IMG/VR virus record: IMGVR_UViG_3300047178_000244 | Location: 1-49,779 of that record | Reading direction: 5' to 3' (one strand) | Length of the DNA stretch: 49,779 nt | From: a virus | Shown here: positions 1 to 49,779 of the stretch, one piece after another | Position numbering within the stretch: position 1 is the first letter of the stretch | How the letters are laid out: every line of letters starts with the position of its first letter | The notes under the pieces: model-generated | What the model was told of the DNA's origin: nothing | The model's input: the letters and a program-made list of their open reading frames with translations, nothing else | Databases searched by the model: none | Translations under genes and position numbers: made by a program

Positions 1-127
1 GTGAGCACGCGGCCTTCCACCTTTGCCGATGACCACTCGCATGGCCGCAGCCCGGTCAGCACGCCCGCCACGATCCAGTCGCGCAGCGCGGGCGCATGCA
101 TGCTCTTGCTGCGACCAATTTCCGTAA
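1..127. repeat. Terminal direct repeat copy 1 (identical to 49653..49779); circular-closure overlap
   Basis: Bases 1..127 (gtgagcacgcggccttcc...gcgaccaatttccgtaa) recur base-for-base at 49653..49779 and end exactly at the window end. Joining the copies restores one uninterrupted recombinase ORF. Confidence 0.95.
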
Positions 128-452
128 GCAGCGCGATGAGGTCGGAAGACGCCACGAGCTTCGCCCGGCGCGCGGACGTCCGCCTTGCGGGCTTGGGTCC
201 GGATGGAGCTCCCAGGGCCCGGAGAGCCGAGATGGCGGCCGGTGCGTCTACGTCTGGGTGACCCTCTAGGACATGGCACGCGGCCGCGCGGTAGACGTGC
301 CAAGTAGCCGTTCGCAGGCCGGGGCGGACCGATGCCAGCCAGTCGGCGAATGCCCGCGCCCCCGGTTCCGTGTTGCGGGTCTGAACGGCGCAGCGCGCTA
401 AGAGCTGCTGGCCCCGGCGGGTGCGGGCGTCCAGGGTCCGGCCGATGATCAC
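1..452 (-). CDS. Second tyrosine recombinase, N-terminal part (ORF continues across the circular junction into 49196..49652)
   Basis: I hand-translated the minus strand in the frame of ORF 49196..49753 (position 101 equals 49753). It stays open from 101 up to a GTG at 452..450. That GTG overlaps (GTGA) the stop of the 449..652 gene. The joined ORF is 909 nt, 302 aa. Confidence 0.75.
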   Translation of the reverse strand, partial: MIIGRTLDARTRRGQQLLARCAVQTRNTEPGARAFADWLASVRPGLRTATWHVYRAAACHVLEGHPDVDAPAAISALRALGAPSGPKPARRTSARRAKLVASSDLIALLTEIGRSKSMHAPALRDWIVAGVLTGLRPCEWSSAKVEGRVL

Positions 453-652
453 AGCGGCTGCGCAGAGATCGGGTTGGCCGACATGAACGCGATCAGCTTG
501 TCGACGGTGTCGAGGGTCACGCTCTCGCCCCGGCGCAGGCGGCGGACCGCGTTACCGCTGTTGCAAGCCTTGTAGCCGAGCTGGCGCGGAGAGGTCCCGG
601 TCGACTCGCACCACACGTCGATCCTGGTCAGCACTTCTTCTCTCACGGTCAT
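449..652 (-). CDS. Small HTH-like DNA-binding protein (Cro/RDF-like), translationally coupled to the second recombinase
   Basis: 67 aa. ATG 652 has AGGAGG 8 nt upstream. The segment SPRQLGYKACNSGNAVRRLRRGESVTLDTVDKLIAFM looks like a helix-turn-helix. Its stop overlaps the recombinase GTG. Confidence 0.6.
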   Translation of the reverse strand: MTVREEVLTRIDVWCESTGTSPRQLGYKACNSGNAVRRLRRGESVTLDTVDKLIAFMSANPISAQPL

Positions 653-677
653 GTCTGGACACCTCCTGGTGCTTCAG

Positions 678-706
678 TTTACACGATGCCGATGCACACA
701 TACACC
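678..706 (+). promoter_or_regulatory. Putative sigma70-type promoter for the CI-like gene (TTTACA-17-TACACC), possibly giving a leaderless mRNA
   Basis: TTTACA lies at 678..683, followed by a 17-nt spacer containing GATGCACACA, then TACACC at 701..706. ATG 712 is only 5 nt downstream and has no Shine-Dalgarno. Confidence 0.3.
693..704. promoter_or_regulatory. Operator-like 12-mer TGCACACATACA in the CI-like promoter spacer
   Basis: Member of the TGCACA-NN-TGC(A/C) family. See findings. Confidence 0.35.
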
Positions 707-711
707 GCGAT

Positions 712-1335
712 ATGAGCACCGAGTCGCCCACTGTAGCCGTCCTGAAGCGGCTGATGGCCGACAGGAACTTGACGCCGCACGCGCTCTCGATGGCCGCCGG
801 GCTCCGCCGCGACGCCGTCCGCAGCATCCTTGTCGGCAGGAGCAAGAGGCCTGGTGCCGACATCATCGAATCCCTGGCGCGAACGCTTGAGCTGCCGGTT
901 GATGTGCTCCTCGGCCGCATGCCGGTGCCCGCGCCGCCCCTGTCGCCGATGGTGAATGTGGACGAATTTGACCTCGCCCCGGCGCCCGACGGCAAGCCTG
1001 AGCCCCGCGACGGCAGGCGACCCTTGGCGACTTGGCGCATACCGAGCGCGGCCACGGGCGGGAAGCTGGGCGATGTCATCCTGATCAGCCTAACGGGTTC
1101 GGACGACGACGGCGCGACGCACGGCACGCGTTTCCTTGTCGACGTGTCCGCCCGCGGCCGCCTGCTATCCCCCGTCGGGGAGAGCTGGCTGTGCTGGGAT
1201 GGCGTCGGCCATGTCGTCGCCGAGCTCACACGCGGGGGTGCCGTCGGCGAGGCCACCTGGAGGCTAGGAAAGCGCGACGGTTACGCCGGACTCCTGCCGG
1301 TCGGTCGGGTCGTCGCCCGCTGGGTGCCGGGATGA
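712..1335 (+). CDS. CI-like repressor, XRE-family HTH with a C-terminal domain lacking an obvious S24 Ser-Lys dyad
   Basis: N-terminal HTH: LKRLMADRNLTPHALSMAAGLRRDAVRSILVGRSKRPGADIIESLARTLELPVDVLLG. The gene is divergent from the small HTH gene. The C-terminal roughly 100 aa sit where a LexA-like domain would, but no GDSM-type motif is seen. Confidence 0.7.
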   Translation: MSTESPTVAVLKRLMADRNLTPHALSMAAGLRRDAVRSILVGRSKRPGADIIESLARTLELPVDVLLGRMPVPAPPLSPMVNVDEFDLAPAPDGKPEPRDGRRPLATWRIPSAATGGKLGDVILISLTGSDDDGATHGTRFLVDVSARGRLLSPVGESWLCWDGVGHVVAELTRGGAVGEATWRLGKRDGYAGLLPVGRVVARWVPG

Positions 1336-1464
1336 TGCGTCAGCTTTGTCAACGTAAGCCCATGTTTTCGTTAAATAAAGTTGTTGACGGTCCGGCGGAT
1401 CGCCCTGACCCTTTTCCTTGTGCCCCGGCAATCCCGCTGGCGGCCGGTTGGGAGGAGGGCGGAC

Positions 1465-1764
1465 ATGACGACGGGTTGGCCGCTCCTCTTGGACGACCGG
1501 TTGACCGCGCAGATGCTGACGGTCACGAAGCCCACCCTGCGGCGGCTCGTGAGGAACGGGCACGTGCCCGCGCCCCGTTCGGTCGGCGGTCTGGAACGCT
1601 GGCATCGCGACGAGCTCGAAGGGCATCTGCGGCGGACGTGGGACCTCGACGCGGCGGAACGGGTCGCAGAGAAGCATGCCGAGGCTGCCAAGGCGGCTCT
1701 GGACAACTGGACGAGCCCCGGGAGGCGCCGCGATGCCGCGGGTAAAGGCCGCCGCGCCGGTTGA
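1465..1764 (+). CDS. Excisionase/AlpA-like (MerR-type) HTH protein
   Basis: GGGAGGAGGG lies 5 nt upstream of ATG 1465. The motif is LTAQMLTVTKPTLRRLVRNGHVPAPRSVGGLERWHRDELEGHL. The gene is immediately upstream of, and overlaps, the integrase. Confidence 0.65.
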   Translation: MTTGWPLLLDDRLTAQMLTVTKPTLRRLVRNGHVPAPRSVGGLERWHRDELEGHLRRTWDLDAAERVAEKHAEAAKAALDNWTSPGRRRDAAGKGRRAG

Positions 1765-2890
1765 CCGCAGGGAATGGGTTCACGCGGTCAGTGCCTCGGG
1801 CGGCAAGGTCTACCTTTACTACCGGCGCGAAGGTCAACGAAAGCCGCTGCCGGGTCCCGAGGGGTCGGCAGCGTTCCTCCGTGCTTACGACGAGATCCAC
1901 GCGGGCTTTGAGGGCAAGGCCGTTCGCTGGGAGAAACACACGGTCGACGCCGCGATCGCCGCTTACAAGGAGCAGGCGGAATACAAGTCGCTGAAGGCCG
2001 CGTCGAAGCGAAACTACAACTTGTACCTGACGGAGATTTCCCGGGCTTTCGGCAGCGTGTCGCTCCTTGATATCGACCGCGCTTGGGTGAACGGTTTGCG
2101 CAACCGGCTCGCCGAAGACCCGCACCGCTGGAACAAGTATCGGTCGCGGATGATTGCGGCGTGGGAAGAATACCTCAACGCCAACCCAGACTTCACCGCA
2201 CCGAACCCTTGGATCTCGAGCAAGCCGCTGAAGGTCGGGAAAAGCACGCAGAACCGCCCGTGGCCAGCCGAAGTGCTCGTCCAGGTCCTACGGGAGGCGA
2301 CTCCCGAGTTCCGAGCGCTCGTCACCGCCTGCCTGCTTACGGCGCAACGCATCTCCGACGTCGTCAGGCTCTCGGAGGACGCATACGAGCCTGCGACCAG
2401 GAAATGGCGTTTCACGCAGGGCAAGACCGGTAGGCCCATGACGCTCCGGATCGGCCCCCTGCTCGCCGACGCGTTCGAGGCAATGCGCGGTCGGGTGCCC
2501 GGCAGGCTGCTGTGCACCCCGCGCGGCGTGGCATGGACGAAGCTGAACGCGGAAGAGACGCTGCTCACGCTCAGGGCCAACCTCGGCATCGAACGGTATA
2601 CGCTGCATGGCCTACGTTCGACCGGCCCGTCCGCGGCACGCCAGCGCGGCGCAAGCCTGCAAATCCTCATGGCATTGACGGGGCACACGACCGAAAAGAA
2701 CTTGCGGATTTACCTGCGGGAAATCGACGACGAGCCGCTGGCGGAGGAGGCGGGCCAGATGGTGGAGGACATCTTCACTCCGGTCCTGGAGGAAGCGATG
2801 GCGGGCGCCAACCGCCGGAGTTACAGCGGCACGACTGGAAAGGCATCGGCGAAGGCGAGGCTTCGACAATCGGCCGGTGGCACCGAGTAA
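1733..2890 (+). CDS. int: Phage integrase, tyrosine recombinase
   Basis: Motifs are LLTAQRISDV (Arg), YTLHGLRSTG (H-x-L-R) and ALTGHTTEKNLRIYLRE (His and Tyr). GGGAGG lies 8 nt upstream of ATG 1733 and is preferred over ATG 1676. The gene is adjacent to the tRNA-derived att core. Confidence 0.9.
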   Translation: MPRVKAAAPVDRREWVHAVSASGGKVYLYYRREGQRKPLPGPEGSAAFLRAYDEIHAGFEGKAVRWEKHTVDAAIAAYKEQAEYKSLKAASKRNYNLYLTEISRAFGSVSLLDIDRAWVNGLRNRLAEDPHRWNKYRSRMIAAWEEYLNANPDFTAPNPWISSKPLKVGKSTQNRPWPAEVLVQVLREATPEFRALVTACLLTAQRISDVVRLSEDAYEPATRKWRFTQGKTGRPMTLRIGPLLADAFEAMRGRVPGRLLCTPRGVAWTKLNAEETLLTLRANLGIERYTLHGLRSTGPSAARQRGASLQILMALTGHTTEKNLRIYLREIDDEPLAEEAGQMVEDIFTPVLEEAMAGANRRSYSGTTGKASAKARLRQSAGGTE

Positions 2891-2898
2891 AAACCGTG

Positions 2899-2929
2899 TA
2901 AAAAGTAAAAAGGCGGCCCGAAGACCGCC
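2899..2929 (-). terminator. Rho-independent terminator on the minus strand (GGCGGUC-UUCG-GGCCGCC followed by UUUUUACUUUUUA)
   Basis: A 7-bp GC stem with a UUCG loop lies at 2912..2929. The U tract (minus strand) lies at 2899..2911. On the plus strand there is no U tract after the stem. Confidence 0.6.
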
Positions 2930-2941
2930 CAAAAACCCAAC

Positions 2942-3017
2942 GAAATCAATGGCGTCCCGTACGGGATTCGAACCCGTGTTACCAACGTGGATAGTAAGAA
3001 GGCAATGAAATCAATGG
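2942..3017. repeat. Direct repeat GAAATCAATGG x2 (2942..2952 and 3007..3017) bracketing the tRNA-derived core
   Basis: An exact 11-mer occurs twice, 65 bp apart. With flanks the match is AA(C/T)GAAATCAATGG. Confidence 0.8.
2950..2990 (-). other. attP core: 3' ~41 nt of a tRNA-Glu-like gene (partial, not a functional tRNA)
   Basis: The minus strand reads CCACGTTGGTAAC-ACGGG-TTCGAAT-CCCGT-ACGGGAC-G-CCA. That gives a T arm, 3' acceptor strand, discriminator and CCA, closely resembling the 3' half of bacterial tRNA-Glu. No matching 5' acceptor, D arm or anticodon stem lies upstream. Confidence 0.8.
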
Positions 3018-3117
3018 TTATCGTGTAAAAACCGGAGGACGTTTTCCGCAGAAAGCTTGGCATGCCGACGGCAAGCCGGGTTCGCCGTGTAAAAGCGGTT
3101 TCTGTTTCTGTTCGCCA

Positions 3118-3285
3118 TTAGCGCACCTTCCGGGCTTTCTTCCTGGCCAGGTATCCGGCCGCCGCGGCGAGCCCGAACGGAGTGCAGCCGAGGGCTGGGA
3201 GCGGCGCCGGGTGAACGCCCACTGCGTGTGCGGCTGCCGTGGCTGCAAGGGTCAGCATGGCGGCGCAGGCGAGCTTGGTCATCAT
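3118..3285 (-). CDS. 55-aa secreted or membrane mini-protein: signal peptide followed directly by a PEP-CTERM-like hydrophobic anchor and basic tail
   Basis: Sequence: MMTKLACAAMLTLAATAAAHA / VGVHPAPLPALGCTPFGLAAAAGYLARKKARKVR. AGGAGA lies 7 nt upstream of the ATGATG start. The gene sits next to attP, a typical moron position. Confidence 0.5.
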   Translation of the reverse strand: MMTKLACAAMLTLAATAAAHAVGVHPAPLPALGCTPFGLAAAAGYLARKKARKVR

Positions 3286-3476
3286 CGGCGGATCTCCTGG
3301 CGGGCGCTGTCGCCGCATGGATCGAGGCTACCACGGCGAGCCTCTTGGTCTGTGCCAGTGCGCCACCCTAGCCGGTTTCAACAGACGATGCTCTGGTGCA
3401 TCTACTCGGTGCCCATGAACCTATTGTTTCCGTACTCGTGCTTACGAAAATGCTTGCCTTGCACCGTGGGGTGATC

Positions 3477-3488
3477 AACGCTTGTGCA
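3477..3488. promoter_or_regulatory. Operator-like half-site AACGCTTGTGCA upstream of the 3512 gene
   Basis: CTTGTGCA equals the complement of TGCACAAG. Confidence 0.3.
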
Positions 3489-3511
3489 TGCCCAGCCGAG
3501 TGGAGGCGACG

Positions 3512-4615
3512 ATGATGGATTACCAGGACCCCGAGGAAGCAGTCGCCGACCGGGAGCGTGAGCGCTACGGCGAGTGGGTATGCGCGATGGACGACGCTAT
3601 CCTCGACGCGTTCACGCGCGTGGGGGAGACGTCTCTGCCGTCCGAGGCGGCCCGCGAACTCATCCTCGCCGCCCTGCGGCAGCTGGCCGAGGCCGGGGAC
3701 GCGGGCTTCGCGCTGGTGGACGCCTACTTCGGGCATCACCTCGCAACGTATCAGGAGCTCTCCGTGCCCGAGGCCGCAGTTGGTAAAGCATATGTGAGGC
3801 GCTACCGCGACCGCCTCGACCCCGCTCTAGTGAGGGGCGCGCTCGAGGAACCTTCGTGGCAGCGCGCGCCGGTCGGCAACGGTGACGGGTTCAGGGTTCC
3901 GCTGGTGCGGGGCGCGCGCGAGATGAAGGCGATGCAGGACCGCATCATCGGGGAGGTCGTCGAGCTGCCCTCCCCCGCTCCCGATGCCGTCCAGGCGGAG
4001 CCCGAGCTGGACGCGGCGCAGCTTTCCTCCGTCGCCGGGCCCGTCAAGAAGCCTGCCGCCAAGAAGCCCATCAAGGTCAGCTGGGGCGACCTCGGGTGGA
4101 CGGCGAAGACGCACAATGCCGCGCAACAAGACATCGTCGTGGATGCTGGCATGTCGTACGACCCGGAATGGAGGCGCTATGTCGGCGACGTGGAGTCCGC
4201 CGGTCGGCTGCGGGAATGCATCGCCAGCCCGGCCGATATCCAGCGGCTGGATACGGAGCTGGAAGCGCTTCGCAAGCCGCAGGTGCCCGAGGCGCCCGTG
4301 TTCAATCAAGCCGTTCCAGATTACCGCTATTCCTTCAACAACACCTTACCGGCGCTGGACTTCGTGGCGGACCTGCCTTCCGTCGTCGCGGATAGCCCGA
4401 AGCGCAGGCGCGGCCGTCCGACGAACGCCGAGCTCGGCCGGGCTCCCGCACTCTCGCAAGTGGAACGCAACCGGCGCTACCGGGCGAGGAAACAGGCGGG
4501 GGCCGCGGCCACCATGCCTCGCGACATCGCGGACCGGCTGGCAGCTGCACGCGGCGCCCCACTGATGACGAGCGGCGCGCTGCTGGCTGAGGCCCTGGAC
4601 GCGTTGGGGGCTTAG
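3512..4615 (+). CDS. Hypothetical protein with a C-terminal RRRGRPTNAELGRAPALSQVERNRRYR motif (AT-hook-like)
   Basis: GGAGG lies 5 nt upstream of ATG 3512. Composition looks protein-like. The C-terminal motif is shared with the 36831..37421 protein. Confidence 0.7.
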   Translation: MMDYQDPEEAVADRERERYGEWVCAMDDAILDAFTRVGETSLPSEAARELILAALRQLAEAGDAGFALVDAYFGHHLATYQELSVPEAAVGKAYVRRYRDRLDPALVRGALEEPSWQRAPVGNGDGFRVPLVRGAREMKAMQDRIIGEVVELPSPAPDAVQAEPELDAAQLSSVAGPVKKPAAKKPIKVSWGDLGWTAKTHNAAQQDIVVDAGMSYDPEWRRYVGDVESAGRLRECIASPADIQRLDTELEALRKPQVPEAPVFNQAVPDYRYSFNNTLPALDFVADLPSVVADSPKRRRGRPTNAELGRAPALSQVERNRRYRARKQAGAAATMPRDIADRLAAARGAPLMTSGALLAEALDALGA

Positions 4616-4649
4616 GCCTCCGTTCACTTCTTGTTCTCTTTCTGCGAGC

Positions 4650-4961
4650 ATGTATGCTGCCACGGGCATGGGCCACAATCAGTCGATCCGTAAGCGAACA
4701 TCGGCTGTGATGGAGGCGCCCCTGGCTAGCTGGAGCGGCTGGCAGCTAGCGGTGGAGTGTGGAACGGACGGGTGTCCTCGCGGCCGCGCATACGATGTCC
4801 GCCAGCTCGCCCGGCTGTGCCGCGGCGTGACAGTGGGCAGGGCGATCAGGAAGATGCGGTGCCAAGGATGCGGCAAGCCGCCGGTCAGCGCGGTCCTGCA
4901 GCCGGGCCCGGGGATACGGAGGGCCGAAGGGGTGGCCCTGGTGGGACCCGGGTCGTATTGA
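4650..4961 (+). CDS. Hypothetical Cys-rich (zinc-ribbon-like) protein; start uncertain (ATG 4650 or 4710)
   Basis: ECGTDGC ... CQGCG spacing resembles a 4-Cys ribbon. No strong RBS is present. Confidence 0.45.
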   Translation: MYAATGMGHNQSIRKRTSAVMEAPLASWSGWQLAVECGTDGCPRGRAYDVRQLARLCRGVTVGRAIRKMRCQGCGKPPVSAVLQPGPGIRRAEGVALVGPGSY

Positions 4962-5016
4962 CGAATCGGGTGGTCGAATGCGCGCAGTGCCCCCCATTGG
5001 GGCGGGAAGGATAGAC

Positions 5017-5697
5017 ATGAGCCGGATGAAGGCCCTTCGGGCGAGCACCGCCGAGACCGATGCCGCCGCCGACCTGCGGGCCACCCTGGTCGGCAAGAGG
5101 TTCAAGACTATCCTTGCCGATCCTCCGTGGCAGTTCCAAAACCGCACCGGAAAGGTGGCGCCCGAGCATCGACGGCTGGCACGCTACCCGACGCTCACCC
5201 TGGACCAGATCTGCGCCCTTCCCGTCGCGGAGCTCGCGGCTGATCCGGCGCACCTGTATCTGTGGTGCCCGAACGCTCTTCTGCCTGAAGGGCTGAAGGT
5301 TCTTTCGGCCTGGGGGTTCGAATACAAGTCGAACATCGTCTGGCACAAACTTCGGAAAGACGGCGGCTCGGATGGTCGTGGCGTAGGCTTCTATTTTCGG
5401 AATGTTACAGAGATGTTGTTGCTTGGGGTGCGCGGCAAGAAGGCTCGCACTCTGGCGCCCGCACGCTCCCAGGTAAACTACATCGGCACCCGCAAGCGCG
5501 AGCACTCCAGGAAGCCCGACGAACAGTATCCGATCATCGAATCCTGCAGCCCGGGTCCCAGGCTGGAGCTGTTCGCGCGCGGTCCCCGCAAGGGGTGGAC
5601 GGTGTGGGGCAACCAGTCCGAGGACTACGAGCCGTCCTGGCCAACTTACTCCCACAACTCGGCCACAGAAGGCCTGCCAGTCCTAGGGGCCGATTAG
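5017..5697 (+). CDS. MT-A70 family N6-adenine DNA methyltransferase
   Basis: The catalytic DPPW motif is present (ILADPPWQF). Other family features are LYLWCPN, WGFEYKSNIVWHK and HSRKPDEQY. GGAAGGA RBS precedes ATG 5017. Confidence 0.9.
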   Translation: MSRMKALRASTAETDAAADLRATLVGKRFKTILADPPWQFQNRTGKVAPEHRRLARYPTLTLDQICALPVAELAADPAHLYLWCPNALLPEGLKVLSAWGFEYKSNIVWHKLRKDGGSDGRGVGFYFRNVTEMLLLGVRGKKARTLAPARSQVNYIGTRKREHSRKPDEQYPIIESCSPGPRLELFARGPRKGWTVWGNQSEDYEPSWPTYSHNSATEGLPVLGAD

Positions 5698-5737
5698 GGA
5701 CCTGGATCCGGCGCACACGCCCGAGTACCTTCACGGC

Positions 5738-6550
5738 ATGTTCGATTCGCTGCGCGCGCACCACTATCAGGTCCAGTGCGTTTCCCACGCCGAGGCCATC
5801 CTGTCCGTGGACTTCCCTACCGCCGCGCGGGAACTGGAGAGCGCCATCATCGGGGGCTCCATCCCGATCGAGGAAATCATTGCACCGGGCGGCGGGGAAA
5901 CGGAGGGCACTCAGCGGCTCAGAAGGGCGCTGACCGAGCTTGGCTGGCGCAAGAGCATCTTTACGGTCCAGCGCATCATCAACGGCGTGCCCAAGGAGAG
6001 CACGTCGCACGAGATAGACCACGTGAAGGAATTCCCGGAAGGCGGGACGATCGCCCTGGAGATAGAGTGGAACAACAAGGATCCATTCTTCGACAGGGAC
6101 CTAGAGAACTTCAAGAGGCTTCACGCCGACGGGGCCATCTCCGCGGGCGTGATCGTGACCAGGGGCCGAGCACTGCAGGAGAACATGCCGAGCATGGTCA
6201 TGCGGTTCTGCGTCGAGCGAAACATCAATGGCTTCGACGACCTGGTGCGCTGGAAGTACGTTCCGACGCCCAAGCAAAAGCTGGCCATCGAGAAGCAGAT
6301 GAACCGTGCAAGGAACCCGCTATCGTTCCGCGATGCGTTCGTTTCCAACTTCGTCAGCAACAAGTTCTCCGAGGCGAGCACCCATTGGGCGAAGCTGGAA
6401 GCACGAATCAGGAGGGGTGTCGGCAACCCATGCCCGCTAGTCTTCATCGGTATCCCGGACAGCGTGGTCACCTTTCACGAGGGCGTGGACGCGTTGCGTG
6501 AGATAGAGGCGGCCCAAGCCGAGGCGGACGAGGCAGAAGTTCCGACCTAG
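5738..6550 (+). CDS. BglII/BamHI-family type II restriction endonuclease (putative)
   Basis: HAEAIL near the N-terminus matches BglII HADEIL. EIDHV...IALEIEWNNKDPFFDRDL...SAGVIVTRG aligns by eye with BglII DIDF...LVEVQFSNYPFLLNNTV...VAIIITKG (D...E-x-E/Q catalytic core). The gene follows the methyltransferase. GC is visibly lower, 47-58% in sampled 60-nt lines. Confidence 0.7.
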   Translation: MFDSLRAHHYQVQCVSHAEAILSVDFPTAARELESAIIGGSIPIEEIIAPGGGETEGTQRLRRALTELGWRKSIFTVQRIINGVPKESTSHEIDHVKEFPEGGTIALEIEWNNKDPFFDRDLENFKRLHADGAISAGVIVTRGRALQENMPSMVMRFCVERNINGFDDLVRWKYVPTPKQKLAIEKQMNRARNPLSFRDAFVSNFVSNKFSEASTHWAKLEARIRRGVGNPCPLVFIGIPDSVVTFHEGVDALREIEAAQAEADEAEVPT

Positions 6551-6795
6551 ATCCGGCAGCGGTCCGCCTCGGCCTGGAGTGCCTTGAATTGCTTCAGGAC
6601 CTCCACGGCCGCGCCGGTCACCCTGTCGTCATGTGCCTCGGCGGCGGCGCGGGCGGCCTTTGCGTCGGCGACGGCGTGCCGGTCACTGTCCGCCTGTGCC
6701 CGCACCCCGGAGATCAGGACGTTGTCGCGGTAGCCCTGGGCGACCAGGAGGCCGAGCCCCAGCAACGTGGCCGCCAAGGCGGACCGGCGGCTCAC
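6547..6795 (-). CDS. Small membrane-anchored coiled-coil protein, last gene of the lysis cluster
   Basis: GTG 6795 overlaps (GTGA) the o-spanin stop. Sequence begins VSRRSALAATLLGLGLLVAQG (TM), followed by an Ala/Asp-rich helix. Confidence 0.5.
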   Translation of the reverse strand: MSRRSALAATLLGLGLLVAQGYRDNVLISGVRAQADSDRHAVADAKAARAAAEAHDDRVTGAAVEVLKQFKALQAEADRCRI

Positions 6796-7109
6796 GGCTT
6801 CACCTGGGCGGGCTTGGTTACCACGGAGAGCAGGTTGTCGTGGGATACCTTGCACACCTTGAGGGCGGCGTCCTGCTTCAGGTCCAGCGCGAGCAGACGC
6901 GGGCCTAGGTCACGCCAGTCTCCGTCGTTTCCAGGGTCCAGGGTCGGGCGCGCCGGAAGCTCGAACAGTTCGGCCTCGGCCTGGCTCACCGGAGGCGGCG
7001 GGGGCTGGGAGACGATCGTCAGGGGCGCAGGCGACCGGCTAGCGCAGCTGGCCGAGGAGAGCGCGAGCAGCAGGGGCAGGAGTGCACGTGGTCGGATGGG
7101 GCGCGGCAT
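6792..7109 (-). CDS. o-spanin (outer-membrane lipoprotein, Rz1-like)
   Basis: The signal and lipobox-like segment is LLPLLLALSSASC, followed by a proline-rich stretch (SQPPPPPVSQ). GGAGG lies 7 nt upstream. The start sits inside the 3' end of the i-spanin gene in another frame. Confidence 0.7.
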   Translation of the reverse strand: MPRPIRPRALLPLLLALSSASCASRSPAPLTIVSQPPPPPVSQAEAELFELPARPTLDPGNDGDWRDLGPRLLALDLKQDAALKVCKVSHDNLLSVVTKPAQVKP

Positions 7110-7497
7110 AGAGTGCCTCCAGGGATTTGTTCAGGGTGGCGGTGGTGGCCTCGGCGGCCTTGGACGCTGCGGTGGCTGCGGCCACGACGGCGTCATGCTG
7201 CTTCTGGGCGGCGATGAGCGCGGCGGCGTTCGAGTTGGCGGCGGCAATTGCGGTGTCGCGCTGCGCCGTCAGGGTCGCCACCGCGGCATGGTCGGCCTGC
7301 GCCTGGGCCACGTAGGCGTGCACGCGCCATGCGACGACGGCGAGGACGATGGCCACCGCTATGCCCGCGTAGAACTTCCAGCCGAACCCCTTGGCGGCAC
7401 CCTCGGCAGCACCGACCACAGCGCCAACTGGCCCGCCGGTGACGACGCCTTCGACGGTGCCGACGACGACGTTTTCAGCTTCACCGATCAGGCTCAT
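7039..7497 (-). CDS. i-spanin (Rz-like, N-terminal TM plus Ala-rich coiled coil)
   Basis: The TM segment is FYAGIAVAIVLAVVAW, followed by AQAQADHAAVATLTAQRDTAIAAANSNAAALIAAQKQHDAVV. ATG 7497 overlaps (ATGA) the holin stop. Confidence 0.7.
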   Translation of the reverse strand: MSLIGEAENVVVGTVEGVVTGGPVGAVVGAAEGAAKGFGWKFYAGIAVAIVLAVVAWRVHAYVAQAQADHAAVATLTAQRDTAIAAANSNAAALIAAQKQHDAVVAAATAASKAAEATTATLNKSLEALYAAPHPTTCTPAPAARALLGQLR

Positions 7498-7784
7498 GGC
7501 GTTGCTCCCGGCGTTGCGGTAACGGTGGTTGTTGTTGCGACCTGGACCGTGGGTGCGTCGTCGGCGCCGTCCGCGTGGATTCCGATGCCGTCCGCCCCGG
7601 CCTTGAGGTCCAGGTGACGGACGCCGCGCTCGATGCCGAACACCGCGAACGACACCAGGGCCATCTCGCCCGCGACGAGGGCACAGGCCTCCGGGTGGGC
7701 ACGGGCCACGATCAGGGCCACCGTCCACGCGCCTGCTGTCGTGACCACGGCGCAGAGCCCGGATAGGGAAATCCTGGGCATCAC
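7494..7784 (-). CDS. Holin (two predicted TM helices)
   Basis: Hydrophobic segments are ISLSGLCAVVTTAGAWTVALIVA and ACALVAGEMALVSFAVFGI. The start overlaps the endolysin stop. Confidence 0.6.
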   Translation of the reverse strand: MMPRISLSGLCAVVTTAGAWTVALIVARAHPEACALVAGEMALVSFAVFGIERGVRHLDLKAGADGIGIHADGADDAPTVQVATTTTVTATPGATP

Positions 7785-8446
7785 AGCGTCGCCAGGGCAG
7801 CCGTCAGCCGCGCGTCGTTGCGGTTGGTCCAGCCGTGCCCGAAATACTGGAAGTCGCGCAGCCCCCTGTAGAAGGTCTCGTGCTCGACGTTGAGCTTGCG
7901 AATCAGGGCCTCGCGGTCGAACGCCTGCGCCGCGGCAAGCGTGTGGGGGCCGAGTTGCCCGTCGACGGTGACGCCGAGAACCTCTTGCAGCTTGCGGGCT
8001 GACGTTCCGGCACCAGAACCGTAGCCGAAATCGTAAACCAGCAAGTCCACGCCTGCAGGCAGATGGTCGCCTTGGAGGGCGTTCCAGTATTCCGCTCGGA
8101 TGAGTTCGGCGAGCTGGTCCTTGGTGGCCGCTCGGAGGTCCTCAACGGTTGTGCTCGGTTCGCCGTGCTTGGCGCGCCAAGCCGCGTAGGTCGCCAGCGT
8201 CACCCCCCAGGCCGTTGCGCCCCCGGCATCGTGCGGCGTGGTGTGCAGGGGCTGGCCGTCGAACTGTGGAAGCCAGGTGAACGCCAGGCACGCCTCGAAC
8301 CGGCCGGGCGCGGGAGCTGCGGGTGCTGCCGAGAACCAGCTTCCGGTTCCAGAACGTGCGTGCTGCGCGACGTTCAGGGCCGCTTCGATTTCGCCGAGGA
8401 TATCCATGATCGCGGGCTCCGGGCCATGCCATCGGCCCGCTTCCAT
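7781..8446 (-). CDS. Endolysin, GH108-like lysozyme with PG_binding_3 domain (alternative start ATG 8407)
   Basis: Family signatures: DAGGATAWGVTLATYAAWRAKHG, GVDLLVYDFGYGSGAGTSARKLQEVLGVTVDGQLGPHTLAAA and HGWTNRNDAR. Confidence 0.85.
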   Translation of the reverse strand: MEAGRWHGPEPAIMDILGEIEAALNVAQHARSGTGSWFSAAPAAPAPGRFEACLAFTWLPQFDGQPLHTTPHDAGGATAWGVTLATYAAWRAKHGEPSTTVEDLRAATKDQLAELIRAEYWNALQGDHLPAGVDLLVYDFGYGSGAGTSARKLQEVLGVTVDGQLGPHTLAAAQAFDREALIRKLNVEHETFYRGLRDFQYFGHGWTNRNDARLTAALATL

Positions 8447-8459
8447 CGTGACCCCTGGG

Positions 8460-8474
8460 GTCTCCGATCCAGGC
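8460..8474 (-). promoter_or_regulatory. Late-module motif GCCTGGATCGGAGAC (copy upstream of the endolysin gene)
   Basis: The 15-mer is identical to 10330..10344. It is intergenic, 5 nt after the upstream stop codon. Confidence 0.4.
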
Positions 8475-8479
8475 GTCGG

Positions 8480-8779
8480 CTAAGAGCCCGTGCGGCCCCG
8501 GTTGTGCGAAGCCTGGAGCTCCAGCTTCGTTTCGATCTTCACGAGCCGCTCGCGGATTTCGCCCCTCATTTCGGAGAACTGCCTCATCAAATCGTCGCCT
8601 TGGCGCGCGATGCGAGCCTCAAGCCGGGTGACGGTGGTCTCCAGCTTTCCGATGCGCGTGGCCTGGTCCTTGAAACGCGTCCAGGCGCTCGAGGCGTGCC
8701 ACACGAGCAACACGCCGTTGACGATGACAGCCAGCACAAGCCCGATGGCCTCGTGCGGAATCTCGGGGATATCGGCCAT
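8480..8779 (-). CDS. Single-pass membrane protein with a coiled-coil tail (holin/antiholin or lysis-timing candidate)
   Basis: The TM segment is AIGLVLAVIVNGVLLVW, followed by a heptad-like region TRIGKLETTVTRLEARIARQGDDLMRQFSEMRGEIRERLVKIETKLE. The gene lies between tailspike and endolysin. Confidence 0.6.
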   Translation of the reverse strand: MADIPEIPHEAIGLVLAVIVNGVLLVWHASSAWTRFKDQATRIGKLETTVTRLEARIARQGDDLMRQFSEMRGEIRERLVKIETKLELQASHNRGRTGS

Positions 8780-8795
8780 TTGTGGTAATCCCCGA

Positions 8796-10310
8796 TTATG
8801 CGGTGGTTTGGTCGTTGATGAGGCCTAATGACGCAACAGCCGTCAGGAAGCTGGCCAGCGTAGCGTTGCCTTCACGACTGCCGGTGACCACCGGGCGCGT
8901 TGCGGGTGCCGCGATGCCGTAGGAACCAAACGTCTGAGCCTGGAGCGTGGAAATCGTGGTCTGCCCGTTGGCGTTGTCGATGTATAGGGGCGTATCGACT
9001 TTCGCGCCGCCCACGTAACGGTCCACGAAGAAATCTCCGCCCGCGTTCATCCCGTTCGCCCATTGCAGGACGCCCGCGCGCTTCAGGGCCTTGTAAGCGC
9101 CGTAGTTGGCCATCGCGTCGAGGTTGACCGCGGCGTCTGCGGCGAGCGCTGGCACGACGTTCAGTCCGCCGAAGGTCATAGCGCCGAAGCCGCTGTCCAT
9201 GATTTTGACGTTCTGAGCGCAGGCTCCCTGGATGTCCGGCACGCCGCTAAGGTTCGGCTTGCTCAGCACGAAGTCGCCCGCGGCTTGGTTCATGACCGCA
9301 AGGTGCTGCGACCACACGAACTGTCCGCCGAAGAAGTTGTTGTCGTGCGCGTCCACGTCGTCCGACTGGAAGATTACGCCGACGGCCTCGATGTCCACGC
9401 CGAAGAAGTTGTTGCCGAAGTTGTAGCTGCCATCGAAGTGGACACCGATGGCAGCGTTCCCGGCGGACCCGAAGAAGTCGCAGGACTGCGCACGCCCAAG
9501 CAGTAATGCCGCACCGGACGCCTGGCCAGAGCAGTTCGCGACGATGTCCACGTAGCCGTCGATTACCTGGCCGAAGCCAACTGCCGCACCCGCCACGGGA
9601 GCCGTGTTGTTTACGTTCATCCTGACGAAGGCCGGGGTGTTGAACGCGTCGGAGTAGTCGGACTTGCCCACCTGGAACACCGTGCCGGTCGTCGCGCCGG
9701 TGATGCCGATGTCGCACATCGTGACGTAGAAGTCCGCGCCGCCCGAGTTGAACAGGCCCCATTGCGGCGAGGCCGTGCACGCGCTGACGTCGACGATGGT
9801 GAGCTGGCGGCCCGAGCCGATCAGGGTGAGACCGCACTTCTCGGCGGCAACGACGTCGGTCGCGAGCGCCGCGCCGGAGACCTTGAAGCGCGCAGCCGGT
9901 AGCCTGCCAGGGGTCTTCTTGGTGATGCAGTCGTTCAGGAAGGCGGTGAAGTTCGCGGTGTCGTCCGTAACGCCGTCGCCGACGCACCCGTAGTCCACAA
10001 TCGGGTCGAACCAGGCCATTTTCCTGAGCGACGGCGTGCCCAGGAACAACTTGCTGAGTGCCGCGAGAAGCTGGGTGTTGTCCGTTTTGCTTAGGACGAT
10101 GCCGCTGGTCTCGATGACATGGGCGATTTCCTCCTGGACTGCATTCCAGGAATCCGGGTCGATTGTCGTCGCCGGGACCACGCCCGGGATGCCGCCGGTA
10201 GCGAAGCCTGGGGTGCCGACTACTGGACCGGCGACCGGCAGGACGGTGGCTTGCGTTCCGTTGGAGATTCTCTGCACGGCTGGGGACCCTCGCGGCGGGC
10301 GGATTACCAC
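8796..10310 (-). CDS. Tailspike/tail fibre with a pectate-lyase-like beta-helix (putative polysaccharide depolymerase)
   Basis: DYGCVGDGVTDDTANFTAFL resembles the Pectate_lyase_3 motif. The N-terminal fibre-anchor motif is IDPDSWNAVQEEIAHVIETSGIVLSKTDNTQLLAAL. Start is GTG. Confidence 0.8.
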   Translation of the reverse strand: MVIRPPRGSPAVQRISNGTQATVLPVAGPVVGTPGFATGGIPGVVPATTIDPDSWNAVQEEIAHVIETSGIVLSKTDNTQLLAALSKLFLGTPSLRKMAWFDPIVDYGCVGDGVTDDTANFTAFLNDCITKKTPGRLPAARFKVSGAALATDVVAAEKCGLTLIGSGRQLTIVDVSACTASPQWGLFNSGGADFYVTMCDIGITGATTGTVFQVGKSDYSDAFNTPAFVRMNVNNTAPVAGAAVGFGQVIDGYVDIVANCSGQASGAALLLGRAQSCDFFGSAGNAAIGVHFDGSYNFGNNFFGVDIEAVGVIFQSDDVDAHDNNFFGGQFVWSQHLAVMNQAAGDFVLSKPNLSGVPDIQGACAQNVKIMDSGFGAMTFGGLNVVPALAADAAVNLDAMANYGAYKALKRAGVLQWANGMNAGGDFFVDRYVGGAKVDTPLYIDNANGQTTISTLQAQTFGSYGIAAPATRPVVTGSREGNATLASFLTAVASLGLINDQTTA

Positions 10311-10329
10311 TCCGAGGCTACCAGCCGAC

Positions 10330-10344
10330 GTCTCCGATCCAGGC
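10330..10344 (-). promoter_or_regulatory. Late-module motif GCCTGGATCGGAGAC (copy upstream of the tailspike gene)
   Basis: It is intergenic, 2 nt after the upstream stop codon. Confidence 0.4.
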
Positions 10345-10346
10345 CG

Positions 10347-10652
10347 TCAGCCCATGTTCCTGGGGTCGGGCACGGACGGGCTCCAGTCCCAAATTTCCTT
10401 GCCGACCGAGCCGGGTGTGAGCGACCAGGTGCAATGGTCACGGTCCTGCCGGAATACGGTTTTCCCGATCCACGTCAGGACCGCGCACGCGTAGAAAGCC
10501 CAACGCTGCCCGGCCTCCCGGCACCTCGCGCAGCGCTGGCTGACGGTCTCGTTGGGGCTGCCGAGCAGGGGGAACGTGTTCAGCGCCTTGTCGGCGATCA
10601 AGGCCATGTTTAGGCCGAATTGCTTGGCGAAGGCGCACGGGGTGCAGGGCAT
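10347..10652 (-). CDS. Hypothetical Cys-rich protein (101 aa)
   Basis: GAGGAGG lies upstream of ATG 10652. Cys pairs are CTPC and CARC. I took the internal start of listed ORF 10347..10883. Confidence 0.55.
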   Translation of the reverse strand: MPCTPCAFAKQFGLNMALIADKALNTFPLLGSPNETVSQRCARCREAGQRWAFYACAVLTWIGKTVFRQDRDHCTWSLTPGSVGKEIWDWSPSVPDPRNMG

Positions 10653-10662
10653 GGTGACCTCC

Positions 10663-11100
10663 TCAGGCGGCGGCCGGTGGCTGGTTTGCCAAGACCTGCG
10701 CTTGCCTAGCGGCGGTGAGCAGACCTGCGGCGACCAGCGCAGCCAGACCGGCGACGGTCTGCGGGTCCGACAGCACGATGTAGGTGGCGCCCATGGCTTT
10801 CGAGAACCAAAGGAAGACCGCGGCATTGGCCAGGGCCGCCTGCGCGATCGCCTGCTGCTCGGCCGGGGTGAACAGCGCAACAAACTGCAGCGGCGTTAGC
10901 TGCACGGGAATCAGCGCTGCAACCGGCTGAGCCGCCGCGAGCCGGGCGATGACGGCGGCCGCCGTGGTGTCGCTCGCGGGCTTGCACCCGGACGCCAAGA
11001 AAGCGACGTATTCCGGATCGGTCAGCGGCACCCAGGCGGACCTGTCGGTCGCATAGACCTGTGCGGGGGTGTCCGCGGCGAGATAGAACCAGCCTGCCAT
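10663..11100 (-). CDS. Hypothetical protein, position consistent with tail-fibre assembly/chaperone
   Basis: 145 aa with protein-like composition. The GAGGATTACAAAA-ATG initiation cassette precedes it. It lies directly downstream of the fibre gene. Confidence 0.55.
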   Translation of the reverse strand: MAGWFYLAADTPAQVYATDRSAWVPLTDPEYVAFLASGCKPASDTTAAAVIARLAAAQPVAALIPVQLTPLQFVALFTPAEQQAIAQAALANAAVFLWFSKAMGATYIVLSDPQTVAGLAALVAAGLLTAARQAQVLANQPPAAA

Positions 11101-11114
11101 TTTTGTAATCCTCG

Positions 11115-11840
11115 TTAGCCCAGGGACCAGCCTTCAAGCGCCACGACGATTGGGGTCGCGTCATCGCCCGGATTCGCGATGTTTATTGCGCCGGTGCCGC
11201 CGATTACGGAGATTCCAACGTGCGTCGGGTTCGCGACGTAGTCCGTGTTCGGGGACGCCGACAGCGCGCCGATCGGCGTGTAAAGCCTGCCGTCGCCTGA
11301 ATACGAGAACGCCGATAGCCCAGCACCCTGCGCAAAGGCGAAGCCGAGCCCGAAAAGAGAGGTGTCCGGCAGCGCGGACAGGCATGTATTGCCGGAGCTT
11401 ACAAAGCTAAACGGGTCACTCCAGTTCGCAAATTCGAGCACGTCGTTCTCGTACCCGCCGTAGAGCCTGCGCCGCACTGAATAGATGCAATTCTTCCCGG
11501 TGGTCGCATCCCAGAGCGCCAGCCCGATCATCGCGTACTGCGGCCAGTACGAGACCGGGCGAATCACGGCCTTGGCGGTCCAGGAGTTCGCCGCGGGGAC
11601 TGGAACGCCAACGAACGATACGCCGATTCCGGACGTCGACCATGGCGACGAGAAATACAGCGGGCTCGTGGGCCCGGCGTCAGTAACGGACACCTGCGCT
11701 GGCGTCGCGGTCTCAACGATGTATCCCGCAAATCCGGCGCGGCTCAGGGGCGTGGGAATGCTGGCCGCCAATGCCGCGAAATTGCCGTTCAGGTCGGCCG
11801 CGTCGAGTGTCTGTCCGTCCGTCCACGTAACGAGTGCCAT
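11115..11840 (-). CDS. Tail fibre / receptor-binding protein (putative)
   Basis: The N-terminus MALVTWTDGQTLDAADLNGNF matches the common tail-fibre N-terminal motif. It follows the baseplate gp48-like gene. Confidence 0.6.
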   Translation of the reverse strand: MALVTWTDGQTLDAADLNGNFAALAASIPTPLSRAGFAGYIVETATPAQVSVTDAGPTSPLYFSSPWSTSGIGVSFVGVPVPAANSWTAKAVIRPVSYWPQYAMIGLALWDATTGKNCIYSVRRRLYGGYENDVLEFANWSDPFSFVSSGNTCLSALPDTSLFGLGFAFAQGAGLSAFSYSGDGRLYTPIGALSASPNTDYVANPTHVGISVIGGTGAINIANPGDDATPIVVALEGWSLG

Positions 11841-11849
11841 GTCGCCTCC

Positions 11850-12500
11850 TCAGCCGAGCGTGCTCGTGCCCAGGACGAGGGAGCCGAGAACTCCCGCGCT
11901 GGTCGAGTAATCGAAGAGGACTACGGTGTGCGCCGGTGCCGCTTCCCTCACCTGGCATTCAAGCACGGGCAGGTTCCATTCGCGGTAGGGGTCGCCGAAC
12001 CGGCTGCTTGCGAATTGCGCCGAAGTGATGGCCCCCACGGGCGCGTTGATCTGCCAAACGTGGGCCCACTGGCCGGTCAGAAACGGGGTGCCGAACGTGG
12101 CCCTGCCGAAGCGCGCGGGAGCGAACTGCGCAATCGTAACCGGGTAACCCAAATTCGCGGCAAGCGTTACAAAATATGCGACAGACTGCCCTCCGCGGCC
12201 GCATAGCTTGGCGACGACGGCGGCTTGCCGCTGCGGAATTGTCGCATACTGCCCGGCGCATGGGTCCGGCAGGCCGAGCGAGGATTCCCATTCCGGTAGC
12301 AAATTGACGGTCGTTGCAGGGTAAGCGTCTCCGACCAGGGCGCAGGCGGCAGCATCTGTGCGCGCGTAGACCGGCACGAGCCCGGTGAGTGTCTTCGACA
12401 GAATGCTGGTGGCTTCACGGGGCCATACGCGCCCGCGCGGGAGCAGCGCTTTCATCGCGGAGAGGTAGTCGGACACCCCCCACGGGGTCGGCATGGCCAT
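11850..12500 (-). CDS. Mu gp48-like baseplate/tail protein (DUF2313-like)
   Basis: LLPRGRVWPRE motif, plus synteny after the Baseplate_J gene. Confidence 0.75.
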   Translation of the reverse strand: MAMPTPWGVSDYLSAMKALLPRGRVWPREATSILSKTLTGLVPVYARTDAAACALVGDAYPATTVNLLPEWESSLGLPDPCAGQYATIPQRQAAVVAKLCGRGGQSVAYFVTLAANLGYPVTIAQFAPARFGRATFGTPFLTGQWAHVWQINAPVGAITSAQFASSRFGDPYREWNLPVLECQVREAAPAHTVVLFDYSTSAGVLGSLVLGTSTLG

Positions 12501-12503
12501 GGC

Positions 12504-13613
12504 CTAGGCCGCCCCGTAGTTGATGGTCCCAACCGTCATTAGCTGGCCGACCGGCGCGAAAATCGGCTGCGTTGGGTAAGCCAGGGTGAACGCGCTGATG
12601 CCGGGGACCGATGCGATGGCGGCCTCGATTTGCGACGGCAGGACCACCGCGCCGAGTGGCGTCGCCAGCCGCACGAACATGTCTGCCAGAGCCTGCTCAA
12701 CGAGCGCGGCGCCTCCGCTGGGAATGCTGACGTTGTTGATCACGAAGGCCTGCGGGGCGGGCGCTGGCGGGCACGAGTAAACCAGGGCGGTGACCGGCTG
12801 GAGCGGGAAGATGGCGTTGGCCACAGTCAGCAGGTCGCCGGTCGCCGCAACGTCGCGGTCCTCGGCCGTGGCGCAGCCCGCAGTGCCCACCGGGAAGCCG
12901 CCAGTCGCGTTGCCGTCGAGCATCACGTAGACCTGGACGGTGCCGGGCCCGAGGCCGTGAGGCAAACACCACGCTCGGGTGACGCCTGGGACCGCCAGAG
13001 CCCACTCGACGTAGTCGCTTTGATCGCCGCCGTGGGGCGGTGCCGCGTATTCGGCGAGGTAGCGGGCCTTCAAGCTGTCGTCGGTCTCGACGTCGGCGCC
13101 CTCGGCCAGGATTGCCGTCACCGTGCCCACGCTGCCGATGCCGACGATCGCCGTGCCCAGGCGGACCTGCGTTCCGACGTCCGCGTTCCCGGCCGAGCCC
13201 GCGACGGTGGCCTGTACGGGCACGGTCACCGTGGTGCCGTTCCAGGTCCCGGCCGCCGTCGCGACGTAGCCGAAGCCGCTGTTCAGGCTGGCCGGGGTGC
13301 CGGTCTGGAGCGGCGTGCCGGTGGCGCCCGCGAAGGAAAGCTGGAGCTGCGCGAAGGTGGCGGGTTTGCGGGTGACGTTGACCAGCGCGCCCCATGATTC
13401 GGCGTATTCGTCGGTGGCCGTGAATGGCGTAGCCTGCTTCGCGACCCAATCGAGGTATCCGAAGAACAAGTTCGCCAGCCCGGCCTGGACGGTGCCGAGG
13501 ACGCGGAGCACGGCTCGCCGGAGGAGGGAATCAGCCTGCGGGAGGTCGGAGGAGGCGATGTCCGCGAGGACCTGGCTCCGCAACTGCGTCAGCGTCGGTC
13601 TTGCGAAGGGCAC
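12504..13613 (-). CDS. Baseplate J-like protein (Mu gp47-like)
   Basis: Size (369 aa), N-terminal RPTLTQLRSQVLADI pattern, and synteny gp45-gp46-gp47-gp48. Confidence 0.8.
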   Translation of the reverse strand: MPFARPTLTQLRSQVLADIASSDLPQADSLLRRAVLRVLGTVQAGLANLFFGYLDWVAKQATPFTATDEYAESWGALVNVTRKPATFAQLQLSFAGATGTPLQTGTPASLNSGFGYVATAAGTWNGTTVTVPVQATVAGSAGNADVGTQVRLGTAIVGIGSVGTVTAILAEGADVETDDSLKARYLAEYAAPPHGGDQSDYVEWALAVPGVTRAWCLPHGLGPGTVQVYVMLDGNATGGFPVGTAGCATAEDRDVAATGDLLTVANAIFPLQPVTALVYSCPPAPAPQAFVINNVSIPSGGAALVEQALADMFVRLATPLGAVVLPSQIEAAIASVPGISAFTLAYPTQPIFAPVGQLMTVGTINYGAA

Positions 13614-13616
13614 GGC

Positions 13617-14072
13617 TCACACTCCGGTTCCGGCCCATGCCCAGGAGAACCTGAACGGCGCGGTCTTCGACCCGTCAGGCTTCACGCCGATGATGCTGAT
13701 GGCGAGCCTGCTGCCATTCTGGATCGCCGCGTCGATGATCCAGCTCGCGACGACGCCGTCCGTGATGAGCCAGTCGAGCGCGTCCGCCACCATCTGCTTG
13801 GCCTGCGGCACGAGCTTCGTCGTGACCTTCGCCCGCTCCAGCTGCCAGAGGTCCGAGCCGATCAGGCCGTCGCCCGGGTCGCCAAAGGAATCACCCCACC
13901 AGCCCCTGCGGTCTGTCGTGCCGTCGGTCAGCCTGAAGTCGGGTGTCGCCAATCTGTCCGTGAACAGGGAGACCAGGATGGCGCTCTCGAGGTCGTCGCC
14001 CTGCTCGAGCTGCCCGTTCTCGTAGCTCCAGTCGCCGAAGGAGCCCGACCACACGATCCTGATGTCGCTCAT
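13617..14072 (-). CDS. Mu gp46-like baseplate protein
   Basis: LESAILVSLFTDRLA ... RRGWWGD motif is typical of the GP46 family. Synteny supports it. Confidence 0.8.
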   Translation of the reverse strand: MSDIRIVWSGSFGDWSYENGQLEQGDDLESAILVSLFTDRLATPDFRLTDGTTDRRGWWGDSFGDPGDGLIGSDLWQLERAKVTTKLVPQAKQMVADALDWLITDGVVASWIIDAAIQNGSRLAISIIGVKPDGSKTAPFRFSWAWAGTGV

Positions 14073-14626
14073 TATTCAGGCTCCTTCGCCGATGGCGGCT
14101 GCGTCGAGCCCTGGCCGGTCTGAACGCCAGGATGCACGTGAGCATCATACGCCTGTCGGCTCGCGAGCATGGTCTGCCCGGTGCCGTCGTCGCAGTGGTC
14201 CACGATGTCGCCGGTCACCTGCAGGAGCGGCGTCACCATCCGGACTTTGGGCGTGTTCTGGATCGTGATCGGGTTCGTTCCGCCGCCGTCAATGACGATG
14301 CCGTTCCGGGTGAGGTGAATGACGCAGCCCTGGTCGTCGTGCAGCGCAACCTCGCCCTCGGCGACCTGGAAGTGGTAGCGCTGGTCAGCCGTGCCGAGGC
14401 AGAAGCCCTTCGAGCGGTCTCCGGACAGGAACAGCACCACCGCGTCGGCGCCAGGGTGCGGCCGCGAGGCCAGCCCCCAGTGTCCAAGGCTCGCCAGGTT
14501 GTCGATCGTCTCCAGCGGGCTGATGGCGGCCTGGAGCGTCTGCACGTTCCCGGATTCCGTCGTGGTGCCCACCTTCGCCGCCGATACGAGCGAGTGCACC
14601 CGGCGCATGATTTTTTCCCAGCTCAC
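14072..14626 (-). CDS. Mu gp45-like baseplate spike/assembly protein V
   Basis: Synteny. The GEVALHDDQGCVIHLTRNGIVIDGG ... HVHPGVQTGQGST pattern is typical of gp45/gpV. Confidence 0.8.
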   Translation of the reverse strand: MSWEKIMRRVHSLVSAAKVGTTTESGNVQTLQAAISPLETIDNLASLGHWGLASRPHPGADAVVLFLSGDRSKGFCLGTADQRYHFQVAEGEVALHDDQGCVIHLTRNGIVIDGGGTNPITIQNTPKVRMVTPLLQVTGDIVDHCDDGTGQTMLASRQAYDAHVHPGVQTGQGSTQPPSAKEPE

Positions 14627-15732
14627 GTGCTGCCTCCCGGCGCGGACGCCTTGAATACCTTGGCGTCGTAGGCGTAGATGATTTCGGGCTCCGGCTTGAA
14701 AGCGTCAGCGGGCATCAGCAACAACGTGCAGGTGGTGCCGTTTTCCGCGTCCCTGGAATACGTGACCTCGCTCACCACCCATGACACGCTGACCAGCTTC
14801 AGGACCGGAAAATTCAGGTTCACGAGCGTGTTCGGCGTCCACAGTGCACCGGATGAATCCCGCCAGCTGTCGGTGACGACGCGCAGGACCTGCGACCGGC
14901 CGTAACGGCGTGCGACTTCCCAGTCCGCGCGAGCCTTGGCGATGTCGATGCCGTTACCCATCTGCTCGCTGATGACGACCTTCTGGCGCACCTTGCGGAC
15001 GGGGTGGTCAAACGCTTCGTCCTTGGTGTTCGCGAAGCTGATTGTCGTGTTACCGCTCGACGCCGCGGTATCAGCGAAGCCGTCCGCCGAAGCGGTCAAC
15101 GCGATGATGTGGTTGAACCGCTGGTCCATGGCGTAGCTGATGCTGGCCGACTGCGCGTTGACGCCCTGCTCTAGACCGCCGCCCGCCTTGGTCGCACCGA
15201 CGTCCGCGATGATCAGGCTGCCGTCGGTGTCGTCGTATGTCAGGACGTTGGAATACCGTGCGCAGCGCTCGATGATTTCCCAGGCTGACTCCGATAGGGT
15301 GACGTTGAATTGCGTGATTTTCGGCAAGTTCTGCTTCGAGAGCAGCTTCACGCCGATGCCGTATTGTGCCGAGAGCTTTGTCGCGAGGTCGGCCACCGAC
15401 GTGCTGGAAATCTGGCTGGTGGACCACAGCGCCGAGCAGTCCACGAGGTCCTGGGTCTTCGCCCTTCCGCTGATGCCGACGGTGTGCTCCGACGCCGAAA
15501 TGGACGCTTCGTAGCGGTCGATATAGCCGGTCAACACGGGGTCGGAGCCGATGGACAGGACGACGGGGTTACCGGGCTGGATATCGATGTCCTGCGGCTC
15601 GGTCGGAAACTTCTCCGTAACCGCAACTTCGAAGTCACTCGGGCACAGCTCGACGCCGCGGGTGGCACGGACGGACGTCCACCCCTCCCACTTGCGGCCA
15701 TTCACCGTGAGTGTGAAATCGTCCGACATCAC
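14623..15732 (-). CDS. Mu gpP (gp44)-like baseplate hub / late control D-like protein
   Basis: FTLTVNGRKWEGWTSVRATRGVE N-terminus, 369 aa, and synteny. Confidence 0.8.
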   Translation of the reverse strand: MMSDDFTLTVNGRKWEGWTSVRATRGVELCPSDFEVAVTEKFPTEPQDIDIQPGNPVVLSIGSDPVLTGYIDRYEASISASEHTVGISGRAKTQDLVDCSALWSTSQISSTSVADLATKLSAQYGIGVKLLSKQNLPKITQFNVTLSESAWEIIERCARYSNVLTYDDTDGSLIIADVGATKAGGGLEQGVNAQSASISYAMDQRFNHIIALTASADGFADTAASSGNTTISFANTKDEAFDHPVRKVRQKVVISEQMGNGIDIAKARADWEVARRYGRSQVLRVVTDSWRDSSGALWTPNTLVNLNFPVLKLVSVSWVVSEVTYSRDAENGTTCTLLLMPADAFKPEPEIIYAYDAKVFKASAPGGST

Positions 15733-17078
15733 GACGCCTCCGCAAGAAAGGAGAGCGGCATGAACAGGGGTGAAACGGGGTCAGCCTCGGACACGAGTTC
15801 GTCGGACCGGGTCGCATCCTGATAGAGCTGGTATGCGAGCACCAACGACGGCAGCGGAACGTTTCGACTAACCGTAATCATCGGCGAGAGGCTGGCACCG
15901 CGCGCGGTCAGGTCGGCGGACACGGCGGCGCGGACGGTGCGCAGGGCCTCGTATGAGCGATCGTCGCCCGCATCACCAGCGACCGTGATTTCCGCATCGA
16001 ACGCGGCAATGACGGCTGACTTGTAAGCCTGCGCGTCGGCGTAGCTGTCTGGCACGTATGCGGCCGCCGCATTCGCCATCTCGAGCACGGCCGAGCGTCG
16101 GATGAGGTTGAGCGTGCCGTTCTGGGCGACGTTCTGCCAGTAGCCAATGCCAGCGGTGGACGTCGTCGCGAGCGGAGCGGCCCAGGTCAGCAGGGTTCCG
16201 AGCAGGCGCAGTGCGTCCGTGGGGCTCGCGGCGGCCGCTGCGAAGGCGCTGACGGCTTCCTGGAGCGCGGCCGCCAGGTCGGACACGTCCGAGGCTGCTA
16301 CCGTCAGAGCGCTCGTTACAGCGGCCTGCGCGGCGGCTACGGCGGCGCCCCGGTTCGCGGCGGCCTGCTGGAGCACGGCGGACGCTGCGGGCCCTGTGCC
16401 GCCACCGAACAGGCCCGATCCAGAAACGGCCGGTTGGCTGCTGTCGATGACGCCGAAGGCGAACCGGCCCAGGTTGCTGATGCCGGGCAGACCGGAGAGC
16501 TGCAGCAAGGATTGGATCGGATTCTGGAAGCTGCGGCCGACGAACGACGAGAACCCGCTCACGGTGGAACCGACCGAGCCGGTGACCTCGCGTCCGTAGC
16601 CCAGCGCCGGTTCGATGCCCGCGTAGTCCGCAGCCGTGTCCGATGCCGCGAGCCCTGTCGCCGACGTCGTGTTGTCCTGCGTGGCGCTGGCGCCGTCCGG
16701 GTAAGCGGGAGCGTCCGCCGTCTCGGTAAAAGAAAACGAGATCTCGATGTATCGGCCCGCGTCCTGGCGCTCGCTGAACTCCGGCGGTGCCGTGAGGGCG
16801 GCCGTCCTCTTGCCCAGCGCCGGATGCACGAGGTCGCCGGGCCCGGGCTGCTCGCACGCGTCCAGTAGCTTCTGCTGCTGAGCAAGGACGTCGTCGCCAA
16901 GTATGAAGGCGGTGAACGTGAGGTCGCGCCTGCCCCTGCCGAGGTCCTCGACCCACACGACGTCGCGATATGGGTATTCGTGCACCACCGTTCGGCGGCC
17001 GCGGCGGACCGTGGTGCCGGTCACGAAAAAAGGGAGGCCGCGCCAGGAAGCGGGCTGGAGGTCGTCGTTCCAGGCCAC
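15729..17078 (-). CDS. DNA circulation protein (Mu gpN-like)
   Basis: ASWRGLPFFVTGTTVRRGRRTVVHEYPYRDVVWVEDLGRGRRDLTFTAFILGDD matches the DNA_circ_N signature. Confidence 0.85.
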   Translation of the reverse strand: MAWNDDLQPASWRGLPFFVTGTTVRRGRRTVVHEYPYRDVVWVEDLGRGRRDLTFTAFILGDDVLAQQQKLLDACEQPGPGDLVHPALGKRTAALTAPPEFSERQDAGRYIEISFSFTETADAPAYPDGASATQDNTTSATGLAASDTAADYAGIEPALGYGREVTGSVGSTVSGFSSFVGRSFQNPIQSLLQLSGLPGISNLGRFAFGVIDSSQPAVSGSGLFGGGTGPAASAVLQQAAANRGAAVAAAQAAVTSALTVAASDVSDLAAALQEAVSAFAAAAASPTDALRLLGTLLTWAAPLATTSTAGIGYWQNVAQNGTLNLIRRSAVLEMANAAAAYVPDSYADAQAYKSAVIAAFDAEITVAGDAGDDRSYEALRTVRAAVSADLTARGASLSPMITVSRNVPLPSLVLAYQLYQDATRSDELVSEADPVSPLFMPLSFLAEAS

Positions 17079-17081
17079 GGC

Positions 17082-19058
17082 TCAGCTCCCCGCCATCGCG
17101 CGCTCAACGACCGGCTTTCCGACGCCAGTTCCCGAGCTTGTTGCACTGATGGTAGTCCCCGTCGGCGCATTTACGTGCGTGACGGTGACACCGACGCTGC
17201 CGTTCACGCCGCCACCTGCGGTCGCGCCTGTGCCGCCGCCGATGCTGACCGGCGCGCCGCGCCCGAGCTCCAAGGCGACGCCCTTGCCGAGCTGCGCGTC
17301 CGTTGCCCACTGGGCTTCCCCGTGCTCCGCGCCGATGTCCGCGCCCAGGAATGCCTGGGCGAACCGCGGGTCGCGCAGGTCGTACTTCGCGTTCCGGTCC
17401 AGGCCGGTCTGACGCGAAATCTCCGCGATCATCTTCTCGGTGTCGTTGTTGTCCTCGGGCGGGCTGCGGCGGTACAGCTCCTTGGCGATGGTGTTGTAGC
17501 CGCGGTCCTGGTCGAGCAGCATCTGGTGCAGTCCGCCCGCGATGCCCTCCTCCGGCGAGTTGTAGGTAGCCCACCGGCCGTGCGCGCCCGTCGTGTAGGG
17601 CTCGCCGTGCAGATACATAAGGTTCGTCGGGTTGTTGTTCTTGAACGAGGAGCTCTTGCCCTCGATGCCGAGCGACTGGAGCTGCCGGTCGAGCCAACCT
17701 GGACCGCGATCCTTTTCATCATCGTTTGCCGGAGCGGGCGGACGCACGTTCTCCCCCGGGCGGCTGACGCGGAAGCGCGCATGCGGCCCGTCCGGGGTGC
17801 TGTCGCCGATGCCGATGCCCGTGATGGCGGCGGTCCCGGCCACGCCACCGGCTACCCACAGCCCCGTCTCCACCGCTGCCGCGCCCGCCCCAATCTTCAT
17901 CAACCCGGTCAGGATCGGGCTGCCGCCCAGGAGTGCCAGACGCCCCAGGATGCTTCCCAGGAGGCTGAAGAAATACAGGAATGGGTTGATGATTTTCAGA
18001 ACGAAGCTGCCAGCCATCACGCCGAAGAAAACCTCGAGCGCCGTCTTCCAGCCGCCCAGGCTCTGCGCCACGCCGTCGACGTCCGTCCACAGGCCCTGGA
18101 TTGTCTTTCCGACACCGGCCCAGTCCACGCCCTCGGCCCACTGCTCCATGTCGCCGAAGAACTTGGCGAGCTTCGGGCGATGGGAGTCCACCCATCCGCT
18201 CAGGTAATCCATCAGGTGCGTCAGGGGCGGCGCGAGAACGTTGCTGACGGCATCCCCAGCACCCTTCACGGACTGCTTGAGCGCTCGCATCGACAGGTCG
18301 AACTTCTGGGCGTTATCGATGGCTTCCGGCGTCAAACCGCTATGCTTCTTGGCCTCGTCTTCCAGCGACGCGAGACGTGCCGAGCCACCGTTGACGGCGG
18401 GCGCGATGCCGTCGTACGCGCCGCCAAAAATCGCCCTCCCCGCGACCGCGCGCTGGCTCTGGTCCTGTATGCGCGACAGGGAATCAAATACCAGGGGCAG
18501 GAGCTCAGACGCCGTCTTGAGCTCGCCGTTGGCTTTCCGGAACTGGGTGTCGTCGATGTGCAGGTTCTGCAGCATCAATAGAATTTTGTTGTCATTTGGC
18601 GAGTTCGTCAGCAGGTCCTGGAAGGTCTGCAATCCCTCGGATGCCGCCTCCGCGCTGCCGCCCGCGAGGTCCACGGCGTTTTTGAATGTCTCCAGCCCGA
18701 TAGCCGACGTCCGGGCGCGCGCCGCCGCTTGCGAGAGCTGCATGCCGTAGTCGCCGAACTTCGCGATGAGCGCGGCCATGCCACCGACCGTCGCCGCGCC
18801 GGTGATGAGCTTCAGGGGCGTGATCAGGCTGGTGAGGATGCCGAAGGCCTTGGCCGCCCCCGCGTGCACGCGGCGGAAGCCATCGCCCAGCTTGTCCAGG
18901 TGAGCCGCGGCCGCCAGTTTCTTCAGTGCGGCGCCGTACTCGCGGACGGGCCGGGTGGCCTTCTCGATTTGCGAGTTGACCTTGTTCAGAATCGCGGTCG
19001 CTTTATCGACGGCGGTGATCTTGACGAGGAAGGTTCCGACGGCGGAAGTATCAGCCAT
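17082..19058 (-). CDS. Tape measure protein
   Basis: 658 aa, Ala/Gly-rich, helical, with central hydrophobic segments. It lies between the frameshifted chaperone and the DNA circulation gene. Confidence 0.85.
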   Translation of the reverse strand: MADTSAVGTFLVKITAVDKATAILNKVNSQIEKATRPVREYGAALKKLAAAAHLDKLGDGFRRVHAGAAKAFGILTSLITPLKLITGAATVGGMAALIAKFGDYGMQLSQAAARARTSAIGLETFKNAVDLAGGSAEAASEGLQTFQDLLTNSPNDNKILLMLQNLHIDDTQFRKANGELKTASELLPLVFDSLSRIQDQSQRAVAGRAIFGGAYDGIAPAVNGGSARLASLEDEAKKHSGLTPEAIDNAQKFDLSMRALKQSVKGAGDAVSNVLAPPLTHLMDYLSGWVDSHRPKLAKFFGDMEQWAEGVDWAGVGKTIQGLWTDVDGVAQSLGGWKTALEVFFGVMAGSFVLKIINPFLYFFSLLGSILGRLALLGGSPILTGLMKIGAGAAAVETGLWVAGGVAGTAAITGIGIGDSTPDGPHARFRVSRPGENVRPPAPANDDEKDRGPGWLDRQLQSLGIEGKSSSFKNNNPTNLMYLHGEPYTTGAHGRWATYNSPEEGIAGGLHQMLLDQDRGYNTIAKELYRRSPPEDNNDTEKMIAEISRQTGLDRNAKYDLRDPRFAQAFLGADIGAEHGEAQWATDAQLGKGVALELGRGAPVSIGGGTGATAGGGVNGSVGVTVTHVNAPTGTTISATSSGTGVGKPVVERAMAGS

Positions 19059-19526
19059 CTTTACCTCCCCTCGCCTCTATCATCTTATTGGCGGCATCGA
19101 CCCAGTTCCGGAGTTCGGTTCCGGTCAGGTTCCAACCCGCTTCCGGTGGCCAGCCGAAAAACTTGGAAAGCTGCGGGATGACGGAACCCAGGTTGGAAGG
19201 CCAGCCCTCGACTACTTGACCAAAGGGCCGCTCACCCCGTCCACGAAAGCCATCAGGTATTCCGTGGCCTGGTTCAGCTTGCGGATGGGCATGTTCTCCA
19301 CGACGACGCGGGGAACGCCCGAGACCAGGGCCACCAGCATGATTTGGTGGTCGACGATTTGCTCCGCGCCGAACTGGCCTTTCAGCAAACTGCGGGCCTT
19401 CTTCACCTCGATGGCCTTGGGCTCGCGCAGCGTGATGCGATCCCACGTGCCGTTGTTGTGCGCCAGCGGCGGGTCGAACTCGATTTCGAGCTCGGCTGGC
19501 AGTTCGTCAGCGGACGTATCCGTCAT
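19051..19526 (-). CDS. Tail assembly chaperone, -1 frameshift fusion product (gpGT-like)
   Basis: The -1 frame is open from the slippery site to 19051 (C-terminal ...GQVVEGWPSNLGSVIPQLSKFFGWPPEAGWNLTGTELRNWVDAANKMIEARGGKDG). It overlaps the tape measure start by 8 nt. Confidence 0.6.
19212..19526 (-). CDS. Tail assembly chaperone (Mu gp41 / gpG-like), frame-0 product
   Basis: 104 aa between the tube and tape measure genes. It ends 6 nt after a CCCUUUG slippery heptamer. Confidence 0.75.
   Translation of the reverse strand: MTDTSADELPAELEIEFDPPLAHNNGTWDRITLREPKAIEVKKARSLLKGQFGAEQIVDHQIMLVALVSGVPRVVVENMPIRKLNQATEYLMAFVDGVSGPLVK
19221..19227 (-). promoter_or_regulatory. Programmed -1 ribosomal frameshift slippery heptamer C_CCU_UUG
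   Basis: Frame-0 codons GGC CCU UUG match X_XXY_YYZ. After a -1 slip the reading CCC UUU GGU continues in the 19051..19446 ORF frame. Confidence 0.6.
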
Positions 19527-19538
19527 TTTCCGTTACCC

Positions 19539-19907
19539 TTAGTTGTCGGTGACCTGCGGGCCCTCGAGGGTGACCTCGAACGTGCCTTCCTTGGCGCTCA
19601 CGCTCATGGCCTCTGTCGCCCACATGCCCGATCCGTTGATGACCTTGCCGTTCGCGGCGGTGATCTGGACGTCCACGCCGGTCCAATCTGACATGATTTC
19701 CGTGACCGAAAGGTCCGGCGAGTCGAACAAAGTGACCTTGATTTGGCCTTCCCTGATGTTCTCGATGTAGCCAGCAACACCGGACAGCCCCTTGGCGGTC
19801 TCACGGTCCACGTTGCACGGAATCCAAGTGCAGGCGTCCCCGATGTTGTAGGTGGCGCCGTCGATGGTGCAGGAGGTTACGCCCGCGATACGCTGAGAAG
19901 CAGCCAT
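19539..19907 (-). CDS. Tail tube protein
   Basis: 122 aa directly after the sheath gene. It contains a TIDGATYNI-type motif and is preceded by the A-rich initiation cassette TCGGGGGTCACGAAA-ATG. Confidence 0.8.
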   Translation of the reverse strand: MAASQRIAGVTSCTIDGATYNIGDACTWIPCNVDRETAKGLSGVAGYIENIREGQIKVTLFDSPDLSVTEIMSDWTGVDVQITAANGKVINGSGMWATEAMSVSAKEGTFEVTLEGPQVTDN

Positions 19908-19922
19908 TTTCGTGACCCCCGA

Positions 19923-21407
19923 TTAGCCGGTCGAATTCTGGAAAGCGATGAGGGCAGCGACCTGTCGCAGCTGGTCCACCGGCACGATCGGGAGGATGCC
20001 GTCGATCCTGCACCGGTTCGCCGAGTTCCGCTGCACTACCAGGGCCTTCGCGAAGGCTGCGCTGTCCTGGACCATGCCGAGGCCCTCGAGAACTCGGTAG
20101 CGGCCGACGATAAAGGCCTTCAGGACGGACGGGGTAACCGCGGCCACGCCGGGGCGAAGGTTCGTGCCGTCGTCCACCAGCTTGCAGCGCCCGAAGGTGC
20201 TCTGGATGGCCGTGCGCAGGTAGCGGACCACATAGGCCAGCGTCGCCAGCCGCTCGACGTAGAGATAGCTGTCGTCCGGGTCGCCGTAGGCGTCCTTCTG
20301 GTAGCTGGTGATAGCCGTTTCGATGGCCACCGAGTTGTCATCGCCAACCGTGAAAGTGCTGATTCCGTCGAACAGGAGCGCGTTGCGGTCGGTGGAAGCG
20401 AACCGGCTCTGAACCGGCGGCGCCAGGACATCGTTGAGCGCAACCGTCTGCAGGGGCAGGCCGGGATCGGCGCGCAGGCTGACGGCGGACGCGCCAGCGT
20501 AAGCAGCGGCCCAAGCCCACACAGGAGAAGGCGAGTCGTTGAAGCCCATGAAGCTGATGTGCGGGTCGTTTTGCGCGGCGCCGAAGGTGTTCAGCGCGCC
20601 AACGGTGCCACGGACGGCCGAGAACACCTCGCCATACTGCTGCTGGTTCCACGCCCAACGGCTCGCCATAAAAGTCCGGCCCGAGGTCAGCGCAGTGGCA
20701 TCCGTGTACGGGTTCGCGATAAAGTCGAAGGCCTTGTCGGACAAGTTTGCGTAGGCATCATCGAGTTCCGCGGCCAGAACGCCGGTTCCGCCGGACATGG
20801 CCGCTATGTTGATAGTCAGACCGGCCGGGACGAACTCGCCGCCCGGGGCGCCCTGGTAGTTCAGCCGCACGTCGATGTCGTTGCCGATGGCCCCTTTGTG
20901 CACGCAAGTGAGCGTGACGACGCCAGCGGCCGCGGTCGCGGTGACCGGCACATAAGGAGCCGCGGTGATAGCGGCGGCGATCGCGTTCGCGACGTCGCCC
21001 ACGGCCTGGGTCGGCGAGATCGCCACCGGCACGAGGACATCCGCGACGTAGAGGCTCAGCGTGCCCGCTGCGGTGGCGGGGGCATTGACGGTGATCGTGC
21101 CGGTGGCGGCGACGCCCGCGGCGGGGTCGGCGACGGGCAGCGCCCAGAGCTCGCCGAAGGAATCGTTGGCACGCCAGGTGCGGACCATGCGGGCCAGCAT
21201 CGAGTCCGAGCCGAACTGCTCGCGGCCGTCGCCCTGCACCAGGACCGGCAGCCCGGGGAACACCGCGGCGGTGCCGAGCAGCTGGCCGACGATGAGGCCG
21301 CGCTGGCTCTGCGGTGCGCTGTTCGCGTTCGAGTTGTTGAACTCGGCGTAGAACAGGGGCAAGCGCAGGTTCTGGGGAATCTGCTGGAAAGAAACGGTTC
21401 CGCTCAC
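19923..21407 (-). CDS. Contractile tail sheath protein
   Basis: 494 aa. The N-terminal motif is FQQIPQNLRLPLFYAEFNNS. It is syntenic with the tube gene. Confidence 0.85.
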   Translation of the reverse strand: MSGTVSFQQIPQNLRLPLFYAEFNNSNANSAPQSQRGLIVGQLLGTAAVFPGLPVLVQGDGREQFGSDSMLARMVRTWRANDSFGELWALPVADPAAGVAATGTITVNAPATAAGTLSLYVADVLVPVAISPTQAVGDVANAIAAAITAAPYVPVTATAAAGVVTLTCVHKGAIGNDIDVRLNYQGAPGGEFVPAGLTINIAAMSGGTGVLAAELDDAYANLSDKAFDFIANPYTDATALTSGRTFMASRWAWNQQQYGEVFSAVRGTVGALNTFGAAQNDPHISFMGFNDSPSPVWAWAAAYAGASAVSLRADPGLPLQTVALNDVLAPPVQSRFASTDRNALLFDGISTFTVGDDNSVAIETAITSYQKDAYGDPDDSYLYVERLATLAYVVRYLRTAIQSTFGRCKLVDDGTNLRPGVAAVTPSVLKAFIVGRYRVLEGLGMVQDSAAFAKALVVQRNSANRCRIDGILPIVPVDQLRQVAALIAFQNSTG

Positions 21408-21685
21408 AGCTCGTTCTCCATCCTACGTTCGACGACTTGCGCCGCCGTTGGGACCGCCGGGGCGGCCGCTTCAACCTTTTCCGGAGCCGCCGGGGCGGGC
21501 GCCGGGGACCGTTTCACCTCGATAACGTCCCCGTCGCGCAGGCGGCGGATCCAGTAGAGGGAGCGCTCGACGACGCGTCCGCCGGGCGGCAAGACGTCCC
21601 CGAGCACCGGGTCACGAACAAGGAAACCATGCGCGGGCTCCACTTCGAGCGTGCCTTCGACGCGTGGGGGTTGGGGTGCGGCCAT
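21404..21685 (-). CDS. Mu gp38-like small protein (DUF2635-like)
   Basis: 93 aa with LPPGGRVVERSLYWIRRLRDGDV. I took the internal ATG of listed ORF 21404..22354, whose N-terminal extension is Arg/Pro-rich. Confidence 0.6.
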   Translation of the reverse strand: MAAPQPPRVEGTLEVEPAHGFLVRDPVLGDVLPPGGRVVERSLYWIRRLRDGDVIEVKRSPAPAPAAPEKVEAAAPAVPTAAQVVERRMENEL

Positions 21686-21687
21686 GA

Positions 21688-22242
21688 TCAGGACTCCGGC
21701 TGCTGGATAGGTAGGGAGAGGACGATTTCCGGGCCGTCCGGGCAGTCCGCGCAGCCGCCCACCGCGTCGGGTTCGACCACGTCCCAGGACTCCGACCACT
21801 CGAGCGCGAACCGGATGGACACGCCGCCGGTGACGCGCTGCTCGGACGATGCGGCCTCCGGGAACTCGATGCGGGTCCGGACGCTCGCGCAGCGCTCGAC
21901 GAGCCCGGCGACGCCCAGGAGAGCCGGTGACGTCAGGATGGCGTTCTCGACGGCGCCCGCGATCTGCTCGAGCAGCGCCTCGACGTCCTCGGCGGTGTCC
22001 GCGGCGGCCTGGGTTTCCACCGCCATCTCGCAGCTCACGCCGTAGCGGGATTCCGCCGAAGACAGAGAGTGAGCCGTTTTGGTTTCCTCCCAGCCGTATA
22101 CGAGCACCGCTGGAAGCTGGAATCCTTGCACGGGCCAGATGCGCGCGCGGAATACGGTGCCGCCGAACGGGATTACGGCCGCCTGCACCAGCGAGGCGAC
22201 GAGGTCGCGTACGGCGGCGCGCCCGGGCAAGAGCGTGCTCAT
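21688..22242 (-). CDS. Tail completion/terminator-like protein (Mu gp37-like), tentative
   Basis: 184 aa. The call rests on position between the head-tail joining gene and the gp38-like and sheath genes. Confidence 0.55.
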   Translation of the reverse strand: MSTLLPGRAAVRDLVASLVQAAVIPFGGTVFRARIWPVQGFQLPAVLVYGWEETKTAHSLSSAESRYGVSCEMAVETQAAADTAEDVEALLEQIAGAVENAILTSPALLGVAGLVERCASVRTRIEFPEAASSEQRVTGGVSIRFALEWSESWDVVEPDAVGGCADCPDGPEIVLSLPIQQPES

Positions 22243-22559
22243 CGCGTGCCCTGCAGGCCGAGGAAGATATGGCCGTGGCTGTCGGGCTCGACCGTGACCA
22301 CCTTCCAGGTGCCTCCGCCGACCTCGGCCGTGTCGCCCTGTGCAAGGCAGACACCGGCGGGAACGGAAGCGGCGCGAAGCCCGAGGACAGGCCGCCGCGA
22401 GCTGATGGCCGCGCCGATGTCGTTGAACTTCACCTCGAGATATTCGCGATCAAACACGCCGGTTACGGCAAATGGCTGGCCGCCCTTGGGCGAGTAGACC
22501 GCGGCCTGCCCGAACGCTTTCATCCCGGCAACTAGGGCGCGGTCGAAATCAACGGCCAC
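22239..22559 (-). CDS. Head-tail joining/adaptor protein (gpFII-position), tentative
   Basis: 106 aa. GTG start with GAGGGTG RBS. It is the first gene after the major capsid gene. The pattern FG..AVY.P..G....V.GVF ... GD.A.V.G..W.V..V.PD resembles head-tail attachment proteins. Confidence 0.55.
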   Translation of the reverse strand: MAVDFDRALVAGMKAFGQAAVYSPKGGQPFAVTGVFDREYLEVKFNDIGAAISSRRPVLGLRAASVPAGVCLAQGDTAEVGGGTWKVVTVEPDSHGHIFLGLQGTR

Positions 22560-22586
22560 GGCGTCACCCTCACGTTTTTTCGTAAT

Positions 22587-22618
22587 CAGGGCGGCCCCAA
22601 GTATTCAGGGCCGCCCTG
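22587..22618 (-). promoter_or_regulatory. Perfect 11-bp GC hairpin just downstream of the major capsid gene
   Basis: CAGGGCGGCCC-(10 nt)-GGGCCGCCCTG. On the sense (minus) strand it is followed by AUUACGAAAAAACG with no U tract, so it is an attenuator or mRNA-stabilising structure rather than a canonical terminator. Confidence 0.6.
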
Positions 22619-22631
22619 TGGTTTCCGCAGA

Positions 22632-23663
22632 TTACATCGTGCCGGTCAGGAGAACTTCCGGACGGGTGCACATGAACAGCGGGTAGGAATACAGCTCCAT
22701 CTTCCAGTAGCTGTTGCGCAGCAGGTCCGGGATGGGGAGCAGGTACTCGACCTTGCCGGGGGTGTTCACCCACTCGATGGACTCGCCGGGCGCCTGGGCC
22801 TGGTCGAAAACCGCCTTGCTGGCCGGGAAGATGATGCAGCCGTTCGCCGGGACCGCGATCGTGGTCTTGTCGTTGCTGCCGCGGTAGTTCATGAACGTGA
22901 GGCCGCCGAAGGCGAAGGCCGAGAACGCGGCACCGGCGCTGCCGTCGCGGATCTCGCGGGCCTCGTTCCAGTTCACGAAGGTCCTGATGACGTCTGGATG
23001 GTTGACGAACGCGTCGTAGAATGCATCGCCGCACAGGACCACGATTTCGCAGTCGTCTTCGACCGCGCCCTGGCTGTTGCGCAGGATGGTCCGGCGGATG
23101 CCGTTGCACAGCGGGCGCAGGCTGTTCGGCGTGCCAGCGGCCAGGTTGAAGGCGATCGCGCCGGGGCGGGCGATCTGGAACTCGGCGAAGAGATCATAGA
23201 CCACCGAGCTGTCCTTGGGATCGAGCACGTAGCCCTGAACCGCGGCGAGGCGCAGATACTCGCGGGTGTACTCCATCCTCTTCTGAAGGCCGGTGGGACC
23301 GGAGACGCGGCGGCCAACTTCGGCTTCGACCTGCATCAACTCGGTCTCGGACCCGAACGCGCGGACGTCCTGCAGCTCGCTGGCCCACACGGTGTCGTCG
23401 GCCATCAGGCGCTTGGTCGCGAAGGTGAGCGCGTTGCGCTTCTCGGTCACGCGGTTCTGGCCTTCCTCGCCGCGCTCGCTGAACGGGATGAGCGTGAGCA
23501 CGCCCTGCCGGTCTTCGACGAACAGGCTCTTGGTGCGGATCGGCTTCAGGTTGAAGAAGTCGAGCTTGCCGAGACCCGTGGGCAGGTAAGGCACCTTCTC
23601 GATGCTGTTCGTCAGCGAAATCGCCGAGAAGGCATCGTTGGTGAAGACGTTCAGCGAGGCCAT
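22632..23663 (-). CDS. Major capsid protein, lambda gpE-like
   Basis: 343 aa starting MASLNVFTNDAFSAISLTNSIEKVPYLPTGLG, typical of the Phage_cap_E family. AAGGAG RBS precedes it. It follows the decoration gene. Confidence 0.9.
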   Translation of the reverse strand: MASLNVFTNDAFSAISLTNSIEKVPYLPTGLGKLDFFNLKPIRTKSLFVEDRQGVLTLIPFSERGEEGQNRVTEKRNALTFATKRLMADDTVWASELQDVRAFGSETELMQVEAEVGRRVSGPTGLQKRMEYTREYLRLAAVQGYVLDPKDSSVVYDLFAEFQIARPGAIAFNLAAGTPNSLRPLCNGIRRTILRNSQGAVEDDCEIVVLCGDAFYDAFVNHPDVIRTFVNWNEAREIRDGSAGAAFSAFAFGGLTFMNYRGSNDKTTIAVPANGCIIFPASKAVFDQAQAPGESIEWVNTPGKVEYLLPIPDLLRNSYWKMELYSYPLFMCTRPEVLLTGTM

Positions 23664-23674
23664 ATCGGGGCTCC

Positions 23675-24052
23675 TTAGCGGACGATTACGTGAACGGCGG
23701 CGAGCTGCTGCCCGGCCGCGGTGATCTGAGCCTGCGTGAGCGCGCCGTAGACGAGCTCGCCGCCGTTCACCTCGCAGTCGCGCACGACCACGGCGCACGG
23801 CGTGTTCCCGTTCGTCGCGTTCACGTCGGCGTAGAGGATGCCGAAGGCGTTCTCGGAACCGTCAGTCGCGGCCGGGCTCAGCGCGGTGATAAGGCCGGTG
23901 TCGGTGATCAGGCCGACGATGCTGCCGCAAGGCAGGTTCTGACCGGCAGCCATGGTCGCGCGGTCAATGCTGCGGTGGCCGCTCGCCATCGAGATGACGA
24001 AGCCCCCCATGTGCCAGCTTTCGACGAGCGGAGTCTGCGGAACGTATACCAT
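23675..24052 (-). CDS. Head decoration protein (lambda gpD-like)
   Basis: 125 aa. ...GSIVGLITDTG...DGSENAFGILYADVNA...AVVVRDCEVNGGEL... fits the gpD-family pattern. It lies between scaffold and capsid genes. Confidence 0.8.
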   Translation of the reverse strand: MVYVPQTPLVESWHMGGFVISMASGHRSIDRATMAAGQNLPCGSIVGLITDTGLITALSPAATDGSENAFGILYADVNATNGNTPCAVVVRDCEVNGGELVYGALTQAQITAAGQQLAAVHVIVR

Positions 24053-24067
24053 TTTTCGTAACTCCGA

Positions 24068-24652
24068 TTAGCGGCGGTTGCCGGTGCGGGATGCCGCCTC
24101 GCGGGCCTTCTGCATGGACGCGACCATGTGGCTTTCGGCAGCCGCGCCACGGTTGGGTGCGCCGCCGCCGAGCTGCGGGTTGCGCTCCGACCGTGCGGAC
24201 GATGCCGGGCTGGACGTCGCGGCGGCCGGAGCCTCGGCGAGCAGGCCGGTGATTGCCTTCGCGCTCAGGTTCGTGGTCGCGAGCAGCTTGGCGCCCATGG
24301 CCGGTGCCCTGGCGAAGGCCTTGTTGCCCAGCACGGCGGCCCAGCGGGCGCGCTCGGCGGAACGGGCCGACTTGGCGTCCCTCTTGTCCTTGCCGTCGTC
24401 CTCGTCCTCGTCGGACTCTTCCATGTCGGCGTCGGAACCGTCGTCCTCGTCGTCGGCCTTCGCCTTCGACTTGGCCTTCGCCTTCTTGGACTTCTTGTCG
24501 TCCTCTTCCTCGGCGTCCTCGTCGGGGTTCTCGTCCTCGCGGTCCTTGTCCTTGTCCTCGGACTCGGCGCGCGCGCCGGAAGCCGGAAGGGCGATGCCGG
24601 AGAGGTGGGCGAAAGAAACGGCCGTGGCGTCGGCTTCGGTCGGGAGCGGCAT
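24068..24652 (-). CDS. Scaffolding protein (Nu3-like) with an extreme acidic low-complexity tract
   Basis: Acidic tract: ESEDKDKDREDENPDEDAEEEDDKKSKKAKAKSKAKADDEDDGSDADMEESDEDEDDGKDKRD. It is followed by ERARWAAVLGNKAFARAPAMGAKLLATTNLSAKAITGLLAEAP, a motif usually found after S49 prohead proteases. Confidence 0.65.
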   Translation of the reverse strand: MPLPTEADATAVSFAHLSGIALPASGARAESEDKDKDREDENPDEDAEEEDDKKSKKAKAKSKAKADDEDDGSDADMEESDEDEDDGKDKRDAKSARSAERARWAAVLGNKAFARAPAMGAKLLATTNLSAKAITGLLAEAPAAATSSPASSARSERNPQLGGGAPNRGAAAESHMVASMQKAREAASRTGNRR

Positions 24653-24667
24653 CTCAGGTTCCTCGAT

Positions 24668-25561
24668 TTACTTCAGGGACGCCGCGAGGGCGCGGAATGC
24701 CGCGTCGGGGCTCATCACATCGTCAGCGTATCCGACCGCGACTCCATTCCCGCCGAGGTACGTGAGGGCCTGCGTCTTGCGGACGTCGGAAGCCTTCATG
24801 TTCCTGTTGCGGGCAACGGTCTCGATGAACATGTCGCCAAGATTGTTGACGTCCGCTTGGAACCTCTCGAGCGCGCCTTCGGACAAGGGCTTCATCGGAG
24901 AACCGTCGGCCTTGTGCTCGCCGCACGTGATCAGGGTTACGGAAATCCCGGCCTTTTCGAGCGCCGCAGAGAAATCCGTGTGCATGCAGATGACGCCGAC
25001 GCTGCCGGTGCCGCCCGTTCGGGGAACGGTGATGCGGTCGCAGGCGCTGGCGATTGCGTAAGCCGCCGAATACGCGGACTCGTTCAGCACGGCCCACGTG
25101 GGCTTCATGCCGCGGGCTGCGTAGACCGTGTCGGCGAAGTCGAAGCAGCCGGACACCTCGCCGCCGGGCGAGTCGATGTCGAACAGGACGCCCTTGACCG
25201 CCGGGTCCACCAGGGCGCCCAGGAAGGCGGTGCGCAGCGCGTCGTAGCCGGTGCCCCAGTATGAGTACGGCGACATGTAGCCGCACCGCTGCATCAGGGT
25301 GCCGCGCACCGGGATTACGCCGACGTCGCCCACCACGGTGTAGCCCTTGTAGTCGCCCCAGGCCTTGGCGGACGTATGGTCATCGCCGTCTTCGAGCTCG
25401 GCGCGGCCGCGCAGCGGGACTAGACGGCCGTCCGGCCGACGCATGCTGCCGCCGCCAATCTGGGCCGCCAGCGCAGCCACCAGGACCTCGGCGTGGTCGC
25501 CGCTGACGGCCCACGGCCTATTAAATAAGCGGGCGGCGAGGAAATCGGACCGGGAAGACAC
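24668..25561 (-). CDS. Prohead maturation protease, S49 (SppA/lambda gpC-like)
   Basis: Family signatures: VLFDIDSPGGEVSGCFD, SAYSAAYAIASACDRI and GGTGSVGV. GTG start. Confidence 0.9.
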   Translation of the reverse strand: MSSRSDFLAARLFNRPWAVSGDHAEVLVAALAAQIGGGSMRRPDGRLVPLRGRAELEDGDDHTSAKAWGDYKGYTVVGDVGVIPVRGTLMQRCGYMSPYSYWGTGYDALRTAFLGALVDPAVKGVLFDIDSPGGEVSGCFDFADTVYAARGMKPTWAVLNESAYSAAYAIASACDRITVPRTGGTGSVGVICMHTDFSAALEKAGISVTLITCGEHKADGSPMKPLSEGALERFQADVNNLGDMFIETVARNRNMKASDVRKTQALTYLGGNGVAVGYADDVMSPDAAFRALAASLK

Positions 25562-25607
25562 GGGGCGGCCTCGGACGGGTTGCTACCCGCCCAGGATGCC
25601 CCCCGCG

Positions 25608-25618
25608 GTCTCCGATCC
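25608..25618 (-). promoter_or_regulatory. Late-module motif GGATCGGAGAC (copy between portal and protease genes)
   Basis: It lies in the 100-nt portal-protease spacer. Confidence 0.4.
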
Positions 25619-25661
25619 GGGCGGCCTACGCGCTCTGACGCAATGCGTTCGGGCCCGAGGA

Positions 25662-27416
25662 TCAGTCCGGCTTCTCGTCTTCCTGGAGGTCCGTGGCGCC
25701 CTTCTTGGCGTCCGCAGGCGCGGTCCCGGACCAGTCCGGCGGCGTCATGTTGCGCTCCTTGAAGAACGCGAGCTCGACGGCCCTCTGCTCCACGTTCTCC
25801 TGCCAGTCGCTGCCGTTTTCATCGGCGCAGACGTCGCGCAGCGTCCTGATTCCGGCTTCCATGCCCAGGACTTCCGCCTGCCTTTCTTTCACGCCATCGA
25901 TCACCCCCGCACCCGGCCCGCGCCAGCCGCAACGGGAGTAATACTCGCGCGCCTCGACGAAATCCGGGGCACCGGCGGGCAGCGGGACCAGTCCGCGCTC
26001 GTGAACCTCCTGCAGCCAGACGGCGTAGTGCTTGTTCGCGAAGCTCGTGTTGAACTCGGTCACCCTGCGGCGCGCGGTCTTCTCCGTCTGAGCGAAAGCG
26101 GCCCGGACAGAGCTGTAGTTGACCTTCGAGAAATCTTGCGTGAGCCCCTCGAACGGAATGTTGAGTGCAGAGGCCGTGTTCCTGAGCATCTCGGCGGCAA
26201 AAGGCCCAAAACCTGCGTTCGGCCTCTCCGCGGTGACGGTCTCGATGGACTCACCGGCGGCCAACGTAGGGATGGATACCCCGTTCATCTGCGGGCGGCG
26301 CTCCTCATGGAAGGCTGCCCGGTAATCCTGGTAGGCACCCAGGCCGCCGAGATTCAGGCCGTCGCCCGTTGGGCTCAGCTCGTCTTCTGCCAAGGCCGGG
26401 TCGAAAGGGCTCTTGATGAAAAGGCCGAACATGCTGGCAACGGTGGCCGCCTGCAGCTCCACGCCGTAGTATTTCGACAGCATCTTCATGCGACCCATAA
26501 CGGGCGTGAAAACGCCAACTCCCCTGTGCGTGTCAGCCCTGTTGCGGACGGTGTGGTGCAGCACGCGCTGCCAGCCGTCGTCGTCCTCACGCTCCACGCG
26601 CTCCCAGATGTAGGAGTCCGACATGTCGTAGAAGCTGTTGGGCTCGCCCTTCCGCATCCAGTATGCCTGCGGCGCGCCGCGGCGCTCGTCGAGCTCGATG
26701 CCGCCGCGGAGGAACTGGTGGTCCATCTGCTGGAAGGGATTCGACAGCCGGTCCGGATCGATGATCTGCAGCGAGGTGGCAAATTTCGCGCGGCCGCGCC
26801 CGATGTCCTCGGGGAACCACAAGTGAACCCCGAGCGCCTCGCCGTCGACGAGGTAATGCCAAAGCGCCTGCCTAAATTGTTGCGTGGTCGTCAGTGACCG
26901 GTGGACGTCGTTCCAGTGCCCGTTGGACTCCGAGTAGGCACGCCACAGGCTCTCGACCGTTTTCCGGTATTCGTTAGCCCATACTGCGTCGAAGCCTGGG
27001 CCGAACTCGCGCGACAGGCTGATGTAGTCAGGGGTACAGGTCAGCCGGTATGTGCCGCCGAGCAGCGCGTCCAGCATCCTGTCAATCCCGCCGCCCGCCC
27101 AACCGTCGTTGCGCACCAGGTCGCGGCTGCGGGCCACCATGCGGTCGCGGTAGAGGTTCGTTTCGGCGTCCGGACCTTTTACAACCGGCAGCCACTCGGA
27201 CATTTCCTGCGTAGAGACGGCGGCCGCATCATACGGATACGCAAAACCCTGCCAGCCGCCCTGGAGTCCCGCCTTGTGCTTGGGGCGCACGGTGTCCGCG
27301 ATGGGGACGATGCCGCCGTTCCCGATCGTGGGTTCGCGGCGCGGCTGCGCGGGGGTGCTTCCCGGGATGATGAGGCCGCCGATGCGGCTGATAATACCCA
27401 TTTTCGTGAACCTCAA
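25662..27416 (-). CDS. Portal protein, lambda gpB family (start TTG 27416 or ATG 27401)
   Basis: LYRDRMVARSRDLVRNDGWAGGGIDRMLDALLGGTYRL is typical of lambda-type portals. 584 aa. Confidence 0.9.
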   Translation of the reverse strand: MRFTKMGIISRIGGLIIPGSTPAQPRREPTIGNGGIVPIADTVRPKHKAGLQGGWQGFAYPYDAAAVSTQEMSEWLPVVKGPDAETNLYRDRMVARSRDLVRNDGWAGGGIDRMLDALLGGTYRLTCTPDYISLSREFGPGFDAVWANEYRKTVESLWRAYSESNGHWNDVHRSLTTTQQFRQALWHYLVDGEALGVHLWFPEDIGRGRAKFATSLQIIDPDRLSNPFQQMDHQFLRGGIELDERRGAPQAYWMRKGEPNSFYDMSDSYIWERVEREDDDGWQRVLHHTVRNRADTHRGVGVFTPVMGRMKMLSKYYGVELQAATVASMFGLFIKSPFDPALAEDELSPTGDGLNLGGLGAYQDYRAAFHEERRPQMNGVSIPTLAAGESIETVTAERPNAGFGPFAAEMLRNTASALNIPFEGLTQDFSKVNYSSVRAAFAQTEKTARRRVTEFNTSFANKHYAVWLQEVHERGLVPLPAGAPDFVEAREYYSRCGWRGPGAGVIDGVKERQAEVLGMEAGIRTLRDVCADENGSDWQENVEQRAVELAFFKERNMTPPDWSGTAPADAKKGATDLQEDEKPD

Positions 27417-29086
27417 AACATCGGGCGGATGGGGCGGCGTTTACGGACGAGCCCGAGTGCGCCAGCCAAATCGCGAATTCTCTTCCGTAAACCGTCGGCA
27501 TTTGCGCTCGTGTAGGTGACCGACTTCCCACCCGCGCCCTGGCTGTAGGAGATGTTGACCTCCCTCTGGCCGCTCTCCAGGTCCTGGAGGGCCGCCTGGG
27601 AGTCCGCCAGCCATTGCTGGAGGGTCGCCACGGGCACCCCGATGTATTCGGCCGGGACCGTGGGCCTGTTCCAGGAGCCGGTGCAGCCGCCGATGAAGTC
27701 CCATCCCTGGGGCTGGAGGGTCGCCGGTGCCGCGAGGACCGCGAGGCCCGCCCCGATGGCGCCTGCGCCGACCGAAAGGTTCGCGGGGTTGCCATAGAAA
27801 TCCGTTATAGTAATGGGGGTAACGCCAGCCGTAACAGCGACCGTTATCCCTGTTATCGTAACGCTCCCGGAGACCTCGCCCTGCGCCTGGGGGCTGTAGA
27901 CGAAGCCCAGCATCGGGCCGCTCGCGTATGCAAGAGGCACCTGTGCACCATTGGAGAGCACGAGAGACACGGCAGCGCCGGGAGCCACCACGACGGGCTT
28001 GCTGAAGCTGACCCGGACCTCCGTAGATCCGCCGCCCAGGCTGACGGTAGTGGTGGTCGCGACCGCGCCGGTGACCACGGCGGCCGTGCCGTCGAGCAGG
28101 ACGTCTGGAAGCAGCGCGGAGACGTAGGCCGCACCCCAGAGAGGGTTCCCAGACATGTCCGTGATGCTCGCACCGGCGGCCAGGACGAGCGCGCCGACCT
28201 GCAGCTGGCCCGGCGCCTGACCGACGGGAACGGCGACGCGGAAAGCGAGCCGGGTCGAGGTGGTCTGGGTCAGATCGGCGGCCGCCACGCCAGCCGATGT
28301 CGCCAGGGTGAGGATGCCGACGGCGACGCACGGCTTGCTGAGGCCGAGGAAGATTTCGATTTCCTGGGCAGCACCGTAGAGCCCGGCCTGCGCCGAGATG
28401 GTGCCGACCTTGGGCATGACCCCGTCGATGATTACGCCAGCCAAGGAAACAGCCGCGCCTCCAAGGACAAGCGGGTTCCCGGCTGCGTCGGTGAGGCCCG
28501 CGCCGGGGTTCAGGAAAGAGACGGCCAGCGGGTTCGCCGACATGCCCCATTGAACCGTCAGATCGAAGCGCAGGTTCTGGCTGGTGCTGCCGGTGGGATT
28601 GTAGACGGCCGCGCCCACGCCCGTGAACAAGACCGGAGGCTGCGCGGCGTCCACGAGGCGGACCGGGGTGGACGTCGCGACGTAGATCGGGATTACGGAC
28701 TCGCCCGAGTAGGTGCCCGCGGCTGCGCTGACGCCGGTGATCGTGGGCAGCGCGGCGGCCGCATAGACCCCGTTCAGCACGCCAGCGGTGACGCCTCCGG
28801 AGAGCGGAAGCCCGGTCGCCACGGAGACGATTGAGCCGCCGTTGAGGGCGAGGTCCGTTACGGCCAGCTGCACGGCGAGCCCGGCTGGAACGAGGAACGC
28901 GAAGACGGCGACCGCGCCCTGCTGCGACGAGAAGGATGCCGCGCCAGCGTTCAGGTCTAGCGATGGCGACGGTCCCAGCAAGGAAACCGGTGCCGAGAAG
29001 GTTACGGAAATCGGGATGACCGAGCCTGCGCGGTAGTTTCCAGCCGGTGCGGTGACGCTGAGCACGGTGAGCGGGCTGCCGGACAC
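27413..29086 (-). CDS. gpW-like head-tail joining domain fused to four tandem Ig-like repeats (557 aa)
   Basis: The C-terminal 70 aa, VATLQQWLADSQAALQDLESGQREVNISYSQGAGGKSVTYTSANADGLRKRIRDLAGALGLVRKRRPIRPMF, align by eye with lambda gpW (..AALHDLMTGKR..VEFTATSVSDLKKYIAELE..RRRGPAGF). Upstream are four ~111-aa repeats, each starting (V/I)xxxxAxAGxYxxGxxIxI and ending xLxxGxxIxDxxGNPL. GTG 29086 has AGGAG 7 nt upstream. Confidence 0.75.
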   Translation of the reverse strand: MSGSPLTVLSVTAPAGNYRAGSVIPISVTFSAPVSLLGPSPSLDLNAGAASFSSQQGAVAVFAFLVPAGLAVQLAVTDLALNGGSIVSVATGLPLSGGVTAGVLNGVYAAAALPTITGVSAAAGTYSGESVIPIYVATSTPVRLVDAAQPPVLFTGVGAAVYNPTGSTSQNLRFDLTVQWGMSANPLAVSFLNPGAGLTDAAGNPLVLGGAAVSLAGVIIDGVMPKVGTISAQAGLYGAAQEIEIFLGLSKPCVAVGILTLATSAGVAAADLTQTTSTRLAFRVAVPVGQAPGQLQVGALVLAAGASITDMSGNPLWGAAYVSALLPDVLLDGTAAVVTGAVATTTTVSLGGGSTEVRVSFSKPVVVAPGAAVSLVLSNGAQVPLAYASGPMLGFVYSPQAQGEVSGSVTITGITVAVTAGVTPITITDFYGNPANLSVGAGAIGAGLAVLAAPATLQPQGWDFIGGCTGSWNRPTVPAEYIGVPVATLQQWLADSQAALQDLESGQREVNISYSQGAGGKSVTYTSANADGLRKRIRDLAGALGLVRKRRPIRPMF

Positions 29087-29135
29087 GTGAGAGCTCCTGC
29101 CGCAGGAAAGGGCGTTCCCAGCGTAGCGGCAGGCG

Positions 29136-29145
29136 GCTCCGATCC
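29136..29145 (-). promoter_or_regulatory. Late-module motif variant GGATCGGAGC (copy upstream of the Ig-gpW gene)
   Basis: It is intergenic, 6 nt after the HTH gene stop. Confidence 0.35.
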
Positions 29146-29151
29146 GGTCGG

Positions 29152-29370
29152 CTACCCGGCGCGGACGCGGCGACGCCAGCCGACCGGCGGCGGCAGATCG
29201 CCGTGGGCTGCTACCAGGCTGCGCAGCCATTCTGCTACAGCAGGCGGCACGGTGCGGTCTGCGGAAACCCATCGGCGCACGAGACGATCATCAGCATCGA
29301 GCGAGGCGGCGAGCCAGCGCATCGACCAGCCGAGCGCATCGAGGCATTTCACGAGTTCTTCGGGGGGCAT
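29152..29370 (-). CDS. Small HTH regulator divergent from the antisense island
   Basis: 72 aa: MPPEELVKCLDALGWSMRWLAASLDADDRLVRRWVSADRTVPPAVAEWLRSL (HTH-like). AAGGAG RBS precedes ATG 29370. Confidence 0.65.
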   Translation of the reverse strand: MPPEELVKCLDALGWSMRWLAASLDADDRLVRRWVSADRTVPPAVAEWLRSLVAAHGDLPPPVGWRRRVRAG

Positions 29371-29546
29371 TTTAGGGTCTCCTTTTCCTGTTCCGATGGT
29401 CCCTACCCGCGAGGCACGAGTCAAGACTCTTGAATGTCTGACAACAGGTTTGACAAATCGAACGCTGCGTCAAACGCAGGTAAGCCATGCGCGAAACGGA
29501 TAAACGACTTGCTCGCATTCTGCCGCACCAAGGGGGACTATAAATG

Positions 29547-29581
29547 CAGAGGCGGACACGAACCCCACCGCCACGGAGAGA
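29547..29581 (+). repeat. Conserved 5' leader element copy 1 (CAGAGGCGGACACGAACCCCACCGCC-ACGGAGAGA)
   Basis: 26 nt are identical to 30415..30440, and a shared ACGGAGAGA RBS block follows. It contains the hairpin GGCGG-12 nt-CCGCC and ends 5 nt before ATG 29587. Confidence 0.85.
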
Positions 29582-29586
29582 GCATC

Positions 29587-30249
29587 ATGAGCCACGCTTA
29601 CGAAATCGGCGCGAGTGAGGAGATGGACCGGCTGAAGCTGGTTTTCGAAGATGCAGCGTTCGGCGTGCGGGCGATGCAGGGTGTAAACCGCGTGGGCGGT
29701 CGCCGCGACGCTTCCGGCAAGACGACACACTACGTTTTCCCGCCGGAAGTCAGGGGCGACGTCGAGGCGGCGATCGCGAAGGCCGTGGCTCGCGAGGAAG
29801 CGCAGCGCGTCTGGGAAGCTGCCGCTCCGCAGCGCGAGGCCGAGGCCAAGGCGGCGCAGAAGCGAGCGAAAGCCGAGGCGAAGGCAGCCGCTGACGCCGC
29901 GGTAACCGCAGAAATCGGGAAATGGACTCAAGACGGCGCGGTTTGCTTCCTGCGGATTGAATACGCGAAGGGCGCTCCGCTGAAGCTTCGGGCGGCTGGA
30001 GCAAGCTGGGACTCTATCGGCAGCGTCTGGGTTTTCCCGTTCTCCGCCCGCCCGGCCGTCGAAAAGCTGCTGCCGAAGCTGAAGGATCTGGCCATGAAGC
30101 AACGCAAGCGCGATGCACAGAGCGCCCGTGGTCTGCTGGATCTTAGCGACGACATGCTTGAGCAAATGGCCAACGATGGCGTATTGGGCAACGACATAAA
30201 CGCGAGCGGCGCCGATCTCCGCCGCGAGATTCGAGCTTGCCGCATCTGA
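29587..30249 (+). CDS. Island gene A: hypothetical protein with Ala/Lys/Glu-rich linker and a DUF5710-like C-terminal motif
   Basis: 220 aa. VCFLRIEYAKGAPLKLRAAGASWDSIGSVWVFPFSA resembles the Y-x-x-K-x-x-x-K-x-x-GA-x-WD-x-x-x-K-x-W-x-VP domain. GGAGAG RBS precedes it. Confidence 0.6.
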   Translation: MSHAYEIGASEEMDRLKLVFEDAAFGVRAMQGVNRVGGRRDASGKTTHYVFPPEVRGDVEAAIAKAVAREEAQRVWEAAAPQREAEAKAAQKRAKAEAKAAADAAVTAEIGKWTQDGAVCFLRIEYAKGAPLKLRAAGASWDSIGSVWVFPFSARPAVEKLLPKLKDLAMKQRKRDAQSARGLLDLSDDMLEQMANDGVLGNDINASGADLRREIRACRI

Positions 30250-30269
30250 GCGGAGCAATCGAAGCAATG

Positions 30270-30300
30270 GGGCCGCTTCCGAGAACGGGGCGGCCCTTTT
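30270..30300 (+). terminator. Rho-independent terminator after island gene A
   Basis: GGGCCGC-13 nt-GCGGCCC followed by TTTTG. Confidence 0.7.
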
Positions 30301-30414
30301 GCTGTCCGGAATTTGCGTGGACAATTCGTATACTGCAACTAGTGCATACCTGGATATTGCGGCAAGCATGAACGTGAACTTTGCCTCCTGCCGCATTTTG
30401 AGGGACCATCGGAT

Positions 30415-30450
30415 CAGAGGCGGACACGAACCCCACCGCCCACGGAGAGA
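30415..30450 (+). repeat. Conserved 5' leader element copy 2
   Basis: Same as 29547..29581 with one extra C. It ends 5 nt before ATG 30456. A shared TGCCGCA box lies upstream (29521 and 30389). Confidence 0.85.
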
Positions 30451-30455
30451 ACGTC

Positions 30456-30893
30456 ATGACCGACATCATCGCCGACGGACCCGTAGCCGAAGTCGTGCAG
30501 CAGCTGGTTGTGGACATCGACCACGCCCACGACTGGACCCTCGACATCAACTTGGCTGTCGCCAGGTCGGCACGTGCGCTCCAGACCATGACGAAAGCCG
30601 ATTGCGGGGCATATGCCCGCTACTACGCAGTGACAATCCTGGACGCCCTGGAAGCCTGCGATGCGCGCATAGGCAACCCGCAGCCCGAAGGCACGCTGGA
30701 GTGGATACTCAACGGCATGCCACCTGCCGATGGCTTCTGCGAGGCAGATCTTGTAGCTCGCGGCGCGCTGTCCTCGCTCGTGGGCGCGCTGGAAAACCTC
30801 AGGTCCGAAGACGGCGGGCGGAACGATTTCTACGCCCTGGAGAGCCGTTGCGCCGATGCGGCGCTCGTGAGCTGCCTGCCCACCGCGGCATAG
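30456..30893 (+). CDS. Island gene B: hypothetical acidic protein (145 aa)
   Basis: The ORF is preceded by the conserved leader and a GGAGAGA RBS. I recognise no motif. Confidence 0.6.
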   Translation: MTDIIADGPVAEVVQQLVVDIDHAHDWTLDINLAVARSARALQTMTKADCGAYARYYAVTILDALEACDARIGNPQPEGTLEWILNGMPPADGFCEADLVARGALSSLVGALENLRSEDGGRNDFYALESRCADAALVSCLPTAA

Positions 30894-30964
30894 CATCGGC
30901 GACCAAGGACAGCCCGCCGAGGCCCGCCACCGGACACGGGGCGCGCCTTTTTCATGCCATAAAG

Positions 30965-30981
30965 GGTGCACACATGCATCG
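30965..30981. promoter_or_regulatory. 17-nt element GGTGCACACATGCATCG upstream of island gene C
   Basis: Identical to 44935..44951. It contains TGCA-CACA-TGCA. Confidence 0.45.
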
Positions 30982-31032
30982 CCAGCGCTATCATTGGCGC
31001 AAGGGTGCAAGCCCACGGACCAGGAGGACTAC

Positions 31033-31620
31033 ATGACCAGCCTTCCCGACTACGAGATGGGGTTCATCAACGGCGACAGAGGATGCCCGCCTGTTCCCCA
31101 GTTCTCCCCCGAGTTCAGGCGCGGGCATGATCACGGTGTCGCCCATAGAAAGTATCGCCAGGATAAGGAAGCGGAAAACATTTCGGCGGCGGCTGCCCGC
31201 AAGGCCGCAGGCGACATTTTCAGCAACGGAGTTCGCCTGTCCGATGGCCTGATTTATACGGCAGAATGGGACCGCGACGGCTGCGACAGGCAATTCCTAG
31301 CCGGATACCACACCTTCGATATTTACCGGCAGGATCGACAGAACGAGCGCGACTATTGCGGCACGATGCATGTAGTCGCCAGGGACGACCTCGGCCTTAT
31401 AGCCTTCTACCCGGTCGAACGCTTCTGCCACGCAGAGGATTACGTCGCTCCCGAACCCGAACCCAAGCCGAAGCGGCCATCTGGTTCCAATGCCGACGAT
31501 TGGGTGCTTTTCCTCGACGAGAACCTTCGCATCGAGAACGGCCGCATCAGCGGTATCGGTTACCTAGCTGTGCAGATCGCCGAGGCGCTGGATTGCTTAA
31601 AGACGATAGGGGGCGCGTGA
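31033..31620 (+). CDS. Island gene C: hypothetical protein (195 aa)
   Basis: AGGAGG lies 6 nt upstream of ATG 31033. GC is lower than the surroundings. Composition is rich in D/R/Y/F. I recognise no motif. Confidence 0.6.
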   Translation: MTSLPDYEMGFINGDRGCPPVPQFSPEFRRGHDHGVAHRKYRQDKEAENISAAAARKAAGDIFSNGVRLSDGLIYTAEWDRDGCDRQFLAGYHTFDIYRQDRQNERDYCGTMHVVARDDLGLIAFYPVERFCHAEDYVAPEPEPKPKRPSGSNADDWVLFLDENLRIENGRISGIGYLAVQIAEALDCLKTIGGA

Positions 31621-32477
31621 TGACCCCGTCCATCATCGCCATCCACGGCCGCGCCGGGGCAGGCAAGGGCGTCATCTCAGGTCACCTCGTCGAGCGGCAC
31701 GGCTACACGGCCGTGAAGGTCGCCGCCCCGATAAAAGCCATGATGCGGGCAGCTCTCATGTATGGCGCCGGGCTCTACGGCGATGACCCGGACCTGGACC
31801 GCTGCATCGAGGGCGACCTCAAGGAGGTTCCCGTCCCGCGACTAGGCGGACACACCCCGCGCTACGCTATGCAGATTCTCGGCACCGAGTTCCAGGACGC
31901 GGTCTGCCGCGGAATATTTGCGCGCATCGCGGCGGAGGCGACCCGCAAGGTTGTCGCCGCTGGCGGCCGAGCCGTCGTGGACGACCTGAGGTTCCCGGTG
32001 GAGGTCCGCCACCTGAGGGAGCAGGGCGCCGCGTTCTGGCGCGTTGACCGCTCCGACGTCCAGGAGCTCGCCGCAGGTCGCTGCCGCCGCTCCACCCCTT
32101 GGGACCCGTCCGAGCCGCCGCGCGTGCCCGATCAGGTTGTGGTAGACCACATGGTCTGGGCGCTTCTCATGAGCTGCGGTCTGGACGACAAGGAAGCCCT
32201 GCAGAGGGCTGTGGGATACCGCGGCGACGAGCCCTGGGCATACATCGGCAAGTCGGCGAACGTGTGCCGCTACGCCTTGTCGGCAATCTGGCTCGAACGG
32301 CTGCGGCGACCGGCTCCGGCCGTCACGCACGCCTCGGAGCGCGGGCTGCCCGCTAAGACGTTCGACGTCGTTCTCGTGAACAAGGGGACCACCCACGACC
32401 TGCGCCGTGAGGTTGAGTGCGCCCTTCAGAGGTCGCCGCAGCCTTACTACGGCATCGCGGACAGGAGGGCGGCATGA
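31620..32477 (+). CDS. Island gene D: P-loop dNMP-kinase-like protein with a ~90-aa insertion
   Basis: The Walker A is IHGRAGAGKGV. APIKAMM, RYAMQILGTEF and VVDDLRFPVEVRHLREQGAAFWRVDR ... THASERGL ... FDVVLVNKGT match the phage deoxynucleoside-monophosphate kinase pattern. The start overlaps gene C's stop (TGATG). Confidence 0.65.
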   Translation: MTPSIIAIHGRAGAGKGVISGHLVERHGYTAVKVAAPIKAMMRAALMYGAGLYGDDPDLDRCIEGDLKEVPVPRLGGHTPRYAMQILGTEFQDAVCRGIFARIAAEATRKVVAAGGRAVVDDLRFPVEVRHLREQGAAFWRVDRSDVQELAAGRCRRSTPWDPSEPPRVPDQVVVDHMVWALLMSCGLDDKEALQRAVGYRGDEPWAYIGKSANVCRYALSAIWLERLRRPAPAVTHASERGLPAKTFDVVLVNKGTTHDLRREVECALQRSPQPYYGIADRRAA

Positions 32478-32671
32478 CTTGCTACGCCCCCGTCGCCCGC
32501 CGCCCGCACTCCGACGCGGCCGACGAGAACCTGGACCACTGGCCTTATCCGGCGTCCCTGGACATCTACGAGGCCGACCGACGCCCGGTGGACACTGGCC
32601 TCCTGGACGGTCACGGAACGCCCATATACCGGCTGCCCGAGCAGCGCCGCATCGGGTTCCGCCCCCTATAA
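32474..32671 (+). CDS. Island gene E: hypothetical 65-aa protein
   Basis: AGGAGGG RBS. ATGA overlap with gene D. Confidence 0.5.
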   Translation: MTCYAPVARRPHSDAADENLDHWPYPASLDIYEADRRPVDTGLLDGHGTPIYRLPEQRRIGFRPL

Positions 32672-32683
32672 AAAGGACGGACC

Positions 32684-33007
32684 ATGGGACAGCTGGTGAC
32701 CGTGGGGGCGCCCACCTTGGAGGACGATGGTCACGCCTTCCACGGCATGCGGGGCATCGTCGCGGGCATCGGCGACCGTCTGGTGGGCCTCGTCCACGTT
32801 CGGACCGGGACCCTGTCGTTGCTGCTGCCCGTCAAGCAAATAGTCGCATCGGTTGGGTGCCGACACAGGGCCGGTCGGGTGGACACGCGGAATTATTCTG
32901 CCGACGAAGTCATCCGCAGGGTGGAAGCCGATATCGTCACGGGAAGCGCATCCAGGAGATCGTCCGACAGGATGGTGCAGGCCATGCTCAGGGCCCGCGA
33001 AGCCTGA
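32684..33007 (+). CDS. Island gene F: hypothetical 107-aa protein
   Basis: AAGGA lies upstream of ATG 32684. It is the last gene before the shared terminator. Confidence 0.5.
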   Translation: MGQLVTVGAPTLEDDGHAFHGMRGIVAGIGDRLVGLVHVRTGTLSLLLPVKQIVASVGCRHRAGRVDTRNYSADEVIRRVEADIVTGSASRRSSDRMVQAMLRAREA

Positions 33008-33034
33008 AACCACCGCGTGCCACCAACCACCGAC

Positions 33035-33064
33035 GCCCGCTTCCACCTGGAGGCGGGCCTTTTT
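33035..33064 (+). terminator. Rho-independent terminator closing the island (abuts the terL stop codon)
   Basis: GCCCGC-12 nt-GCGGGC followed by CTTTTT. On the minus strand no U tract follows the hairpin. Confidence 0.7.
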
Positions 33065-35133
33065 CATGCCATCCGCCGCACCAGGGCCCGCAACCGCTCC
33101 TGCCGGGTCATCTGCTTCGACGCGGGCGCCGCAGCCGGTGGCTTGGACTGCGCGGGAGTGGCGGCGGCCGGTGCCGGGACATGGGCGGCCTGGGGCTCGG
33201 GGGCGTCCGGGAGCGGCGCGACGTCGTCGGGCGGCTCGGGTGCGGGCCGTGCCGGTTCGCCGGGCGCCGGGCAGACGTGGGCGGCGAGCTGGTTGAGCTT
33301 CAGGCCGTAGAAGGCGAGCCCGCACAGCGCGGCGTAGGCGTAAACCCGGATGTCGAGGGCTTCGTTGGCACGCCCGGAACGCTGTTCCCACACCCGCACC
33401 TTCACGCCGCGGACCGTCTTCTCGACCAGGGACTCGGCGAGGAGCTGGGAGAAATAGCCGAGGTCGCGTTCCGCCGGGAAGTGCATGTAGCCCGGTGCCG
33501 GGCCGCCGTCCTCCGGCCGTTCCTGGGCGAGCCGGGACCGGATGATGTCCTTGGCGGCGTTCACGCCGATGGTGATCGGGCGGTAGCTCGCCTTCGCCCG
33601 CGACGTCGGCCTCTTCGTGGGCCACACGGGGCTGCGCGCGCCGCCGATGGCCGGATCGCCCCTGATGGCCCACCACTTCCGCGCGAGGTTGGCCCGGGAG
33701 AAGTTGTAGATCGCCTGGGTGCGGCGGCCGCCGGAGTCGAGGCACGCGGCCACAACCTTGAACTCGACGCCGTCCGCCCGCTTCCACTTCCTCTTCAGGA
33801 ACTCGGCCAGCTTCTCCATGGTCTCCGGATCGTCCGGGTCGCCGTCGATGACCTCGTGCGCGATGCTCCACGACTCTTCGTTCGCCCCCCAGCCGACGAC
33901 CTCGACCTCAAGCCGAGCCTGATGGGTGTCCACGCCCGCCGTCAGGATCGCGACGCCGTCGGGCACCTCCGCGTTCCAGACCTCCGTGCGCGCAGCCAGC
34001 TTGTTTTCCGACAGGTCCTGCTCGCCGCGGTCCTCGAAGGTCTCGCCCAAGACGAGGTTCACGAACGTCTGCAAGGCCAGCGGATCGCTCTTGGCTTCCA
34101 GGAACTCGGCGACGAGCTTCGGCCAAGCGGCGTTGACCATAAGGCTCATGCCCGACCACAGGTGAAACCCCGCCAGCCCCGGCGCCTTGGCCTTCTTCGT
34201 AGGCCGCCAGACGCCGCGGGCATCCATCCACGGCAGATCCACCCACTCGATGCGGCAGCCCTTGCCCTCGCAAACGTAATGGGCGGTCTCGGGCAAGTGC
34301 GTGCCGTCCTCGGCCTTCTCCCACTTGATGCCGTGCGCGACGTCGGCCCCGCCCCACTTTAGGTATTGCTCGGTCTTGCAGTGCGGGCACGGGACGAAGA
34401 ACCGCCGCTGGTCGGTGTCCTTCCAGGCCTTGTCGATGCGGGAGATGGCCGATTTCGTAGGGGTGGACCCCAGCACCATGCGCCGGTTCCAGAAGGTCTC
34501 GCCACGCTTCCACGCCAGCCCGACTTGATCGCCGTCCGCCCCGGCGCCGCCAACGTGATAGCCGTCCACTTCGTCGAGCAGCATGATCCGGCAGGTTATG
34601 CCGCGGAAGCCGTCCGGGGAGTTTGACCCGATGAGCCGCAGCGAGCTGCCGTTCAGGAAGCTCTTTTTCGTAATCGTCTGCGCGGTGTCGCGGGCCCTGG
34701 CCGGGGGGCACAGTTCGGCGAGGACCGGCGTATCCCGCAGCATCGGGGCGATTTCCGACTTGCTGTAGTCCTCGGCGTCCTCGCCGCGCGGCCGGACCAC
34801 GAGGATGGGCGCCGGGTCCTGATGGATGTAGTAGCCGATGGCGTGGTCCAGCACCCGGGTGAAGCCGACGCGGGCGCTCTTCTTGACGATGATCCTGTCC
34901 AGGGTCGGGTCGGTGATCGCGTCCATCAGGCCGACCTGGTAGCCGTAAGCCGTGAAGGCGCCCGTCTGGGAGTTGGTCTCACGGCTGAGGACCGCATGCT
35001 CCTTGGCCCACTCGCTCAGGGTCAGCTTGGGAGGCGGCCGTAGGTTCAGCACCCGTGCGTTAGCCAGGGCAAAGCGCAGCGCCTCCAGGCCATCGGCATA
35101 GCGTTCGGCGGGGATGTCAGGCCGCTGGCGCAT
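33064..35133 (-). CDS. terL: Terminase large subunit, lambda gpA family
   Basis: 689 aa. The Walker-A-like segment is IIVKKSARVGFTRVLDHAIGYY. The C-terminal nuclease region is typical of Terminase_GpA. It overlaps the small-subunit gene. Confidence 0.95.
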   Translation of the reverse strand: MRQRPDIPAERYADGLEALRFALANARVLNLRPPPKLTLSEWAKEHAVLSRETNSQTGAFTAYGYQVGLMDAITDPTLDRIIVKKSARVGFTRVLDHAIGYYIHQDPAPILVVRPRGEDAEDYSKSEIAPMLRDTPVLAELCPPARARDTAQTITKKSFLNGSSLRLIGSNSPDGFRGITCRIMLLDEVDGYHVGGAGADGDQVGLAWKRGETFWNRRMVLGSTPTKSAISRIDKAWKDTDQRRFFVPCPHCKTEQYLKWGGADVAHGIKWEKAEDGTHLPETAHYVCEGKGCRIEWVDLPWMDARGVWRPTKKAKAPGLAGFHLWSGMSLMVNAAWPKLVAEFLEAKSDPLALQTFVNLVLGETFEDRGEQDLSENKLAARTEVWNAEVPDGVAILTAGVDTHQARLEVEVVGWGANEESWSIAHEVIDGDPDDPETMEKLAEFLKRKWKRADGVEFKVVAACLDSGGRRTQAIYNFSRANLARKWWAIRGDPAIGGARSPVWPTKRPTSRAKASYRPITIGVNAAKDIIRSRLAQERPEDGGPAPGYMHFPAERDLGYFSQLLAESLVEKTVRGVKVRVWEQRSGRANEALDIRVYAYAALCGLAFYGLKLNQLAAHVCPAPGEPARPAPEPPDDVAPLPDAPEPQAAHVPAPAAATPAQSKPPAAAPASKQMTRQERLRALVRRMA

Positions 35134-35764
35134 CGGGGTCGCGGTCGCTGACGAGGGCCCTGAGGATCTTGGTGATGGCGGTCTCGAGGTAGTCCCGGAC
35201 CTCCGCAGGCGTGCGCAGCCGGGCTATCGGTTCCGCATGCTCCGCGGCGAGGGAGAGGAAGGCCGTCCGGACGGTGGCGAACTCCCGGCCGACGGAGGCT
35301 GCGACCTCGGACACGACCACCACGGCATGGCTCTCGATGTCGTAGGCCAGCCGCTCGCGAAGCGCCTTGAAGGACTCCTTGATCCTTTTGGCCTCGTCGA
35401 GCGTCCACTCCGTGCCGGTGGTGCGGAGGATTTCGGCGGCCAGGGCGTCGGCGTCGGCCGAGTTTACAGCGTCGTCGTCATCGTCCTCGTCGTAAACCTC
35501 AGGCGCCCGGTTTACGGGGCGGTTTACAGGCTCCGTGTCAGCGGATTTCCTGGGCTCCGATCCGCCCACGCGGTAGCGATCCAGCCGCTCCTTGGTCGCC
35601 GCGACGTCCACGAGACGGTCCCGGAAGACGACCTTGCCCTCGGCCTTCCACTTGGTGACGGCCATGCGGGAGACGCCCATCGCGCGGGCGAACTCGGCCT
35701 GGGTTACGAGATTTCCGATGGTCGCCCCGAGCTCGCCGCCAGCCAAATCTGTTGATTTCGGCAC
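35117..35764 (-). CDS. terS: Terminase small subunit (Nu1-like, N-terminal HTH)
   Basis: VTQAEFARAMGVSRMAVTKWKAEGKV is the HTH. It lies immediately upstream of terL and overlaps it. Confidence 0.8.
   Translation of the reverse strand: MPKSTDLAGGELGATIGNLVTQAEFARAMGVSRMAVTKWKAEGKVVFRDRLVDVAATKERLDRYRVGGSEPRKSADTEPVNRPVNRAPEVYDEDDDDDAVNSADADALAAEILRTTGTEWTLDEAKRIKESFKALRERLAYDIESHAVVVVSEVAASVGREFATVRTAFLSLAAEHAEPIARLRTPAEVRDYLETAITKILRALVSDRDPDAPAA
35554..35563 (-). promoter_or_regulatory. Late-module motif variant GGATCGGAGC (inside terS coding sequence)
   Basis: Same orientation as the other copies. It encodes GGSEP in terS. Confidence 0.25.
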
Positions 35765-35927
35765 CGACCGGACTCCGCGACTGTAAACCGAATTCCGCGA
35801 CCGTCAGCTAGACAACGTACGACCCGCGAATGACCCCCGGGGCTCGGTATGCGCCAGGAGGGACCCATCGGTCACTTGCATGCATTTTTCGCATGGCTTC
35901 CGGGAAATGGGAGAGCCCCGCGCCTAC

Positions 35928-36128
35928 TCATTCATCCTGCACCGGCCCGTCTCCGATCCGCGCAGGTTTCTGGGGCAGCATGGCGCGCCACACCGCGACG
36001 GCCGCCAGCATGTCGTCGAGTGGCACGTCGAAACGGAAACATACCGAGTTCGCCCACCTGAAGAACACAGGAATGGATACGGCATATTTTCCGTTGTCAC
36101 CCACGATGGTGGCGCGAGACAGGCTCAT
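35928..36128 (-). CDS. Hypothetical 66-aa protein (uncertain)
   Basis: AGGAG lies 10 nt upstream of ATG 36128 and composition looks protein-like. However, its 3' end contains one copy of the late-module motif. Confidence 0.4.
   Translation of the reverse strand: MSLSRATIVGDNGKYAVSIPVFFRWANSVCFRFDVPLDDMLAAVAVWRAMLPQKPARIGDGPVQDE
35949..35959 (-). promoter_or_regulatory. Late-module motif GGATCGGAGAC (copy ~185 nt upstream of terS)
   Basis: Same orientation. It lies in the 3' end of the doubtful 66-aa ORF. Confidence 0.35.
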
Positions 36129-36235
36129 TTCCGGTGCGCTCCTAATGCTTCCAGGCAGGCATTACAACCGGCGTTCCATGGGTCATGGTCATCCAATTGT
36201 GCACCTGGGTTTGGCATCGACGAAGCAGTTCGTTC

Positions 36236-36841
36236 CTACGGTCTGGCCTTCCGCATCGCCTGGGCCACGGCATCAGCAACGGCTTTCGGCAAGTGCTTCT
36301 GGACGGATTCCGCGACGCGCTTGTGGTAGCCCAGCGTGGGCTTGTAGGTGCGCTTGCGGATGAACGCGGCGAGCAGCACGAGCTTGTTCCCTGCGTTCCG
36401 CATCCAGAAACCGGCGGCGCCGTTCTCCACGCCGACGAAAGCCTGGCCGCGCTTTTTGCCCTTCATCTTCGCCAAGTAGCCCTTGGGCATGTTGCCGTAC
36501 TGGTTGAGCTTCGCTCCGATCGGCAAGACGAACGCCTTCCCGTCTGGGGTCTCCGTGCCGCCGGTCTCGAGCTTCTGAAGGTATCTCGCCTGAAGGGGGC
36601 GCACCTGCACGGTGGCGGTGAGGTCCGACTTCTTTGCCCATGTGTAAGTCATGGCCCGCGTCGTGAACGGGGTTGGTGTCTTTTTGAACATTGATGGCAA
36701 TTCGCGCGTGAGGTCCTCGGACGCGGCCTTGGCCGTCTTGGTGAGCGCCAAGGCCGTAGCGAAAGGGATTTGCTTGGCTGCGATGTCGAGTTGCTGCTGA
36801 ACCTTGCGGAGCTCGACGCCAACCTTGATTTCACCAGTCAT
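36236..36841 (-). CDS. Hypothetical phage protein (201 aa), possibly morphogenesis-related
   Basis: MTGEIKVGVELRKVQQQLDIAAKQIPFATALALTKTAKAASEDLTRELPSMF... Internal ATG of listed ORF 36236..36946. It lies upstream of the terminase genes on the same strand. Confidence 0.6.
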   Translation of the reverse strand: MTGEIKVGVELRKVQQQLDIAAKQIPFATALALTKTAKAASEDLTRELPSMFKKTPTPFTTRAMTYTWAKKSDLTATVQVRPLQARYLQKLETGGTETPDGKAFVLPIGAKLNQYGNMPKGYLAKMKGKKRGQAFVGVENGAAGFWMRNAGNKLVLLAAFIRKRTYKPTLGYHKRVAESVQKHLPKAVADAVAQAMRKARP

Positions 36842-37421
36842 CGACGCTGAATCCTTCCGCCGCGCGGCACGGGTCGCAGAGCCGATTGTGGTGTCCCGCG
36901 CTGTCGAACGGCCTCCGGCATTGCATGCACGGCCTGCGCTTGGCATCCGGGCGGAGGCGGATTTCCCTTCCCAGGCGGGCGGCCTTCTGCGCGATGGGCT
37001 CGATTTTCTGGAAGCGGGCTTTCAGCGCCTGGGGAGAACTTCGGCCCATTAGACGGTGGATTTCGTTCCAGTCCCGCATGCGGCCGCCGAGCTCGATGAG
37101 CCGCAAGTCTTCCTCTGGTGAGTAGTAGCGGCCATCTGTAGGTGCAGGTTGTCGCGCTGCCGCCGCCAGACGTTCCCGTTCCGCCGCGGCTTCCGCGCGC
37201 TCGCGCTCGACCCGGGCGGCTTCCTGCGCGGCGGCTTCACGGGCTGCACGGCGGGCATAAAGCTGTGCGCGCAGGCGCTCGGGGTTGCTGCCGGGCTTGG
37301 AGGAGTTCCGGTAGATCCAGTTGCGCTCCACCTGCGTGAGCGGCGGCGCGCGGCCGAGATCGGCGTTTGTCGGGCGTCCGCGACGTCGCGTGCCCGGCTG
37401 CTGTTCCAGGGTCGCGCTCAC
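36831..37421 (-). CDS. SANT/Myb-like DNA-binding protein with an N-terminal RRRGRPTNADLGRAPPLTQVERN motif and a C-terminal CxxC...CxxC ribbon
   Basis: SANT-like segment: YYSPEEDLRLIELGGRMRDWNEIHRLMGRSSPQALKARFQKI. Ribbon: RPCMQCRRPFDSAGHHNRLCDPCR. GTG 37421 overlaps (GTGA) the upstream stop. Confidence 0.6.
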   Translation of the reverse strand: MSATLEQQPGTRRRGRPTNADLGRAPPLTQVERNWIYRNSSKPGSNPERLRAQLYARRAAREAAAQEAARVERERAEAAAERERLAAAARQPAPTDGRYYSPEEDLRLIELGGRMRDWNEIHRLMGRSSPQALKARFQKIEPIAQKAARLGREIRLRPDAKRRPCMQCRRPFDSAGHHNRLCDPCRAAEGFSVDDW

Positions 37422-37705
37422 CGGCGGTCCTCGATGGCGATGAGGTAGGCCCGGGCGGCCGCGATGGGATCGGGTGGCGCCCCGTGACAACCGGCGCAGA
37501 AATCGATGCCGAGGTGGTCGTCGTGCCACGTCTCATCCGAGAAGCACACGACGCACCGGGTGTCGGCCGCCGGGATTGCCTCCTCCGCGATCAGGCCTTG
37601 GGCCGCCCTGACGAGGTTGGCGGCAACGGTCAGGCCGAGCGCTTCGAGCTGGTGCGCGGACGCCGCGAGGCGCTCGTACTCCACGATGAGGTCTTCGATG
37701 CTCAT
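37418..37705 (-). CDS. Hypothetical 95-aa Cys/His-containing protein
   Basis: GGGAGGGG RBS. CVVCFSDETWHDDHLGIDFCAGCHG looks like a zinc-binding motif. ATGA overlap with the upstream gene. Confidence 0.55.
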   Translation of the reverse strand: MSIEDLIVEYERLAASAHQLEALGLTVAANLVRAAQGLIAEEAIPAADTRCVVCFSDETWHDDHLGIDFCAGCHGAPPDPIAAARAYLIAIEDRR

Positions 37706-37902
37706 GATCCCCTCCCGCGGAGCACGTCGGCGACTTCGTCGCGCGGGCCGCCGCCGTTCGTTGCCCAGGCAGCGTCGAGCTTGGTGATGCCCTTGCGGGC
37801 GGCGAACTCGGCCACCATCGCACCGCACTCCTCGCGTGTCGGGAGCCGGTCACCGGACGGGAGCCGCTCGCCGCCGTAGATGAAGGTGCCGAACCTCGCC
37901 AT
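37702..37902 (-). CDS. Hypothetical 66-aa protein, first gene of the minus-strand operon
   Basis: MARFGTFIYGGERLPSGDRLPTREECGAMVAEFAARKGITKLD... Internal ATG of listed ORF 37702..38592. Confidence 0.5.
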   Translation of the reverse strand: MARFGTFIYGGERLPSGDRLPTREECGAMVAEFAARKGITKLDAAWATNGGGPRDEVADVLRGRGS

Positions 37903-38098
37903 GCGCCGCCCCCTGGTGCTCACGGAAGCGTATGCGTCGGTTTGGCAATCCCATCGCGGAATGTGCGGATAACCGCAGGAATGCGCGTCAACAGGTTGAT
38001 TGTAAACAACTCTCCTGCGTCGACTTCCTTGCTTTCTGCGACCCGCCTTCGTCACGCTCTCGTCATCAGGCCACCACCCCGGCCTTCGGAGATGCACG

Positions 38099-39328
38099 AT
38101 GAACAGCGACGCCACAGGGGTGGCAGGATTCCGCCAGGAGTCCGCCGCTTCCGTAAGAGCCGAAGCCGCCGCGCTCGGTATCTCGAAATCAACCGCCCAC
38201 CGCCGCCGCCAGACCAGCCAGGCCGAGCAGATCCGCCAGCTGCAGGAGACGGTCGCCGCCCTGGAGGCATCACGGGCCCAGCCGCAGCCTGCCCAGTCTG
38301 CCCAGCCCCCTCGCCCGCGCCCGGCCTTCGGCTTGCGCCCCGTCGCCCTGCCGAAAGCAGTCGTGGCCGCCCGGGTGGCCCCTGCCCCGGTTTCCCTGCC
38401 GGTGGCGCGCCAGCCCGAACCAGAGCCCGAGATCCAGATGCCTGTGGCCGAGCCGTTGGTGCAGACGGTCATCCGGTCCGAGGGGCGCCGCCGCCTCGTG
38501 GGCCGGGAAGCGTCGAGCGTGGTCCGGAAGGTGCTGGTGATTACTGACACGCATTGCCGCCCCGAGACCCTGCCGAGGGTGCGCCGGGTCATGAAGATGA
38601 TCGGGCTCTATGCCGCGGTCCTTCAGCCCGACGATGTCGTCCACGGCGGCGACGGAAACGATAACGAGAGCGTGTGCCCGCACATCGGAAACGGAACGCT
38701 GCGCGGGCGCCGGAAGCCGTCCATCCAGAAATGCTTCGGGGCTTTCCGGGATGCGATGAAGACGCTGACCGACACCCTCGACGAGGGCGGCGTCACCAAG
38801 CGGCGGCACTACTGTTACGGAAATCACGACGTGTGGCCTGCCGAGTTCGAGGACGAGCATCCTGAGCTCGAGGGCATCATAACCGGGCTCTACTCGTCTA
38901 TCTTCCGCGACATGGGCTGGACGACGTCGGCCTACGGCGAGCGGTTCTATCTCGGCGGCGTCGCCTACACGCACGCGGTGCTCAGCAAGAAGAGCCAGGC
39001 GGTTAGCGGACTAGACACTGAGAAGATGATCGGCCGCGACGCGGACTGCGACATGGTCGTGGGACACACCCACCAGCAGGCCGACATCACCCGCGACAAC
39101 CGGCACGGCAAGCGCGTCCGCATCGTCAACGCGGGCAGCTCCATGCCCCAGGATTGGGTTCCCGACTGGGCCGAGTACACGCAGGCGGCCGAGATCGACT
39201 ACGGGGTCCGAGTGGTCCTCGACTGCGACGGGCACATCAGGAGCACGCGCTGGATCACCATGGCCCAGCTCGAGGAGCGCTACGGCGCCGAGGCGGACCG
39301 AATCCTTGCCGAGGGAGGCGTGCGATGA
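38099..39328 (+). CDS. HTH-domain / proline-rich linker / calcineurin-like metallophosphoesterase fusion
   Basis: The N-terminal resolvase-type HTH is AAALGISKSTAHRRRQ. Phosphoesterase motifs are ITDTHCRP, HGGDGNDNE, YGNHDVW and VVGHTHQQ. Confidence 0.8.
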   Translation: MNSDATGVAGFRQESAASVRAEAAALGISKSTAHRRRQTSQAEQIRQLQETVAALEASRAQPQPAQSAQPPRPRPAFGLRPVALPKAVVAARVAPAPVSLPVARQPEPEPEIQMPVAEPLVQTVIRSEGRRRLVGREASSVVRKVLVITDTHCRPETLPRVRRVMKMIGLYAAVLQPDDVVHGGDGNDNESVCPHIGNGTLRGRRKPSIQKCFGAFRDAMKTLTDTLDEGGVTKRRHYCYGNHDVWPAEFEDEHPELEGIITGLYSSIFRDMGWTTSAYGERFYLGGVAYTHAVLSKKSQAVSGLDTEKMIGRDADCDMVVGHTHQQADITRDNRHGKRVRIVNAGSSMPQDWVPDWAEYTQAAEIDYGVRVVLDCDGHIRSTRWITMAQLEERYGAEADRILAEGGVR

Positions 39329-39678
39329 GCGGCACCGTTCGCAGGTCCTGGGGCGCGGCCGAGGACGACATGCTGCGTGACCTTTTCCTTGTCTACGGGC
39401 GGAGCATCGAGGACATCGCCCCGCTGGTCGGCCGCACCCTTCCCGCCGTGCGTACGCGCCTTTCCCGGCTGGGCATGTGCACCGGCATGGGCGGCCCTAT
39501 GCGCGATGCTGACCGGCTCGCCGCGGCGGCCGCACAGCGCCAGCGGGATGCGACGAAGCATTACGTCCGGTGCCTCGGCGTGGGATCGCTCGAGTCGGAG
39601 CACCGGTTCGTGTCGCCGGACCCGACGCGCATCCGTGTGTGCCCGACGTGCCGCCGCCGGTGCGAGGGCCTCGACTGA
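39325..39678 (+). CDS. GcrA/SANT-like HTH protein with a C-terminal Cys cluster
   Basis: SWGAAEDDMLRDLFLVYGRSIEDIAPLVGRTLPAVRTRLSRLGM parallels the GcrA N-terminal DNA-binding domain pattern (W..E....L..L...G.S...IA..LG.....V..R..RLG). The C-terminal cluster is RVCPTCRRRCEG. ATGA overlap with the upstream gene. Confidence 0.6.
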   Translation: MSGTVRRSWGAAEDDMLRDLFLVYGRSIEDIAPLVGRTLPAVRTRLSRLGMCTGMGGPMRDADRLAAAAAQRQRDATKHYVRCLGVGSLESEHRFVSPDPTRIRVCPTCRRRCEGLD

Positions 39679-39766
39679 AAGCCGTGGCGCGTAGCCAAGA
39701 GGCGATCTACCTTCTGGATGTGGGCCGCCGCGCAGGTGGCTGCATCTCCAGGGGTGGAGAGGCAAA

Positions 39767-39798
39767 CAAGGGCGGTGCCGGAAACGGTGCCGCCCTTG
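39767..39798. terminator. 14-bp stem / GAAA-tetraloop hairpin between convergent operons
   Basis: CAAGGGCGGTGCCG-GAAA-CGGTGCCGCCCTTG (two G-U pairs). Only weak U tracts flank it on either strand. Confidence 0.55.
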
Positions 39799-39921
39799 CT
39801 GATTCCGATCCGGGTTATACACAGGCCCGGAAACGTACATAACAACTGGTCCGCGCTCTCTTCTCGGCGGTTCCGAAATCTCCAATCGAAAGCGAGAACT
39901 TCGACGAAACGCCGATGACAA

Positions 39922-40413
39922 CTAGGCCGCGCGCTTTCGCCTCGGCGGTTCCGAACGCACGTCTCGCATGCCGACCTCGAGCAGCGCCAGCGCATCGGCT
40001 TCGTCGCCCTGGTGGTCCTGGAGCGCGAATCCTTGCGCCCGGGCCCACGCCAGCACTTCGGGCTTTTTCGCGCTCCCGTTCCCCAGCAGACGCTTCCGCA
40101 CGGCTGACGGCTCCAGGTCCAGGAAAGCCGCTTCCCGCTCGTGGGCGAGGCCTTCGGCGACCGCGGCAAGCCCATACAGATACCGGGTAGTCGCAACCCC
40201 GCGGGCGAACGGGCACTCGAGGAGAACGAGGTCCGGCTCGCACAGTCGCATCAGGGCTTCGAGCTCCACGCGGGCAGCAGCCAGCCTTGCGCCGCGCGTG
40301 GGGAGCTTTCCGAGGCCTGCGGCGAAGTCGAGTGCACCGAACCCGATCGCGACGCCGTCCTCGCCGAGTGCCCATCCCGTCCGGGTCGCCGCATCGAGCG
40401 CGAGAATCCTCAC
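39922..40413 (-). CDS. RuvC-like Holliday junction resolvase
   Basis: ILALDAATRTGWA (Asp), LVLLECPF (Glu) and HQGDEADALALL (His/Asp). GTG 40413 overlaps (GTGA) the upstream stop. Confidence 0.8.
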   Translation of the reverse strand: MRILALDAATRTGWALGEDGVAIGFGALDFAAGLGKLPTRGARLAAARVELEALMRLCEPDLVLLECPFARGVATTRYLYGLAAVAEGLAHEREAAFLDLEPSAVRKRLLGNGSAKKPEVLAWARAQGFALQDHQGDEADALALLEVGMRDVRSEPPRRKRAA

Positions 40414-40730
40414 GTGCGGCTTTCCTTGACGAGCGGTGCCGACATCAGCCTTTCGAGCGACACGCGCCCCGGCGGCATTACCACGGGATCCGGAGGAGAA
40501 CGCCGTTCCTTGGCCGCGGCCTTCATCTGCTGCTTCGAAGACCATGCGTCCGCGGCCGCTAGGATAGCGATCCGTTTTGCCGTTTCAGGTTCCGTGGCTT
40601 CCAAGTGCGCCTGAAGTCTGCGCGCGACGTCGTCAGGGCGGCCGTTCACGACTTCGCCTCCGGGCAGCGTGACGGACAGGATTTCCCTGCGCTCGGACGA
40701 TTGCGCCCGTCGCCGGGCTGCGCGGTTCAT
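40410..40730 (-). CDS. Hypothetical 106-aa protein
   Basis: GGAGG RBS upstream of ATG 40730. Internal start of listed ORF 40410..41306. Confidence 0.55.
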   Translation of the reverse strand: MNRAARRRAQSSERREILSVTLPGGEVVNGRPDDVARRLQAHLEATEPETAKRIAILAAADAWSSKQQMKAAAKERRSPPDPVVMPPGRVSLERLMSAPLVKESRT

Positions 40731-40846
40731 GCGAGCCTCCAGGCCGCGACAGCGACAAACGGAAACAGCACCACGGCGGCCGCGGCAAACGGATGCAGAA
40801 CGAATTCCTGGAGCACGAGCATCCAGCGGTATTCCGCGGGGCTCAC
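40727..40846 (-). CDS. Possible 39-aa hydrophobic micro-protein
   Basis: VSPAEYRWMLVLQEFVLHPFAAAAVVLFPFVAVAAWRLA. GTGA and ATGA overlaps with both neighbours are the only support. Confidence 0.3.
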   Translation of the reverse strand: MSPAEYRWMLVLQEFVLHPFAAAAVVLFPFVAVAAWRLA

Positions 40847-41034
40847 CGGCGCGACATCCGGACGGCGGCGAGGTGGCGCTCGTAGTCGCGGGCGGCCCAT
40901 GAATCCTCGCAGGACCATTCGCGCTCCTCGGGCTCCGGAGGCCGCGGGCGGGCGAAGGCGAGGCGGGCGAGCAGGACCGGCACGGTGACCGGCAGCGCGA
41001 TGGTGGCGAAGGTGTTGCGGAAAAGTTGGCGCAT
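40843..41034 (-). CDS. Possible 63-aa membrane protein, first gene of the RuvC operon
   Basis: MRQLFRNTFATIALPVTVPVLLARLAFA (TM) followed by an acidic tail. Confidence 0.4.
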   Translation of the reverse strand: MRQLFRNTFATIALPVTVPVLLARLAFARPRPPEPEEREWSCEDSWAARDYERHLAAVRMSRR

Positions 41035-41047
41035 GGCGGGGGCTCCG

Positions 41048-41059
41048 GGCACGTGTGCA
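41048..41059. promoter_or_regulatory. Operator-like 12-mer GGCACGTGTGCA (complement TGCACACGTGCC)
   Basis: It lies in the divergent 41034/41151 control region. Confidence 0.35.
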
Positions 41060-41112
41060 TCACTGTATCCAGTATTTTGGCACGATGACACGCAAAGACG
41101 CCTTGACAGCGA

Positions 41113-41124
41113 TGCACTTGTGCA
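41113..41124. promoter_or_regulatory. Operator-like palindrome TGCACTTGTGCA within TTGACA-17-CACTTT
   Basis: The -35-like TTGACA lies at 41103..41108. The 12-mer fills the spacer, the same layout as at 678..706. Confidence 0.4.
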
Positions 41125-41150
41125 CCACTTTCCGGTCGAGGAGAACCGCT

Positions 41151-41444
41151 GTGAGCTACGTGAGCTACGCCGTCACCGCTGCCGCACTGACTGAAGCTTC
41201 GGCCGCGAGGACGGCGGCCAGCATTGCCGACATCCACCGTGCCCGCGCCGAGGCCCGCGCCCGCGCCGCCCGCCGTGGCAACGCGGCGGCCTCGGCGCGT
41301 GCGCACGTGCTCGGCGACACCGTGACGGATCTCCGGCAGCGGCTGGCCGACGCCCAGGCGGTGATCGATGAACTCATCGAGGAGAACCGCGAACTGCGCG
41401 CCGACGCCGGACGCATGGCCGCCTGGATCGAGGAAAACGCCTGA
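41151..41444 (+). CDS. Hypothetical Ala/Arg-rich coiled-coil protein (97 aa; GTG 41151 or 41160)
   Basis: GAGGAG RBS. The C-terminus LADAQAVIDELIEENRELRADAGRMAAWIEEN is heptad-like. Confidence 0.45.
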   Translation: MSYVSYAVTAAALTEASAARTAASIADIHRARAEARARAARRGNAAASARAHVLGDTVTDLRQRLADAQAVIDELIEENRELRADAGRMAAWIEENA

Positions 41445-41467
41445 CGGCCACAGCCACCGCCGGAAAT

Positions 41468-41506
41468 CAAAAAGGGCTGCATCCCGGCGGGGAGCGGCCC
41501 TTTTCC
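41468..41506. terminator. Bidirectional rho-independent terminator
   Basis: AAAAA-GGGCTGC-13 nt-GCGGCCC-TTTTCC between convergent genes. Confidence 0.65.
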
Positions 41507-41533
41507 TTGTCCGCGTAAGCGTCAGCGTCAGCG

Positions 41534-42124
41534 TCAGGCGGCCTGCGTGTACTTCCGGACCGTGTCGCAGACGTCGCCGTTTTTTTCGGTGCCTTGCCTG
41601 CGGGCCCTGATTTTGTCCGCAAGGGTGCGGAACCTGTGTTCGCCTGGCGAAACAGCTTTGTTGTCCAGCGCCTGCAGGACTTCATCTACCGACCGGCAGC
41701 CATCCGGCGGCGTCAACGAGCTCGCGAAAGCCCTGCGCGACCGAATTCCATTCATCGATGCGGCCGCCACGATTTCGAGTTCGCCGCGTGAGAGTCCGAG
41801 CAGGTAGTGCACGTGGGCCGGTGACAGCGCCGCCGCATCCCGGGGGTCGGGCTTACCTCCGTCCCGGAGCGACCTAGCGATCCGGAGCACGCATTGAGCC
41901 TGGGCGTCGATCTGCGCCCTGCTATCGGCCTGCCGCTGCTCGGCCTGAGCCCGTTGAGCAGCTTGCATCGCGACGTCACGCTCGTCGGGCTCGTGCGAAC
42001 CGCCGCCTCCGCCGAGCATGCCGCCCAGGAGCTGGATTGGGGCCTCGAGCACCCATACGGCACCCTTAGCCGTCGCCCTGAGCACGTATTTTGCCGCCGA
42101 GAACACGCTCGCAAGAATCTGCAT
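41534..42124 (-). CDS. Hypothetical 196-aa protein
   Basis: MQILASVFSAAKYVLRATAKGAVWVLEAPIQLLGGMLGGGGG... Internal ATG of listed ORF 41534..42277. Confidence 0.5.
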   Translation of the reverse strand: MQILASVFSAAKYVLRATAKGAVWVLEAPIQLLGGMLGGGGGSHEPDERDVAMQAAQRAQAEQRQADSRAQIDAQAQCVLRIARSLRDGGKPDPRDAAALSPAHVHYLLGLSRGELEIVAAASMNGIRSRRAFASSLTPPDGCRSVDEVLQALDNKAVSPGEHRFRTLADKIRARRQGTEKNGDVCDTVRKYTQAA

Positions 42125-42181
42125 CAATCTCCGCACCGTGGCCTCCCGGGGTAGACCGCCCTGCTGACGGCTCCCGCATGA

Positions 42182-42221
42182 TGCACAAGTGCCTCGCAAG
42201 AGAGGTATCGGCGCTTGTGCA
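42182..42221. promoter_or_regulatory. Inverted pair TGCACAAGTGCC ... GGCGCTTGTGCA in the 42124/42340 divergent control region
   Basis: The 8-bp arms TGCACAAG and CTTGTGCA are separated by 24 bp. Confidence 0.4.
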
Positions 42222-42339
42222 GCGGGCCAGGACTGTGTATGAAGTGCCTCCTCACGACGGAGACGACAGATGAGCACTCAGCGGACGGCGATACCGGCGG
42301 ATTGATTCCCGCCCGAAATCCCGCTCCCGAGGTGTCTCC

Positions 42340-44376
42340 GTGCCCGTACGTTCCACCGGTTTGCGCCGAAAGACTGCCGACAACGGCTTCCCCGATGTCG
42401 ATGATCCAGCCCTCGAGCCCCGCGCTGAGCCCGAGGACCCTGCTCTGCTGGCGGCCGCGCGCATGTTGTCGGACGCGTGCGACCGGCCATCGCCAGCCGG
42501 GGATGCCGCAGCGAAGCCCGGCGCGGTTGTCGTCATCATTTCGCCGTCGAAAGCCTGGGCTCCGTTTCTGCTTCGGGCGCTGCCGCGCGTGCTGCGGGGA
42601 ACGCCGCTTGAGCGGATGGCGGTGCCGTCCCGGCCCGGGAGCTTGCCGGACCGCTGGGGCCGATCCGCAGACATGCCGACGTGGCGACTGCCGAGCGAGC
42701 CGCATCACGCCCGAGAGGCCGCGGAGGAGCTGGAAGAGTCGGTGTGGTCCGGACACGGGTGCGTCTGCGTGAGCCACGATGTTGAGCTAGTGCCAGAGGT
42801 GCTGCGCGAGGCGGCGGATGCCGTCATCGAGGTCGATGAGCCCGGCGCCGGGGCGCTGCTGGCCGTATCCGGCGTGTGCGCGGACGGACCGGCGGAGTGG
42901 CCGCACGGCGAGCCCCAGACGCCGCTCACGCCGGGGATGATTCGGAGCGCGTTCCGCGCCGGTTCGACGGTCGCCGATTGTCACGCGCGGATGCGGAAAG
43001 CTCTGCCAGGGAAGGCTCCGAGTGCGAAACCGGTGGTTGCGGAAAATCGCGCCTGGACATTAGATCACTTGCGCGGGCAGCCGGAAGTCGCCGCATGGGG
43101 CCGTGCCCTGGCGGAGGACCTGCGGGCCTGGAAGGCCGGTGAGCTGGCGTGGGCCGATGTCGCTCCGGGCTGCATGCTGGTCGGGCCGCCGGGAACCGGA
43201 AAGACCAGCGCGGCACAGGCGATTTCCGGCACGTGCGGGGTTGAGCTGATTGCGACTTCGTTTTCTCGGTGGACTGCAAGCGGACGCGGATACCAGAGCG
43301 ATTGCTTGAAGGCGATGCGGGATTCCTTCGCGGAGGCCGGGAAGAAGTCGCCCTGTATTCTGTTCATCGACGAACTGGACAGTATTCCGGCCCGCGGCAC
43401 TTCGAAGGAATATGATGATTACTGGCGGCCCATCGTAAACAGCATGCTCGAATGTCTAGACGGCGTCGATGGCCGCGAGGGCGTTGTCGTAATCGGTGCG
43501 GCGAACGATGTCCGCGGCATCGATAGTGCGGTGCTCCGTAGCGGGAGGCTTGACCGGATCATCCGGGTCGATCTCCCGGACGCCGCCGCGCTCGCTGAGA
43601 TTCTGGCCGACCACCTCGGCGACGGATGGCACCCGGCAGACCTGGGCAGGCCTGCGCGGCTGCTCCTCGGTCGGTCGGGCGCCGACGCCGCGCGGGCGGT
43701 GCGGGATGCAAAGCAGACGGCGAGGCAGGCCAGGCGGCCGGTGACGGTGGATGACATCGTTCGGGCGTGCCGGGGTAAACCGCGCTCGGAAGACGAGGTA
43801 TGCGCAGCCGCGTTGCACGAAGCCGGGCATGTCGTCGTCCATGAAGCGATGAGGCCGGGATGTGTCGTTGACGTGAACATCGTGGCGGTGAACGGGGCGC
43901 TCGGGGTTACGCGGACGCTGCAGCCCGGGGAAATGGCCGAGGATATGGAAAGATTCTTGGTCGGCACGCTCGCAGGGCGGGCGGCGGAAGGCATCGTGCT
44001 CGGCGGCGGAACGGCCGGTTGCGGAGGCGACCCGGGTTCCGATCTCGGGGTGGCGACGACACTGCTTGTCCGCGCACGGCTGTCGACGGGGCTCTACGAC
44101 CGCCTTGCGTGGCACGGCGACGTGAGGAGCCGGGAGGCCGCCGAGATGATGCGGGAGAACTCCGATTTGGCCCGCTGGGTCGAGGAACGGTTACTGAAAC
44201 TGTCGGCCAGGGCAGAGGAGATTCTCGAGGAGCGCAGGCCGCAACTGATGGCGCTGGCCGGTGCTTTGGTGGAACGAATGGTGCTGACCGGCGATGATGC
44301 GCGGGTCGTCATCGGGGGCGCCGGATGCCGGGAGGCGAAGGCTCTGGAAGCCCGGAATGAAGGAGGCCCGCGATGA
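42340..44376 (+). CDS. Soluble FtsH-like AAA+ ATPase / M41 zinc metalloprotease with a ~270-aa unknown N-terminal region
   Basis: Walker A is GPPGTGKT and Walker B is ILFIDELD. Also present: GAANDVRGIDSAVLRSGRLDR, the zinc site AALHEAGHVVVHE, and GGDPGSDLGVATTLLVRARLSTGL. No hydrophobic N-terminal helices are seen. GTG 42340 has GAGGTG 5 nt upstream. Confidence 0.85.
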   Translation: MPVRSTGLRRKTADNGFPDVDDPALEPRAEPEDPALLAAARMLSDACDRPSPAGDAAAKPGAVVVIISPSKAWAPFLLRALPRVLRGTPLERMAVPSRPGSLPDRWGRSADMPTWRLPSEPHHAREAAEELEESVWSGHGCVCVSHDVELVPEVLREAADAVIEVDEPGAGALLAVSGVCADGPAEWPHGEPQTPLTPGMIRSAFRAGSTVADCHARMRKALPGKAPSAKPVVAENRAWTLDHLRGQPEVAAWGRALAEDLRAWKAGELAWADVAPGCMLVGPPGTGKTSAAQAISGTCGVELIATSFSRWTASGRGYQSDCLKAMRDSFAEAGKKSPCILFIDELDSIPARGTSKEYDDYWRPIVNSMLECLDGVDGREGVVVIGAANDVRGIDSAVLRSGRLDRIIRVDLPDAAALAEILADHLGDGWHPADLGRPARLLLGRSGADAARAVRDAKQTARQARRPVTVDDIVRACRGKPRSEDEVCAAALHEAGHVVVHEAMRPGCVVDVNIVAVNGALGVTRTLQPGEMAEDMERFLVGTLAGRAAEGIVLGGGTAGCGGDPGSDLGVATTLLVRARLSTGLYDRLAWHGDVRSREAAEMMRENSDLARWVEERLLKLSARAEEILEERRPQLMALAGALVERMVLTGDDARVVIGGAGCREAKALEARNEGGPR

Positions 44377-44894
44377 TGAGCTGGTTCACCGCCGACACGC
44401 ATTTCGGACACTCCGGGATTGTCCAGTCCTGCAAACGTCCTTATGGAAGCGTCGAAGAGATGGACGCTGCGCTCGTGCAGAATTGGAATTCCCGCGTGCG
44501 GGACGGCGACGAAGTGTGGTTCTTGGGCGACTTCTGTTGGGCGCGCCCAGAGAAAGCGGAGCACCTGCTGTCGCGGCTGAACGGCACGAAGCACCTCGTC
44601 GTTGGTAATCACGATTCCCGCGCGGTGCAGGCGCTGCCGGGCTGGGCTTCGGTCCAGACATATGCCGAGATCTGCGTGCGGGATGCGAGGCTTGTCCTGT
44701 CGCACTACGCATTCCGCACGTGGAACGGATGCCACCGCGGCGCGCTGCACCTCTACGGTCACTCGCACGGCAACCTCCCCGGGAGCCGTCAGTCTTGCGA
44801 TGTGGGCGTCGACGCCTGGCCGCGCTACGTGCCGGTGAACCTCGCGGAGGTCATGGCGCACTTGCAGACGCTGCCGGAGCGAGCGTTCGACTAA
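44373..44894 (+). CDS. Small calcineurin-like metallophosphoesterase, translationally coupled to the FtsH-like gene
   Basis: Motifs are FTADTHFGHS, WFLGDFCW, VVGNHDS and LYGHSHG. GGAGG RBS. ATGA overlap. Confidence 0.85.
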   Translation: MMSWFTADTHFGHSGIVQSCKRPYGSVEEMDAALVQNWNSRVRDGDEVWFLGDFCWARPEKAEHLLSRLNGTKHLVVGNHDSRAVQALPGWASVQTYAEICVRDARLVLSHYAFRTWNGCHRGALHLYGHSHGNLPGSRQSCDVGVDAWPRYVPVNLAEVMAHLQTLPERAFD

Positions 44895-44934
44895 CCGCAT
44901 AGGCCTGTATCTTCCGTAACCATGCCGCGAAACC

Positions 44935-44951
44935 GGTGCACACATGCATCG
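44935..44951. promoter_or_regulatory. 17-nt element GGTGCACACATGCATCG upstream of the 45008 gene
   Basis: Identical to 30965..30981. Both are preceded by CATGCC and lie 52-57 nt before a GGAGGA RBS. Confidence 0.45.
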
Positions 44952-45007
44952 TCGAGGGTTACCTTCGGGGTGAGGGCGAGAGCCCATCCAGCCCGGAGGA
45001 CCTCACC

Positions 45008-45376
45008 ATGCAGACCAATGTCATCCTGTTCACCCCGCCGATCACCCTGCCGCCGGTGGGCTACGTTCACCAAGCCGATGCCGCGCTGCGCGCCGCCCAC
45101 GAGCTCTCCGTCTCGATGGTTGCGGAAAATCCCGCCGTGTGGCTGACGTCCGCCCTGACGGCATGGACCCGATGCACGGCGCTGGGCTCGGGCACGTCAC
45201 GCCGCGAGCTTGAGAGCATCCGCGGGCGCCTGCTGCGTGCCTCTGTCGCGCTGCGCCGGGCCGCCAGGGAGGACCACCGGCCCGAGGGCGAGAGGGTGAT
45301 GGCGACTGCTGCCGCACGCCGGGTCGAAGCCGCAGCCGCGCTGGTTCGCACCCTGGCCGAGCGGAGGGCCGCGTGA
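45008..45376 (+). CDS. Hypothetical 122-aa protein
   Basis: GGAGGA RBS upstream of ATG 45008. It is preceded by the 17-nt element GGTGCACACATGCATCG. Confidence 0.5.
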   Translation: MQTNVILFTPPITLPPVGYVHQADAALRAAHELSVSMVAENPAVWLTSALTAWTRCTALGSGTSRRELESIRGRLLRASVALRRAAREDHRPEGERVMATAAARRVEAAAALVRTLAERRAA

Positions 45377-46131
45377 TGCTCAAGGCAAGGATTTACCGGA
45401 TCGCCCGCGGGCAGGTGCGTGAGCTACCGCTCGAGGAGGGCCGCCCGGTCGAGATAGCGGTGGACATAGACGACGGCTACGGCCCCGGGCTCGTGCGTGC
45501 GGACGTGCGGCCGGGCCGGTGCGAGCTCCCGCTCTGGCCCGTGGAGATTCTGCCGCTGGCGATGGCGGCCGTGGAAAGGATGGCGCCGTGGGCAACGGTC
45601 TACGCCGCCCCGACGTGGCTCTCTCCGTCAGGGGACGAGTACACGTTCTGGGGCCAGGCTCGCCGGAACTCGGACGCCGTGCTGCTGACGACGTCGGCGT
45701 GGGGCGTGAAGGCCTTGGACACGCTGCATCACGAGTTGTGGCACGTGCTCGAGCAATACCTGCTGCCGAGCGAGTGGGCCGCCGTCGTTGAAGCCTGCTC
45801 CTCGGGCCCGGCATGGGTCGACCAGCGCTACTACGCCACCCCGACAGAGCGCGCAGCGCGGGCATTCGCGGCTTGGTGCGTCGCCCGAGTGGAAGCTCCC
45901 ACACCGCCGGTGACCGGGTGGAGGGCCGGGGTCCGCCGGTGGGCGATGTCGCCGCACGAGCGCGTTTTCCAGGGCGCATTCGACGGCACGATCGCCCGCC
46001 GGGCACTGGCACGCCGGGAGGTGGCGACAGCCCGGCTGTCCGAGGCATCGAGGGCGCGCTCGGAGGCTTCCAGGGCGGCAATGTCCGTAGCGGCGTCACG
46101 GAGGCACCCAAAGGCGCTCGTGCCCGCGTAG
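45376..46131 (+). CDS. Putative zinc metallopeptidase (HExxH)
   Basis: LDTLHHELWHVLEQYL contains an HExxH motif (SprT/ImmA-like context). The start overlaps the upstream stop (TGATG). Confidence 0.55.
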   Translation: MLKARIYRIARGQVRELPLEEGRPVEIAVDIDDGYGPGLVRADVRPGRCELPLWPVEILPLAMAAVERMAPWATVYAAPTWLSPSGDEYTFWGQARRNSDAVLLTTSAWGVKALDTLHHELWHVLEQYLLPSEWAAVVEACSSGPAWVDQRYYATPTERAARAFAAWCVARVEAPTPPVTGWRAGVRRWAMSPHERVFQGAFDGTIARRALARREVATARLSEASRARSEASRAAMSVAASRRHPKALVPA

Positions 46132-46152
46132 GGTGCCTCGCAGCGCAAAGAG

Positions 46153-46195
46153 AAGGGCCGCCCCGGCTTCCCGGTGGCGGCCCTTTCCTTTTCCT
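46153..46195. terminator. Bidirectional rho-independent terminator
   Basis: AAGGGCCGCC-13 nt-GGCGGCCCTT followed by TCCTTTTCC, between convergent genes. Confidence 0.7.
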
Positions 46196-46204
46196 CCGGT
46201 TGCT

Positions 46205-46597
46205 TCAGGCCACTCGCTGGACGGCGGCGCACCTAGCCTTTCGCATGCGGGTCAAGGAATCCAGGGCCCTCCCCCAGGCCTCGTAGCCAGCGCGATACGC
46301 CCTTTCGTCCGGGTTCCACGACAGGGGTAAATGATCCGGCCTGATGCGGCGCCCCAGCTCAAGCTGCAGGTCGACGAGCGGCCGGTGCAATCGGTCGAGC
46401 CACAGGTCTGGCCAGCCCGCGTCGTGGCTAGTTGTCGCGGACTCCAGCCCGGGCACGACGGCGCGTTCCAGCTCCTCGATGTCCGATGCCAGCGTGGTCA
46501 TGTGCTGGCGGTAGGCCGTTACGTCGCGAAGGTCGGCGATGGCATGTGCCGCGGCGATGACCCCGGAGAAAGCAGAAGGTCGGTGGATCTCGGTCAT
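46205..46597 (-). CDS. Hypothetical 130-aa protein
   Basis: AGGAGG lies 9 nt upstream of ATG 46597. Internal start of listed ORF 46205..46849. Confidence 0.55.
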   Translation of the reverse strand: MTEIHRPSAFSGVIAAAHAIADLRDVTAYRQHMTTLASDIEELERAVVPGLESATTSHDAGWPDLWLDRLHRPLVDLQLELGRRIRPDHLPLSWNPDERAYRAGYEAWGRALDSLTRMRKARCAAVQRVA

Positions 46598-46713
46598 GGC
46601 GTCATGCCTCCTGCGATGATGCTGATCGCCACCGGTGCGGAGATCCCCACGAGGACGGCTGCGGCACCCCAGACGAGGAAGAGCTTCACCCAGCGGAACG
46701 GGGAGCGCGGCAT
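46594..46713 (-). CDS. Possible 39-aa transmembrane micro-protein
   Basis: Hand translation gives MPRSPFRWVKLFLVWGAAAVLVGISAPVAISIIAGGMTP. It overlaps the upstream gene by TGATG and the downstream gene by ATGA. It is not in the supplied ORF track. Confidence 0.4.
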   Translation of the reverse strand: MPRSPFRWVKLFLVWGAAAVLVGISAPVAISIIAGGMTP

Positions 46714-46970
46714 CACAGGTCCTCCCCCCGGAGCTCGGCCACATGCTCGGCGAGCAGGCGGTGGACCTCGAGGAGACCTTCGTCGGCGGCGTCAATGACC
46801 CGGCTTGAGCCGTAGCCGAGCTCGTCTGAGGCGGCCTGGAGCTCCCCACGCAGGGCAGAGAGCCTGTCGGCGAAACGGGTGAGCAGGTGCGCGGCGTGAC
46901 GGTCCTGGCGGGCCCGGTCGCTGTAGAAGCCGGGCGGGGCGGGAGCGATGCGGTGTACGGCGATGTGCAT
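46713..46970 (-). CDS. Hypothetical 85-aa helical protein
   Basis: GAGGAG RBS upstream of ATG 46970. Internal start of listed ORF 46713..47114. Confidence 0.5.
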   Translation of the reverse strand: MHIAVHRIAPAPPGFYSDRARQDRHAAHLLTRFADRLSALRGELQAASDELGYGSSRVIDAADEGLLEVHRLLAEHVAELRGEDL

Positions 46971-47112
46971 GACGGTTACTCCTCGGGGTGGATGAGGACA
47001 GCGTCCTCTGTGCCGATGGTAACCGATGCCGATGCACGGGTGCACGGGTGTTGATGGGGTAGACAGGGTGGGGTGGGTAGCCTGGGAATGGCTTCGCCAG
47101 TCGCCCCGATAC

Positions 47113-47154
47113 ATCAGATCCTTTTTTACATCCCGACCGAGCGCGAATGTCCCC
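47113..47154. repeat. 42-bp perfect direct repeat copy 1 (ATCAGATCCTTTTTTACATCCCGACCGAGCGCGAATGTCCCC)
   Basis: Identical to 47254..47295. The imperfect flank GG(A)ATGGCTTCGCC is also repeated (47086 and 47223). Period is 141 bp. Confidence 0.95.
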
Positions 47155-47253
47155 TCGCCGGGGTGAGGTTACCTGCGGGTAGGTCACGGAGGCCGGGTCG
47201 GTTGCGTCTACGGTGGATGACCGGGATGGCTTCGCCCGGGCTAGGCCGAGGAT

Positions 47254-47295
47254 ATCAGATCCTTTTTTACATCCCGACCGAGCGCGAATGTCCCC
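47254..47295. repeat. 42-bp perfect direct repeat copy 2
   Basis: Identical to 47113..47154. It lies 104 nt upstream of the replicase start. Confidence 0.95.
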
Positions 47296-47398
47296 ACGAG
47301 TTCCTTGCGGGATGCGAGCTGCGGGGGGACCATAAGAAAGACCCGGATCATCGCCCCTGCCAGGGCTCCCCGGGTCTGTCTTGGTCAACGAGGAAAAT

Positions 47399-48883
47399 AT
47401 GAGCGTCCCCACCGCAAGCGTCAACACGCTTCCCGCGCCCACGTGCCTGCGCCCCTCCGAGATGCCCACGGGCACATGGGGCGATGCCTACGTGCTCAGC
47501 CACCGCCAGCTCGGCCTGGATGCATCCGCCGAACGGGCTCGCAAGCGCCTGCTGGAACGGGAACGCCGCCACCGTCAGATCGCGGACGGCACCGCGCAGC
47601 CCCTGACGGCAGACCAGTTGGCCATGGCCGAGCACGTGGGCGAGCGCCGGAAGTCCTTGGCCGCCCTGGTACGGCTGAGGCTTGACATCGGCTTCAGGCA
47701 CCCCGGCGGCCCGGTCGCGGGCAACCCCGCCTACCAGCGGGCCCCGTTCATCCACGAGGGCCTCATCTCGCACGAACACCCGCTGCTGGCGCTGTTCACT
47801 TCGAAGGTCCCCCGTGCGAAGCGGCTGCGGACCGGAGACCACAAGGCGGACAGCGTCACCACCGACAGCAAGCTCCTGGCGCTGGATGCCGCCTACGTCG
47901 AAGGAAACAAGGCCTGCGCCGGATACGTCCGGGTGGACATGGACGGCGACTTCACGTGGGATGAGCTCGAGGCAGTCTGCCAGGAAGCCCGCATCCCGGC
48001 GCCCAACCTCGTCGTGGGCTACCAGGACGAGCGCGGCAGGGTGCTGAGCCCTCACCTGATCTGGCTGCTCGCGGCGTCGGTGCCGATGTCCGACAACGCC
48101 CTCTGCAAGCGCTTCCGCGGGCTCTACCACGGCGTTGCCCGGGGGCTGGTGAAAGCCCTCCTGCCCTACGGCGCGGACGTCGGCGGCCTCCTGAACGCCC
48201 ACCGGGTAAAGAACCCCGTCAGCCCGCTGTGGGACCGTCGCGTGGTCGCCCAGGAGCCCTACGACCTCGGCTTCCTGAAGGAGCACGTGGACTGCACGAT
48301 CGGCCGCCACGCCCTGGAGAGGATGCATGCCGCCCTGCACGGCGACGACATCGGTGCCTTCTCCGACCATCCCGATGCGGCCACGGCCACGCAGAGCAAC
48401 CGGTTCTTCTTCGAGCTGGCCGGTTGGGCAAGGAAAGAGGTCGGCAAGGCCCGTCGGGCCAAGGTGGGCGAGCAGGAGTTCGGCGCCCTGGTGGCGATCC
48501 AGGCGTGCGAGCTGGCGGCTCGGATGACCGGCGACGCGGCGCGCAGCGAGCACCAGGCACTGGCCGCGGCCAGCAACGTCAGCCGGTGGACCTGGAACAC
48601 GTTCAAAGGGAGAAAGCCCGTGCGGGTTACGAACAATGCCCAGGAGCTCAAGGAGCGAAACGCGACGGGCGGCAGGACGGCCGCGGCGAAGCGCAAGCAG
48701 TCGTCGCGCGACATCATCCTGGCCGCGGTCCGGCGCCTGTCGGTAGATCTCGGACGCCGCCCGACGCAGCCGGAGGTCCTCGCGGAGGCACGTGGCCCTG
48801 GCATCACGAACGTGAAGACAATCAAGCGCCACTGGAAAGCGGTGCTTGAATCCCTTCAGCCTGGCCAAGCGCCGGGGCTATGA
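47399..48883 (+). CDS. Replication initiator, plasmid-type replicase/primase with a PriCT-like motif
   Basis: LSPHLIWLL resembles the Replicase-family motif. QSNRFFFELAGWARKEV resembles the PriCT_1 motif (RN..lF...r.wA). GAGGAAAA RBS precedes ATG 47399. Confidence 0.7.
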   Translation: MSVPTASVNTLPAPTCLRPSEMPTGTWGDAYVLSHRQLGLDASAERARKRLLERERRHRQIADGTAQPLTADQLAMAEHVGERRKSLAALVRLRLDIGFRHPGGPVAGNPAYQRAPFIHEGLISHEHPLLALFTSKVPRAKRLRTGDHKADSVTTDSKLLALDAAYVEGNKACAGYVRVDMDGDFTWDELEAVCQEARIPAPNLVVGYQDERGRVLSPHLIWLLAASVPMSDNALCKRFRGLYHGVARGLVKALLPYGADVGGLLNAHRVKNPVSPLWDRRVVAQEPYDLGFLKEHVDCTIGRHALERMHAALHGDDIGAFSDHPDAATATQSNRFFFELAGWARKEVGKARRAKVGEQEFGALVAIQACELAARMTGDAARSEHQALAAASNVSRWTWNTFKGRKPVRVTNNAQELKERNATGGRTAAAKRKQSSRDIILAAVRRLSVDLGRRPTQPEVLAEARGPGITNVKTIKRHWKAVLESLQPGQAPGL

Positions 48884-48920
48884 TTTCATCACGCGCTGGT
48901 TGGCTCCGGCGACTAAACTC

Positions 48921-48957
48921 AGGCCTCCGGAGCATGCTCGCGGAGGCCTTTTTCTTG
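48921..48957 (+). terminator. Rho-independent terminator after the replicase gene
   Basis: AGGCCTCCG-GAGCATGCTCG-CGGAGGCCT followed by TTTTTCTTG. Confidence 0.75.
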
Positions 48958-49195
48958 CCCGCGAACCCCGGCAATCAACCGGCTTATCCCCGGCAGAATA
49001 CCGTAAAATGCCGGGTGCAGACGGTGCGCCAGGGCGCTCTCGAACGCCTTTGCCGTTCTCCGGAAATGTGTTTCACAGCAGCGTAGAAAGCGTTGCACCG
49101 GGTTCTGAGTATTAGGCCCAGGGAGCTCTCGACCGAACGAGGAAGGCCGCCACCGGCGCTGCGCGCGGCGATGTCAGACGAGTCATCCAAGACGA

Positions 49196-49779
49196 TCAGG
49201 CGGACGGCGAAACCGGTTGACGCGAGCGCGGACCGTTGCGGCGCACGCAGGCAACGGCATCCGCGGACACGCCAGGCCTCGGCGGCGACTTCGAGCCCCA
49301 GCCATCGCGGGATTTTCCATAACTCCTGAACGCGCTGCGCTCGGCGAGGTGACCCATGGATGCCGCGAGCTCGGCGGGGTCGCCAGCCTTTCCATTCGCG
49401 GCGTACTGGTGCCTGAACGAGTAGAGCGTGATTTTCCTCGTCCTCTTCGGCCACAGCTTGAGGTTCATGCGCCGGAGTAGGTCACTGCAGGCGTCCTGGT
49501 GTTTTCCGTAGTCGCCCTCGGCGACCCACCTCGCGCCGCGCTGCACCATGTGGCGTACGGCCGCGAAGTCGGCGGGGGCCAATGTTGACAATTCGAGGTG
49601 CCGCGTCGGTCCTAGCCCGCGCCATCCTTCGCCGTGCTTCGCGTTCCGGACGGTGAGCACGCGGCCTTCCACCTTTGCCGATGACCACTCGCATGGCCGC
49701 AGCCCGGTCAGCACGCCCGCCACGATCCAGTCGCGCAGCGCGGGCGCATGCATGCTCTTGCTGCGACCAATTTCCGTAA
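49196..49779 (-). CDS. Second tyrosine recombinase, C-terminal catalytic part
   Basis: Catalytic-domain motifs are TGLRPCEW (Arg), LYSFRHQYAAN (H-x-x-R) and MGHLAERSAFRSYGK (His and Tyr region). The ORF runs into the terminal repeat. Confidence 0.8.
   Translation of the reverse strand, partial: TEIGRSKSMHAPALRDWIVAGVLTGLRPCEWSSAKVEGRVLTVRNAKHGEGWRGLGPTRHLELSTLAPADFAAVRHMVQRGARWVAEGDYGKHQDACSDLLRRMNLKLWPKRTRKITLYSFRHQYAANGKAGDPAELAASMGHLAERSAFRSYGKSRDGWGSKSPPRPGVSADAVACVRRNGPRSRQPVSPSA
49653..49779. repeat. Terminal direct repeat copy 2 (identical to 1..127)
   Basis: Same 127-bp string as 1..127. Confidence 0.95.

Follow-up and report, generated by a model that had tools for sequence, protein, structure and literature searches.

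The DNA analysed here (the window) comprises 49,779 nt, positions 1-49,779 of virus record IMGVR_UViG_3300047178_000244, and belongs to a temperate, G+C-rich phage with a lambda-like head and a Mu-like tail. The late genes are read on the minus strand, and an island of plus-strand genes with its own terminators (29587-32671) lies within the late region. An XRE/cI-like repressor is encoded at 712-1335, and the phage carries an MT-A70 methyltransferase.

The 9-mer CTCCGATCC occurs six times in the window (8462, 10332, 25610, 29137, 35555 and 35951), each time on the plus strand, so that GGATCGGAG is read on the late strand; an exact scan found no copy in the opposite orientation. The first-pass annotation had judged six copies on one strand to be far above chance, and this is confirmed by the exact count (6 versus 0) and by dinucleotide-preserving shuffles, which gave 0.84 copies on average and never reached six in 100 trials. 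The reported identity over 15 nt of the copies at 8460-8474 and 10330-10344 (GCCTGGATCGGAGAC) is also real. Variants of the 9-mer with one mismatch are not enriched (15 observed versus 22 expected) and it is therefore the exact word that is selected. Five of the sites precede terS, the gpW-fusion/portal genes, the protease, the tailspike and the endolysin, in short gaps of the late strand. Only 7.2% of the late region is non-coding, and four of the six copies fall there (P ~4e-4); a fifth overlaps the final codons of a 66-aa ORF of doubtful status. Neither the word count nor the matrix scan of the window (see below) revealed a site in the early/immunity region.

A composite element of box, spacer and hexamer

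The 9-mer is only part of a composite element of about 28 bp. At five copies, GGATCGGAG(A/C)C is followed by 9 nt and a -10-like hexamer, YAnnnT (Table 1). This hexamer, which has a background frequency of 1.3% of positions, begins exactly 11 nt past the 9-mer in five of the six window copies (P ~2.5e-9) and in all four exact copies of the closest relative, which makes nine out of ten for both phages (P ~1e-16). The spacing is thus 11 bp from the 9-mer or 9 bp from the 11-mer, and the centre of the box lies near -27. The 9-nt spacer is G+C-rich and often ends in TGn, as in an extended -10, and the hexamer is usually followed by GG.

Table 1 Features of the late region and candidate activator genes; promoters are predicted.
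Feature	Position	Strand	Parts	Context
Late promoter 1 (predicted)	35925..35959	-	box GGATCGGAGAC 35949-35959; hexamer CAGGAT 35934-35939; T-A step (likely +1) 35926-35925	precedes cos-like leader and terS/terL
Late promoter 2 (predicted)	29113..29145	-	box GGATCGGAGCC 29135-29145; hexamer TACGCT 29120-29125	precedes gpW-fusion gene (GTG 29086) and portal
Late promoter 3 (predicted)	25584..25618	-	box GGATCGGAGAC 25608-25618; hexamer CATCCT 25593-25598; T-A step 25585-25584	100-nt portal-protease spacer; protease start GTG 25561
Late promoter 4 (predicted)	10305..10340	-	box GGATCGGAGAC 10330-10340; extended -10 TGG-TAGCCT, hexamer 10315-10320	precedes tailspike/tail-fibre gene, start GTG 10277
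Late promoter 5 (predicted)	8438..8470	-	box GGATCGGAGAC 8460-8470; hexamer CACGAT 8445-8450	precedes GH108 endolysin, probable start ATG 8407
Candidate sixth promoter	24723..24750	-	GGAATGGAGTCGCGGTCGGATACGCTGA	inside 3' end of protease gene
terS-internal 9-mer copy	35555..35563	-	codons GGA TCG GAG (Gly-Ser-Glu)	
Myb1	36831..37418	-	196 aa; Myb/SANT-like HTH and C-terminal CxxC...CxxC zinc ribbon	
Myb2	39325..39678	+	117 aa; three-helix HTH and zinc-ribbon-like C-terminus	

In a joint alignment of 18 sites from the window and its relatives, covering both lineages described below, several positions that had not been used for picking the sites are conserved: a G at -5 (18/18), a C after GGAGN (17/18), TG ahead of the hexamer (most sites), CT at the end of the hexamer and GG behind it. 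The same alignment contains no conserved -35 element, the columns upstream of -33 being unconserved, and no canonical sigma-70 promoter was found within 6500-26000. When a matrix was built from the relatives alone, the five window sites came out on top, with 16-30 bits, and the best score on the other strand of the window was 6.5; in 557 kb of more distant relatives, just two matches reach 13 bits. The window hexamers themselves are weak, with C in the first position in three out of five and G+C-rich interiors.

The copy inside terS, counted as a site in the first-pass annotation, probably does not belong to the system. It has no hexamer at N11, is absent among the matrix matches, and at this place the closest relative reads GGC TCG GAG, a synonymous change by which the word is lost and the amino acids are kept. 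It was rejected as a member and is best treated as a coding coincidence. Another site, with a matrix score of 18.6 bits that is inside the range of the true sites, falls within the protease gene, at its 3' end, and is followed by the scaffold/decoration/capsid genes. Here, rare A/T-ending codons are used (AAT GGA GTC ... GGA TAC GCT), and they are kept in the closest relative despite changed residues between them. This is perhaps a sixth promoter; a coding constraint would be the alternative reading.

Conservation in relatives and a second lineage

The closest relative (contigs L009 and L033) is 70-79% identical to the window at the nucleotide level and has the composite element at the corresponding junctions, also behind inserted opposite-strand genes. 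The counterpart of late promoter 1 is found at L009:1567, where nucleotide homology begins only 55 nt upstream of the promoter. The L009 elements before gpW (6349) and the protease (13272) follow inserted opposite-strand genes and have unrelated upstream flanks: the former is located directly after such genes, and in the latter case two of them are inserted between portal and protease, the element still adjoins the protease and its upstream flank differs from that of the window. Late promoter 4, which has the best matrix score (30 bits), is conserved at L033:12555, and late promoter 5 has a degenerate counterpart, GGAAACGGAGCC-N9-CAGGAT, ahead of the endolysin at L033:14554.

GGATCGGAG is absent from lineage II (L010+L035 and L015; portal identity 56-57%). 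At equivalent junctions, lineage II has GGAGTC instead, in the same register to the same kind of hexamer; these sites precede gpW, the protease, neck/tail genes, baseplate J and the tail fibre. They were first found with a pattern that contained the hexamer, but when GGAGTC was counted without it, 7 of 11 copies on the late strand had YAnnnT after 9 nt and an eighth had GACGAT, as opposed to none of the three copies on the other strand. Only one G of the GGATC segment is conserved in lineage II. The site at L035:12844 (GGAGTCAGCGGCTGGTAGCCT) is nearly identical to late promoter 4 from GGAG through the hexamer. The box has diverged between the two lineages and the register was kept, in a comparison that is based on two lineages and about four contigs. 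The conservation at equivalent junctions by which the first-pass annotation proposed to check the motif is thus observed, with a variant box in lineage II.

The box as a probable part of repeated late promoters

We consider it probable (about 0.75) that GGATCGGAG(A/C)C serves five late promoters, possibly six, as an upstream box specific to the phage. Each promoter would have its box at about -32 to -22 and, behind it, the 9-nt spacer and the -10 hexamer, but no -35. The +1 is predicted 7-9 nt past the hexamer, often on a T-A step, and the resulting leaders of 25-31 nt at four sites would bear the real ribosome-binding site; the predicted terS leader is about 160 nt long and includes the cos-like block. 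The late region is split by the opposite-strand island and by spacers, and transcription would re-initiate before terS, gpW-fusion/portal, protease, tail fibre and endolysin. A promoter is required wherever opposite-strand genes come first, as behind the island at 29587-32671 and behind the inserts in L009; since the island intervenes with its own terminators, late transcription must restart at promoter 2. Host sigma-70 holoenzyme alone would be expected to use such promoters poorly, and a phage factor made before the late phase may activate them by binding to the box. With its centre near -27, the box lies outside the positions at which most characterised activators bind. The late-activator site or promoter element considered in the first-pass annotation is therefore supported as far as hexamer spacing, position and the junctions of relatives are concerned; promoter activity, start sites, dependence on an activator and the identity of that activator are what we infer from sequence.

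The promoter reading also bears on gene starts. Starts with a Shine-Dalgarno sequence are found at 8407, 10277 and 29086, and that at 25561 is unchanged; three start codons assumed earlier are probably too far upstream. With the corrected starts, the distance from motif to start is 48-54 nt at four sites and, in the case of terS, 186 nt, which replaces the 15-50 nt given before. Independent gene calls in L009 and L033 put the starts 28-39 nt after the hexamer. Each gene has its own Shine-Dalgarno sequence 7-10 nt before the start, and the box is about 50 nt upstream, in agreement with the earlier view that the motif is not a ribosome-binding site.

The motif had also been proposed to work at the RNA level, in anti-termination or processing; loading of an anti-termination factor or enhancement of translation would be variants of this. 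The motif is indeed on the sense strand of the late transcript, between stop codons and the next gene, and it contains GGAG. However, the nine lineage-I sites share no conserved pair of an RNA secondary structure, and a translational role is at odds with the genes having Shine-Dalgarno sequences of their own downstream of the box. What is conserved along with the box is a hexamer resembling a -10, including the A and T that are typical of DNA recognition by sigma, the box lies upstream of the predicted transcription start, and two of the L009 sites follow opposite-strand genes, so that an upstream late transcript would not carry them. We regard a role in RNA as very improbable. Even less credit is given to the third proposal, that the repeats are module-boundary sequences used for recombination, or to chance and coding coincidence. 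The sites do lie at module junctions, the unrelated flank upstream of the L009 protease site suggests an exchange point, and one of the six copies is truly a coding coincidence (the one in terS). But 9-11 bases are too short for homologous exchange, boundary sequences would not hold the exact spacing to the hexamer, the register-preserving change of the box in lineage II would stay unexplained, and chance is excluded by the shuffles and the statistics of the composite element.

Binding of a repressor that silences the late genes in the lysogen, by a block of elongation or by promoter occlusion, appears unlikely as the reason for the box, but it is the rival with the most to commend it. The sites are asymmetric, strand-specific and oriented with transcription in short intergenic gaps, the XRE/cI-like protein encoded at 712-1335 would be at hand, and the -35/spacer region covered by the box is a good position for a repressor. 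The stoperators of cluster-A mycobacteriophages, bound by L5 gp71, share this arrangement: they are asymmetric sites of 13-14 bp in short intergenic gaps, oriented with transcription, and act as repressor roadblocks. However, there are 20 or more of them, on both arms, with one overlapping the early promoter, whereas the window has merely five or six sites, coupled to the hexamer and on the late strand alone, and early and immunity promoters carry no copy. A pure roadblock leaves the exact N11 spacing of the hexamer, the TGn and the T-A step at +1 unexplained, and the genes behind the opposite-strand inserts would need promoters in any case. A repressor that occludes late promoters would, for its part, be compatible with the promoter explanation.

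The box could also be the -35 of an alternative, ECF-like sigma factor of phage or host, with GGATC in place of GGAAC. ECF promoters have a GGAAC-like -35, a distance of 16-17 nt, a CGT-type -10 and a cognate ECF sigma gene. GGATC resembles the GGAAC core, and one site of a relative reads GGAAAC. Against this, lineage II lacks GGATC, the downstream element is a TAnnnT-like, sigma-70-type -10 with TGn and not of the CGT type, and no sigma-70 r2/r4 domain above threshold was found in the scanned ORFs, which makes an ECF-type -35 a highly unlikely explanation.

Known systems and candidate activators

Phage promoters that carry a recognition box of their own are known in principle from T4, Mu and P2, and the element is most likely an ordinary kind of phage control element in an unusual layout. 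The nearest architectural analogue is the middle promoter of T4, to which class the element nevertheless does not belong. In T4, the MotA box (a/t)(a/t)(a/t)TGCTTtA has its centre at -30 and a distance of 12 +/- 1 bp to the -10, the -10 is TAnnnT, about half of the promoters have TGn, and there is no -35 (PMC2988021). Likewise, a sigma-70-type -10, often with TGn and lacking a -35, is seen at all five predicted promoters of the window, and an asymmetric phage box of 9-10 bp replaces the -35 at a fixed short distance, in many copies before gene blocks. The box of the window is similar in position but unrelated in sequence, being GGATCGGAGMC (GGAGTC in lineage II) at 9-11 bp from the hexamer; a scan of 57 ORFs gave no homologue of MotA or AsiA, the genes served are those of late structure and lysis instead of middle genes, and the phage is temperate and G+C-rich. 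In the temperate phages Mu (C) and P2/186/P4 (Ogr/Delta), as here, several late promoters each head a block (lysis, head, tail); the -10 is recognisable, the -35 poor or missing, and an activator site is shared. That site has dyad symmetry and lies around -43.5 (C) or at about -55 (Ogr), in contrast to the asymmetric box at -32 to -22, and no Mor/C or Ogr/Delta protein was found among the scanned ORFs. In lambdoid phages, the only late promoter carries a Q-binding element, and the gene for the Q antiterminator directly precedes it; here there are five dispersed copies, and the genes upstream of terS contain no Q-family match.

GcrA of Caulobacter is a small HTH protein that accompanies sigma-70 and recognises a short asymmetric site in the region from -35 to -10; its sites are centred around -20, with GANTC at about -20 or at +2 to +30, and GGAGTCN is a low-ranked site (PMC4647560). 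The lineage-II GGAGTC includes GANTC at about -26 to -22 (GAGTC in seven of eight sites), whereas the window boxes GGAGAC and GGAGCC do not contain it. For the candidate proteins termed "GcrA-like" in the first-pass annotation, searches of Pfam, of PDB sequences and of folds gave no GcrA match; these proteins combine a Myb/SANT-like HTH with a zinc ribbon.

The Pfam and PHROG scan covered 57 ORFs of at least 55 aa with good coding signal and detected no sigma factor and no member of the Mor/C, Ogr/Delta, Q, MotA/AsiA or GcrA families. The best candidate activators are Myb1 and Myb2, a tie to the motif that we infer. The Myb1 gene lies on the late strand, shortly before the late genes begin, and its product matches Pfam Myb_DNA-bind_6 (E = 2e-4, slightly short of the curated cut-off) and phrog_13335 (E = 3e-12). 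The only homologue of Myb1 is encoded in L036, which represents a syntenic early region and stems from the assembly of the closest relative; the identity is 84% over the aligned half of the query, which covers the Myb domain and the zinc ribbon. Myb2, which also has a homologue in L036, gave a weak Sigma70_r4_2 match (E = 0.011) besides Myb matches, and only generic HTH matches in the fold search. Fold searches returned no significant structural relatives of either protein, and the PDB sequence search with the Myb-like candidates gave the CEF1 Myb (E = 0.04).

To our knowledge, nearly all characterised phage promoters with a private box come from enterobacterial phages. Here, the promoter grammar of an uncultivated clade of G+C-rich temperate phages would be legible from sequence alone, with a box where the -35/spacer normally sits and a constant distance of 9-11 bp to a -10 that is often extended. 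Annotation would gain corrected gene starts, operon limits and predicted +1 positions, there would be a handle for finding the activator, and the two lineages offer a natural specificity pair for studying the co-evolution of activator and site.

It is tempting to speculate, as a long shot, that Myb1 or Myb2 is a sigma-70 cofactor that reads the asymmetric box at -32 to -22 of promoters without a -35, box and protein co-evolving between the lineages (GGATCGGAGMC versus GGAGTC). This could be a MotA- or GcrA-like solution that evolved independently in temperate G+C-rich phages and, if true, would add a new family to the few factors that replace -35 recognition. Adenine methylation might tune the recognition, at GATC in lineage I, where the phage has its own MT-A70 methylase, and at GANTC in lineage II; the GATC within the box is a common word in the window, with 173 copies.

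Layout of the element in the late region

The window is the entire metagenomic contig of a temperate phage with 66% G+C that encodes an integrase, an XRE repressor, a lambda-type terminase, gpW, a portal, an S49 protease, decoration and capsid genes, a Mu-like contractile tail with baseplate and a GH108 endolysin. In a codon-usage gene map the late genes occupy the minus strand from ~37900 down to 6547, and this block is broken by a plus-strand island with its own terminators. Canonical sigma-70 promoters were not found in the late region, as scanned over 6500-26000.

There are exactly six copies of the word CTCCGATCC in the 49,779 bases, every one on the plus strand, so that its late-strand reading, the 9-mer GGATCGGAG, is always on the minus strand. 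Only 0.84 copies are expected and six were reached in none of 100 dinucleotide-preserving shuffles, which bears out the claim of the first-pass annotation that the count on one strand is far above chance; one-mismatch variants are not enriched (15 found, 22 expected). The 15-nt identity reported for the two tail-end sites is real (GCCTGGATCGGAGAC). All six, one of them inside terS, had been described as a motif at the heads of late modules. This holds for the five that share a common layout and lie before terS, the gpW-fusion gene, the protease, the tailspike and the endolysin, but not for the terS-internal copy at 35555. In late-strand orientation, the five have the 9-mer, then AC or CC (together the box), then a hexamer YAnnnT exactly 11 nt after the 9-mer (CAGGAT, TACGCT, CATCCT, TAGCCT and CACGAT), with GG usually next. 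Since YAnnnT is found at 1.3% of positions, five out of six at a fixed spacing corresponds to P ~2.5e-9. The copy at 35555 has no hexamer and its codons read Gly-Ser-Glu; in the closest relative GGC replaces GGA and the residues are unchanged. This copy is most likely a coincidence.

Four sites lie within the non-coding 7.2% of the late region. At four sites, 48-54 nt separate the 9-mer from a start codon with its own GGAG/GAGG ribosome-binding site, and transcription is predicted to begin 7-9 nt past the hexamer, in many cases at a T-A step, which would give leaders of 25-31 nt. Three of the longer ORF starts assumed in the first-pass annotation are probably wrong; they overlap with the element. 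The sequence G-TAG-S is present 6-9 nt after the hexamer in seven or eight of 18 aligned promoters, far above expectation for T-A-poor DNA, and we read it as the predicted initiation site with T at -1 and A at +1. A sigma-dependent promoter-proximal pause element is a less likely reading. Like an RfaH ops element, it was set aside for the downstream G-TAG because the sequence is inconsistent across sites and a T-A initiation step 7-9 nt after the hexamer fits better.

At the terS site the leader is longer, ~160 nt, and includes a block, GGGTCCCTCCTGG...GGGGTCATTCGCGG...CTAGCTGA, which is kept in L009 (closest relative), L010 (lineage II, see below) and, more loosely, Acetobacter phage phiAP1, and which is probably cos plus the terminase-binding region. 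In L010 the block is followed by GGTAAC repeats.

Conservation in two lineages

In the databases searched there is only one close relative, an NCBI metagenome contig (L009 and L033; 70-79% nucleotide identity, portal 93% identical). It carries the exact 9-mer four times, on the late strand only and each time with YAnnnT after 11 nt, and these copies precede terS, the gpW-fusion gene, the protease and the tail-fibre gene; the element is thus conserved at equivalent junctions, the check that had been proposed. Before the endolysin there is a degenerate copy, GGAAACGGAGCC-N9-CAGGAT. The gpW copy of the relative comes directly after opposite-strand genes. Two further opposite-strand genes are inserted between portal and protease, and here the element is kept with the downstream gene and the upstream flank is unrelated. 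Sites behind opposite-strand genes are places that need a promoter.

A second lineage (L010+L035 and L015) has a portal identity of 56-57%. GGATCGGAG is absent from it; in its place, GGAGTC stands 9 nt ahead of a hexamer of the same kind at equivalent junctions, before gpW, the protease, neck/tail genes, baseplate J and the tail fibre. Counted irrespective of the hexamer, late-strand GGAGTC has YAnnnT after 9 nt in 7 of 11 cases; in an eighth, GACGAT occupies this place within the same sequence context. The figure for the other strand is 0 of 3. The tail-fibre element is nearly identical across the lineages (GGAGACGTCGGCTGGTAGCCT in the first, GGAGTCAGCGGCTGGTAGCCT in the second).

The 18 aligned sites give the consensus G-N3-C-GGAG-W-C-N4-S-C-T-G-N-YAnnCT-GG; of its positions, the G five bases ahead of GGAG, the C following GGAGN, TG, CT and GG had played no part in site selection. 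Upstream of the box no position is conserved, and a -35 element is therefore lacking. Built exclusively from the 13 sites of the relatives, a weight matrix ranks the five window sites first (16-30 bits; best on the opposite strand 6.5). Only one other window match falls in this range, at 24745. It is placed within the 3' end of the protease gene, its rare A/T-ending codons are kept in L009, and it may serve the scaffold, decoration and capsid genes as an internal promoter. As a negative control, 557 kb from 55 more distant loci contained only two positions that reach 13 bits; the matrix therefore rarely fires by chance and the element is specific to the two lineages.

These 55 loci came from a metagenome scan with the portal alignment (41-57% identity, none of the first lineage). 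Among cultured phages, megablast with 12 kb gave no match and tblastn with the portal a best identity of 43%; the whole genome of phiAP1 has no such element. A portal search of GTDB genomes and IMG/VR returned relatives at 25-36% identity only, and scanning IMG/VR with GGATCGGAGAC-N9-YANNNTGG gave 17 single, unrelated matches and no contig with several copies. Two more distant relatives, L011 and L012, encode a NusG-domain protein of 263-309 aa upstream of the terminase genes, and their late genes are tightly packed without internal promoters, which suggests processive anti-termination as an alternative way of late-operon expression.

Nature of the element and candidate factors

From their sequence, the composite elements fit sigma-70-type promoters that lack a -35 element and whose phage-specific box spans about -32 to -22. 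Several features speak for this reading: A and T of the hexamer are conserved, TGn is frequent, GG forms a discriminator, a T-A step follows at a suitable distance, and the sites are at the heads of gene blocks in a late region where canonical sigma-70 promoters were not found. The first of three roles named in the first-pass annotation, a promoter element or activator site, is supported, with the corrections made here. A site for a repressor (stoperator-like) could be an additional layer on the box, but would leave the promoter grammar unexplained. Action at the RNA level, proposed earlier as an anti-termination or processing signal in the late transcript, is disfavoured: there is no shared structure (0 pairs with RNAalifold) and sites are found behind opposite-strand genes. 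The statistics, together with the register that both lineages share, exclude module-boundary sequences for recombination as well as chance. A sigma-54 promoter (GG-N10-GC) was rejected since the -12 GC is not conserved, and Mu C/Mor, P2 Ogr, lambda Q and ECF sigma readings fail on the features tested.

The nearest architectural analogue of the predicted window promoters is the T4 middle promoter. There the -35 gives way to a MotA box of 9-10 bp, centred at -30 and lying 12 +/- 1 bp from the -10, and TGn is present in half of the promoters (PMC2988021). However, the box sequence differs and MotA and AsiA are absent among the scanned ORFs, so the window promoters are not members of this class. 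GcrA offers a partial likeness: the sites that depend on it are concentrated around -20 (PMC4647560), and GAGTC is part of the lineage-II box. The window box, in contrast, has no GANTC. The label 'GcrA-like' given to the candidate proteins is not supported, as Pfam, PDB sequence and fold searches detected no protein of this kind. In the window, both GATC and GANTC are common and only slightly under-represented, so that the embedded GATC of the box is not exceptional.

For promoters of this kind, a factor should be needed. Scanning 57 ORFs with Pfam, PHROGs or both revealed neither a sigma factor nor a known late activator. Myb1 and Myb2 are candidate readers of the box, as we infer. A homologue search with Myb1 found one relative only, and fold searches with predicted structures of the candidates yielded no significant structural relative. 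Both proteins are kept in L036, a syntenic early-region contig that comes from the assembly of the closest relative and is probably the other part of that phage. The promoters would be a known kind of phage control element with an unusual layout.

Positions of features in the window and its relatives
Feature	Position	Strand	Remarks
XRE repressor	712-1335		
Opposite-strand island, five genes	29587-32671	+	between terL and gpW-fusion gene; terminators 30269-30297, 33035-33058
dNMP kinase	31620-32477	+	in island, alongside PAS-like protein
MT-A70 family adenine methyltransferase	5026-5697	+	adjoins lysis end of late block
BglII-like restriction endonuclease	5738-6550	+	follows MT-A70 gene
Myb1	36831-37418	-	Myb/SANT-like helix-turn-helix + zinc ribbon; just upstream of late block
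Myb2	39325-39678	+	Myb/SANT-like helix-turn-helix + zinc ribbon; small protein
G-TAG-S examples	25581-25586, 35922-35927, 10302-10306		downstream of hexamers
terS leader block	~35765-35900	-	
Hairpin	~22587-22618	-	14-bp
557-aa protein	27413-29086	-	
1192-aa protein	L009:6410-9988		
FtsH-like protein	42340-44376	+	early region
PHROG 1924 gene	36236-36841	-	immediately upstream of terS promoter
90-aa ORF	29152-29424	-	stops 6 nt short of promoter box 2
NusG-domain protein	L011:377-1306, L012:34-825		

Other features of the phage

The MT-A70 and BglII-like genes (5026-6550) are a phage-borne restriction-modification pair; enzymes of the BglII family cleave at GATC-containing sites. At the place of the window island, L009 has a different opposite-strand insert that includes a glucosaminidase-like gene. 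gpW makes up the C-terminal 65 residues both of the 557-aa window protein and of the 1192-aa protein in L009; in other relatives it is free-standing (85-93 aa). The 90-aa ORF is preceded by a TTGACT-type sequence and includes a 'LGWSMRWLAASL...RLVRRW' segment that is HTH-like; it has no Pfam match and could be a small regulator. The PHROG 1924 ('minor tail protein') gene has homologues at the same position in L011-L013 (more distant relatives) and L036; by its position, a virion-related gene lies outside the block of the five promoters. The G+C-rich hairpin (CAGGGCGGCCCTG AATACTT GGGGCCGCCCTG, without U tract) sits in a 72-nt gap after the major capsid gene and is likely a transcript-stabilising or attenuating stem-loop. 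The FtsH-like protein (678 aa; AAA and Peptidase_M41), missed by the codon-usage gene caller, is an unusual cargo for a temperate phage.

What the first reader, a model, noticed from the sequence alone, without database searches (positions are those of the whole stretch)
27413..29086. gpW head-tail joining domain fused to four tandem Ig-like repeats
Lambda gpW is a 68-aa protein. Here the clearly gpW-like C-terminal 70 aa (AALQDLESGQR ... VTYTSANADGLRKRIRDLA ... KRRPIRPMF) sit at the end of a 557-aa ORF.

The first ~485 aa consist of four ~111-aa repeats with the signature of adhesin or S-layer Ig-like domains. Each starts like LSVTAPAGNYRAGSVIPISVTFSAPV, ITGVSAAAGTYSGESVIPIYV or VGTISAQAGLYGAAQEIEI. 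Each ends like LNPGAGLTDAAGNPL, AGASITDMSGNPL or ITITDFYGNPA. gpW binds the portal after packaging, so such a fusion would place a ring of Ig-like arms at the neck. That could act as a collar, whisker or carbohydrate-binding decoration made from a connector protein.
Basis: partly seen in the sequence, partly recalled or inferred. Interest (0 to 1): 0.7.

Follow-up and report, generated by a model that had tools for sequence, protein, structure and literature searches.

The report
Phage neck adaptor carrying Ig-like arms
A temperate phage encodes its only head-to-tail adaptor (lambda gpW type) as a 557-residue protein whose first 450 residues are four Ig-like domains. The virion neck should therefore carry a ring of twelve built-in arms, an arrangement I found in only two other uncultured phages and in no paper.

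Summary
ORF 27416-29086 (minus strand, GTG start with an AGGAG ribosome-binding site, 557 aa) is coding throughout. It ends in a genuine gpW domain: Pfam PF02831 at 39.9 bits against a cut-off of 22.5, and a predicted helix-hairpin-helix at pLDDT 80-92. Before that come four tandem beta-sandwich domains (aa 4-112, 113-223, 224-334, 335-453) and a 22-residue flexible linker.

The gene sits just upstream of a lambda-type portal in a lambda-like head module, and it holds the only gpW domain on the 49.8-kb contig. No in-frame start codon could yield a free gpW.

Two other metagenomic phages carry the same fusion at the same position. One has 2 Ig-like domains (324 aa). The other has 12 or more plus about 900 extra N-terminal residues (2350 aa). 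All 30 other related gpW loci examined encode plain 75-138 aa proteins.

The repeats are distant relatives of Big_5-type domains found in giant cellular surface proteins.

The most likely working: the full-length protein forms the 12-mer adaptor ring, and its arms act as neck whiskers that make contact with the host surface. Neck collars and whiskers are known, but as separate proteins. I rate this a new variant of a known kind. The function is untested and the host is unknown.

The parts
29094..29098 (-). Ribosome-binding site AGGAG, 7 nt upstream of the GTG start at 29086
   Evidence: Read directly from the sequence
27413..29086 (-). Whole gene: 557-aa fusion of Ig-like arms and a gpW adaptor domain, including the TGA stop at 27413-27415
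   Evidence: ORF list. GC3 is 0.62-0.93 along the whole reading frame. Both records of the database cluster are 557 aa from this start.
28751..29077 (-). Ig-like domain 1 (aa 4-112), the end farthest from the portal
   Evidence: Repeat profile hit with E 1.1e-27. All-beta in the AF2 model, pLDDT 86-97.
28418..28750 (-). Ig-like domain 2 (aa 113-223)
   Evidence: Repeat profile hit with E 9.2e-37. AF2 pLDDT 88-97.
28085..28417 (-). Ig-like domain 3 (aa 224-334). It corresponds to the first domain of the 324-aa relative P0011.
   Evidence: Repeat profile hit with E 2.7e-33. P0011 aligns to query 227-557.
27728..28084 (-). Ig-like domain 4 (aa 335-453): a divergent, portal-proximal domain kept in all three fusions (motifs LSxGAxVxL, D-x-F/Y-GNPA, GxIGxGL)
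   Evidence: Repeat profile hit with E 3.6e-10. Three-way alignment at 41-46% identity. AF2 pLDDT 77-93.
27662..27727 (-). Flexible linker (aa 454-475), holding Cys468, one of only two Cys in the protein
   Evidence: pLDDT below 50 for aa 456-470. Sequence.
27416..27661 (-). gpW head-tail adaptor domain (aa 476-557): subfamily leader VPAEYIGVPVATLQQWL, then helix, beta-hairpin, helix and the basic C-terminal arm KRRPIRPMF
   Evidence: Pfam PF02831, PHROG 75, PDB 1HYW, alignment with plain gpW proteins of 84-104 aa, AF2 model
25662..27401 (-). Lambda-family portal gene immediately downstream. The likely ATG is at 27401, and its GAGG ribosome-binding site (27411-27414) overlaps the fusion's stop codon.
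   Evidence: Pfam Phage_portal_2, E 1.4e-84. Sequence.
33064..35133 (-). Large terminase (gpA type), the upstream member of the head-gene order TerL, W, portal
   Evidence: Pfam GpA_ATPase plus GpA_nuclease
22239..22559 (-). gpFII-type head-tail attachment protein, the expected partner that binds below the gpW ring
   Evidence: Pfam Phage_attach PF05354, E 3.7e-21

Best explanation
The gene encodes this phage's only head-to-tail adaptor.

After DNA packaging, twelve copies should bind under the lambda-type portal through the C-terminal gpW domain. In that domain the beta-hairpins line the channel and the free C-terminal arm grips the portal. The gpFII-type protein then binds below.

The extension is on the N-terminal side and joined by a roughly 22-residue flexible linker. 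It therefore leaves the portal-binding arm untouched and should emerge at the outer rim of the ring. The result would be twelve arms of four Ig-like domains each, built into the neck.

The most likely role of the arms is weak, multivalent binding to cell-surface or matrix polysaccharide. That would hold the virion at the host surface while the conventional tail fibre and baseplate find the receptor. This resembles the role proposed for other neck whiskers and for Ig-like decorations on phage particles.

The arms are built from the same domain type as giant cellular surface proteins. They have grown or shrunk at the distal end during evolution: 2, 4, or 12 or more domains.

What is shown: the fusion is real and coding, it is the sole gpW, its fold, its gene neighbourhood, and its recurrence. 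What is inferred: incorporation of the full-length protein, the outward orientation of the arms, and adhesion as their function.
For: The fusion is real.
- The frame is continuous and coding-like, with a good ribosome-binding site.
- The same junction occurs in three independent metagenomic contigs. Across domain 4, linker and gpW they share 44-46% identity.

It acts as the adaptor.
- It lies immediately upstream of the portal, followed by protease, gpD, gpE and FII, in all three phages; TerL lies upstream in all three, directly adjacent only in the 2350-aa relative.
- It holds the only gpW domain in the 49.8-kb contig and in the 27-kb and 15-kb relative loci.
- There is no in-frame start codon between aa 418 and 483 in the window, and no start with a Shine-Dalgarno-like motif in the 60 codons before the gpW domain of either relative.
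- The extreme C-terminus (RRRPxRPxF) is conserved and free. In lambda the C-arm (residues 55-68) binds the portal by beta-sheet augmentation, and 12 copies form the ring (PMC10721106).

The arms.
- AF2 with an alignment gives four beta-sandwich domains, a disordered linker and the gpW fold, at mean pLDDT 88.4.
- Foldseek matches are Ig-like arrays and adhesins.
- 12 of the 18 aligned repeat homologues (cellular-protein segments) hit Pfam Big_5 and 4 hit Big_12. The two closest ones whose loci I looked up are giant chromosomal proteins.

Outward orientation.
- The gpW hairpin lines the DNA channel (Arg32 clamps the DNA), so the far ends of the two antiparallel helices, which include the N-terminus, point away from the channel (inference).
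- Larger adaptors (SPP1 gp15, HK97 gp6, 80alpha gp49) have two extra N-terminal helices that gpW lacks, so additions at this end are tolerated (PMC11661146).

Precedent for function.
- Dodecameric Ig-like collars with whiskers sit at the adaptor periphery in Bas63, Sf14, XM1 and GP4. They are proposed to bind LPS or to brace the head-tail joint (PMC12609058).
- The phage has its own tail-fibre-like protein and baseplate, so the arms are accessory.
Against: - There is no experimental evidence. The phage is known only from metagenomic contigs and the host is unknown.
- Post-translational removal of the arms cannot be excluded.
- No carbohydrate-binding site or known lectin motif was identified.
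- The window's own repeats do not reach any Pfam threshold. They link to Big_5 only through homologues.
- The position of the gpW N-terminus in the ring was inferred from topology, not measured on coordinates.
- Twelve arms (in the 2350-aa relative, twelve chains of about 235 kDa) might be sterically demanding at the neck.
- In the window the gene is separated from the terminase gene by a 3.9-kb stretch whose ORFs are mostly on the opposite strand. No sigma-70-like promoter was detected for it, so its expression level is unknown.
Confidence: 0.55

Rival explanations
1. The arms are a structural collar or brace rather than an adhesin. They would fold back onto the capsid (for example onto gpD-type decoration protein near the portal vertex) or down onto the first sheath rings, and so reinforce the head-tail joint of a contractile-tailed virion.
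For: This role has been proposed for the XM1 gp40 and Bas63 collar and whisker complexes, whose whiskers touch the capsid decoration proteins, the tail terminator and the sheath (PMC12609058). The window encodes a gpD-type decoration protein and a contractile sheath. The portal-proximal domain 4 is specifically conserved among the three fusions, as expected for a domain with a fixed structural contact.
Against: The number of domains varies from 2 to 12 or more between relatives with very similar head genes. That is hard to reconcile with a fixed bracing geometry. The other 30 related gpW loci examined do without arms. The repeats come from the domain family of cellular surface proteins.
Confidence: 0.2
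2. Only the C-terminal gpW module ends up in the virion. The long form would be cleaved at the flexible linker, or a short form would be made separately. The N-terminal part would then be a released or cell-associated protein with another role, for example an assembly chaperone or a lysogen surface factor.
For: A disordered linker (aa 456-470, pLDDT below 50) separates the two parts and would be accessible to proteases. Every plain relative works with 75-138 aa.
Against: There is no in-frame start codon between aa 418 and 483, and no ribosome-binding site before the gpW domain in any of the three fusions. No signal peptide-like N-terminus is evident in MSGSPLTVLSV... (by eye only). In lambda, the head protease acts inside the prohead before gpW binds (established lambda assembly pathway, my own knowledge). 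The fusion has been kept in frame through divergence down to 39-46% identity.
Confidence: 0.12
3. The long ORF is an artefact: a chimeric assembly, a lost stop codon between two genes, or a decaying prophage gene.
For: The contig is metagenomic. Long spurious ORFs are common at 66% G+C. A related contig (L045) carries only the first 57 codons, next to integrase genes.
Against: Three independent contigs from different samples keep the same in-frame junction. Codon-position composition is coding-like throughout. The model is confident for all domains. All other head and tail genes in the window are intact. There is no alternative gpW.
Confidence: 0.03

Closest known systems
Bacteriophage lambda gpW (Pfam PF02831; PDB 1HYW; in virions 8K38, 8XOW and others), the rare 'gpW-type' head-tail adaptor
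   Same: The C-terminal 82 aa match the family above threshold. They share the predicted helix-hairpin-helix fold and the basic C-terminal arm. The gene lies directly before a lambda-family portal, in a head module that also has a gpA-type terminase, an S49 protease, gpD, gpE and gpFII.
   Different: It is eight times longer, with about 475 extra N-terminal residues (four Ig-like domains plus a linker). The tail is contractile, whereas lambda's is not. Lambda gpW and the other 30 related gpW loci I examined encode a single domain (68 aa in lambda; 75-138 aa in those loci).
Neck collar and whisker assemblies: T4 fibritin (Wac), Vibrio phage XM1 gp40, the Bas63 and Sf14 Ig-like collar with gp5 whiskers, and the Ralstonia phage GP4 fiber-tail-adaptor with Fiber-1
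   Same: These are fibres or Ig-like domains arranged with 12- or 6-fold symmetry around the adaptor ring. Proposed roles are transient surface (LPS) binding or bracing the head-tail joint (PMC12609058).
   Different: In all of those the collar or whisker is one or more separate gene products that dock onto the adaptor and head-completion rings. In Bas63 this includes a disulfide to adaptor Cys2. Here the arms are part of the adaptor polypeptide itself, and the adaptor belongs to the unrelated-in-sequence gpW type.
Ig-like domains displayed on phage structural proteins (T4 Hoc, the C-terminal Big_2 domain of lambda gpV, T5 pb10; Fraser, Yu, Maxwell and Davidson 2006, J Mol Biol 359:496, cited from my own knowledge and from the reference lists seen)
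   Same: Accessory Ig-like domains are appended to an essential virion protein. They are thought to give weak carbohydrate binding at cell surfaces.
   Different: As far as I recall, the reported carriers are capsid, decoration, tail-tube, baseplate and fibre proteins. The domains are usually C-terminal and are sometimes added by programmed frameshift. A head-tail adaptor carrier and an N-terminal array of 2 to 12 or more domains were not found in my literature searches.
Big_5 (PF13205, SbsA-type) and Big_12 bacterial Ig-like repeats of giant cellular surface proteins
   Same: The arm domains are homologous to these repeats. phmmer E-values to many 1000-6000 aa repeat proteins run down to 1e-131. 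12 of 18 such segments match Big_5 and 4 match Big_12. They share the ...TDxxGNPL... strand at the domain end.
   Different: The window's own domains fall below every Pfam threshold. The arrays are short and end in a virion adaptor domain, not in a secretion or anchoring module. The cellular proteins sit in ordinary chromosomal contexts.
Neck passage structure (NPS) proteins of lactococcal siphophages
   Same: An accessory, highly shuffled, carbohydrate-binding decoration at the phage neck (PMC10684548).
   Different: NPS proteins are separate proteins that are not homologous to gpW, and they occur in phages of Gram-positive hosts.

Membership tests
gpW head-tail adaptor (PF02831) | Sequence match to the family profile above the curated threshold | tested here: met
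   39.9 bits against a cut-off of 22.5, E 3.7e-10, aa 490-553 covering profile positions 3-63 of 66. PHROG 75, E 1.2e-15.
gpW head-tail adaptor (PF02831) | Two-helix bundle with an intervening beta-hairpin, followed by an extended C-terminal arm | tested here: met
   AF2 gives helix 486-504, strands 509-516 and 519-526, helix 527-543, and an unstructured 544-557, at pLDDT about 80-92. This holds both without and with an alignment. It is a prediction, not a solved structure.
gpW head-tail adaptor (PF02831) | Gene immediately upstream of a lambda-family portal in a gpA/gpB/gpC/gpD/gpE/gpFII head module | tested here: met
   The two fused relatives have the same order. In the window, a 3.9-kb stretch whose ORFs are mostly on the opposite strand lies between the terminase gene and the fusion.
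gpW head-tail adaptor (PF02831) | Small single-domain protein (68 aa in lambda, 75-138 aa in close relatives) | tested here: not met
   It is 557 aa with four extra domains. This is the point of the finding. The gpW module itself is complete.
gpW head-tail adaptor (PF02831) | Forms a dodecameric ring on the portal of DNA-filled heads and recruits gpFII | not testable with these tools
   Partners are present: portal (25662-27401) and an FII-type protein (22239-22559). It is the only gpW in the contig.
Bacterial Ig-like domain, Big_5 / SbsA type (PF13205) | Direct match of the window's repeats to the Pfam profile | tested here: not met
   No Pfam hit at E <= 0.1 outside the gpW domain.
Bacterial Ig-like domain, Big_5 / SbsA type (PF13205) | Homology through intermediates, and a beta-sandwich fold | tested here: met
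   Window repeats match giant repeat proteins (E down to 1e-131). 12 of 18 of those segments match Big_5, best E 3.1e-14. The AF2 model shows all-beta domains at pLDDT about 90, with Foldseek hits to Ig-like arrays at E 1e-8 (PDB) and 7e-13 (viral models).
Neck collar / whisker systems (T4 Wac, XM1 gp40, Bas63 collar plus whisker) | Collar or whisker encoded as a separate protein that docks onto the adaptor or head-completion rings | tested here: not met
   The arms and the adaptor form one ORF, with no internal start. It may work like these systems, but it is not a member of them.
Neck collar / whisker systems (T4 Wac, XM1 gp40, Bas63 collar plus whisker) | Fibres or Ig-like domains located around the neck of the virion | not testable with these tools
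   Inferred only, from the fusion to the adaptor and from the topology of gpW.

The most novel reading that the evidence does not exclude
The adaptor fusion may be a neck-anchored, modular receptor-binding organelle encoded inside the head module. Twelve host-derived adhesin-type arms would extend or shorten by domain gain and loss. In the 2350-aa relative they would carry a roughly 900-residue distal head of unknown fold. On this reading the arms perform the first, host-range-determining adsorption step, so host specificity would be partly written in a 'head' gene. They could also act as a mucus, biofilm or EPS anchor that positions the phage in its habitat.
Probability: 0.25. Interest if true: 0.75.

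Novelty: new variant of a known kind. Interest (0 to 1): 0.55.

Why it matters
Head-tail adaptors are treated as small, conserved plumbing parts. This one shows that the gpW scaffold tolerates N-terminal cargo from 240 to more than 2200 residues. It also shows that phages can build a neck collar or whisker directly into the adaptor, which fixes the copy number at twelve without a separate docking protein.

This matters in three ways:

- **Annotation.** A gene in the 'head' module may influence adsorption or host range.
- **Structural virology.** It is a fourth way to make neck fibres, beside the T4, XM1 and Bas63/GP4 solutions.
- **Phage engineering.** The gpW N-terminus could serve as a 12-copy display site at the neck.

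It also documents domain traffic between giant cellular surface proteins and a core virion protein.

Tried and rejected
- **Word-index homologue search, full protein.** It was swamped by low-complexity words and returned only the protein itself plus one unrelated 797-aa protein in a non-phage context.
- **Word-index search, 99 C-terminal residues.** It found nothing.
- **Word-index search, gpW alignment.** It listed only plain 81-118 aa proteins. It also failed to list the three known fusions, so that survey cannot be used to say long forms are absent.
- **Exact look-up of the window's protein.** Not on record.
- **Two scans of species-representative genomes, with the fusion and the portal.** They gave no close relative, so the host stays unknown. 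Portal hits were 25-26% identical prophages in Firmicutes MAGs.
- **A portal scan of viral contigs.** It gave only similarly distant hits.
- **GenBank phages.** The only match is the plain 100-aa gpW of Acetobacter phage phiAP1.
- **Scans aimed at the conserved proximal domain 4.** They recovered only the already known 2350-aa relative.
- **Single-sequence AF2.** It failed on the arms (pLDDT about 35) and was replaced by a run with a 31-row alignment.
- **Residues 1-923 of the 2350-aa relative.** By eye they look like a parallel beta-helix. Nothing supports this: there are no Pfam, PHROG or PDB sequence hits. I do not claim it.
- **Internal translation start or second gpW gene.** Searched for and not found.
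- **Recent DNA-level duplication of the repeats.** Not found.
- **L045.** It carries the first 57 codons at 87% protein identity. It turned out to be a mosaic remnant that shares only window 28874-29579 plus small fragments, so it says nothing about function.


Full report
**1. What is there**

The window is 66% G+C. On its minus strand there is a long ORF ending at 27413. The longest version starts at ATG 29272 (619 aa). Its first 62 codons overlap a 72-aa upstream gene and have non-coding composition. From GTG 29086 onward, third-position G+C stays at 0.62-0.93.

The GTG is preceded by AGGAG (29098-29094) with a 7-nt spacer. Both protein records in the database cluster give a 557-aa product from this start (one written with M, one with V at residue 1). 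The stop codon TGA (27415-27413) overlaps the GAGG ribosome-binding site of the next gene, whose likely ATG is at 27401.

**2. The C-terminal domain is gpW**

- Pfam PF02831 matches aa 490-553 at 39.9 bits against a cut-off of 22.5.
- PHROG 75 'head-tail adaptor Ad1' matches aa 487-557.
- Lambda gpW (1HYW, and the virion entries 8K38, 8XOW, 8XPM, 8XQB) is the best sequence match among solved structures.
- AF2 predicts helix 486-504, hairpin 509-516/519-526 and helix 527-543, both without and with an alignment.
- Aligned with plain gpW proteins of 84-104 aa from the exhaustive search, the fusion retains the whole module. This includes a subfamily-specific leader (VPAEYIGVPVATLQQWL) and the invariant RR in the C-terminal arm.

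**3. The N-terminal part is four Ig-like domains**

Segments R1-R3 are related to each other far beyond shuffled controls (z = 5.9-15.1). R4 is not significant pairwise. An iterated profile built from the three fused proteins recovers it (E 3.6e-10) and sets the limits at 4-112, 113-223, 224-334 and 335-453.

With a 31-row alignment, AF2 gives mean pLDDT 88.4 and pTM 0.67. The model has four all-beta domains, a disordered stretch at 456-470, and then the gpW fold.

Foldseek matches in the PDB are arrays of Ig-like, macroglobulin and IPT domains: complement C5 and C3, plexin, ICAM-5 D1-D4, the E. coli adhesin FdeC and filamin, with E down to 1e-8. Matches among viral models are virion proteins annotated Big-1, FN3, BACON and SbsA-Ig-like, with E down to 7e-13.

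The window's own repeats hit no Pfam model. They are nonetheless clearly homologous to repeats in hundreds of giant proteins: 435 representatives at E <= 1e-3 and 27 at E <= 1e-30. Of the 18 aligned repeat-homologue segments (from cellular proteins), 12 match Big_5 and 4 match Big_12. The two top hits I looked up lie in ordinary chromosomal neighbourhoods. There is no DNA-level repeat, so the duplications are old.

**4. Context**

On the minus strand the order is as follows:

| Gene | Coordinates |
|---|---|
| Small terminase | 35117-35764 |
| gpA-type large terminase | 33064-35133 |
| 72-aa HTH-like ORF | 29152-29370 |
| The fusion | 27413-29086 |
| Lambda-family portal | 25662-27401 |
| S49 protease | 24668-25561 |
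| Scaffold-like acidic protein | 24068-24652 |
| gpD | 23675-24052 |
| gpE | 22632-23798 |
| gpFII-type protein | 22239-22559 |

A contractile tail follows: terminator-like protein, sheath (19923-21407), tube, tape measure and a Mu/P2-like baseplate. A tail-fibre or tailspike-like protein (8796-10310), an endolysin (7781-8446) and an integrase (1676-2890) are also present. This is a temperate, contractile-tailed phage genome with a lambda-type head. The window is the entire 49,779-bp contig.

**5. Is it the working adaptor?**

A profile of the gpW subfamily, searched against all six-frame ORFs, finds one gpW domain only. This holds in the window and in both relative loci.

In the window there is no in-frame ATG, GTG or TTG between aa 418 and 483. 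Neither relative has a start codon with a Shine-Dalgarno-like motif in the 60 codons before its gpW domain. A separately initiated free gpW is therefore unlikely. If the phage is viable, the long protein must serve as its adaptor.

**6. Relatives**

The exhaustive search returned two other fusions.

- **P0003** is 2350 aa. Residues 1817-2350 align in one collinear stretch with query 5-557 at 39% identity.
- **P0011** is 324 aa and aligns with query 227-557 at 44% identity.

Both carry PF02831 at the C-terminus. In both, the gene lies immediately before a lambda-family portal. TerL directly precedes it in the P0003 contig; in the P0011 contig one opposite-strand gene lies between. The S49 protease, gpD, gpE and FII genes follow further downstream, with extra genes interposed after the portal in the P0003 contig.

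P0011 has 2 domains. P0003 has 12 contiguous domains plus about 2 more inside a roughly 900-residue N-terminal region with no detectable family.

Domain 4, the linker and gpW are 44-46% identical among the three and share motifs absent from the generic repeats. This points to a single ancestral fusion followed by gain or loss of distal domains.

The fusion is rare.

- Of 26 IMG/VR loci found with gpW-domain patterns, 25 encode 75-138 aa proteins. The only long one is P0003's contig.
- Five metagenome loci encode 82-95 aa proteins.
- The only GenBank phage hit, Acetobacter phage phiAP1, has a plain 100-aa protein between terminase and portal.

**7. How it most likely works**

In lambda, 12 gpW form the adaptor ring under the portal. 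The hairpins form the inner barrel and Arg32 clamps the DNA. The C-arm (55-68) binds the portal by beta-augmentation, and gpFII binds below (PMC10721106).

The fusion leaves the C-terminal arm free and adds everything at the N-terminus. By the antiparallel helix-hairpin-helix topology, the N-terminus lies at the end of the bundle away from the channel. The larger SPP1, HK97 and 80alpha adaptors have two more N-terminal helices than gpW (PMC11661146). This shows that this end accepts additions.

I therefore infer twelve tethered four-domain arms around the neck, roughly 15 nm long if extended (my estimate, taking about 4 nm per Ig-like domain).

Neck collars and whiskers with Ig-like domains are known in XM1, Bas63/Sf14 and GP4, and coiled-coil ones in T4. 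All of those are separate proteins. Proposed roles are transient LPS binding or bracing of the head-tail joint (PMC12609058).

Two observations favour surface adhesion over a fixed brace. The arm length is variable, and the domains belong to a family found in cellular surface proteins. Nothing here tests that choice.

**8. Novelty**

Seven full-text searches returned papers on gpW, neck fibres, collars and Ig-like decorations. None described an adaptor fused to Ig-like domains. gpW itself is described as a rare alternative adaptor (PMC4362835).

I classify the finding as a new variant of a known kind: a neck-whisker solution built into a gpW adaptor.

The limits are clear. All the evidence is computational, the host is unknown, and the word-index survey is blind to long forms. 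The true frequency of such fusions is therefore uncertain.

Noticed in passing
window 29434-33007 (+ strand): A block of about 3.6 kb with lower GC3 holds five or six ORFs on the opposite strand, between the large terminase and the fusion gene. It includes a dNMP-kinase-like protein (31626-32477; PHROG 139, E 3.7e-28) and ends at a terminator-like hairpin at 33035-33058. It splits the packaging and head gene row. The 2350-aa relative has no insert here and the 324-aa relative has one reverse gene, so this junction looks like an insertion hot spot.
   Followed up: partly
window 29152-29370 (-) and L045 9508-10214: A 72-aa HTH-like ORF lies directly upstream of the fusion. That ORF plus the first 70 or so codons of the fusion (window 28874-29579) are 91% identical to a segment of an otherwise unrelated 57.6-kb contig. 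There the gene stops after 57 codons and is followed by tyrosine-recombinase genes. This looks like a mosaic or decayed remnant.
   Followed up: partly
L003 10001-17053 (= IMGVR_UViG_3300047178_000166): A 2350-aa protein ends in gpW and sits between terminase and portal. It has 12 or more Ig-like domains and a roughly 900-residue N-terminal region with no Pfam, PHROG or PDB sequence match. If incorporated as a 12-mer, it would add about 2.8 MDa at the neck.
   Followed up: partly
window 27683-27685 (Cys468) and the linkers of P0003 and P0011: Each of the three fusions has a single cysteine in the linker just before the gpW leader (GGCTG, DPYCQP, VPCITA). Some plain relatives also have Cys in their N-terminal leader. 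In Bas63 the adaptor's Cys2 makes a disulfide with the collar, so inter-subunit disulfides at the neck are conceivable here. The positions do not align exactly.
   Followed up: no
window 17082-19058 (-): The tape-measure protein carries a C-terminal lysozyme or transglycosylase-like region (aa 460-597 match endolysin and lytic-tail-protein PHROGs).
   Followed up: no
window 22239-35764 compared with 12504-21407: The virion modules are hybrid: a lambda-type head (gpA, gpW, gpB, gpC, gpD, gpE, gpFII) joined to a Mu/P2-like contractile tail and baseplate. Acetobacter phage phiAP1 shows the same combination, with head genes followed by a tail sheath gene.
   Followed up: partly
tool behaviour: The word-index homologue search did not return the three fused proteins, even though two of their gpW domains were rows of the query alignment. 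It found nothing at all with the 99-aa C-terminus. Length surveys made with that tool under-report long multi-domain members.
   Followed up: no

What the first reader, a model, noticed from the sequence alone, without database searches (positions are those of the whole stretch)
29152..33064. Six-gene island transcribed antisense inside the head-morphogenesis module, between terL and gpW
In lambda-type modules the order A-W-B is contiguous. Here 3.9 kb lie between terL (stop 33064) and the gpW-domain gene (start 29086). Six plus-strand genes (29587..33007) are bounded by a canonical terminator that abuts the terL stop. A divergent small HTH gene (29370..29152) shares a palindrome-rich control region with them.

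Only two products give hints: a DUF5710-like motif in gene A and a dNMP-kinase-like P-loop protein in gene D. Four are unrecognisable. The terminator at 33035..33064 has a U tract only for the island strand. Late transcription from terS/terL would therefore read antisense through the island, implying mutually exclusive expression: island on in the lysogen, silenced late. That is the behaviour expected of a prophage-encoded defence, exclusion or lysogenic-conversion cassette.
Basis: partly seen in the sequence, partly recalled or inferred. Interest (0 to 1): 0.8.

Follow-up and report, generated by a model that had tools for sequence, protein, structure and literature searches.

The report
Accessory gene island splitting phage head genes
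A 3.9-kb block of foreign, mostly unrecognisable genes with their own start and stop signals sits backwards between two head-assembly genes of a temperate phage; it is a real but fairly ordinary kind of cargo island whose function is still unknown.

Summary
Between terL (stop 33064) and a gpW-domain gene (start 29086) lie six plus-strand genes and one small divergent minus-strand gene. Five relatives with 55-60% identical terL have terL-gpW-portal contiguous, so this is an insertion, not morphogenesis.

The island is three promoter-gene-terminator cassettes: A, B and the translationally coupled C-D-E-F. The small gene's promoter shares a motif with that of B that occurs nowhere else in the genome, so it belongs to the island.

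D is a confident dNMP-kinase-family enzyme with an ~85-residue helical insertion. B and C are orphans. A has two known relatives.

D, E, half of F, A and the terminator hairpin recur in one other phage-like contig from the same study. There they lie in a long early-type gene array behind a Prim-Pol. Long-form D homologues also sit in Dot/Icm-type conjugative elements.

No gene matches a known defence family. Homologue contexts lean towards early or establishment functions.

The contig is a circular phage genome, not an integrated prophage.

Verdict: a mosaic moron-type island at an unusual site, a new member of a known kind.

The parts
33064..35133 (-). terL (lambda gpA type); its stop codon marks the right border of the insertion
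   Evidence: GpA_ATPase and GpA_nuclease, phrog_15 E 1.6e-224
33035..33065 (+). Terminator tF ending the C-D-E-F operon. Unidirectional. Its 3' half plus the last terL codons (33052-33072) is duplicated at 30940-30960.
   Evidence: A 20/21 repeat arose in 0 of 40 Markov simulations.
32684..33007 (+). Gene F (107 aa). Codons 1-57 are homologous to a 61-aa gene of L024. The C-terminal 50 aa lie beyond the homology breakpoint.
32474..32671 (+). Gene E (65 aa). ATGA overlap with the D stop codon.
   Evidence: phrog_23102 E 2.8e-8; 60% identical homologue in L024; sequence
31620..32477 (+). Gene D (285 aa): dNMP-kinase-family P-loop enzyme with an ~85-residue helical insertion (residues ~150-235)
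   Evidence: PF21448 36 bits (cut-off 27.1); phrog_139 E 8e-29; alignment A4; AF2 pLDDT 90.7; Foldseek to T4 dNMP kinase 1DEK and viral dNMP kinases
31033..31620 (+). Gene C (195 aa). Orphan. Its TGA stop overlaps the ATG of D.
30967..30994 (+). Promoter-like site for C-D-E-F (TGCACA-16-TATCAT)
30919..30960 (+). Terminator tB after gene B, followed by a copy of the terL-stop junction (TTTTTCATGCCAT)
30456..30893 (+). Gene B (145 aa). Acidic (pI 4.2). Orphan.
30381..30455 (+). P_B (TTGCCT-17-GACCAT) and a leader that carries the 24-nt stretch identical to the leader of A
30269..30301 (+). Terminator tA after gene A. The same hairpin occurs four times in L024.
29587..30249 (+). Gene A (220 aa). 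Near-orphan. Linked to a small HTH-like gene in three replicons.
29371..29586 (.). Divergent control region. Contains P_HTH (TTGACT 29424-29419, GACCAT 29401-29396, minus strand), four palindromes (29421-29479), and the P_A leader (29509-29586).
29152..29370 (-). Small (72 aa) basic HTH-like gene. It belongs to the island and lies 66 nt upstream of the gpW gene with no terminator between them.
27413..29086 (-). gpW-domain gene (557 aa; gpW is only the C-terminal ~70 aa). Left border of the insertion.

Best explanation
The block is a mosaic, self-contained accessory ('moron-type') island. It was acquired horizontally and inserted exactly at the terL stop codon of a circular temperate myophage genome.

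Structure. It consists of three independent plus-strand transcription units: P_A-A-tA, P_B-B-tB and P_C-C-D-E-F-tF. A small divergent Cro-like gene has a promoter of the same family.

Origin (inferred). The cassettes were assembled stepwise by recombination at conserved terminator and promoter linker sequences shared with at least one other phage-like element of the same community.

Function (inferred). The genes are not head components. The only assignable activity is D, a dNMP-kinase-family phosphotransferase made in fixed ratio with C and E through overlapping stop and start codons. I think it most likely that host RNA polymerase transcribes the island from its own promoters, under control of the small HTH protein bound at the palindromes. 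I also think it serves the phage's DNA and nucleotide economy, or its establishment at infection or induction, as its homologues appear to do in the early array of the other element. A role in the virion or as a known defence system seems less likely.

Shown: the insertion, the cassette anatomy, the shared linkers, and the fold and motifs of D. Inferred: the promoters, the regulation, the timing and the biological role.
For: Insertion:
- phiAP1, phiNP, L010 and L012 (and BZS1 by annotation) have terL-gpW(~90 aa)-portal contiguous.
- GC is 62.2% over HTH-A-B-C, against 66-69% for the flanks.

Cassettes:
- Three plus-strand terminators lack minus-strand U tracts.
- ~170 nt upstream of A and of B are homologous, including a 24-nt identical leader found only twice in the genome.
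- GGGACCATCGGA[AT]CAG occurs only at P_HTH and P_B.
- TGATG and ATGA overlaps join C/D and D/E.

Shared linkers and modules:
- Window 31611-32855 is ~80% nt identical to L024.
- A is 61% aa identical to its L024 homologue.
- The tA hairpin is present four times in L024.
- The 20/21 duplication of the terL-stop junction behind B is non-random.

D:
- Pfam DNMK above its cut-off; all family-invariant residues kept.
- pLDDT 90.7; best folds are T4 and other viral dNMP kinases.

Context of homologues:
- An early-type co-directional array after a Prim-Pol.
- A helicase-TopoIII-thioredoxin-D block of Dot/Icm elements.
- Short-form dNMP kinases sit beside replication genes in lytic phages.
Against: - No expression data exist. 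The promoters are weak consensus matches that the generic scan did not call.
- B and C are orphans and A is a near-orphan, so three of six products carry no functional information.
- The A model is low-confidence and matches nothing.
- Long-form D in conjugative elements, which do not degrade host DNA, hints that its substrate may not be dNMPs.
- The nature of L024 (phage or other mobile element) was judged from 21 kb of a 78-kb contig only.
Confidence: 0.45

Rival explanations
1. This is a lysogen-expressed defence, superinfection-exclusion or lysogenic-conversion cassette. It is on in the prophage from its own promoters and is silenced or overridden by convergent late transcription after induction.
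For: - Antisense placement, own unidirectional terminators, a divergent small regulator and lower GC.
- Published prophage defence genes (TerI, Tab, Tai) are likewise transcribed from the strand opposite to lytic genes (bioRxiv 10.1101/2025.02.27.640495).
- Defence genes are often orphans.
Against: - No PADLOC hit for any of the seven proteins.
- No membrane segments.
- Homologues of D, E, F and A lie in an early-type polycistronic array and in conjugative elements, not in defence islands.
- The phage already carries a recognisable RM module at the usual place next to the integrase.
- No lysogen is observed, since the contig is circular.
Confidence: 0.25
2. The left part (HTH plus A, perhaps B) is a secondary immunity or antirepressor-type switch embedded in the late region, analogous to P22 immI (mnt/arc/ant). 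The small protein represses a divergent gene whose product alters the lysis-lysogeny decision or acts on other phages' repressors.
For: - Divergent back-to-back promoters with several palindromes lie between a 72-aa basic protein and gene A.
- A is adjacent to a small HTH-type gene in three different replicons.
Against: - A matches no antirepressor family (Ant, KilA, Bro, Rha) in Pfam or PHROGs.
- The HTH assignment is weak.
- The analogy is from my own knowledge of P22 and was not tested.
Confidence: 0.1
3. The island is largely functionless cargo: recombination debris or hitch-hiking selfish cassettes tolerated at a permissive junction.
For: - F is a chimera whose last 50 codons lie beyond the homology breakpoint.
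- B and C have no relatives among 1.8-5.8 billion proteins.
- A duplicated junction scar is present.
Against: - All six ORFs are intact with ribosome-binding sites and a coding GC pattern.
- D keeps every invariant residue of its family.
- D, E and A are 60-71% identical to L024 homologues over full length, and the first 54 residues of F are 80% identical. This implies purifying selection.
Confidence: 0.1
4. The genes are unrecognised head-morphogenesis or packaging components of this phage lineage.
For: Only their position between terL and gpW supports this.
Against: - They are on the opposite strand with their own terminators.
- They are absent from all relatives with the same head module.
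- Homologues lie in non-structural contexts.
Confidence: 0.02

Closest known systems
Morons of lambdoid and other temperate phages (promoter-gene-terminator units inserted between conserved genes, e.g. in HK97/HK022; own knowledge)
   Same: - Extra genes absent from relatives at the same junction.
- Each unit is bounded by its own promoter-like site and intrinsic terminator.
- Composition differs from the flanks.
- The units lie inside the late region.
   Different: - This is a cluster of three units (six genes) plus a dedicated divergent regulator, not a single gene.
- It lies at the terL/gpW junction, which is normally uninterrupted.
- It runs antisense to the late operon.
- Expression from a repressed prophage, which is part of the concept, is untested.
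P22 immI region (mnt, arc, ant), a secondary control region embedded in late genes (own knowledge)
   Same: A small repressor-like gene is transcribed divergently from a cassette, with palindromic operators between them, inside the virion-gene region.
   Different: - There is no sequence or family similarity to Mnt, Arc or Ant.
- The orientation relative to the late operon is reversed.
- Four further genes, including a kinase, are attached.
Prophage defence genes transcribed opposite to lytic genes (TerI/TERi of Listeria phi10403S; Tab and Tai; bioRxiv 10.1101/2025.02.27.640495)
   Same: Opposite-strand placement inside a lytic module, with its own promoter.
   Different: - Those are single small proteins with cognate counter-defence genes on the other strand.
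- There is no homology here.
- No phenotype is known here.
Phage dNMP kinases (Pfam PF21448 DNMK; T4 gp1, PDB 1DEK)
   Same: D has the fold, the P-loop and all family-invariant residues. Short-form relatives are common in phage replication modules.
   Different: - D carries an ~85-residue helical insertion. That insertion is shared only with a small long-form subgroup found in L024 and in Dot/Icm-type conjugative elements.
- It sits in a temperate phage's late region.
- Its substrate is unknown.

Membership tests
Moron / accessory island | Gene(s) present between two genes that are adjacent in related phages | tested here: met
   terL-gpW-portal is contiguous in phiAP1, phiNP, L010 and L012. 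Relatives share only 55-60% terL identity; no closer ones were found.
Moron / accessory island | Own terminator downstream of the unit | tested here: met
   tA, tB and tF: hairpin plus T run on the plus strand only. The tA hairpin is conserved in L024.
Moron / accessory island | Own promoter upstream of the unit | tested here: inconclusive
   TTGCCT-17-GACCAT (B), TTGACT-17-GACCAT (HTH) and TGCACA-16-TATCAT (C) are conserved elements but weak consensus matches. There are no transcript data.
Moron / accessory island | Base composition different from neighbouring phage genes | tested here: met
   HTH-A-B-C 62.2% GC with GC3 0.72-0.78, against flanks at 66-69% with GC3 0.81-0.90. D-E-F (67.9%) is not different.
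Moron / accessory island | Expressed from the repressed prophage | not testable with these tools
   Needs RNA from a lysogen.
Known anti-phage defence systems (PADLOC-DB v2) | Match of at least one protein to a defence-system HMM | tested here: not met
   0 families at E <= 0.1 for HTH, A-F and the gpW fusion.
dNMP kinase family (PF21448) for gene D | Profile match above the curated cut-off | tested here: met
   36.0 bits against 27.1; phrog_139 E 8e-29.
dNMP kinase family (PF21448) for gene D | P-loop and family-invariant residues; NMP-kinase fold | tested here: met
   G15, K16, K39, K68, R81, Q85, D121, D122, R124, E128, H237, S239 and N254 are invariant in 21 sequences. pLDDT 90.7. 1DEK TM 0.52/0.61. 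BFVD dNMP kinases E 6e-9.
dNMP kinase family (PF21448) for gene D | Phosphorylates dNMPs | not testable with these tools
   Needs an enzyme assay.
DUF5710 (PF18974) for gene A | Profile match | tested here: not met
   No hit in A or the L024 homologue at E <= 10. There is only a 16-residue hit (E 0.031, 14.4 bits against a cut-off of 26.5) in Rhodovastum P0002.
HTH transcription regulator for the 72-aa gene | Match to an HTH family | tested here: inconclusive
   No Pfam or NCBIfam hit. phrog_3626 E 5.8e-4 and phrog_4779 'transcriptional regulator' E 3.5e-3. It shares the motif DDRLVRRW..R.VP with plasmid proteins.

The most novel reading that the evidence does not exclude
The C-D-E-F operon, built around the insertion-bearing long form of the dNMP-kinase family that is otherwise confined to Dot/Icm-type conjugative elements and one other phage-like element, is a new nucleotide-acting system of mobile elements. 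It would be either a counter-defence that repairs or alters nucleotide pools or signals, or a defence that acts on incoming DNA metabolism. It would be kept under a private Cro-like switch and parked antisense in the late operon so that it is uncoupled from virion production.
Probability: 0.12. Interest if true: 0.7.

Novelty: new member of a known kind. Interest (0 to 1): 0.35.

Why it matters
It shows that the terL/gpW junction of lambda-type head modules, usually regarded as uninterrupted, can accept a multi-cassette cargo island.

It gives a clean example of cassettes bounded by conserved terminator hairpins and promoter leaders that are shared between different mobile elements of one community. 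This is the kind of linker that would let genes move between early and late regions.

It also defines a long-form subgroup of the dNMP-kinase family, shared by phages and conjugative elements, whose role is unknown. If the island proved to protect or arm the phage, B, C, E and F would be new functional families. As it stands, this is a candidate list rather than a discovery.

Tried and rejected
**Closer relatives**
- I searched for closer relatives of the phage to find an empty or differently filled junction. The genome, metagenome and viral scans with terL gave only relatives at 59% identity or less. Megablast against phages found nothing. An exact-protein look-up of terL was not on record.

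**Homology searches**
- A has 2 hits.
- C has only itself plus a 41-residue C-terminal match. The gene following that match is not D-like.
- B, in an exhaustive search, has only weak hits to Ig/PKD repeat giants, which I judged uninformative.
- PDB sequence searches of HTH, A, B and C gave nothing meaningful.

**Structure of A**
- pLDDT was 67.5 and Foldseek returned no match at E <= 0.001, so I discarded it.

**RNA and leader**
- Rfam and tRNA scans of the whole contig were empty.
- The shared leader of A and B has no significant fold.

**Co-occurrence and the hairpin**
- I tested co-occurrence of E, F, A, B and C with dNMP kinases in 80 viral loci and found none.
- The terminator hairpin pattern has no match in IMG/VR.

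**Other checks**
- PHROG annotation of the L024 neighbours was uninformative.
- There are no paralogues of island genes elsewhere in the contig.
- The idea that D is a kinase with a C-terminal extra domain was rejected. The alignment shows an internal insertion.

Full report
**1. What is there**

The window is a whole contig. Its two ends repeat 127 identical bases, so it is a circular molecule of about 49.65 kb. It carries:
- an integrase (1676-2890);
- an MT-A70 methylase and a BglII-like endonuclease (4978-6550);
- a plus-strand arm of early-type genes (38099 onwards, through the contig ends, to 6550);
- a minus-strand late arm from about 37828 down to 7494.

In the late arm, terS (35764..35117) and terL (35133..33064; GpA ATPase and nuclease domains) are followed only after 3.9 kb by a gene ending in a gpW domain (29086..27413) and by the portal gene (27416..25662).

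**2.

Six plus-strand ORFs fill 29587-33007.
- They have the coding pattern of this genome (GC3 > GC1 > GC2). The long antisense ORFs have the shadow pattern.
- An independent gene caller on an identical 4.7-kb Logan contig gives the same seven genes.
- A, D, E and F have protein homologues elsewhere.

The hairpin at 33035-33058 followed by CTTTTTC is a strong terminator on the plus strand only (-21.2 kcal/mol, z -3.9). In the minus orientation it is followed by GUCGGUGG.

The small minus-strand ORF 29370..29152 and four palindromes at 29421-29479 are present.

- DUF5710 is not detected in A.
- The HTH nature of the 72-aa protein rests on PHROG hits of E 6e-4 to 3.5e-3.

**3. It is an insertion**

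The closest available relatives share 55-60% terL identity. They are Acetobacter phage phiAP1, Citrobacter phage phiNP, Serratia phage BZS1 and two IMG/VR contigs. All have terL, a gpW of about 90-100 residues and the portal gene directly adjacent. No closer relative exists in the collections searched.

The left part of the island (HTH, A, B, C) has 62.2% GC, against 66-69% for the flanks. D-E-F does not differ.

**4. Anatomy: three cassettes and a regulator**

tA lies at 30269-30297 plus a T run, tB at 30919-30952, and tF abuts terL.

About 170 nt upstream of A and of B are homologous. This includes a 24-nt identical leader that occurs only at these two places in the genome.

The promoter-like element of B (TTGCCT-17 nt-GACCAT-CGGATCAG) recurs on the minus strand in front of the small gene (TTGACT-17 nt-GACCAT-CGGAACAG). 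The 16-mer GGGACCATCGGA[AT]CAG is found nowhere else. The small gene therefore belongs to the island, not to the head operon.

C has its own promoter-like site, TGCACA-16-TATCAT. C, D and E are joined by overlapping stop and start codons (TGATG, ATGA), and F follows after 12 nt.

None of the proteins has a membrane segment. B is strongly acidic, with pI 4.2.

**5. How it was built**

The 21 bases GGCG[C/G]GCCTTTTTCATGCCAT occur twice. They are the 3' half of a terminator plus the stop and the last two codons of terL. One copy is at the true terL end (33052-33072) and one is behind gene B (30940-30960). No repeat of that quality arose in 40 simulated sequences.

The simplest reading, which is an inference, has two steps:
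- An earlier island (HTH-A-B) abutted terL.
- C-D-E-F-tF was then added at the same spot by recombination in the terminator.

A second line of evidence comes from L024, a 78-kb contig from the same study (ERZ12298652 scaffold_588_c1).
- Window 31611-32855 (D, E and the first 57 codons of F) is about 80% identical at the DNA level to L024.
- A has a 61% identical homologue there.
- The tA hairpin GGCCGCTTCCGnnAACGGGGCGGCC is present four times there, each time behind a small gene and in front of a repeated promoter-like element and leader.
- The homology stops inside F, so the last 50 codons of F are a junction product.
- The hairpin is absent from IMG/VR.

These conserved terminator and promoter linkers are the likely recombination substrates.

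**6. What the genes are**

*Gene D.* D matches the dNMP-kinase family above the curated cut-off (PF21448; phrog_139 E 8e-29).
- An alignment of 21 homologues shows that D is not a kinase with an added C-terminal domain. It is a kinase with an internal insertion of about 85 residues.
- All invariant residues of the family are kept, including the P-loop GK, the DDxRF motif and the HxSE motif.
- The model is confident, with pLDDT 90.7.
- It superposes best on T4 dNMP kinase and on viral dNMP kinases.
- Short-form relatives are very common in phages: at least 398 IMG/VR contigs, often beside replication genes.
- The long form is rare. It is found in L024 at 71% identity. At 37-43% identity it is found in Dot/Icm-type conjugative elements, twice in the conserved order helicase, topoisomerase III, thioredoxin-like protein, D-like protein, then DotI and DotH.

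*Gene A.* A has only two relatives: L024 and a Rhodovastum atsumiense replicon that IMG/VR also calls viral.
- In Rhodovastum it is followed directly by a protein with the same DDRLVRRW motif as the window's small protein.
- In L024, the second gene downstream of the A homologue (after a 60-aa gene) is an HTH_3 gene.
- A and a small HTH-type gene therefore travel together.

*Genes B, C, E and F.*
- B and C are orphans among 1.8-5.8 billion proteins.
- E matches a PHROG of unknown function.
- F has no match in any family library; its only relative is the 61-aa L024 gene, so it has no assigned function.

No protein matches a PADLOC defence model.

**7. How it most likely works**

*Shown.* This is a foreign, modular island with private transcription signals that interrupts a head operon without contributing to it.

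*Inferred.*
- Host RNA polymerase starts at the three sigma-70-like promoters.
- The small basic protein binds the palindromes between the back-to-back promoters and sets the level of A, and probably of B through the shared element.
- C, D and E are made in fixed ratio and may act together.

*Biological role.* D, E, F and A sit in L024 inside a long co-directional array of small overlapping genes behind a Prim-Pol and before three DNA methylases. Long-form D also accompanies DNA-processing genes in conjugative elements. I therefore favour an auxiliary DNA or nucleotide role at entry or induction (confidence 0.45 for the whole statement).

Its architecture has good precedents: TerI, Tab and Tai are transcribed opposite to lytic genes. 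Nothing in the sequences supports it specifically.

An immI-like switch (0.1), junk cargo (0.1) and morphogenesis (0.02) follow.

*Antisense read-through.* The inference that late transcription must read antisense through the island is open, for three reasons:
- The small gene's promoter points into the gpW gene.
- No terminator lies in the 66-nt gap between them.
- The motif YGGATCGGAGMC has six exact copies, all on the late strand. One lies in that gap and three more lie just upstream of other late genes.

**8. Verdict**

This is a real feature, correctly located, and best filed as a multi-cassette moron-type island at an unusual junction: a new member of a known kind. Its interest lies in three things: the shared linker sequences, the long-form kinase subgroup, and a set of testable orphan genes. 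No new mechanism has been demonstrated.

Noticed in passing
window 1-127 and 49653-49779: The first and last 127 bases are identical. The contig is therefore a circular ~49.65-kb temperate-phage genome (integrase at 1676-2890), not a prophage seen inside a chromosome.
   Followed up: partly
window 27413-29086 (-): gpW is only the C-terminal ~70 residues of a 557-aa ORF. The N-terminal ~480 residues are A/G/V/S/T-rich and repetitive-looking, with no Pfam hit. Relatives have a gpW of 90-100 aa. This large N-terminal extension on a head-completion protein is unexplained. An internal start for a free gpW was not examined.
   Followed up: partly
window 4978-6550 (+): An MT-A70 DNA methylase (E 2.5e-30) is followed by a BglII-like restriction endonuclease (E 2e-21), close to the integrase. 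This is a recognisable type II RM cargo module in the usual accessory position.
   Followed up: no
window 8460-8471, 10330-10341, 25608-25619, 29135-29146, 35553-35564, 35949-35960 (all minus strand): The 12-mer YGGATCGGAGMC has six exact copies, all on the late strand. Four lie 14-60 nt upstream of late genes, including the gap between the small HTH gene and the gpW gene. It could be a late-gene signal. Conservation around it is poor.
   Followed up: partly
L024 11868-16139 (ENA ERZ12298652 scaffold_588_c1): A run of single-gene cassettes is each bounded by the same terminator hairpin (4 copies) and a repeated TTGCTAGGT...GGTATCCT promoter-like element with a conserved leader. The hairpin has no exact match in IMG/VR. 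The rest of the 78-kb contig could not be fetched.
   Followed up: partly
L031 and L032 (ENA metagenome contigs), positions 1-11000: Gene order is conserved in Dot/Icm-type conjugative elements: a large AAA_34 helicase, topoisomerase III, a 435-aa thioredoxin-like protein, a long-form dNMP-kinase-like protein, then DotI and DotH. The kinase-like gene appears to be a backbone gene of unknown role.
   Followed up: no
window 31474-31596 (C residues 148-188): The C-terminal 41 residues of orphan protein C are 66% identical to the C-terminus of an otherwise unrelated 243-aa protein (P0053, Logan SRR30224782). This suggests a small shared C-terminal module.
   Followed up: partly
window 42340-44376 (+): An FtsH-like AAA+/M41 protease gene lies in the early arm, flanked by calcineurin-like phosphoesterase genes (38099-39328, 44373-44894). 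This is unusual phage cargo.
   Followed up: no
window 33064-33270 (terL residues ~620-689): terL ends in a ~65-residue proline/alanine-rich tail that is not aligned with relatives. It lies just before the insertion point.
   Followed up: no

Follow-up and report, generated by a model that had tools for sequence, protein, structure and literature searches.

A soluble FtsH-family protease gene and a metallophosphoesterase gene as a previously undescribed mobile cassette

FtsH ordinarily serves as an essential protease in membrane quality control, and the locus described here raises the question of what a membrane-free relative of it does in a phage, directly ahead of a gene for a small phosphoesterase. 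The window (the whole stretch of DNA analysed, 49,779 nucleotides) is a complete circular temperate-phage genome encoding an integrase and a BglII-like endonuclease. The pair, which we call ORF A and ORF B, occupies the early/replication arm, as it does in phages, with RuvC-like and replicase-like genes nearby. No nucleotide match to window positions 40000-47000 was found in isolated phages.

Features of the locus:
41534..42127, minus strand: 197-aa protein, divergent from ORF A, with homologues adjoining the family gene in loci L001 and L003 only
42128..42339, no strand assigned: divergent intergenic region 5' of ORF A, containing a 12-nt imperfect inverted repeat and, 7 nt ahead of the GTG start, GAGG
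42340..44376, plus strand: ORF A, soluble FtsH-family protease, 678 aa (Pfam AAA and Peptidase_M41, AF2, Foldseek)
42427..43044, plus strand: degenerate AAA+ module of ORF A, aa ~30-235 (AF2, Foldseek, hhalign)
43075..43779, plus strand: classical AAA+ module of ORF A, aa ~246-480 (Pfam, family alignment)
43183-43206, plus strand: Walker A GPPGTGKT of the classical module
43357-43380, plus strand: Walker B ILFIDELD of the classical module
43537-43557, plus strand: SRH RSGRLDR of the classical module, whose sensor-1 is N389
43780..44373, plus strand: M41 peptidase module of ORF A (Pfam; aligns to T. maritima FtsH)
43816-43830, plus strand: HEAGH of the M41 module
44038-44058, plus strand: SDLGVAT, equivalent of FtsH NDIxxAT, bearing the third Zn ligand Asp
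44373..44894, plus strand: ORF B, calcineurin-like binuclear metallophosphoesterase, 173 aa, ATG start (Pfam, PHROGs, motifs)
44936-45376 (146 aa) and 45373-46131 (252 aa), plus strand: two genes 3' of ORF B, co-oriented with it (weak LPD1 match)

Architecture of the two proteins and their surroundings

Third-position GC reaches coding level from ~42310 onward, and since the in-frame TGA at 42271 is followed by no start codon before 42340, ORF A cannot be extended upstream. An alternative start that would add TM helices is therefore not available. Within the protein itself, no hydrophobic helix was found at any point (Kyte-Doolittle, 19-aa window), while true phage FtsH genes in the control loci gave two TM helices.

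ORF A consists, in order, of a degenerate AAA+-like module, an active-looking classical AAA+ module and an M41 zinc peptidase, the latter two recognised by Pfam (AAA, aa 279-411, 7e-30; Peptidase_M41, aa 489-655, 2.5e-10). The motifs GPPGTGKT (282-289), ILFIDELD (340-347), RSGRLDR (400-406), HEAGH (493-497) and SDLGVAT (567-573) are conserved in the family. In an alignment of 26 sequences, G282/K288/T289, D344/E345, N389 and R400/R403/R406 are invariant, as are H493/E494/H497 of the peptidase, with S567/D568/T573 nearly so. The pore loop of the family carries a near-invariant Trp (W311), followed by Q/T/E and S/A/G and then by G317.

The AF2 model of the whole protein (pLDDT 82) matched FtsH/Yme1/AFG3L2 in Foldseek, with the same fold over aa ~230-678 (E 2e-23). 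These proteins (MEROPS M41; TIGR01241) share with ORF A the classical AAA+ module, including Walker A/B, sensor-1 and the SRH arginines, and the M41 HEXXH with its downstream Asp ligand. However, canonical FtsH has two TM helices flanking a periplasmic domain, whereas ORF A has neither and carries a degenerate AAA+ copy instead. The pore loop, F-V-G in FtsH, is W-x-x in the ORF A family, a different motif that retains an aromatic residue, and the SRH reads RPGRFDR in FtsH and R(S/P/A)GRLDR in the family. FtsH is a housekeeping gene, while the ORF A family is a mobile-element gene that scores far below the equivalog cut-off (164.7 bits against TIGR01241, cut-off 600); against PRK10733, ORF A reached 115 bits (cut-off 1008).

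The N-terminal ~240 aa of ORF A matched no Pfam family. In a Foldseek search against PDB, the model of this module (pLDDT 78) had AAA+ modules as all of its top 50 matches (best E 1.2e-3), p97/Cdc48, NSF and Pex1/Pex6 among them, and hhalign aligned it in register with the family's own AAA+ module (P=3.3e-4; 0.08 for the M41 control). The tier is heavily eroded, with 3-4 strands and a TM-score of at most 0.43; its Walker A is missing (family consensus VPSxxW; GK[ST] occurs nowhere in the consensus of this module) and its arginine fingers are replaced. In all, 1,070 clusters match the N-terminal profile. Descended from FtsH, ORF A is a cytosolic protein in which a degenerate, nucleotide-free AAA+ copy occupies the place that the membrane anchor and the periplasmic domain have in FtsH.

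The stop of ORF A and the start of ORF B overlap by 4 nt (ATGA), and ORF B is translated from the same message as ORF A. It matched Pfam Metallophos (PF00149; 5e-5, 24.3 bits, gathering threshold 21.5), phrog_547 'phosphoesterase' in PHROGs (7e-52) and aq_1665 in PDB (1XM7; 3e-9), and its motif set is complete (D8-x-H10, GD52, GNHD78-81, GHSH129-132). Judged by these motifs, ORF B is a full-length, catalytically complete metallophosphoesterase of the aq_1665/phrog_547 type. It is not of the Mre11/SbcD type, being only 173 aa long and having no second (capping) domain; in Mre11/SbcD-Rad50/SbcC, moreover, the nuclease pairs with an ABC/SMC-like ATPase, whereas the partner of ORF B is an AAA+ protease. 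Lambda-type Ser/Thr protein phosphatases (PPP) carry the signature GDxHG / GDxVDRG / GNHE. ORF B has DTHFGH, GDF and GNHD instead, and it matched no PPP-specific family.

A sequence-only reading of this DNA had proposed a soluble FtsH-like AAA+/M41 protease whose stop overlaps, at ATGA, the start of a 173-aa calcineurin-like phosphoesterase. The coordinates and motifs it quoted for ORF A agree with the ORF check, Pfam and family conservation, the Pfam domains and the lack of any TM helix bear out the soluble protease, and the ORF check, Pfam, phrog_547 and motifs do the same for the overlap and for ORF B. Its suspicion of a degenerate P-loop fold at the N-terminus is supported in the form of a P-loop-less AAA+ module by the 50/50 Foldseek matches and the hhalign result. 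The inverted pair it saw 5' of ORF A is real and slightly longer than claimed (TGCACAAGTGCC / GGCGCTTGTGCA, 42182-42193 / 42210-42221; 11/12 complementary).

The region that holds this repeat (42128..42339) is possibly an operator/promoter region; a promoter/terminator consensus scan found nothing in it, including no sigma-70 consensus site. The divergent 197-aa protein beyond it matched nothing in Pfam, PHROG, PADLOC or NCBIfam. L001 and L003, where its homologues occur, are the two closest relatives, and the protein may be an accessory partner, a regulator or merely shared synteny. Downstream, the genes at 44936..46131 probably share a transcription unit with the pair, and in L003 and L013 the family gene has homologues of the 252-aa protein close by. 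A ~200-aa protein as universal third component was considered and rejected, as several unrelated ~200-aa families are involved, each in subsets of loci only.

Recurrence of the pair on mobile elements

The ORF A family comprises ~1,070 clusters at 50% identity, mainly from Alphaproteobacteria, and it is monophyletic against canonical FtsH outgroups. Among 43 non-redundant family loci, collected by mixed routes and phylogenetically non-independent, 25 have an adjacent Metallophos gene on the same strand, ~10 of these with a 4-nt overlap, against 0 of 249 control loci. With 0.1 adjacencies expected, the 25 seen correspond to P ~1e-54, or to ~1e-9 when no more than 6 of the events count as independent. 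Twenty-two control loci gave an apparent background adjacency, which traced to one marine phage lineage; this lineage carries a genuine FtsH with two TM helices together with an Mre11-like gene and was set aside as a separate case. Phosphoesterase-positive members are spread across most clades of the tree, the partners fall into two subfamilies, and both gene orders were seen. The other 18 loci (~40%) have no phosphoesterase neighbour, indicating that the family protease is able to function alone, and in some loci RNase_T/DEDD exonucleases or an HNH nuclease are present as extra partners.

The co-conservation proposed earlier as a check therefore came out in favour of the pair. The 'two-gene module' of the same reading stands as far as the pairing recurs, but two genes are only its minimal form, with fuller versions adding DEDD exonucleases or HNH.

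When viral and genome collections were searched for loci with the full alignment, whose patterns were HEAGH, Walker A and Walker B, canonical FtsH overwhelmed the output and only the first few loci were usable. The DNA pattern D[W/Y]W...DG proved too narrow, matching 1 of 17 known loci. RxGRLDR was specific against FtsH, and its metagenome matches were mostly Cdc48-like tandem AAA proteins, with family members making up 2 of 120. When ORF A and a viral family member were compared with isolated phages by tblastn, no family member appeared; the matches were either canonical FtsH, frequently from contaminating host DNA, or AAA genes of jumbo phages. No viral entry in BFVD has the ORF A architecture. 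FtsH-like genes as such do occur in jumbo phages, giant viruses, the marine phage lineage and phrog_30773, which corrects the sequence-only reading on one point, namely that FtsH is not normal phage cargo.

In many bacteria the cassette is carried by prophages, a phage-plasmid (from Rhodovastum), plasmids, and integrative and Tn7-like elements. Many carriers are plasmids, conjugative ones among them; Tn7/TniQ/TnsA genes neighbour some family loci, and one locus lies on an integrase-bearing island. Defence or toxin-antitoxin genes often lie alongside, and the neighbours include a TIR protein, a KwaB-like protein, AAA_13 ATPases, a DUF4011 helicase-nuclease, UvrD, DNA methylases and Phd/Xre-MbcA antitoxins. 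In four viral loci a Rep3-type initiator lies immediately 5'. The ORF A/ORF B pair is a real, previously undescribed mobile gene cassette.

Comparison with known systems

PADLOC gave no model match beyond generic AAA similarity and the literature searched contained no description of the pair, so the earlier statement that it belongs to no named system held within these two sources. The closest parallels concern parts of the cassette. The best PADLOC match of the AAA module was IetA (5e-22, AAA domain only), and against NF042959 IteA_antiphage ORF A scored 71.9 bits (cut-off 510). IetAS, made up of the AAA ATPase IetA and the subtilisin-like protease IetS, resembles ORF A in joining a classical-clade AAA to a protease. 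However, its protease is a separate serine protease and it has no phosphoesterase, while ORF A has a fused M41 metalloprotease and a phosphoesterase partner. No IetS homologue or S8 peptidase was found among the window neighbours of the pair, which are the metallophosphoesterase and uncharacterised proteins.

A tandem of inactive and active FtsH-type AAA+ modules is already known from other conflict systems. In the MoxR-vWA ternary systems, for which a conflict role was proposed (Kaur, Burroughs, Iyer, Aravind 2020, PMC7159879), the FtsH component has two such modules, an N-terminal one that is inactive through loss of its P-loop and a second that is active, and ORF A shares this arrangement. 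The M41 peptidase is absent from the description of that component (PMC7159879) and present in ORF A. The obligatory partners of the ternary systems are MoxR and vWA proteins, together with Ubl, caspase or radical-SAM effectors, and their hosts are Deltaproteobacteria, Actinobacteria and Planctomycetes (PMC7159879), whereas the ORF A family has a metallophosphoesterase partner and mainly alphaproteobacterial hosts. No MoxR or vWA family occurs in any inspected neighbourhood of the ORF A family.

The type II AAA+ proteins p97/Cdc48, NSF and Pex1/Pex6 also have two AAA+-like tiers with one catalytically dead. They differ in having no covalent protease, and the N-terminal tier of ORF A is far more eroded. 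Finally, ORF B is a full member of the aq_1665-type phage phosphoesterases (1XM7; phrog_547), whose homologues are found in 1,614 phage records and are widespread in virulent phages. There they stand alone as ordinary phage cargo, and unlike ORF B they have no AAA-M41 neighbour.

Possible roles of the cassette

We tentatively prefer, while holding it short of probable, the reading of the pair as a conflict module, a candidate already named by the sequence-only reading. It would be of the 'NTPase plus nuclease/phosphodiesterase effector' kind and would exclude competing phages or elements. This is suggested by context: by the swapping of the phosphoesterase partner between two subfamilies, by the DEDD 3'-5' exonucleases and HNH nuclease that often join, and by the position of the cassette on phages, plasmids and transposons amid defence and toxin-antitoxin genes. 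Counted against a conflict role were the early/replication-arm position, the Rep3 initiators next to the pair in one viral subgroup and the RuvC and replicase-like genes in the window, together with the 18 phosphoesterase-free loci of 43 and the lack of a PADLOC model. The analysis turned up nothing that bears on the CI-repressor proteolysis suggested by the sequence-only reading.

By analogy with FtsH, Yme1 and the type II proteins p97, NSF and Pex1/6, ORF A would assemble into a hexamer, and the pseudo-AAA tier would stack on the active AAA tier and may serve as a platform for assembly and recognition. ATP hydrolysis would pull a protein substrate past the pore loop, with its conserved Trp, and on into the HEAGH zinc chamber. 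We infer that the family protease could restrain a nuclease-type partner, or the regulator of that partner, through proteolysis or remodelling; infection would upset this restraint, and a nucleic-acid or nucleotide substrate would be hydrolysed. In its general form, it is conceivable, with a confidence somewhat below evens, that the cassette represents a new class of mobile-element immune or anti-immune systems, whose interchangeable effectors are controlled by a hexameric cytosolic FtsH-derived protease that uses its pseudo-AAA tier as a sensor. These effectors would be the two metallophosphoesterase families, the DEDD exonucleases and HNH.

Counter-defence or host take-over is a reading that we regard as unlikely. 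The spread of the ORF B subfamily in virulent phages agrees more readily with an enzyme that serves the phage than with an effector of host defence. ORF B homologues are frequent in large virulent phages, for which abortive-infection genes would serve no purpose. The soluble protease would here destroy host immunity or regulatory proteins soon after entry, and the phosphoesterase, with or without the exonuclease, would remove a nucleotide signal, heal or degrade the ends of nucleic acids, or degrade host nucleic acids. Calcineurin-like enzymes include cyclic-nucleotide phosphodiesterases and the Pnkp end-healing domain, the pair lies in the early/replication arm and points the same way as other early genes, and many carriers are plasmids. 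However, an entry-phase role is less obvious on Tn7-like transposons and chromosomal islands amid defence and toxin-antitoxin genes, the family protease is absent from every virulent phage that carries an ORF B homologue, and no match to known anti-defence families was found.

A further reading, which appears improbable to us, makes the cassette an accessory of replication, recombination or maintenance. ClpA and ClpX act on P1 RepA, lambda O and MuA, and in a similar way the AAA+ unfoldase-protease might remodel or turn over a replicon protein such as a Rep initiator, while the phosphoesterase and exonuclease process DNA ends. The Rep3-type initiator directly 5' in four viral loci, the RuvC-like and replicase-like genes close to the pair in the window, and the DNA-end enzymes among the partners (MPE, DEDD exonuclease, HNH) are in line with this. 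So is a weak PdeM-like similarity of ORF B and its pCMU01 homologue, but the scores are far under the cut-off (21 against 150 bits). In most family loci, replication genes are missing from the neighbourhood, and the patchy distribution, with partners often swapped or lost, is atypical of core replicon functions.

That ORF A is an ordinary FtsH paralogue, or that unrelated accessory genes were juxtaposed by chance, is very improbable: FtsH models are its best named matches and ORF B is common phage cargo by itself, but ORF A has zero TM helices and no upstream start, reaches 165 of the 600 bits that the FtsH cut-off demands, belongs to a family that forms a clade of its own and carries a specific N-terminal module, and adjoins the phosphoesterase gene in 25/43 loci against 0/249, with start and stop codons overlapping. 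Both explanations are thus disfavoured, and a two-gene module is supported.

In this family, a membrane-free derivative of FtsH has become mobile-element cargo across ~1,000 sequence clusters, none of which, to our knowledge, has been studied so far. Should the defence or counter-defence reading be true, an ATP-dependent metalloprotease-based switch would be added to the known repertoire, and a phosphoesterase family of >1,600 phage genomes would gain its first functional handle. If the family is indeed an immune system, regulated ATP-dependent proteolysis would be the switch of a defence system. At 2.5 kb, the cassette is compact enough for direct testing. Even if its role lies in replication or maintenance, the pseudo-AAA, AAA and M41 layout shows a route from a membrane protease to a soluble machine.

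Structure of the coupled protease and phosphoesterase genes

The sequence-only reading had placed an FtsH-type protease gene and a small calcineurin-like phosphoesterase gene at 42340-44894. We recovered both reading frames exactly at these positions, with the ATGA overlap present:

42340-44376, + strand: ORF A, 678 aa, GTG start, AAA+/M41 protease
44373-44894, + strand: ORF B, 173 aa, ATG start, phosphoesterase, overlapping the ORF A stop by ATGA
41534-42127, - strand: divergent ORF, 197 aa from ATG 42127, or 247 aa from GTG 42277

A GAGG lies 7 nt 5' of the ORF A start, and the JGI gene call begins 7 codons downstream (P0001, 671 aa). The nearest in-frame stop on the 5' side is the TGA at 42271, no in-frame ATG, GTG or TTG occurs between 42271 and 42340, and GC at the third codon position reaches coding values from ~42310; therefore, no upstream extension bearing membrane helices is possible. 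An N-terminal hydrophobic helix was likewise found in none of the family members tested, and the same test returned the expected two helices for true phage-borne FtsH in control loci, in agreement with the earlier proposal of a soluble protein. An inverted repeat noted 5' of ORF A also exists, with 12-nt arms (42182-42193 and 42210-42221) that are 11/12 complementary. The GTG-42277 form of the divergent ORF would overlap this repeat and leave an intergenic gap of 62 bp; homologues of the 197-aa gene adjoin the family gene only in the window's two closest relatives.

The FtsH-type assignment of the catalytic modules was borne out by Pfam matches to AAA (aa 279-411, 7e-30) and Peptidase_M41 (aa 489-655, 2.5e-10). 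In an alignment of 26 full-length relatives with 32-44% identity, Walker A (G282, K288, T289), Walker B (D344, E345), the sensor-1 residue N389, the SRH arginines (R400, R403, R406) and the zinc site (H493, E494, H497) were invariant. S567, D568 and T573, nearly invariant, are the counterpart of the FtsH NDIxxAT motif that bears the third zinc ligand, as compared with T. maritima FtsH, and the pore-loop aromatic position is occupied by Trp (W311). The AlphaFold2 model built from the family alignment was confident (pLDDT 82), and its residues ~230-678 superposed on FtsH, Yme1, AFG3L2 and chloroplast FtsHi (Foldseek E to 2e-23).

No Pfam family matched the first 240 residues, for which a degenerate P-loop fold had been suggested. 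Modelled alone (pLDDT 78), this region comprised an alpha/beta core and, after it, a small bundle of helices. Its best 50 Foldseek matches in the PDB were all AAA+ modules, including the T4 clamp loader, PCH-2/TRIP13, Pex1/6, Rpt subunits, katanin, Msp1 and p97 ND1, with weak scores (best E 1.2e-3, TM-score <=0.43). Profile-profile comparison with the family's own AAA+ module brought the sensor-1 strand, SRH and lid into register (P=3.3e-4; M41 control, P 0.08). The suggested fold is therefore reasonably supported; from N- to C-terminus, ORF A consists of a pseudo-AAA+, an active AAA+ and an M41 module. The N-terminal module has lost Walker A, where the consensus is VPSxxW, and has AAD in its arginine-finger segment. 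ORF A is thus a soluble protein that combines complete ATPase and zinc-peptidase sites with one additional, inactive AAA+ tier.

ORF B proved to be calcineurin-like, as proposed, with matches to Pfam (5e-5), phrog_547 'phosphoesterase' (7e-52) and PDB 1XM7 (aq_1665; 3e-9) and the full set of metal-binding motifs. It has a complete binuclear phosphoesterase site and is a typical representative of an uncharacterised family of phage phosphoesterases.

Extent of the family and linkage of the two genes

A search of 1.84 billion representatives with the N-terminal profile gave 1,070 clusters at 50% identity, 620 of them at E<=1e-10; two matches within one protein were frequent, and most members are 650-720 aa long. 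Most of the named members are alphaproteobacterial (Aurantimonas, Aureimonas, Jiella, Rhizobium, Sinorhizobium, Methylorubrum, Bosea, Rhodopseudomonas, Azospirillum, Rhodovastum and Roseovarius, among others), and their sole annotation is 'AAA family ATPase'. The INPHARED collection of isolated phages contained none. In a neighbour-joining tree the family forms one clade on a long branch apart from canonical FtsH, from which the SRH signature R(S/P/A)GRLDR also distinguishes it (present in 0/149 FtsH loci).

Two deviating forms were observed. A viral subgroup from IMG/VR (L291, L293, L297, L301, L303, L304) carries HE(I/V/M)GH in place of HEAGH, and its SDLxxAT motif is not recognisable. In four loci (L015, L025, L308 on Agrobacterium vaccinii pB7.6 and L320 on Neorhizobium galegae pNg7g2) two neighbouring ORFs share the gene between them: one covers pseudo-AAA and AAA ('ATP-binding protein'), the other M41 ('ATP-dependent Zn protease'). 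Such loci may represent pseudogenes or naturally occurring two-chain forms.

Family loci were collected by four routes (exact homologue look-ups, collection scans, a family-specific DNA pattern and annotated plasmids), and their flanks were screened with HMMs from Pfam-verified phosphoesterases and the classical motif signature. After removal of duplicates, 25 of 43 loci had a same-strand Metallophos gene within ~1.1 kb, about ten of them with a 4-nt overlap with the protease gene, and 18 had none. In the controls, 249 loci that surround canonical FtsH or Cdc48-like genes and total 2.03 Mb, there were three phosphoesterase-like ORFs altogether and no adjacent one, from which 0.1 adjacent cases would be expected in 43 loci. 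The sample is not random and some loci are related phages; the linkage P is ~1e-54 if loci are independent and ~1e-9 if only six events are. Since the positive members are also dispersed over most clades of the family tree, the pair is co-conserved in other genomes.

The partner is of more than one type. Nine of the 25 loci have the short aq_1665 type, which follows the protease in the window, L003, L291, L293, L297, L301 and L304 and precedes it in L009; an unrelated 255-340-aa type occurs in sixteen, upstream in L010-L012 and L323-L325 and downstream in L307, L312, L319, L326, L288 and others. Plasmid pCMU01 (Methylorubrum extorquens CM4) combines the two types and is counted in both groups; L007 has a third kind. 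The two genes are translationally coupled and repeatedly linked, and we place high confidence in the structural and linkage statements on the pair.

An independent FtsH-phosphoesterase adjacency exists in viruses. In a phage lineage of low GC content (31-39%), interpreted as marine, the gene for a canonical FtsH of ~595 aa with two TM helices has a 358-aa Mre11/gp47-like metallophosphoesterase 12-30 bp upstream, as at L048:4343-7239; 21 IMG/VR loci are similar to L048 (L016, L019-L021, L031, L034, L036, L037, L040-L046, L050-L052, L054-L056).

Carriers and further partners

Nucleotides 1-127 of the window are identical to 49653-49779. The window therefore closes into a circle of 49,652 bp and is a complete genome rather than a chromosomal fragment, namely that of a temperate phage or phage-plasmid. 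Its contractile-tail virion module (terminase, portal, major capsid, sheath, tape measure, baseplate) lies on the - strand, and the pair lies in the non-structural arm. Other genes are:

1676-2890, + strand: tyrosine integrase
5738-6550, + strand: BglII-like restriction endonuclease (Pfam 2e-21)
38099-39328, + strand: second, larger metallophosphoesterase, 409 aa, phrog_221, possible N-terminal HTH
39922-40545, - strand: RuvC-like resolvase
47381-48883: weakly replicase-like protein

The phage thus encodes two different phosphoesterases, the larger of which sits with the resolvase gene 3-4 kb upstream of the pair. The endonuclease gene is a few kb from the integrase gene; no cognate methylase was found, and a 377-aa ORF (3482-4615) is without Pfam match.

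Elsewhere the cassette is carried by IMG/VR viral contigs, a phage-like linear plasmid, conjugative plasmids, an integrase-bearing island and regions with TniQ, TniB or TnsA genes. The linear plasmid, RHOApd of Rhodovastum atsumiense (NZ_OW485605.1, 115 kb; L306, L013 and L302 are this one locus), has terminase and portal genes adjoining the family gene and is present among IMG/VR viral genomes, so it is probably a phage-plasmid.

In RHOApd and pCMU01 a DEDD/RNase T-like exonuclease gene follows or overlaps the protease gene; PADLOC and Pfam identify the RHOApd product, 186 aa long and annotated 'transcriptional regulator', as a DEDDh-type exonuclease. An abundant ~730-aa subgroup has the operon order metallophosphoesterase (MPE), AAA-M41, RNase_T, preceded in a Rhodopseudomonas locus by an HNH gene and two unknown genes. 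The fullest version (L315, pCMU01, NC_011758.1 299590-304467) encodes a 339-aa metallophosphoesterase, the 689-aa AAA-M41 protein, a 365-aa 3'-5' exonuclease and a short 181-aa metallophosphoesterase, and adjoins genes for a 973-aa TIR-domain protein, DUF6634 and DUF2235. Among the cassette neighbours are a TIR-domain and a KwaB-like protein, AAA_13 ATPases, a DUF4011 helicase-nuclease, UvrD, DNA methylases, and Phd and Xre/MbcA antitoxins. Recurrence of DUF6634-like proteins, and of several unrelated proteins of ~200 aa, is confined to subsets of the loci. A Rep3-type replication initiator gene lies immediately upstream in L293, L301 and L304, all of the HE(I/V/M)GH subgroup, and in L010.

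Known systems and candidate roles

ORF A shares its catalytic modules with canonical FtsH but lacks the membrane anchor and scores 165 bits against the NCBIfam FtsH equivalog model (cut-off 600); it is FtsH-derived, yet not an FtsH. With IetAS it shares only a generic AAA domain. The closest published architecture, described by Kaur et al. 2020 (PMC7159879), is a protein with an inactive and an active FtsH-type AAA+ module in tandem, which makes up the third component in MoxR-vWA ternary conflict systems. Unlike ORF A, that component has no M41 domain as described, and the obligatory partners and hosts of those systems differ; no MoxR or vWA gene was found in the neighbourhoods examined. As the sequence-only reading had proposed, the pair matches no named system: PADLOC has no model for it, the long phosphoesterases match just the N-terminal half of its candidate PDC-S10, and our literature search found no description. 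We would place the pair among the combinations of an NTPase or AAA+ protease with a nuclease-type effector that mobile elements carry.

Of the two-gene conflict module first proposed, the module is supported by co-conservation, and 'conflict' stays a candidate reading. Partners and context lead us to read the operon, tentatively, as a conflict module that leans towards defence, in the 'NTPase plus nuclease/phosphodiesterase effector' class. The main rivals are a role in counter-defence or take-over, less likely in our view, for which the many ORF B homologues of virulent phages and the position in the early arm speak, and a role in replication or maintenance, less likely still, suggested by the Rep3, RuvC and replicase neighbours. 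We effectively rule out that ORF A is an ordinary paralogue of FtsH or that the two genes adjoin by chance.

By analogy with the established workings of FtsH, Yme1 and type II AAA+ machines, ORF A would form a hexamer in which the pseudo-AAA tier, in the membrane anchor's place, may serve as an assembly and recognition platform, and protein substrates would be threaded by ATP-driven action into the M41 chamber. In a defence-leaning conflict module, the protease would restrain a nuclease-type partner, or that partner's regulator, until infection disturbs the restraint.
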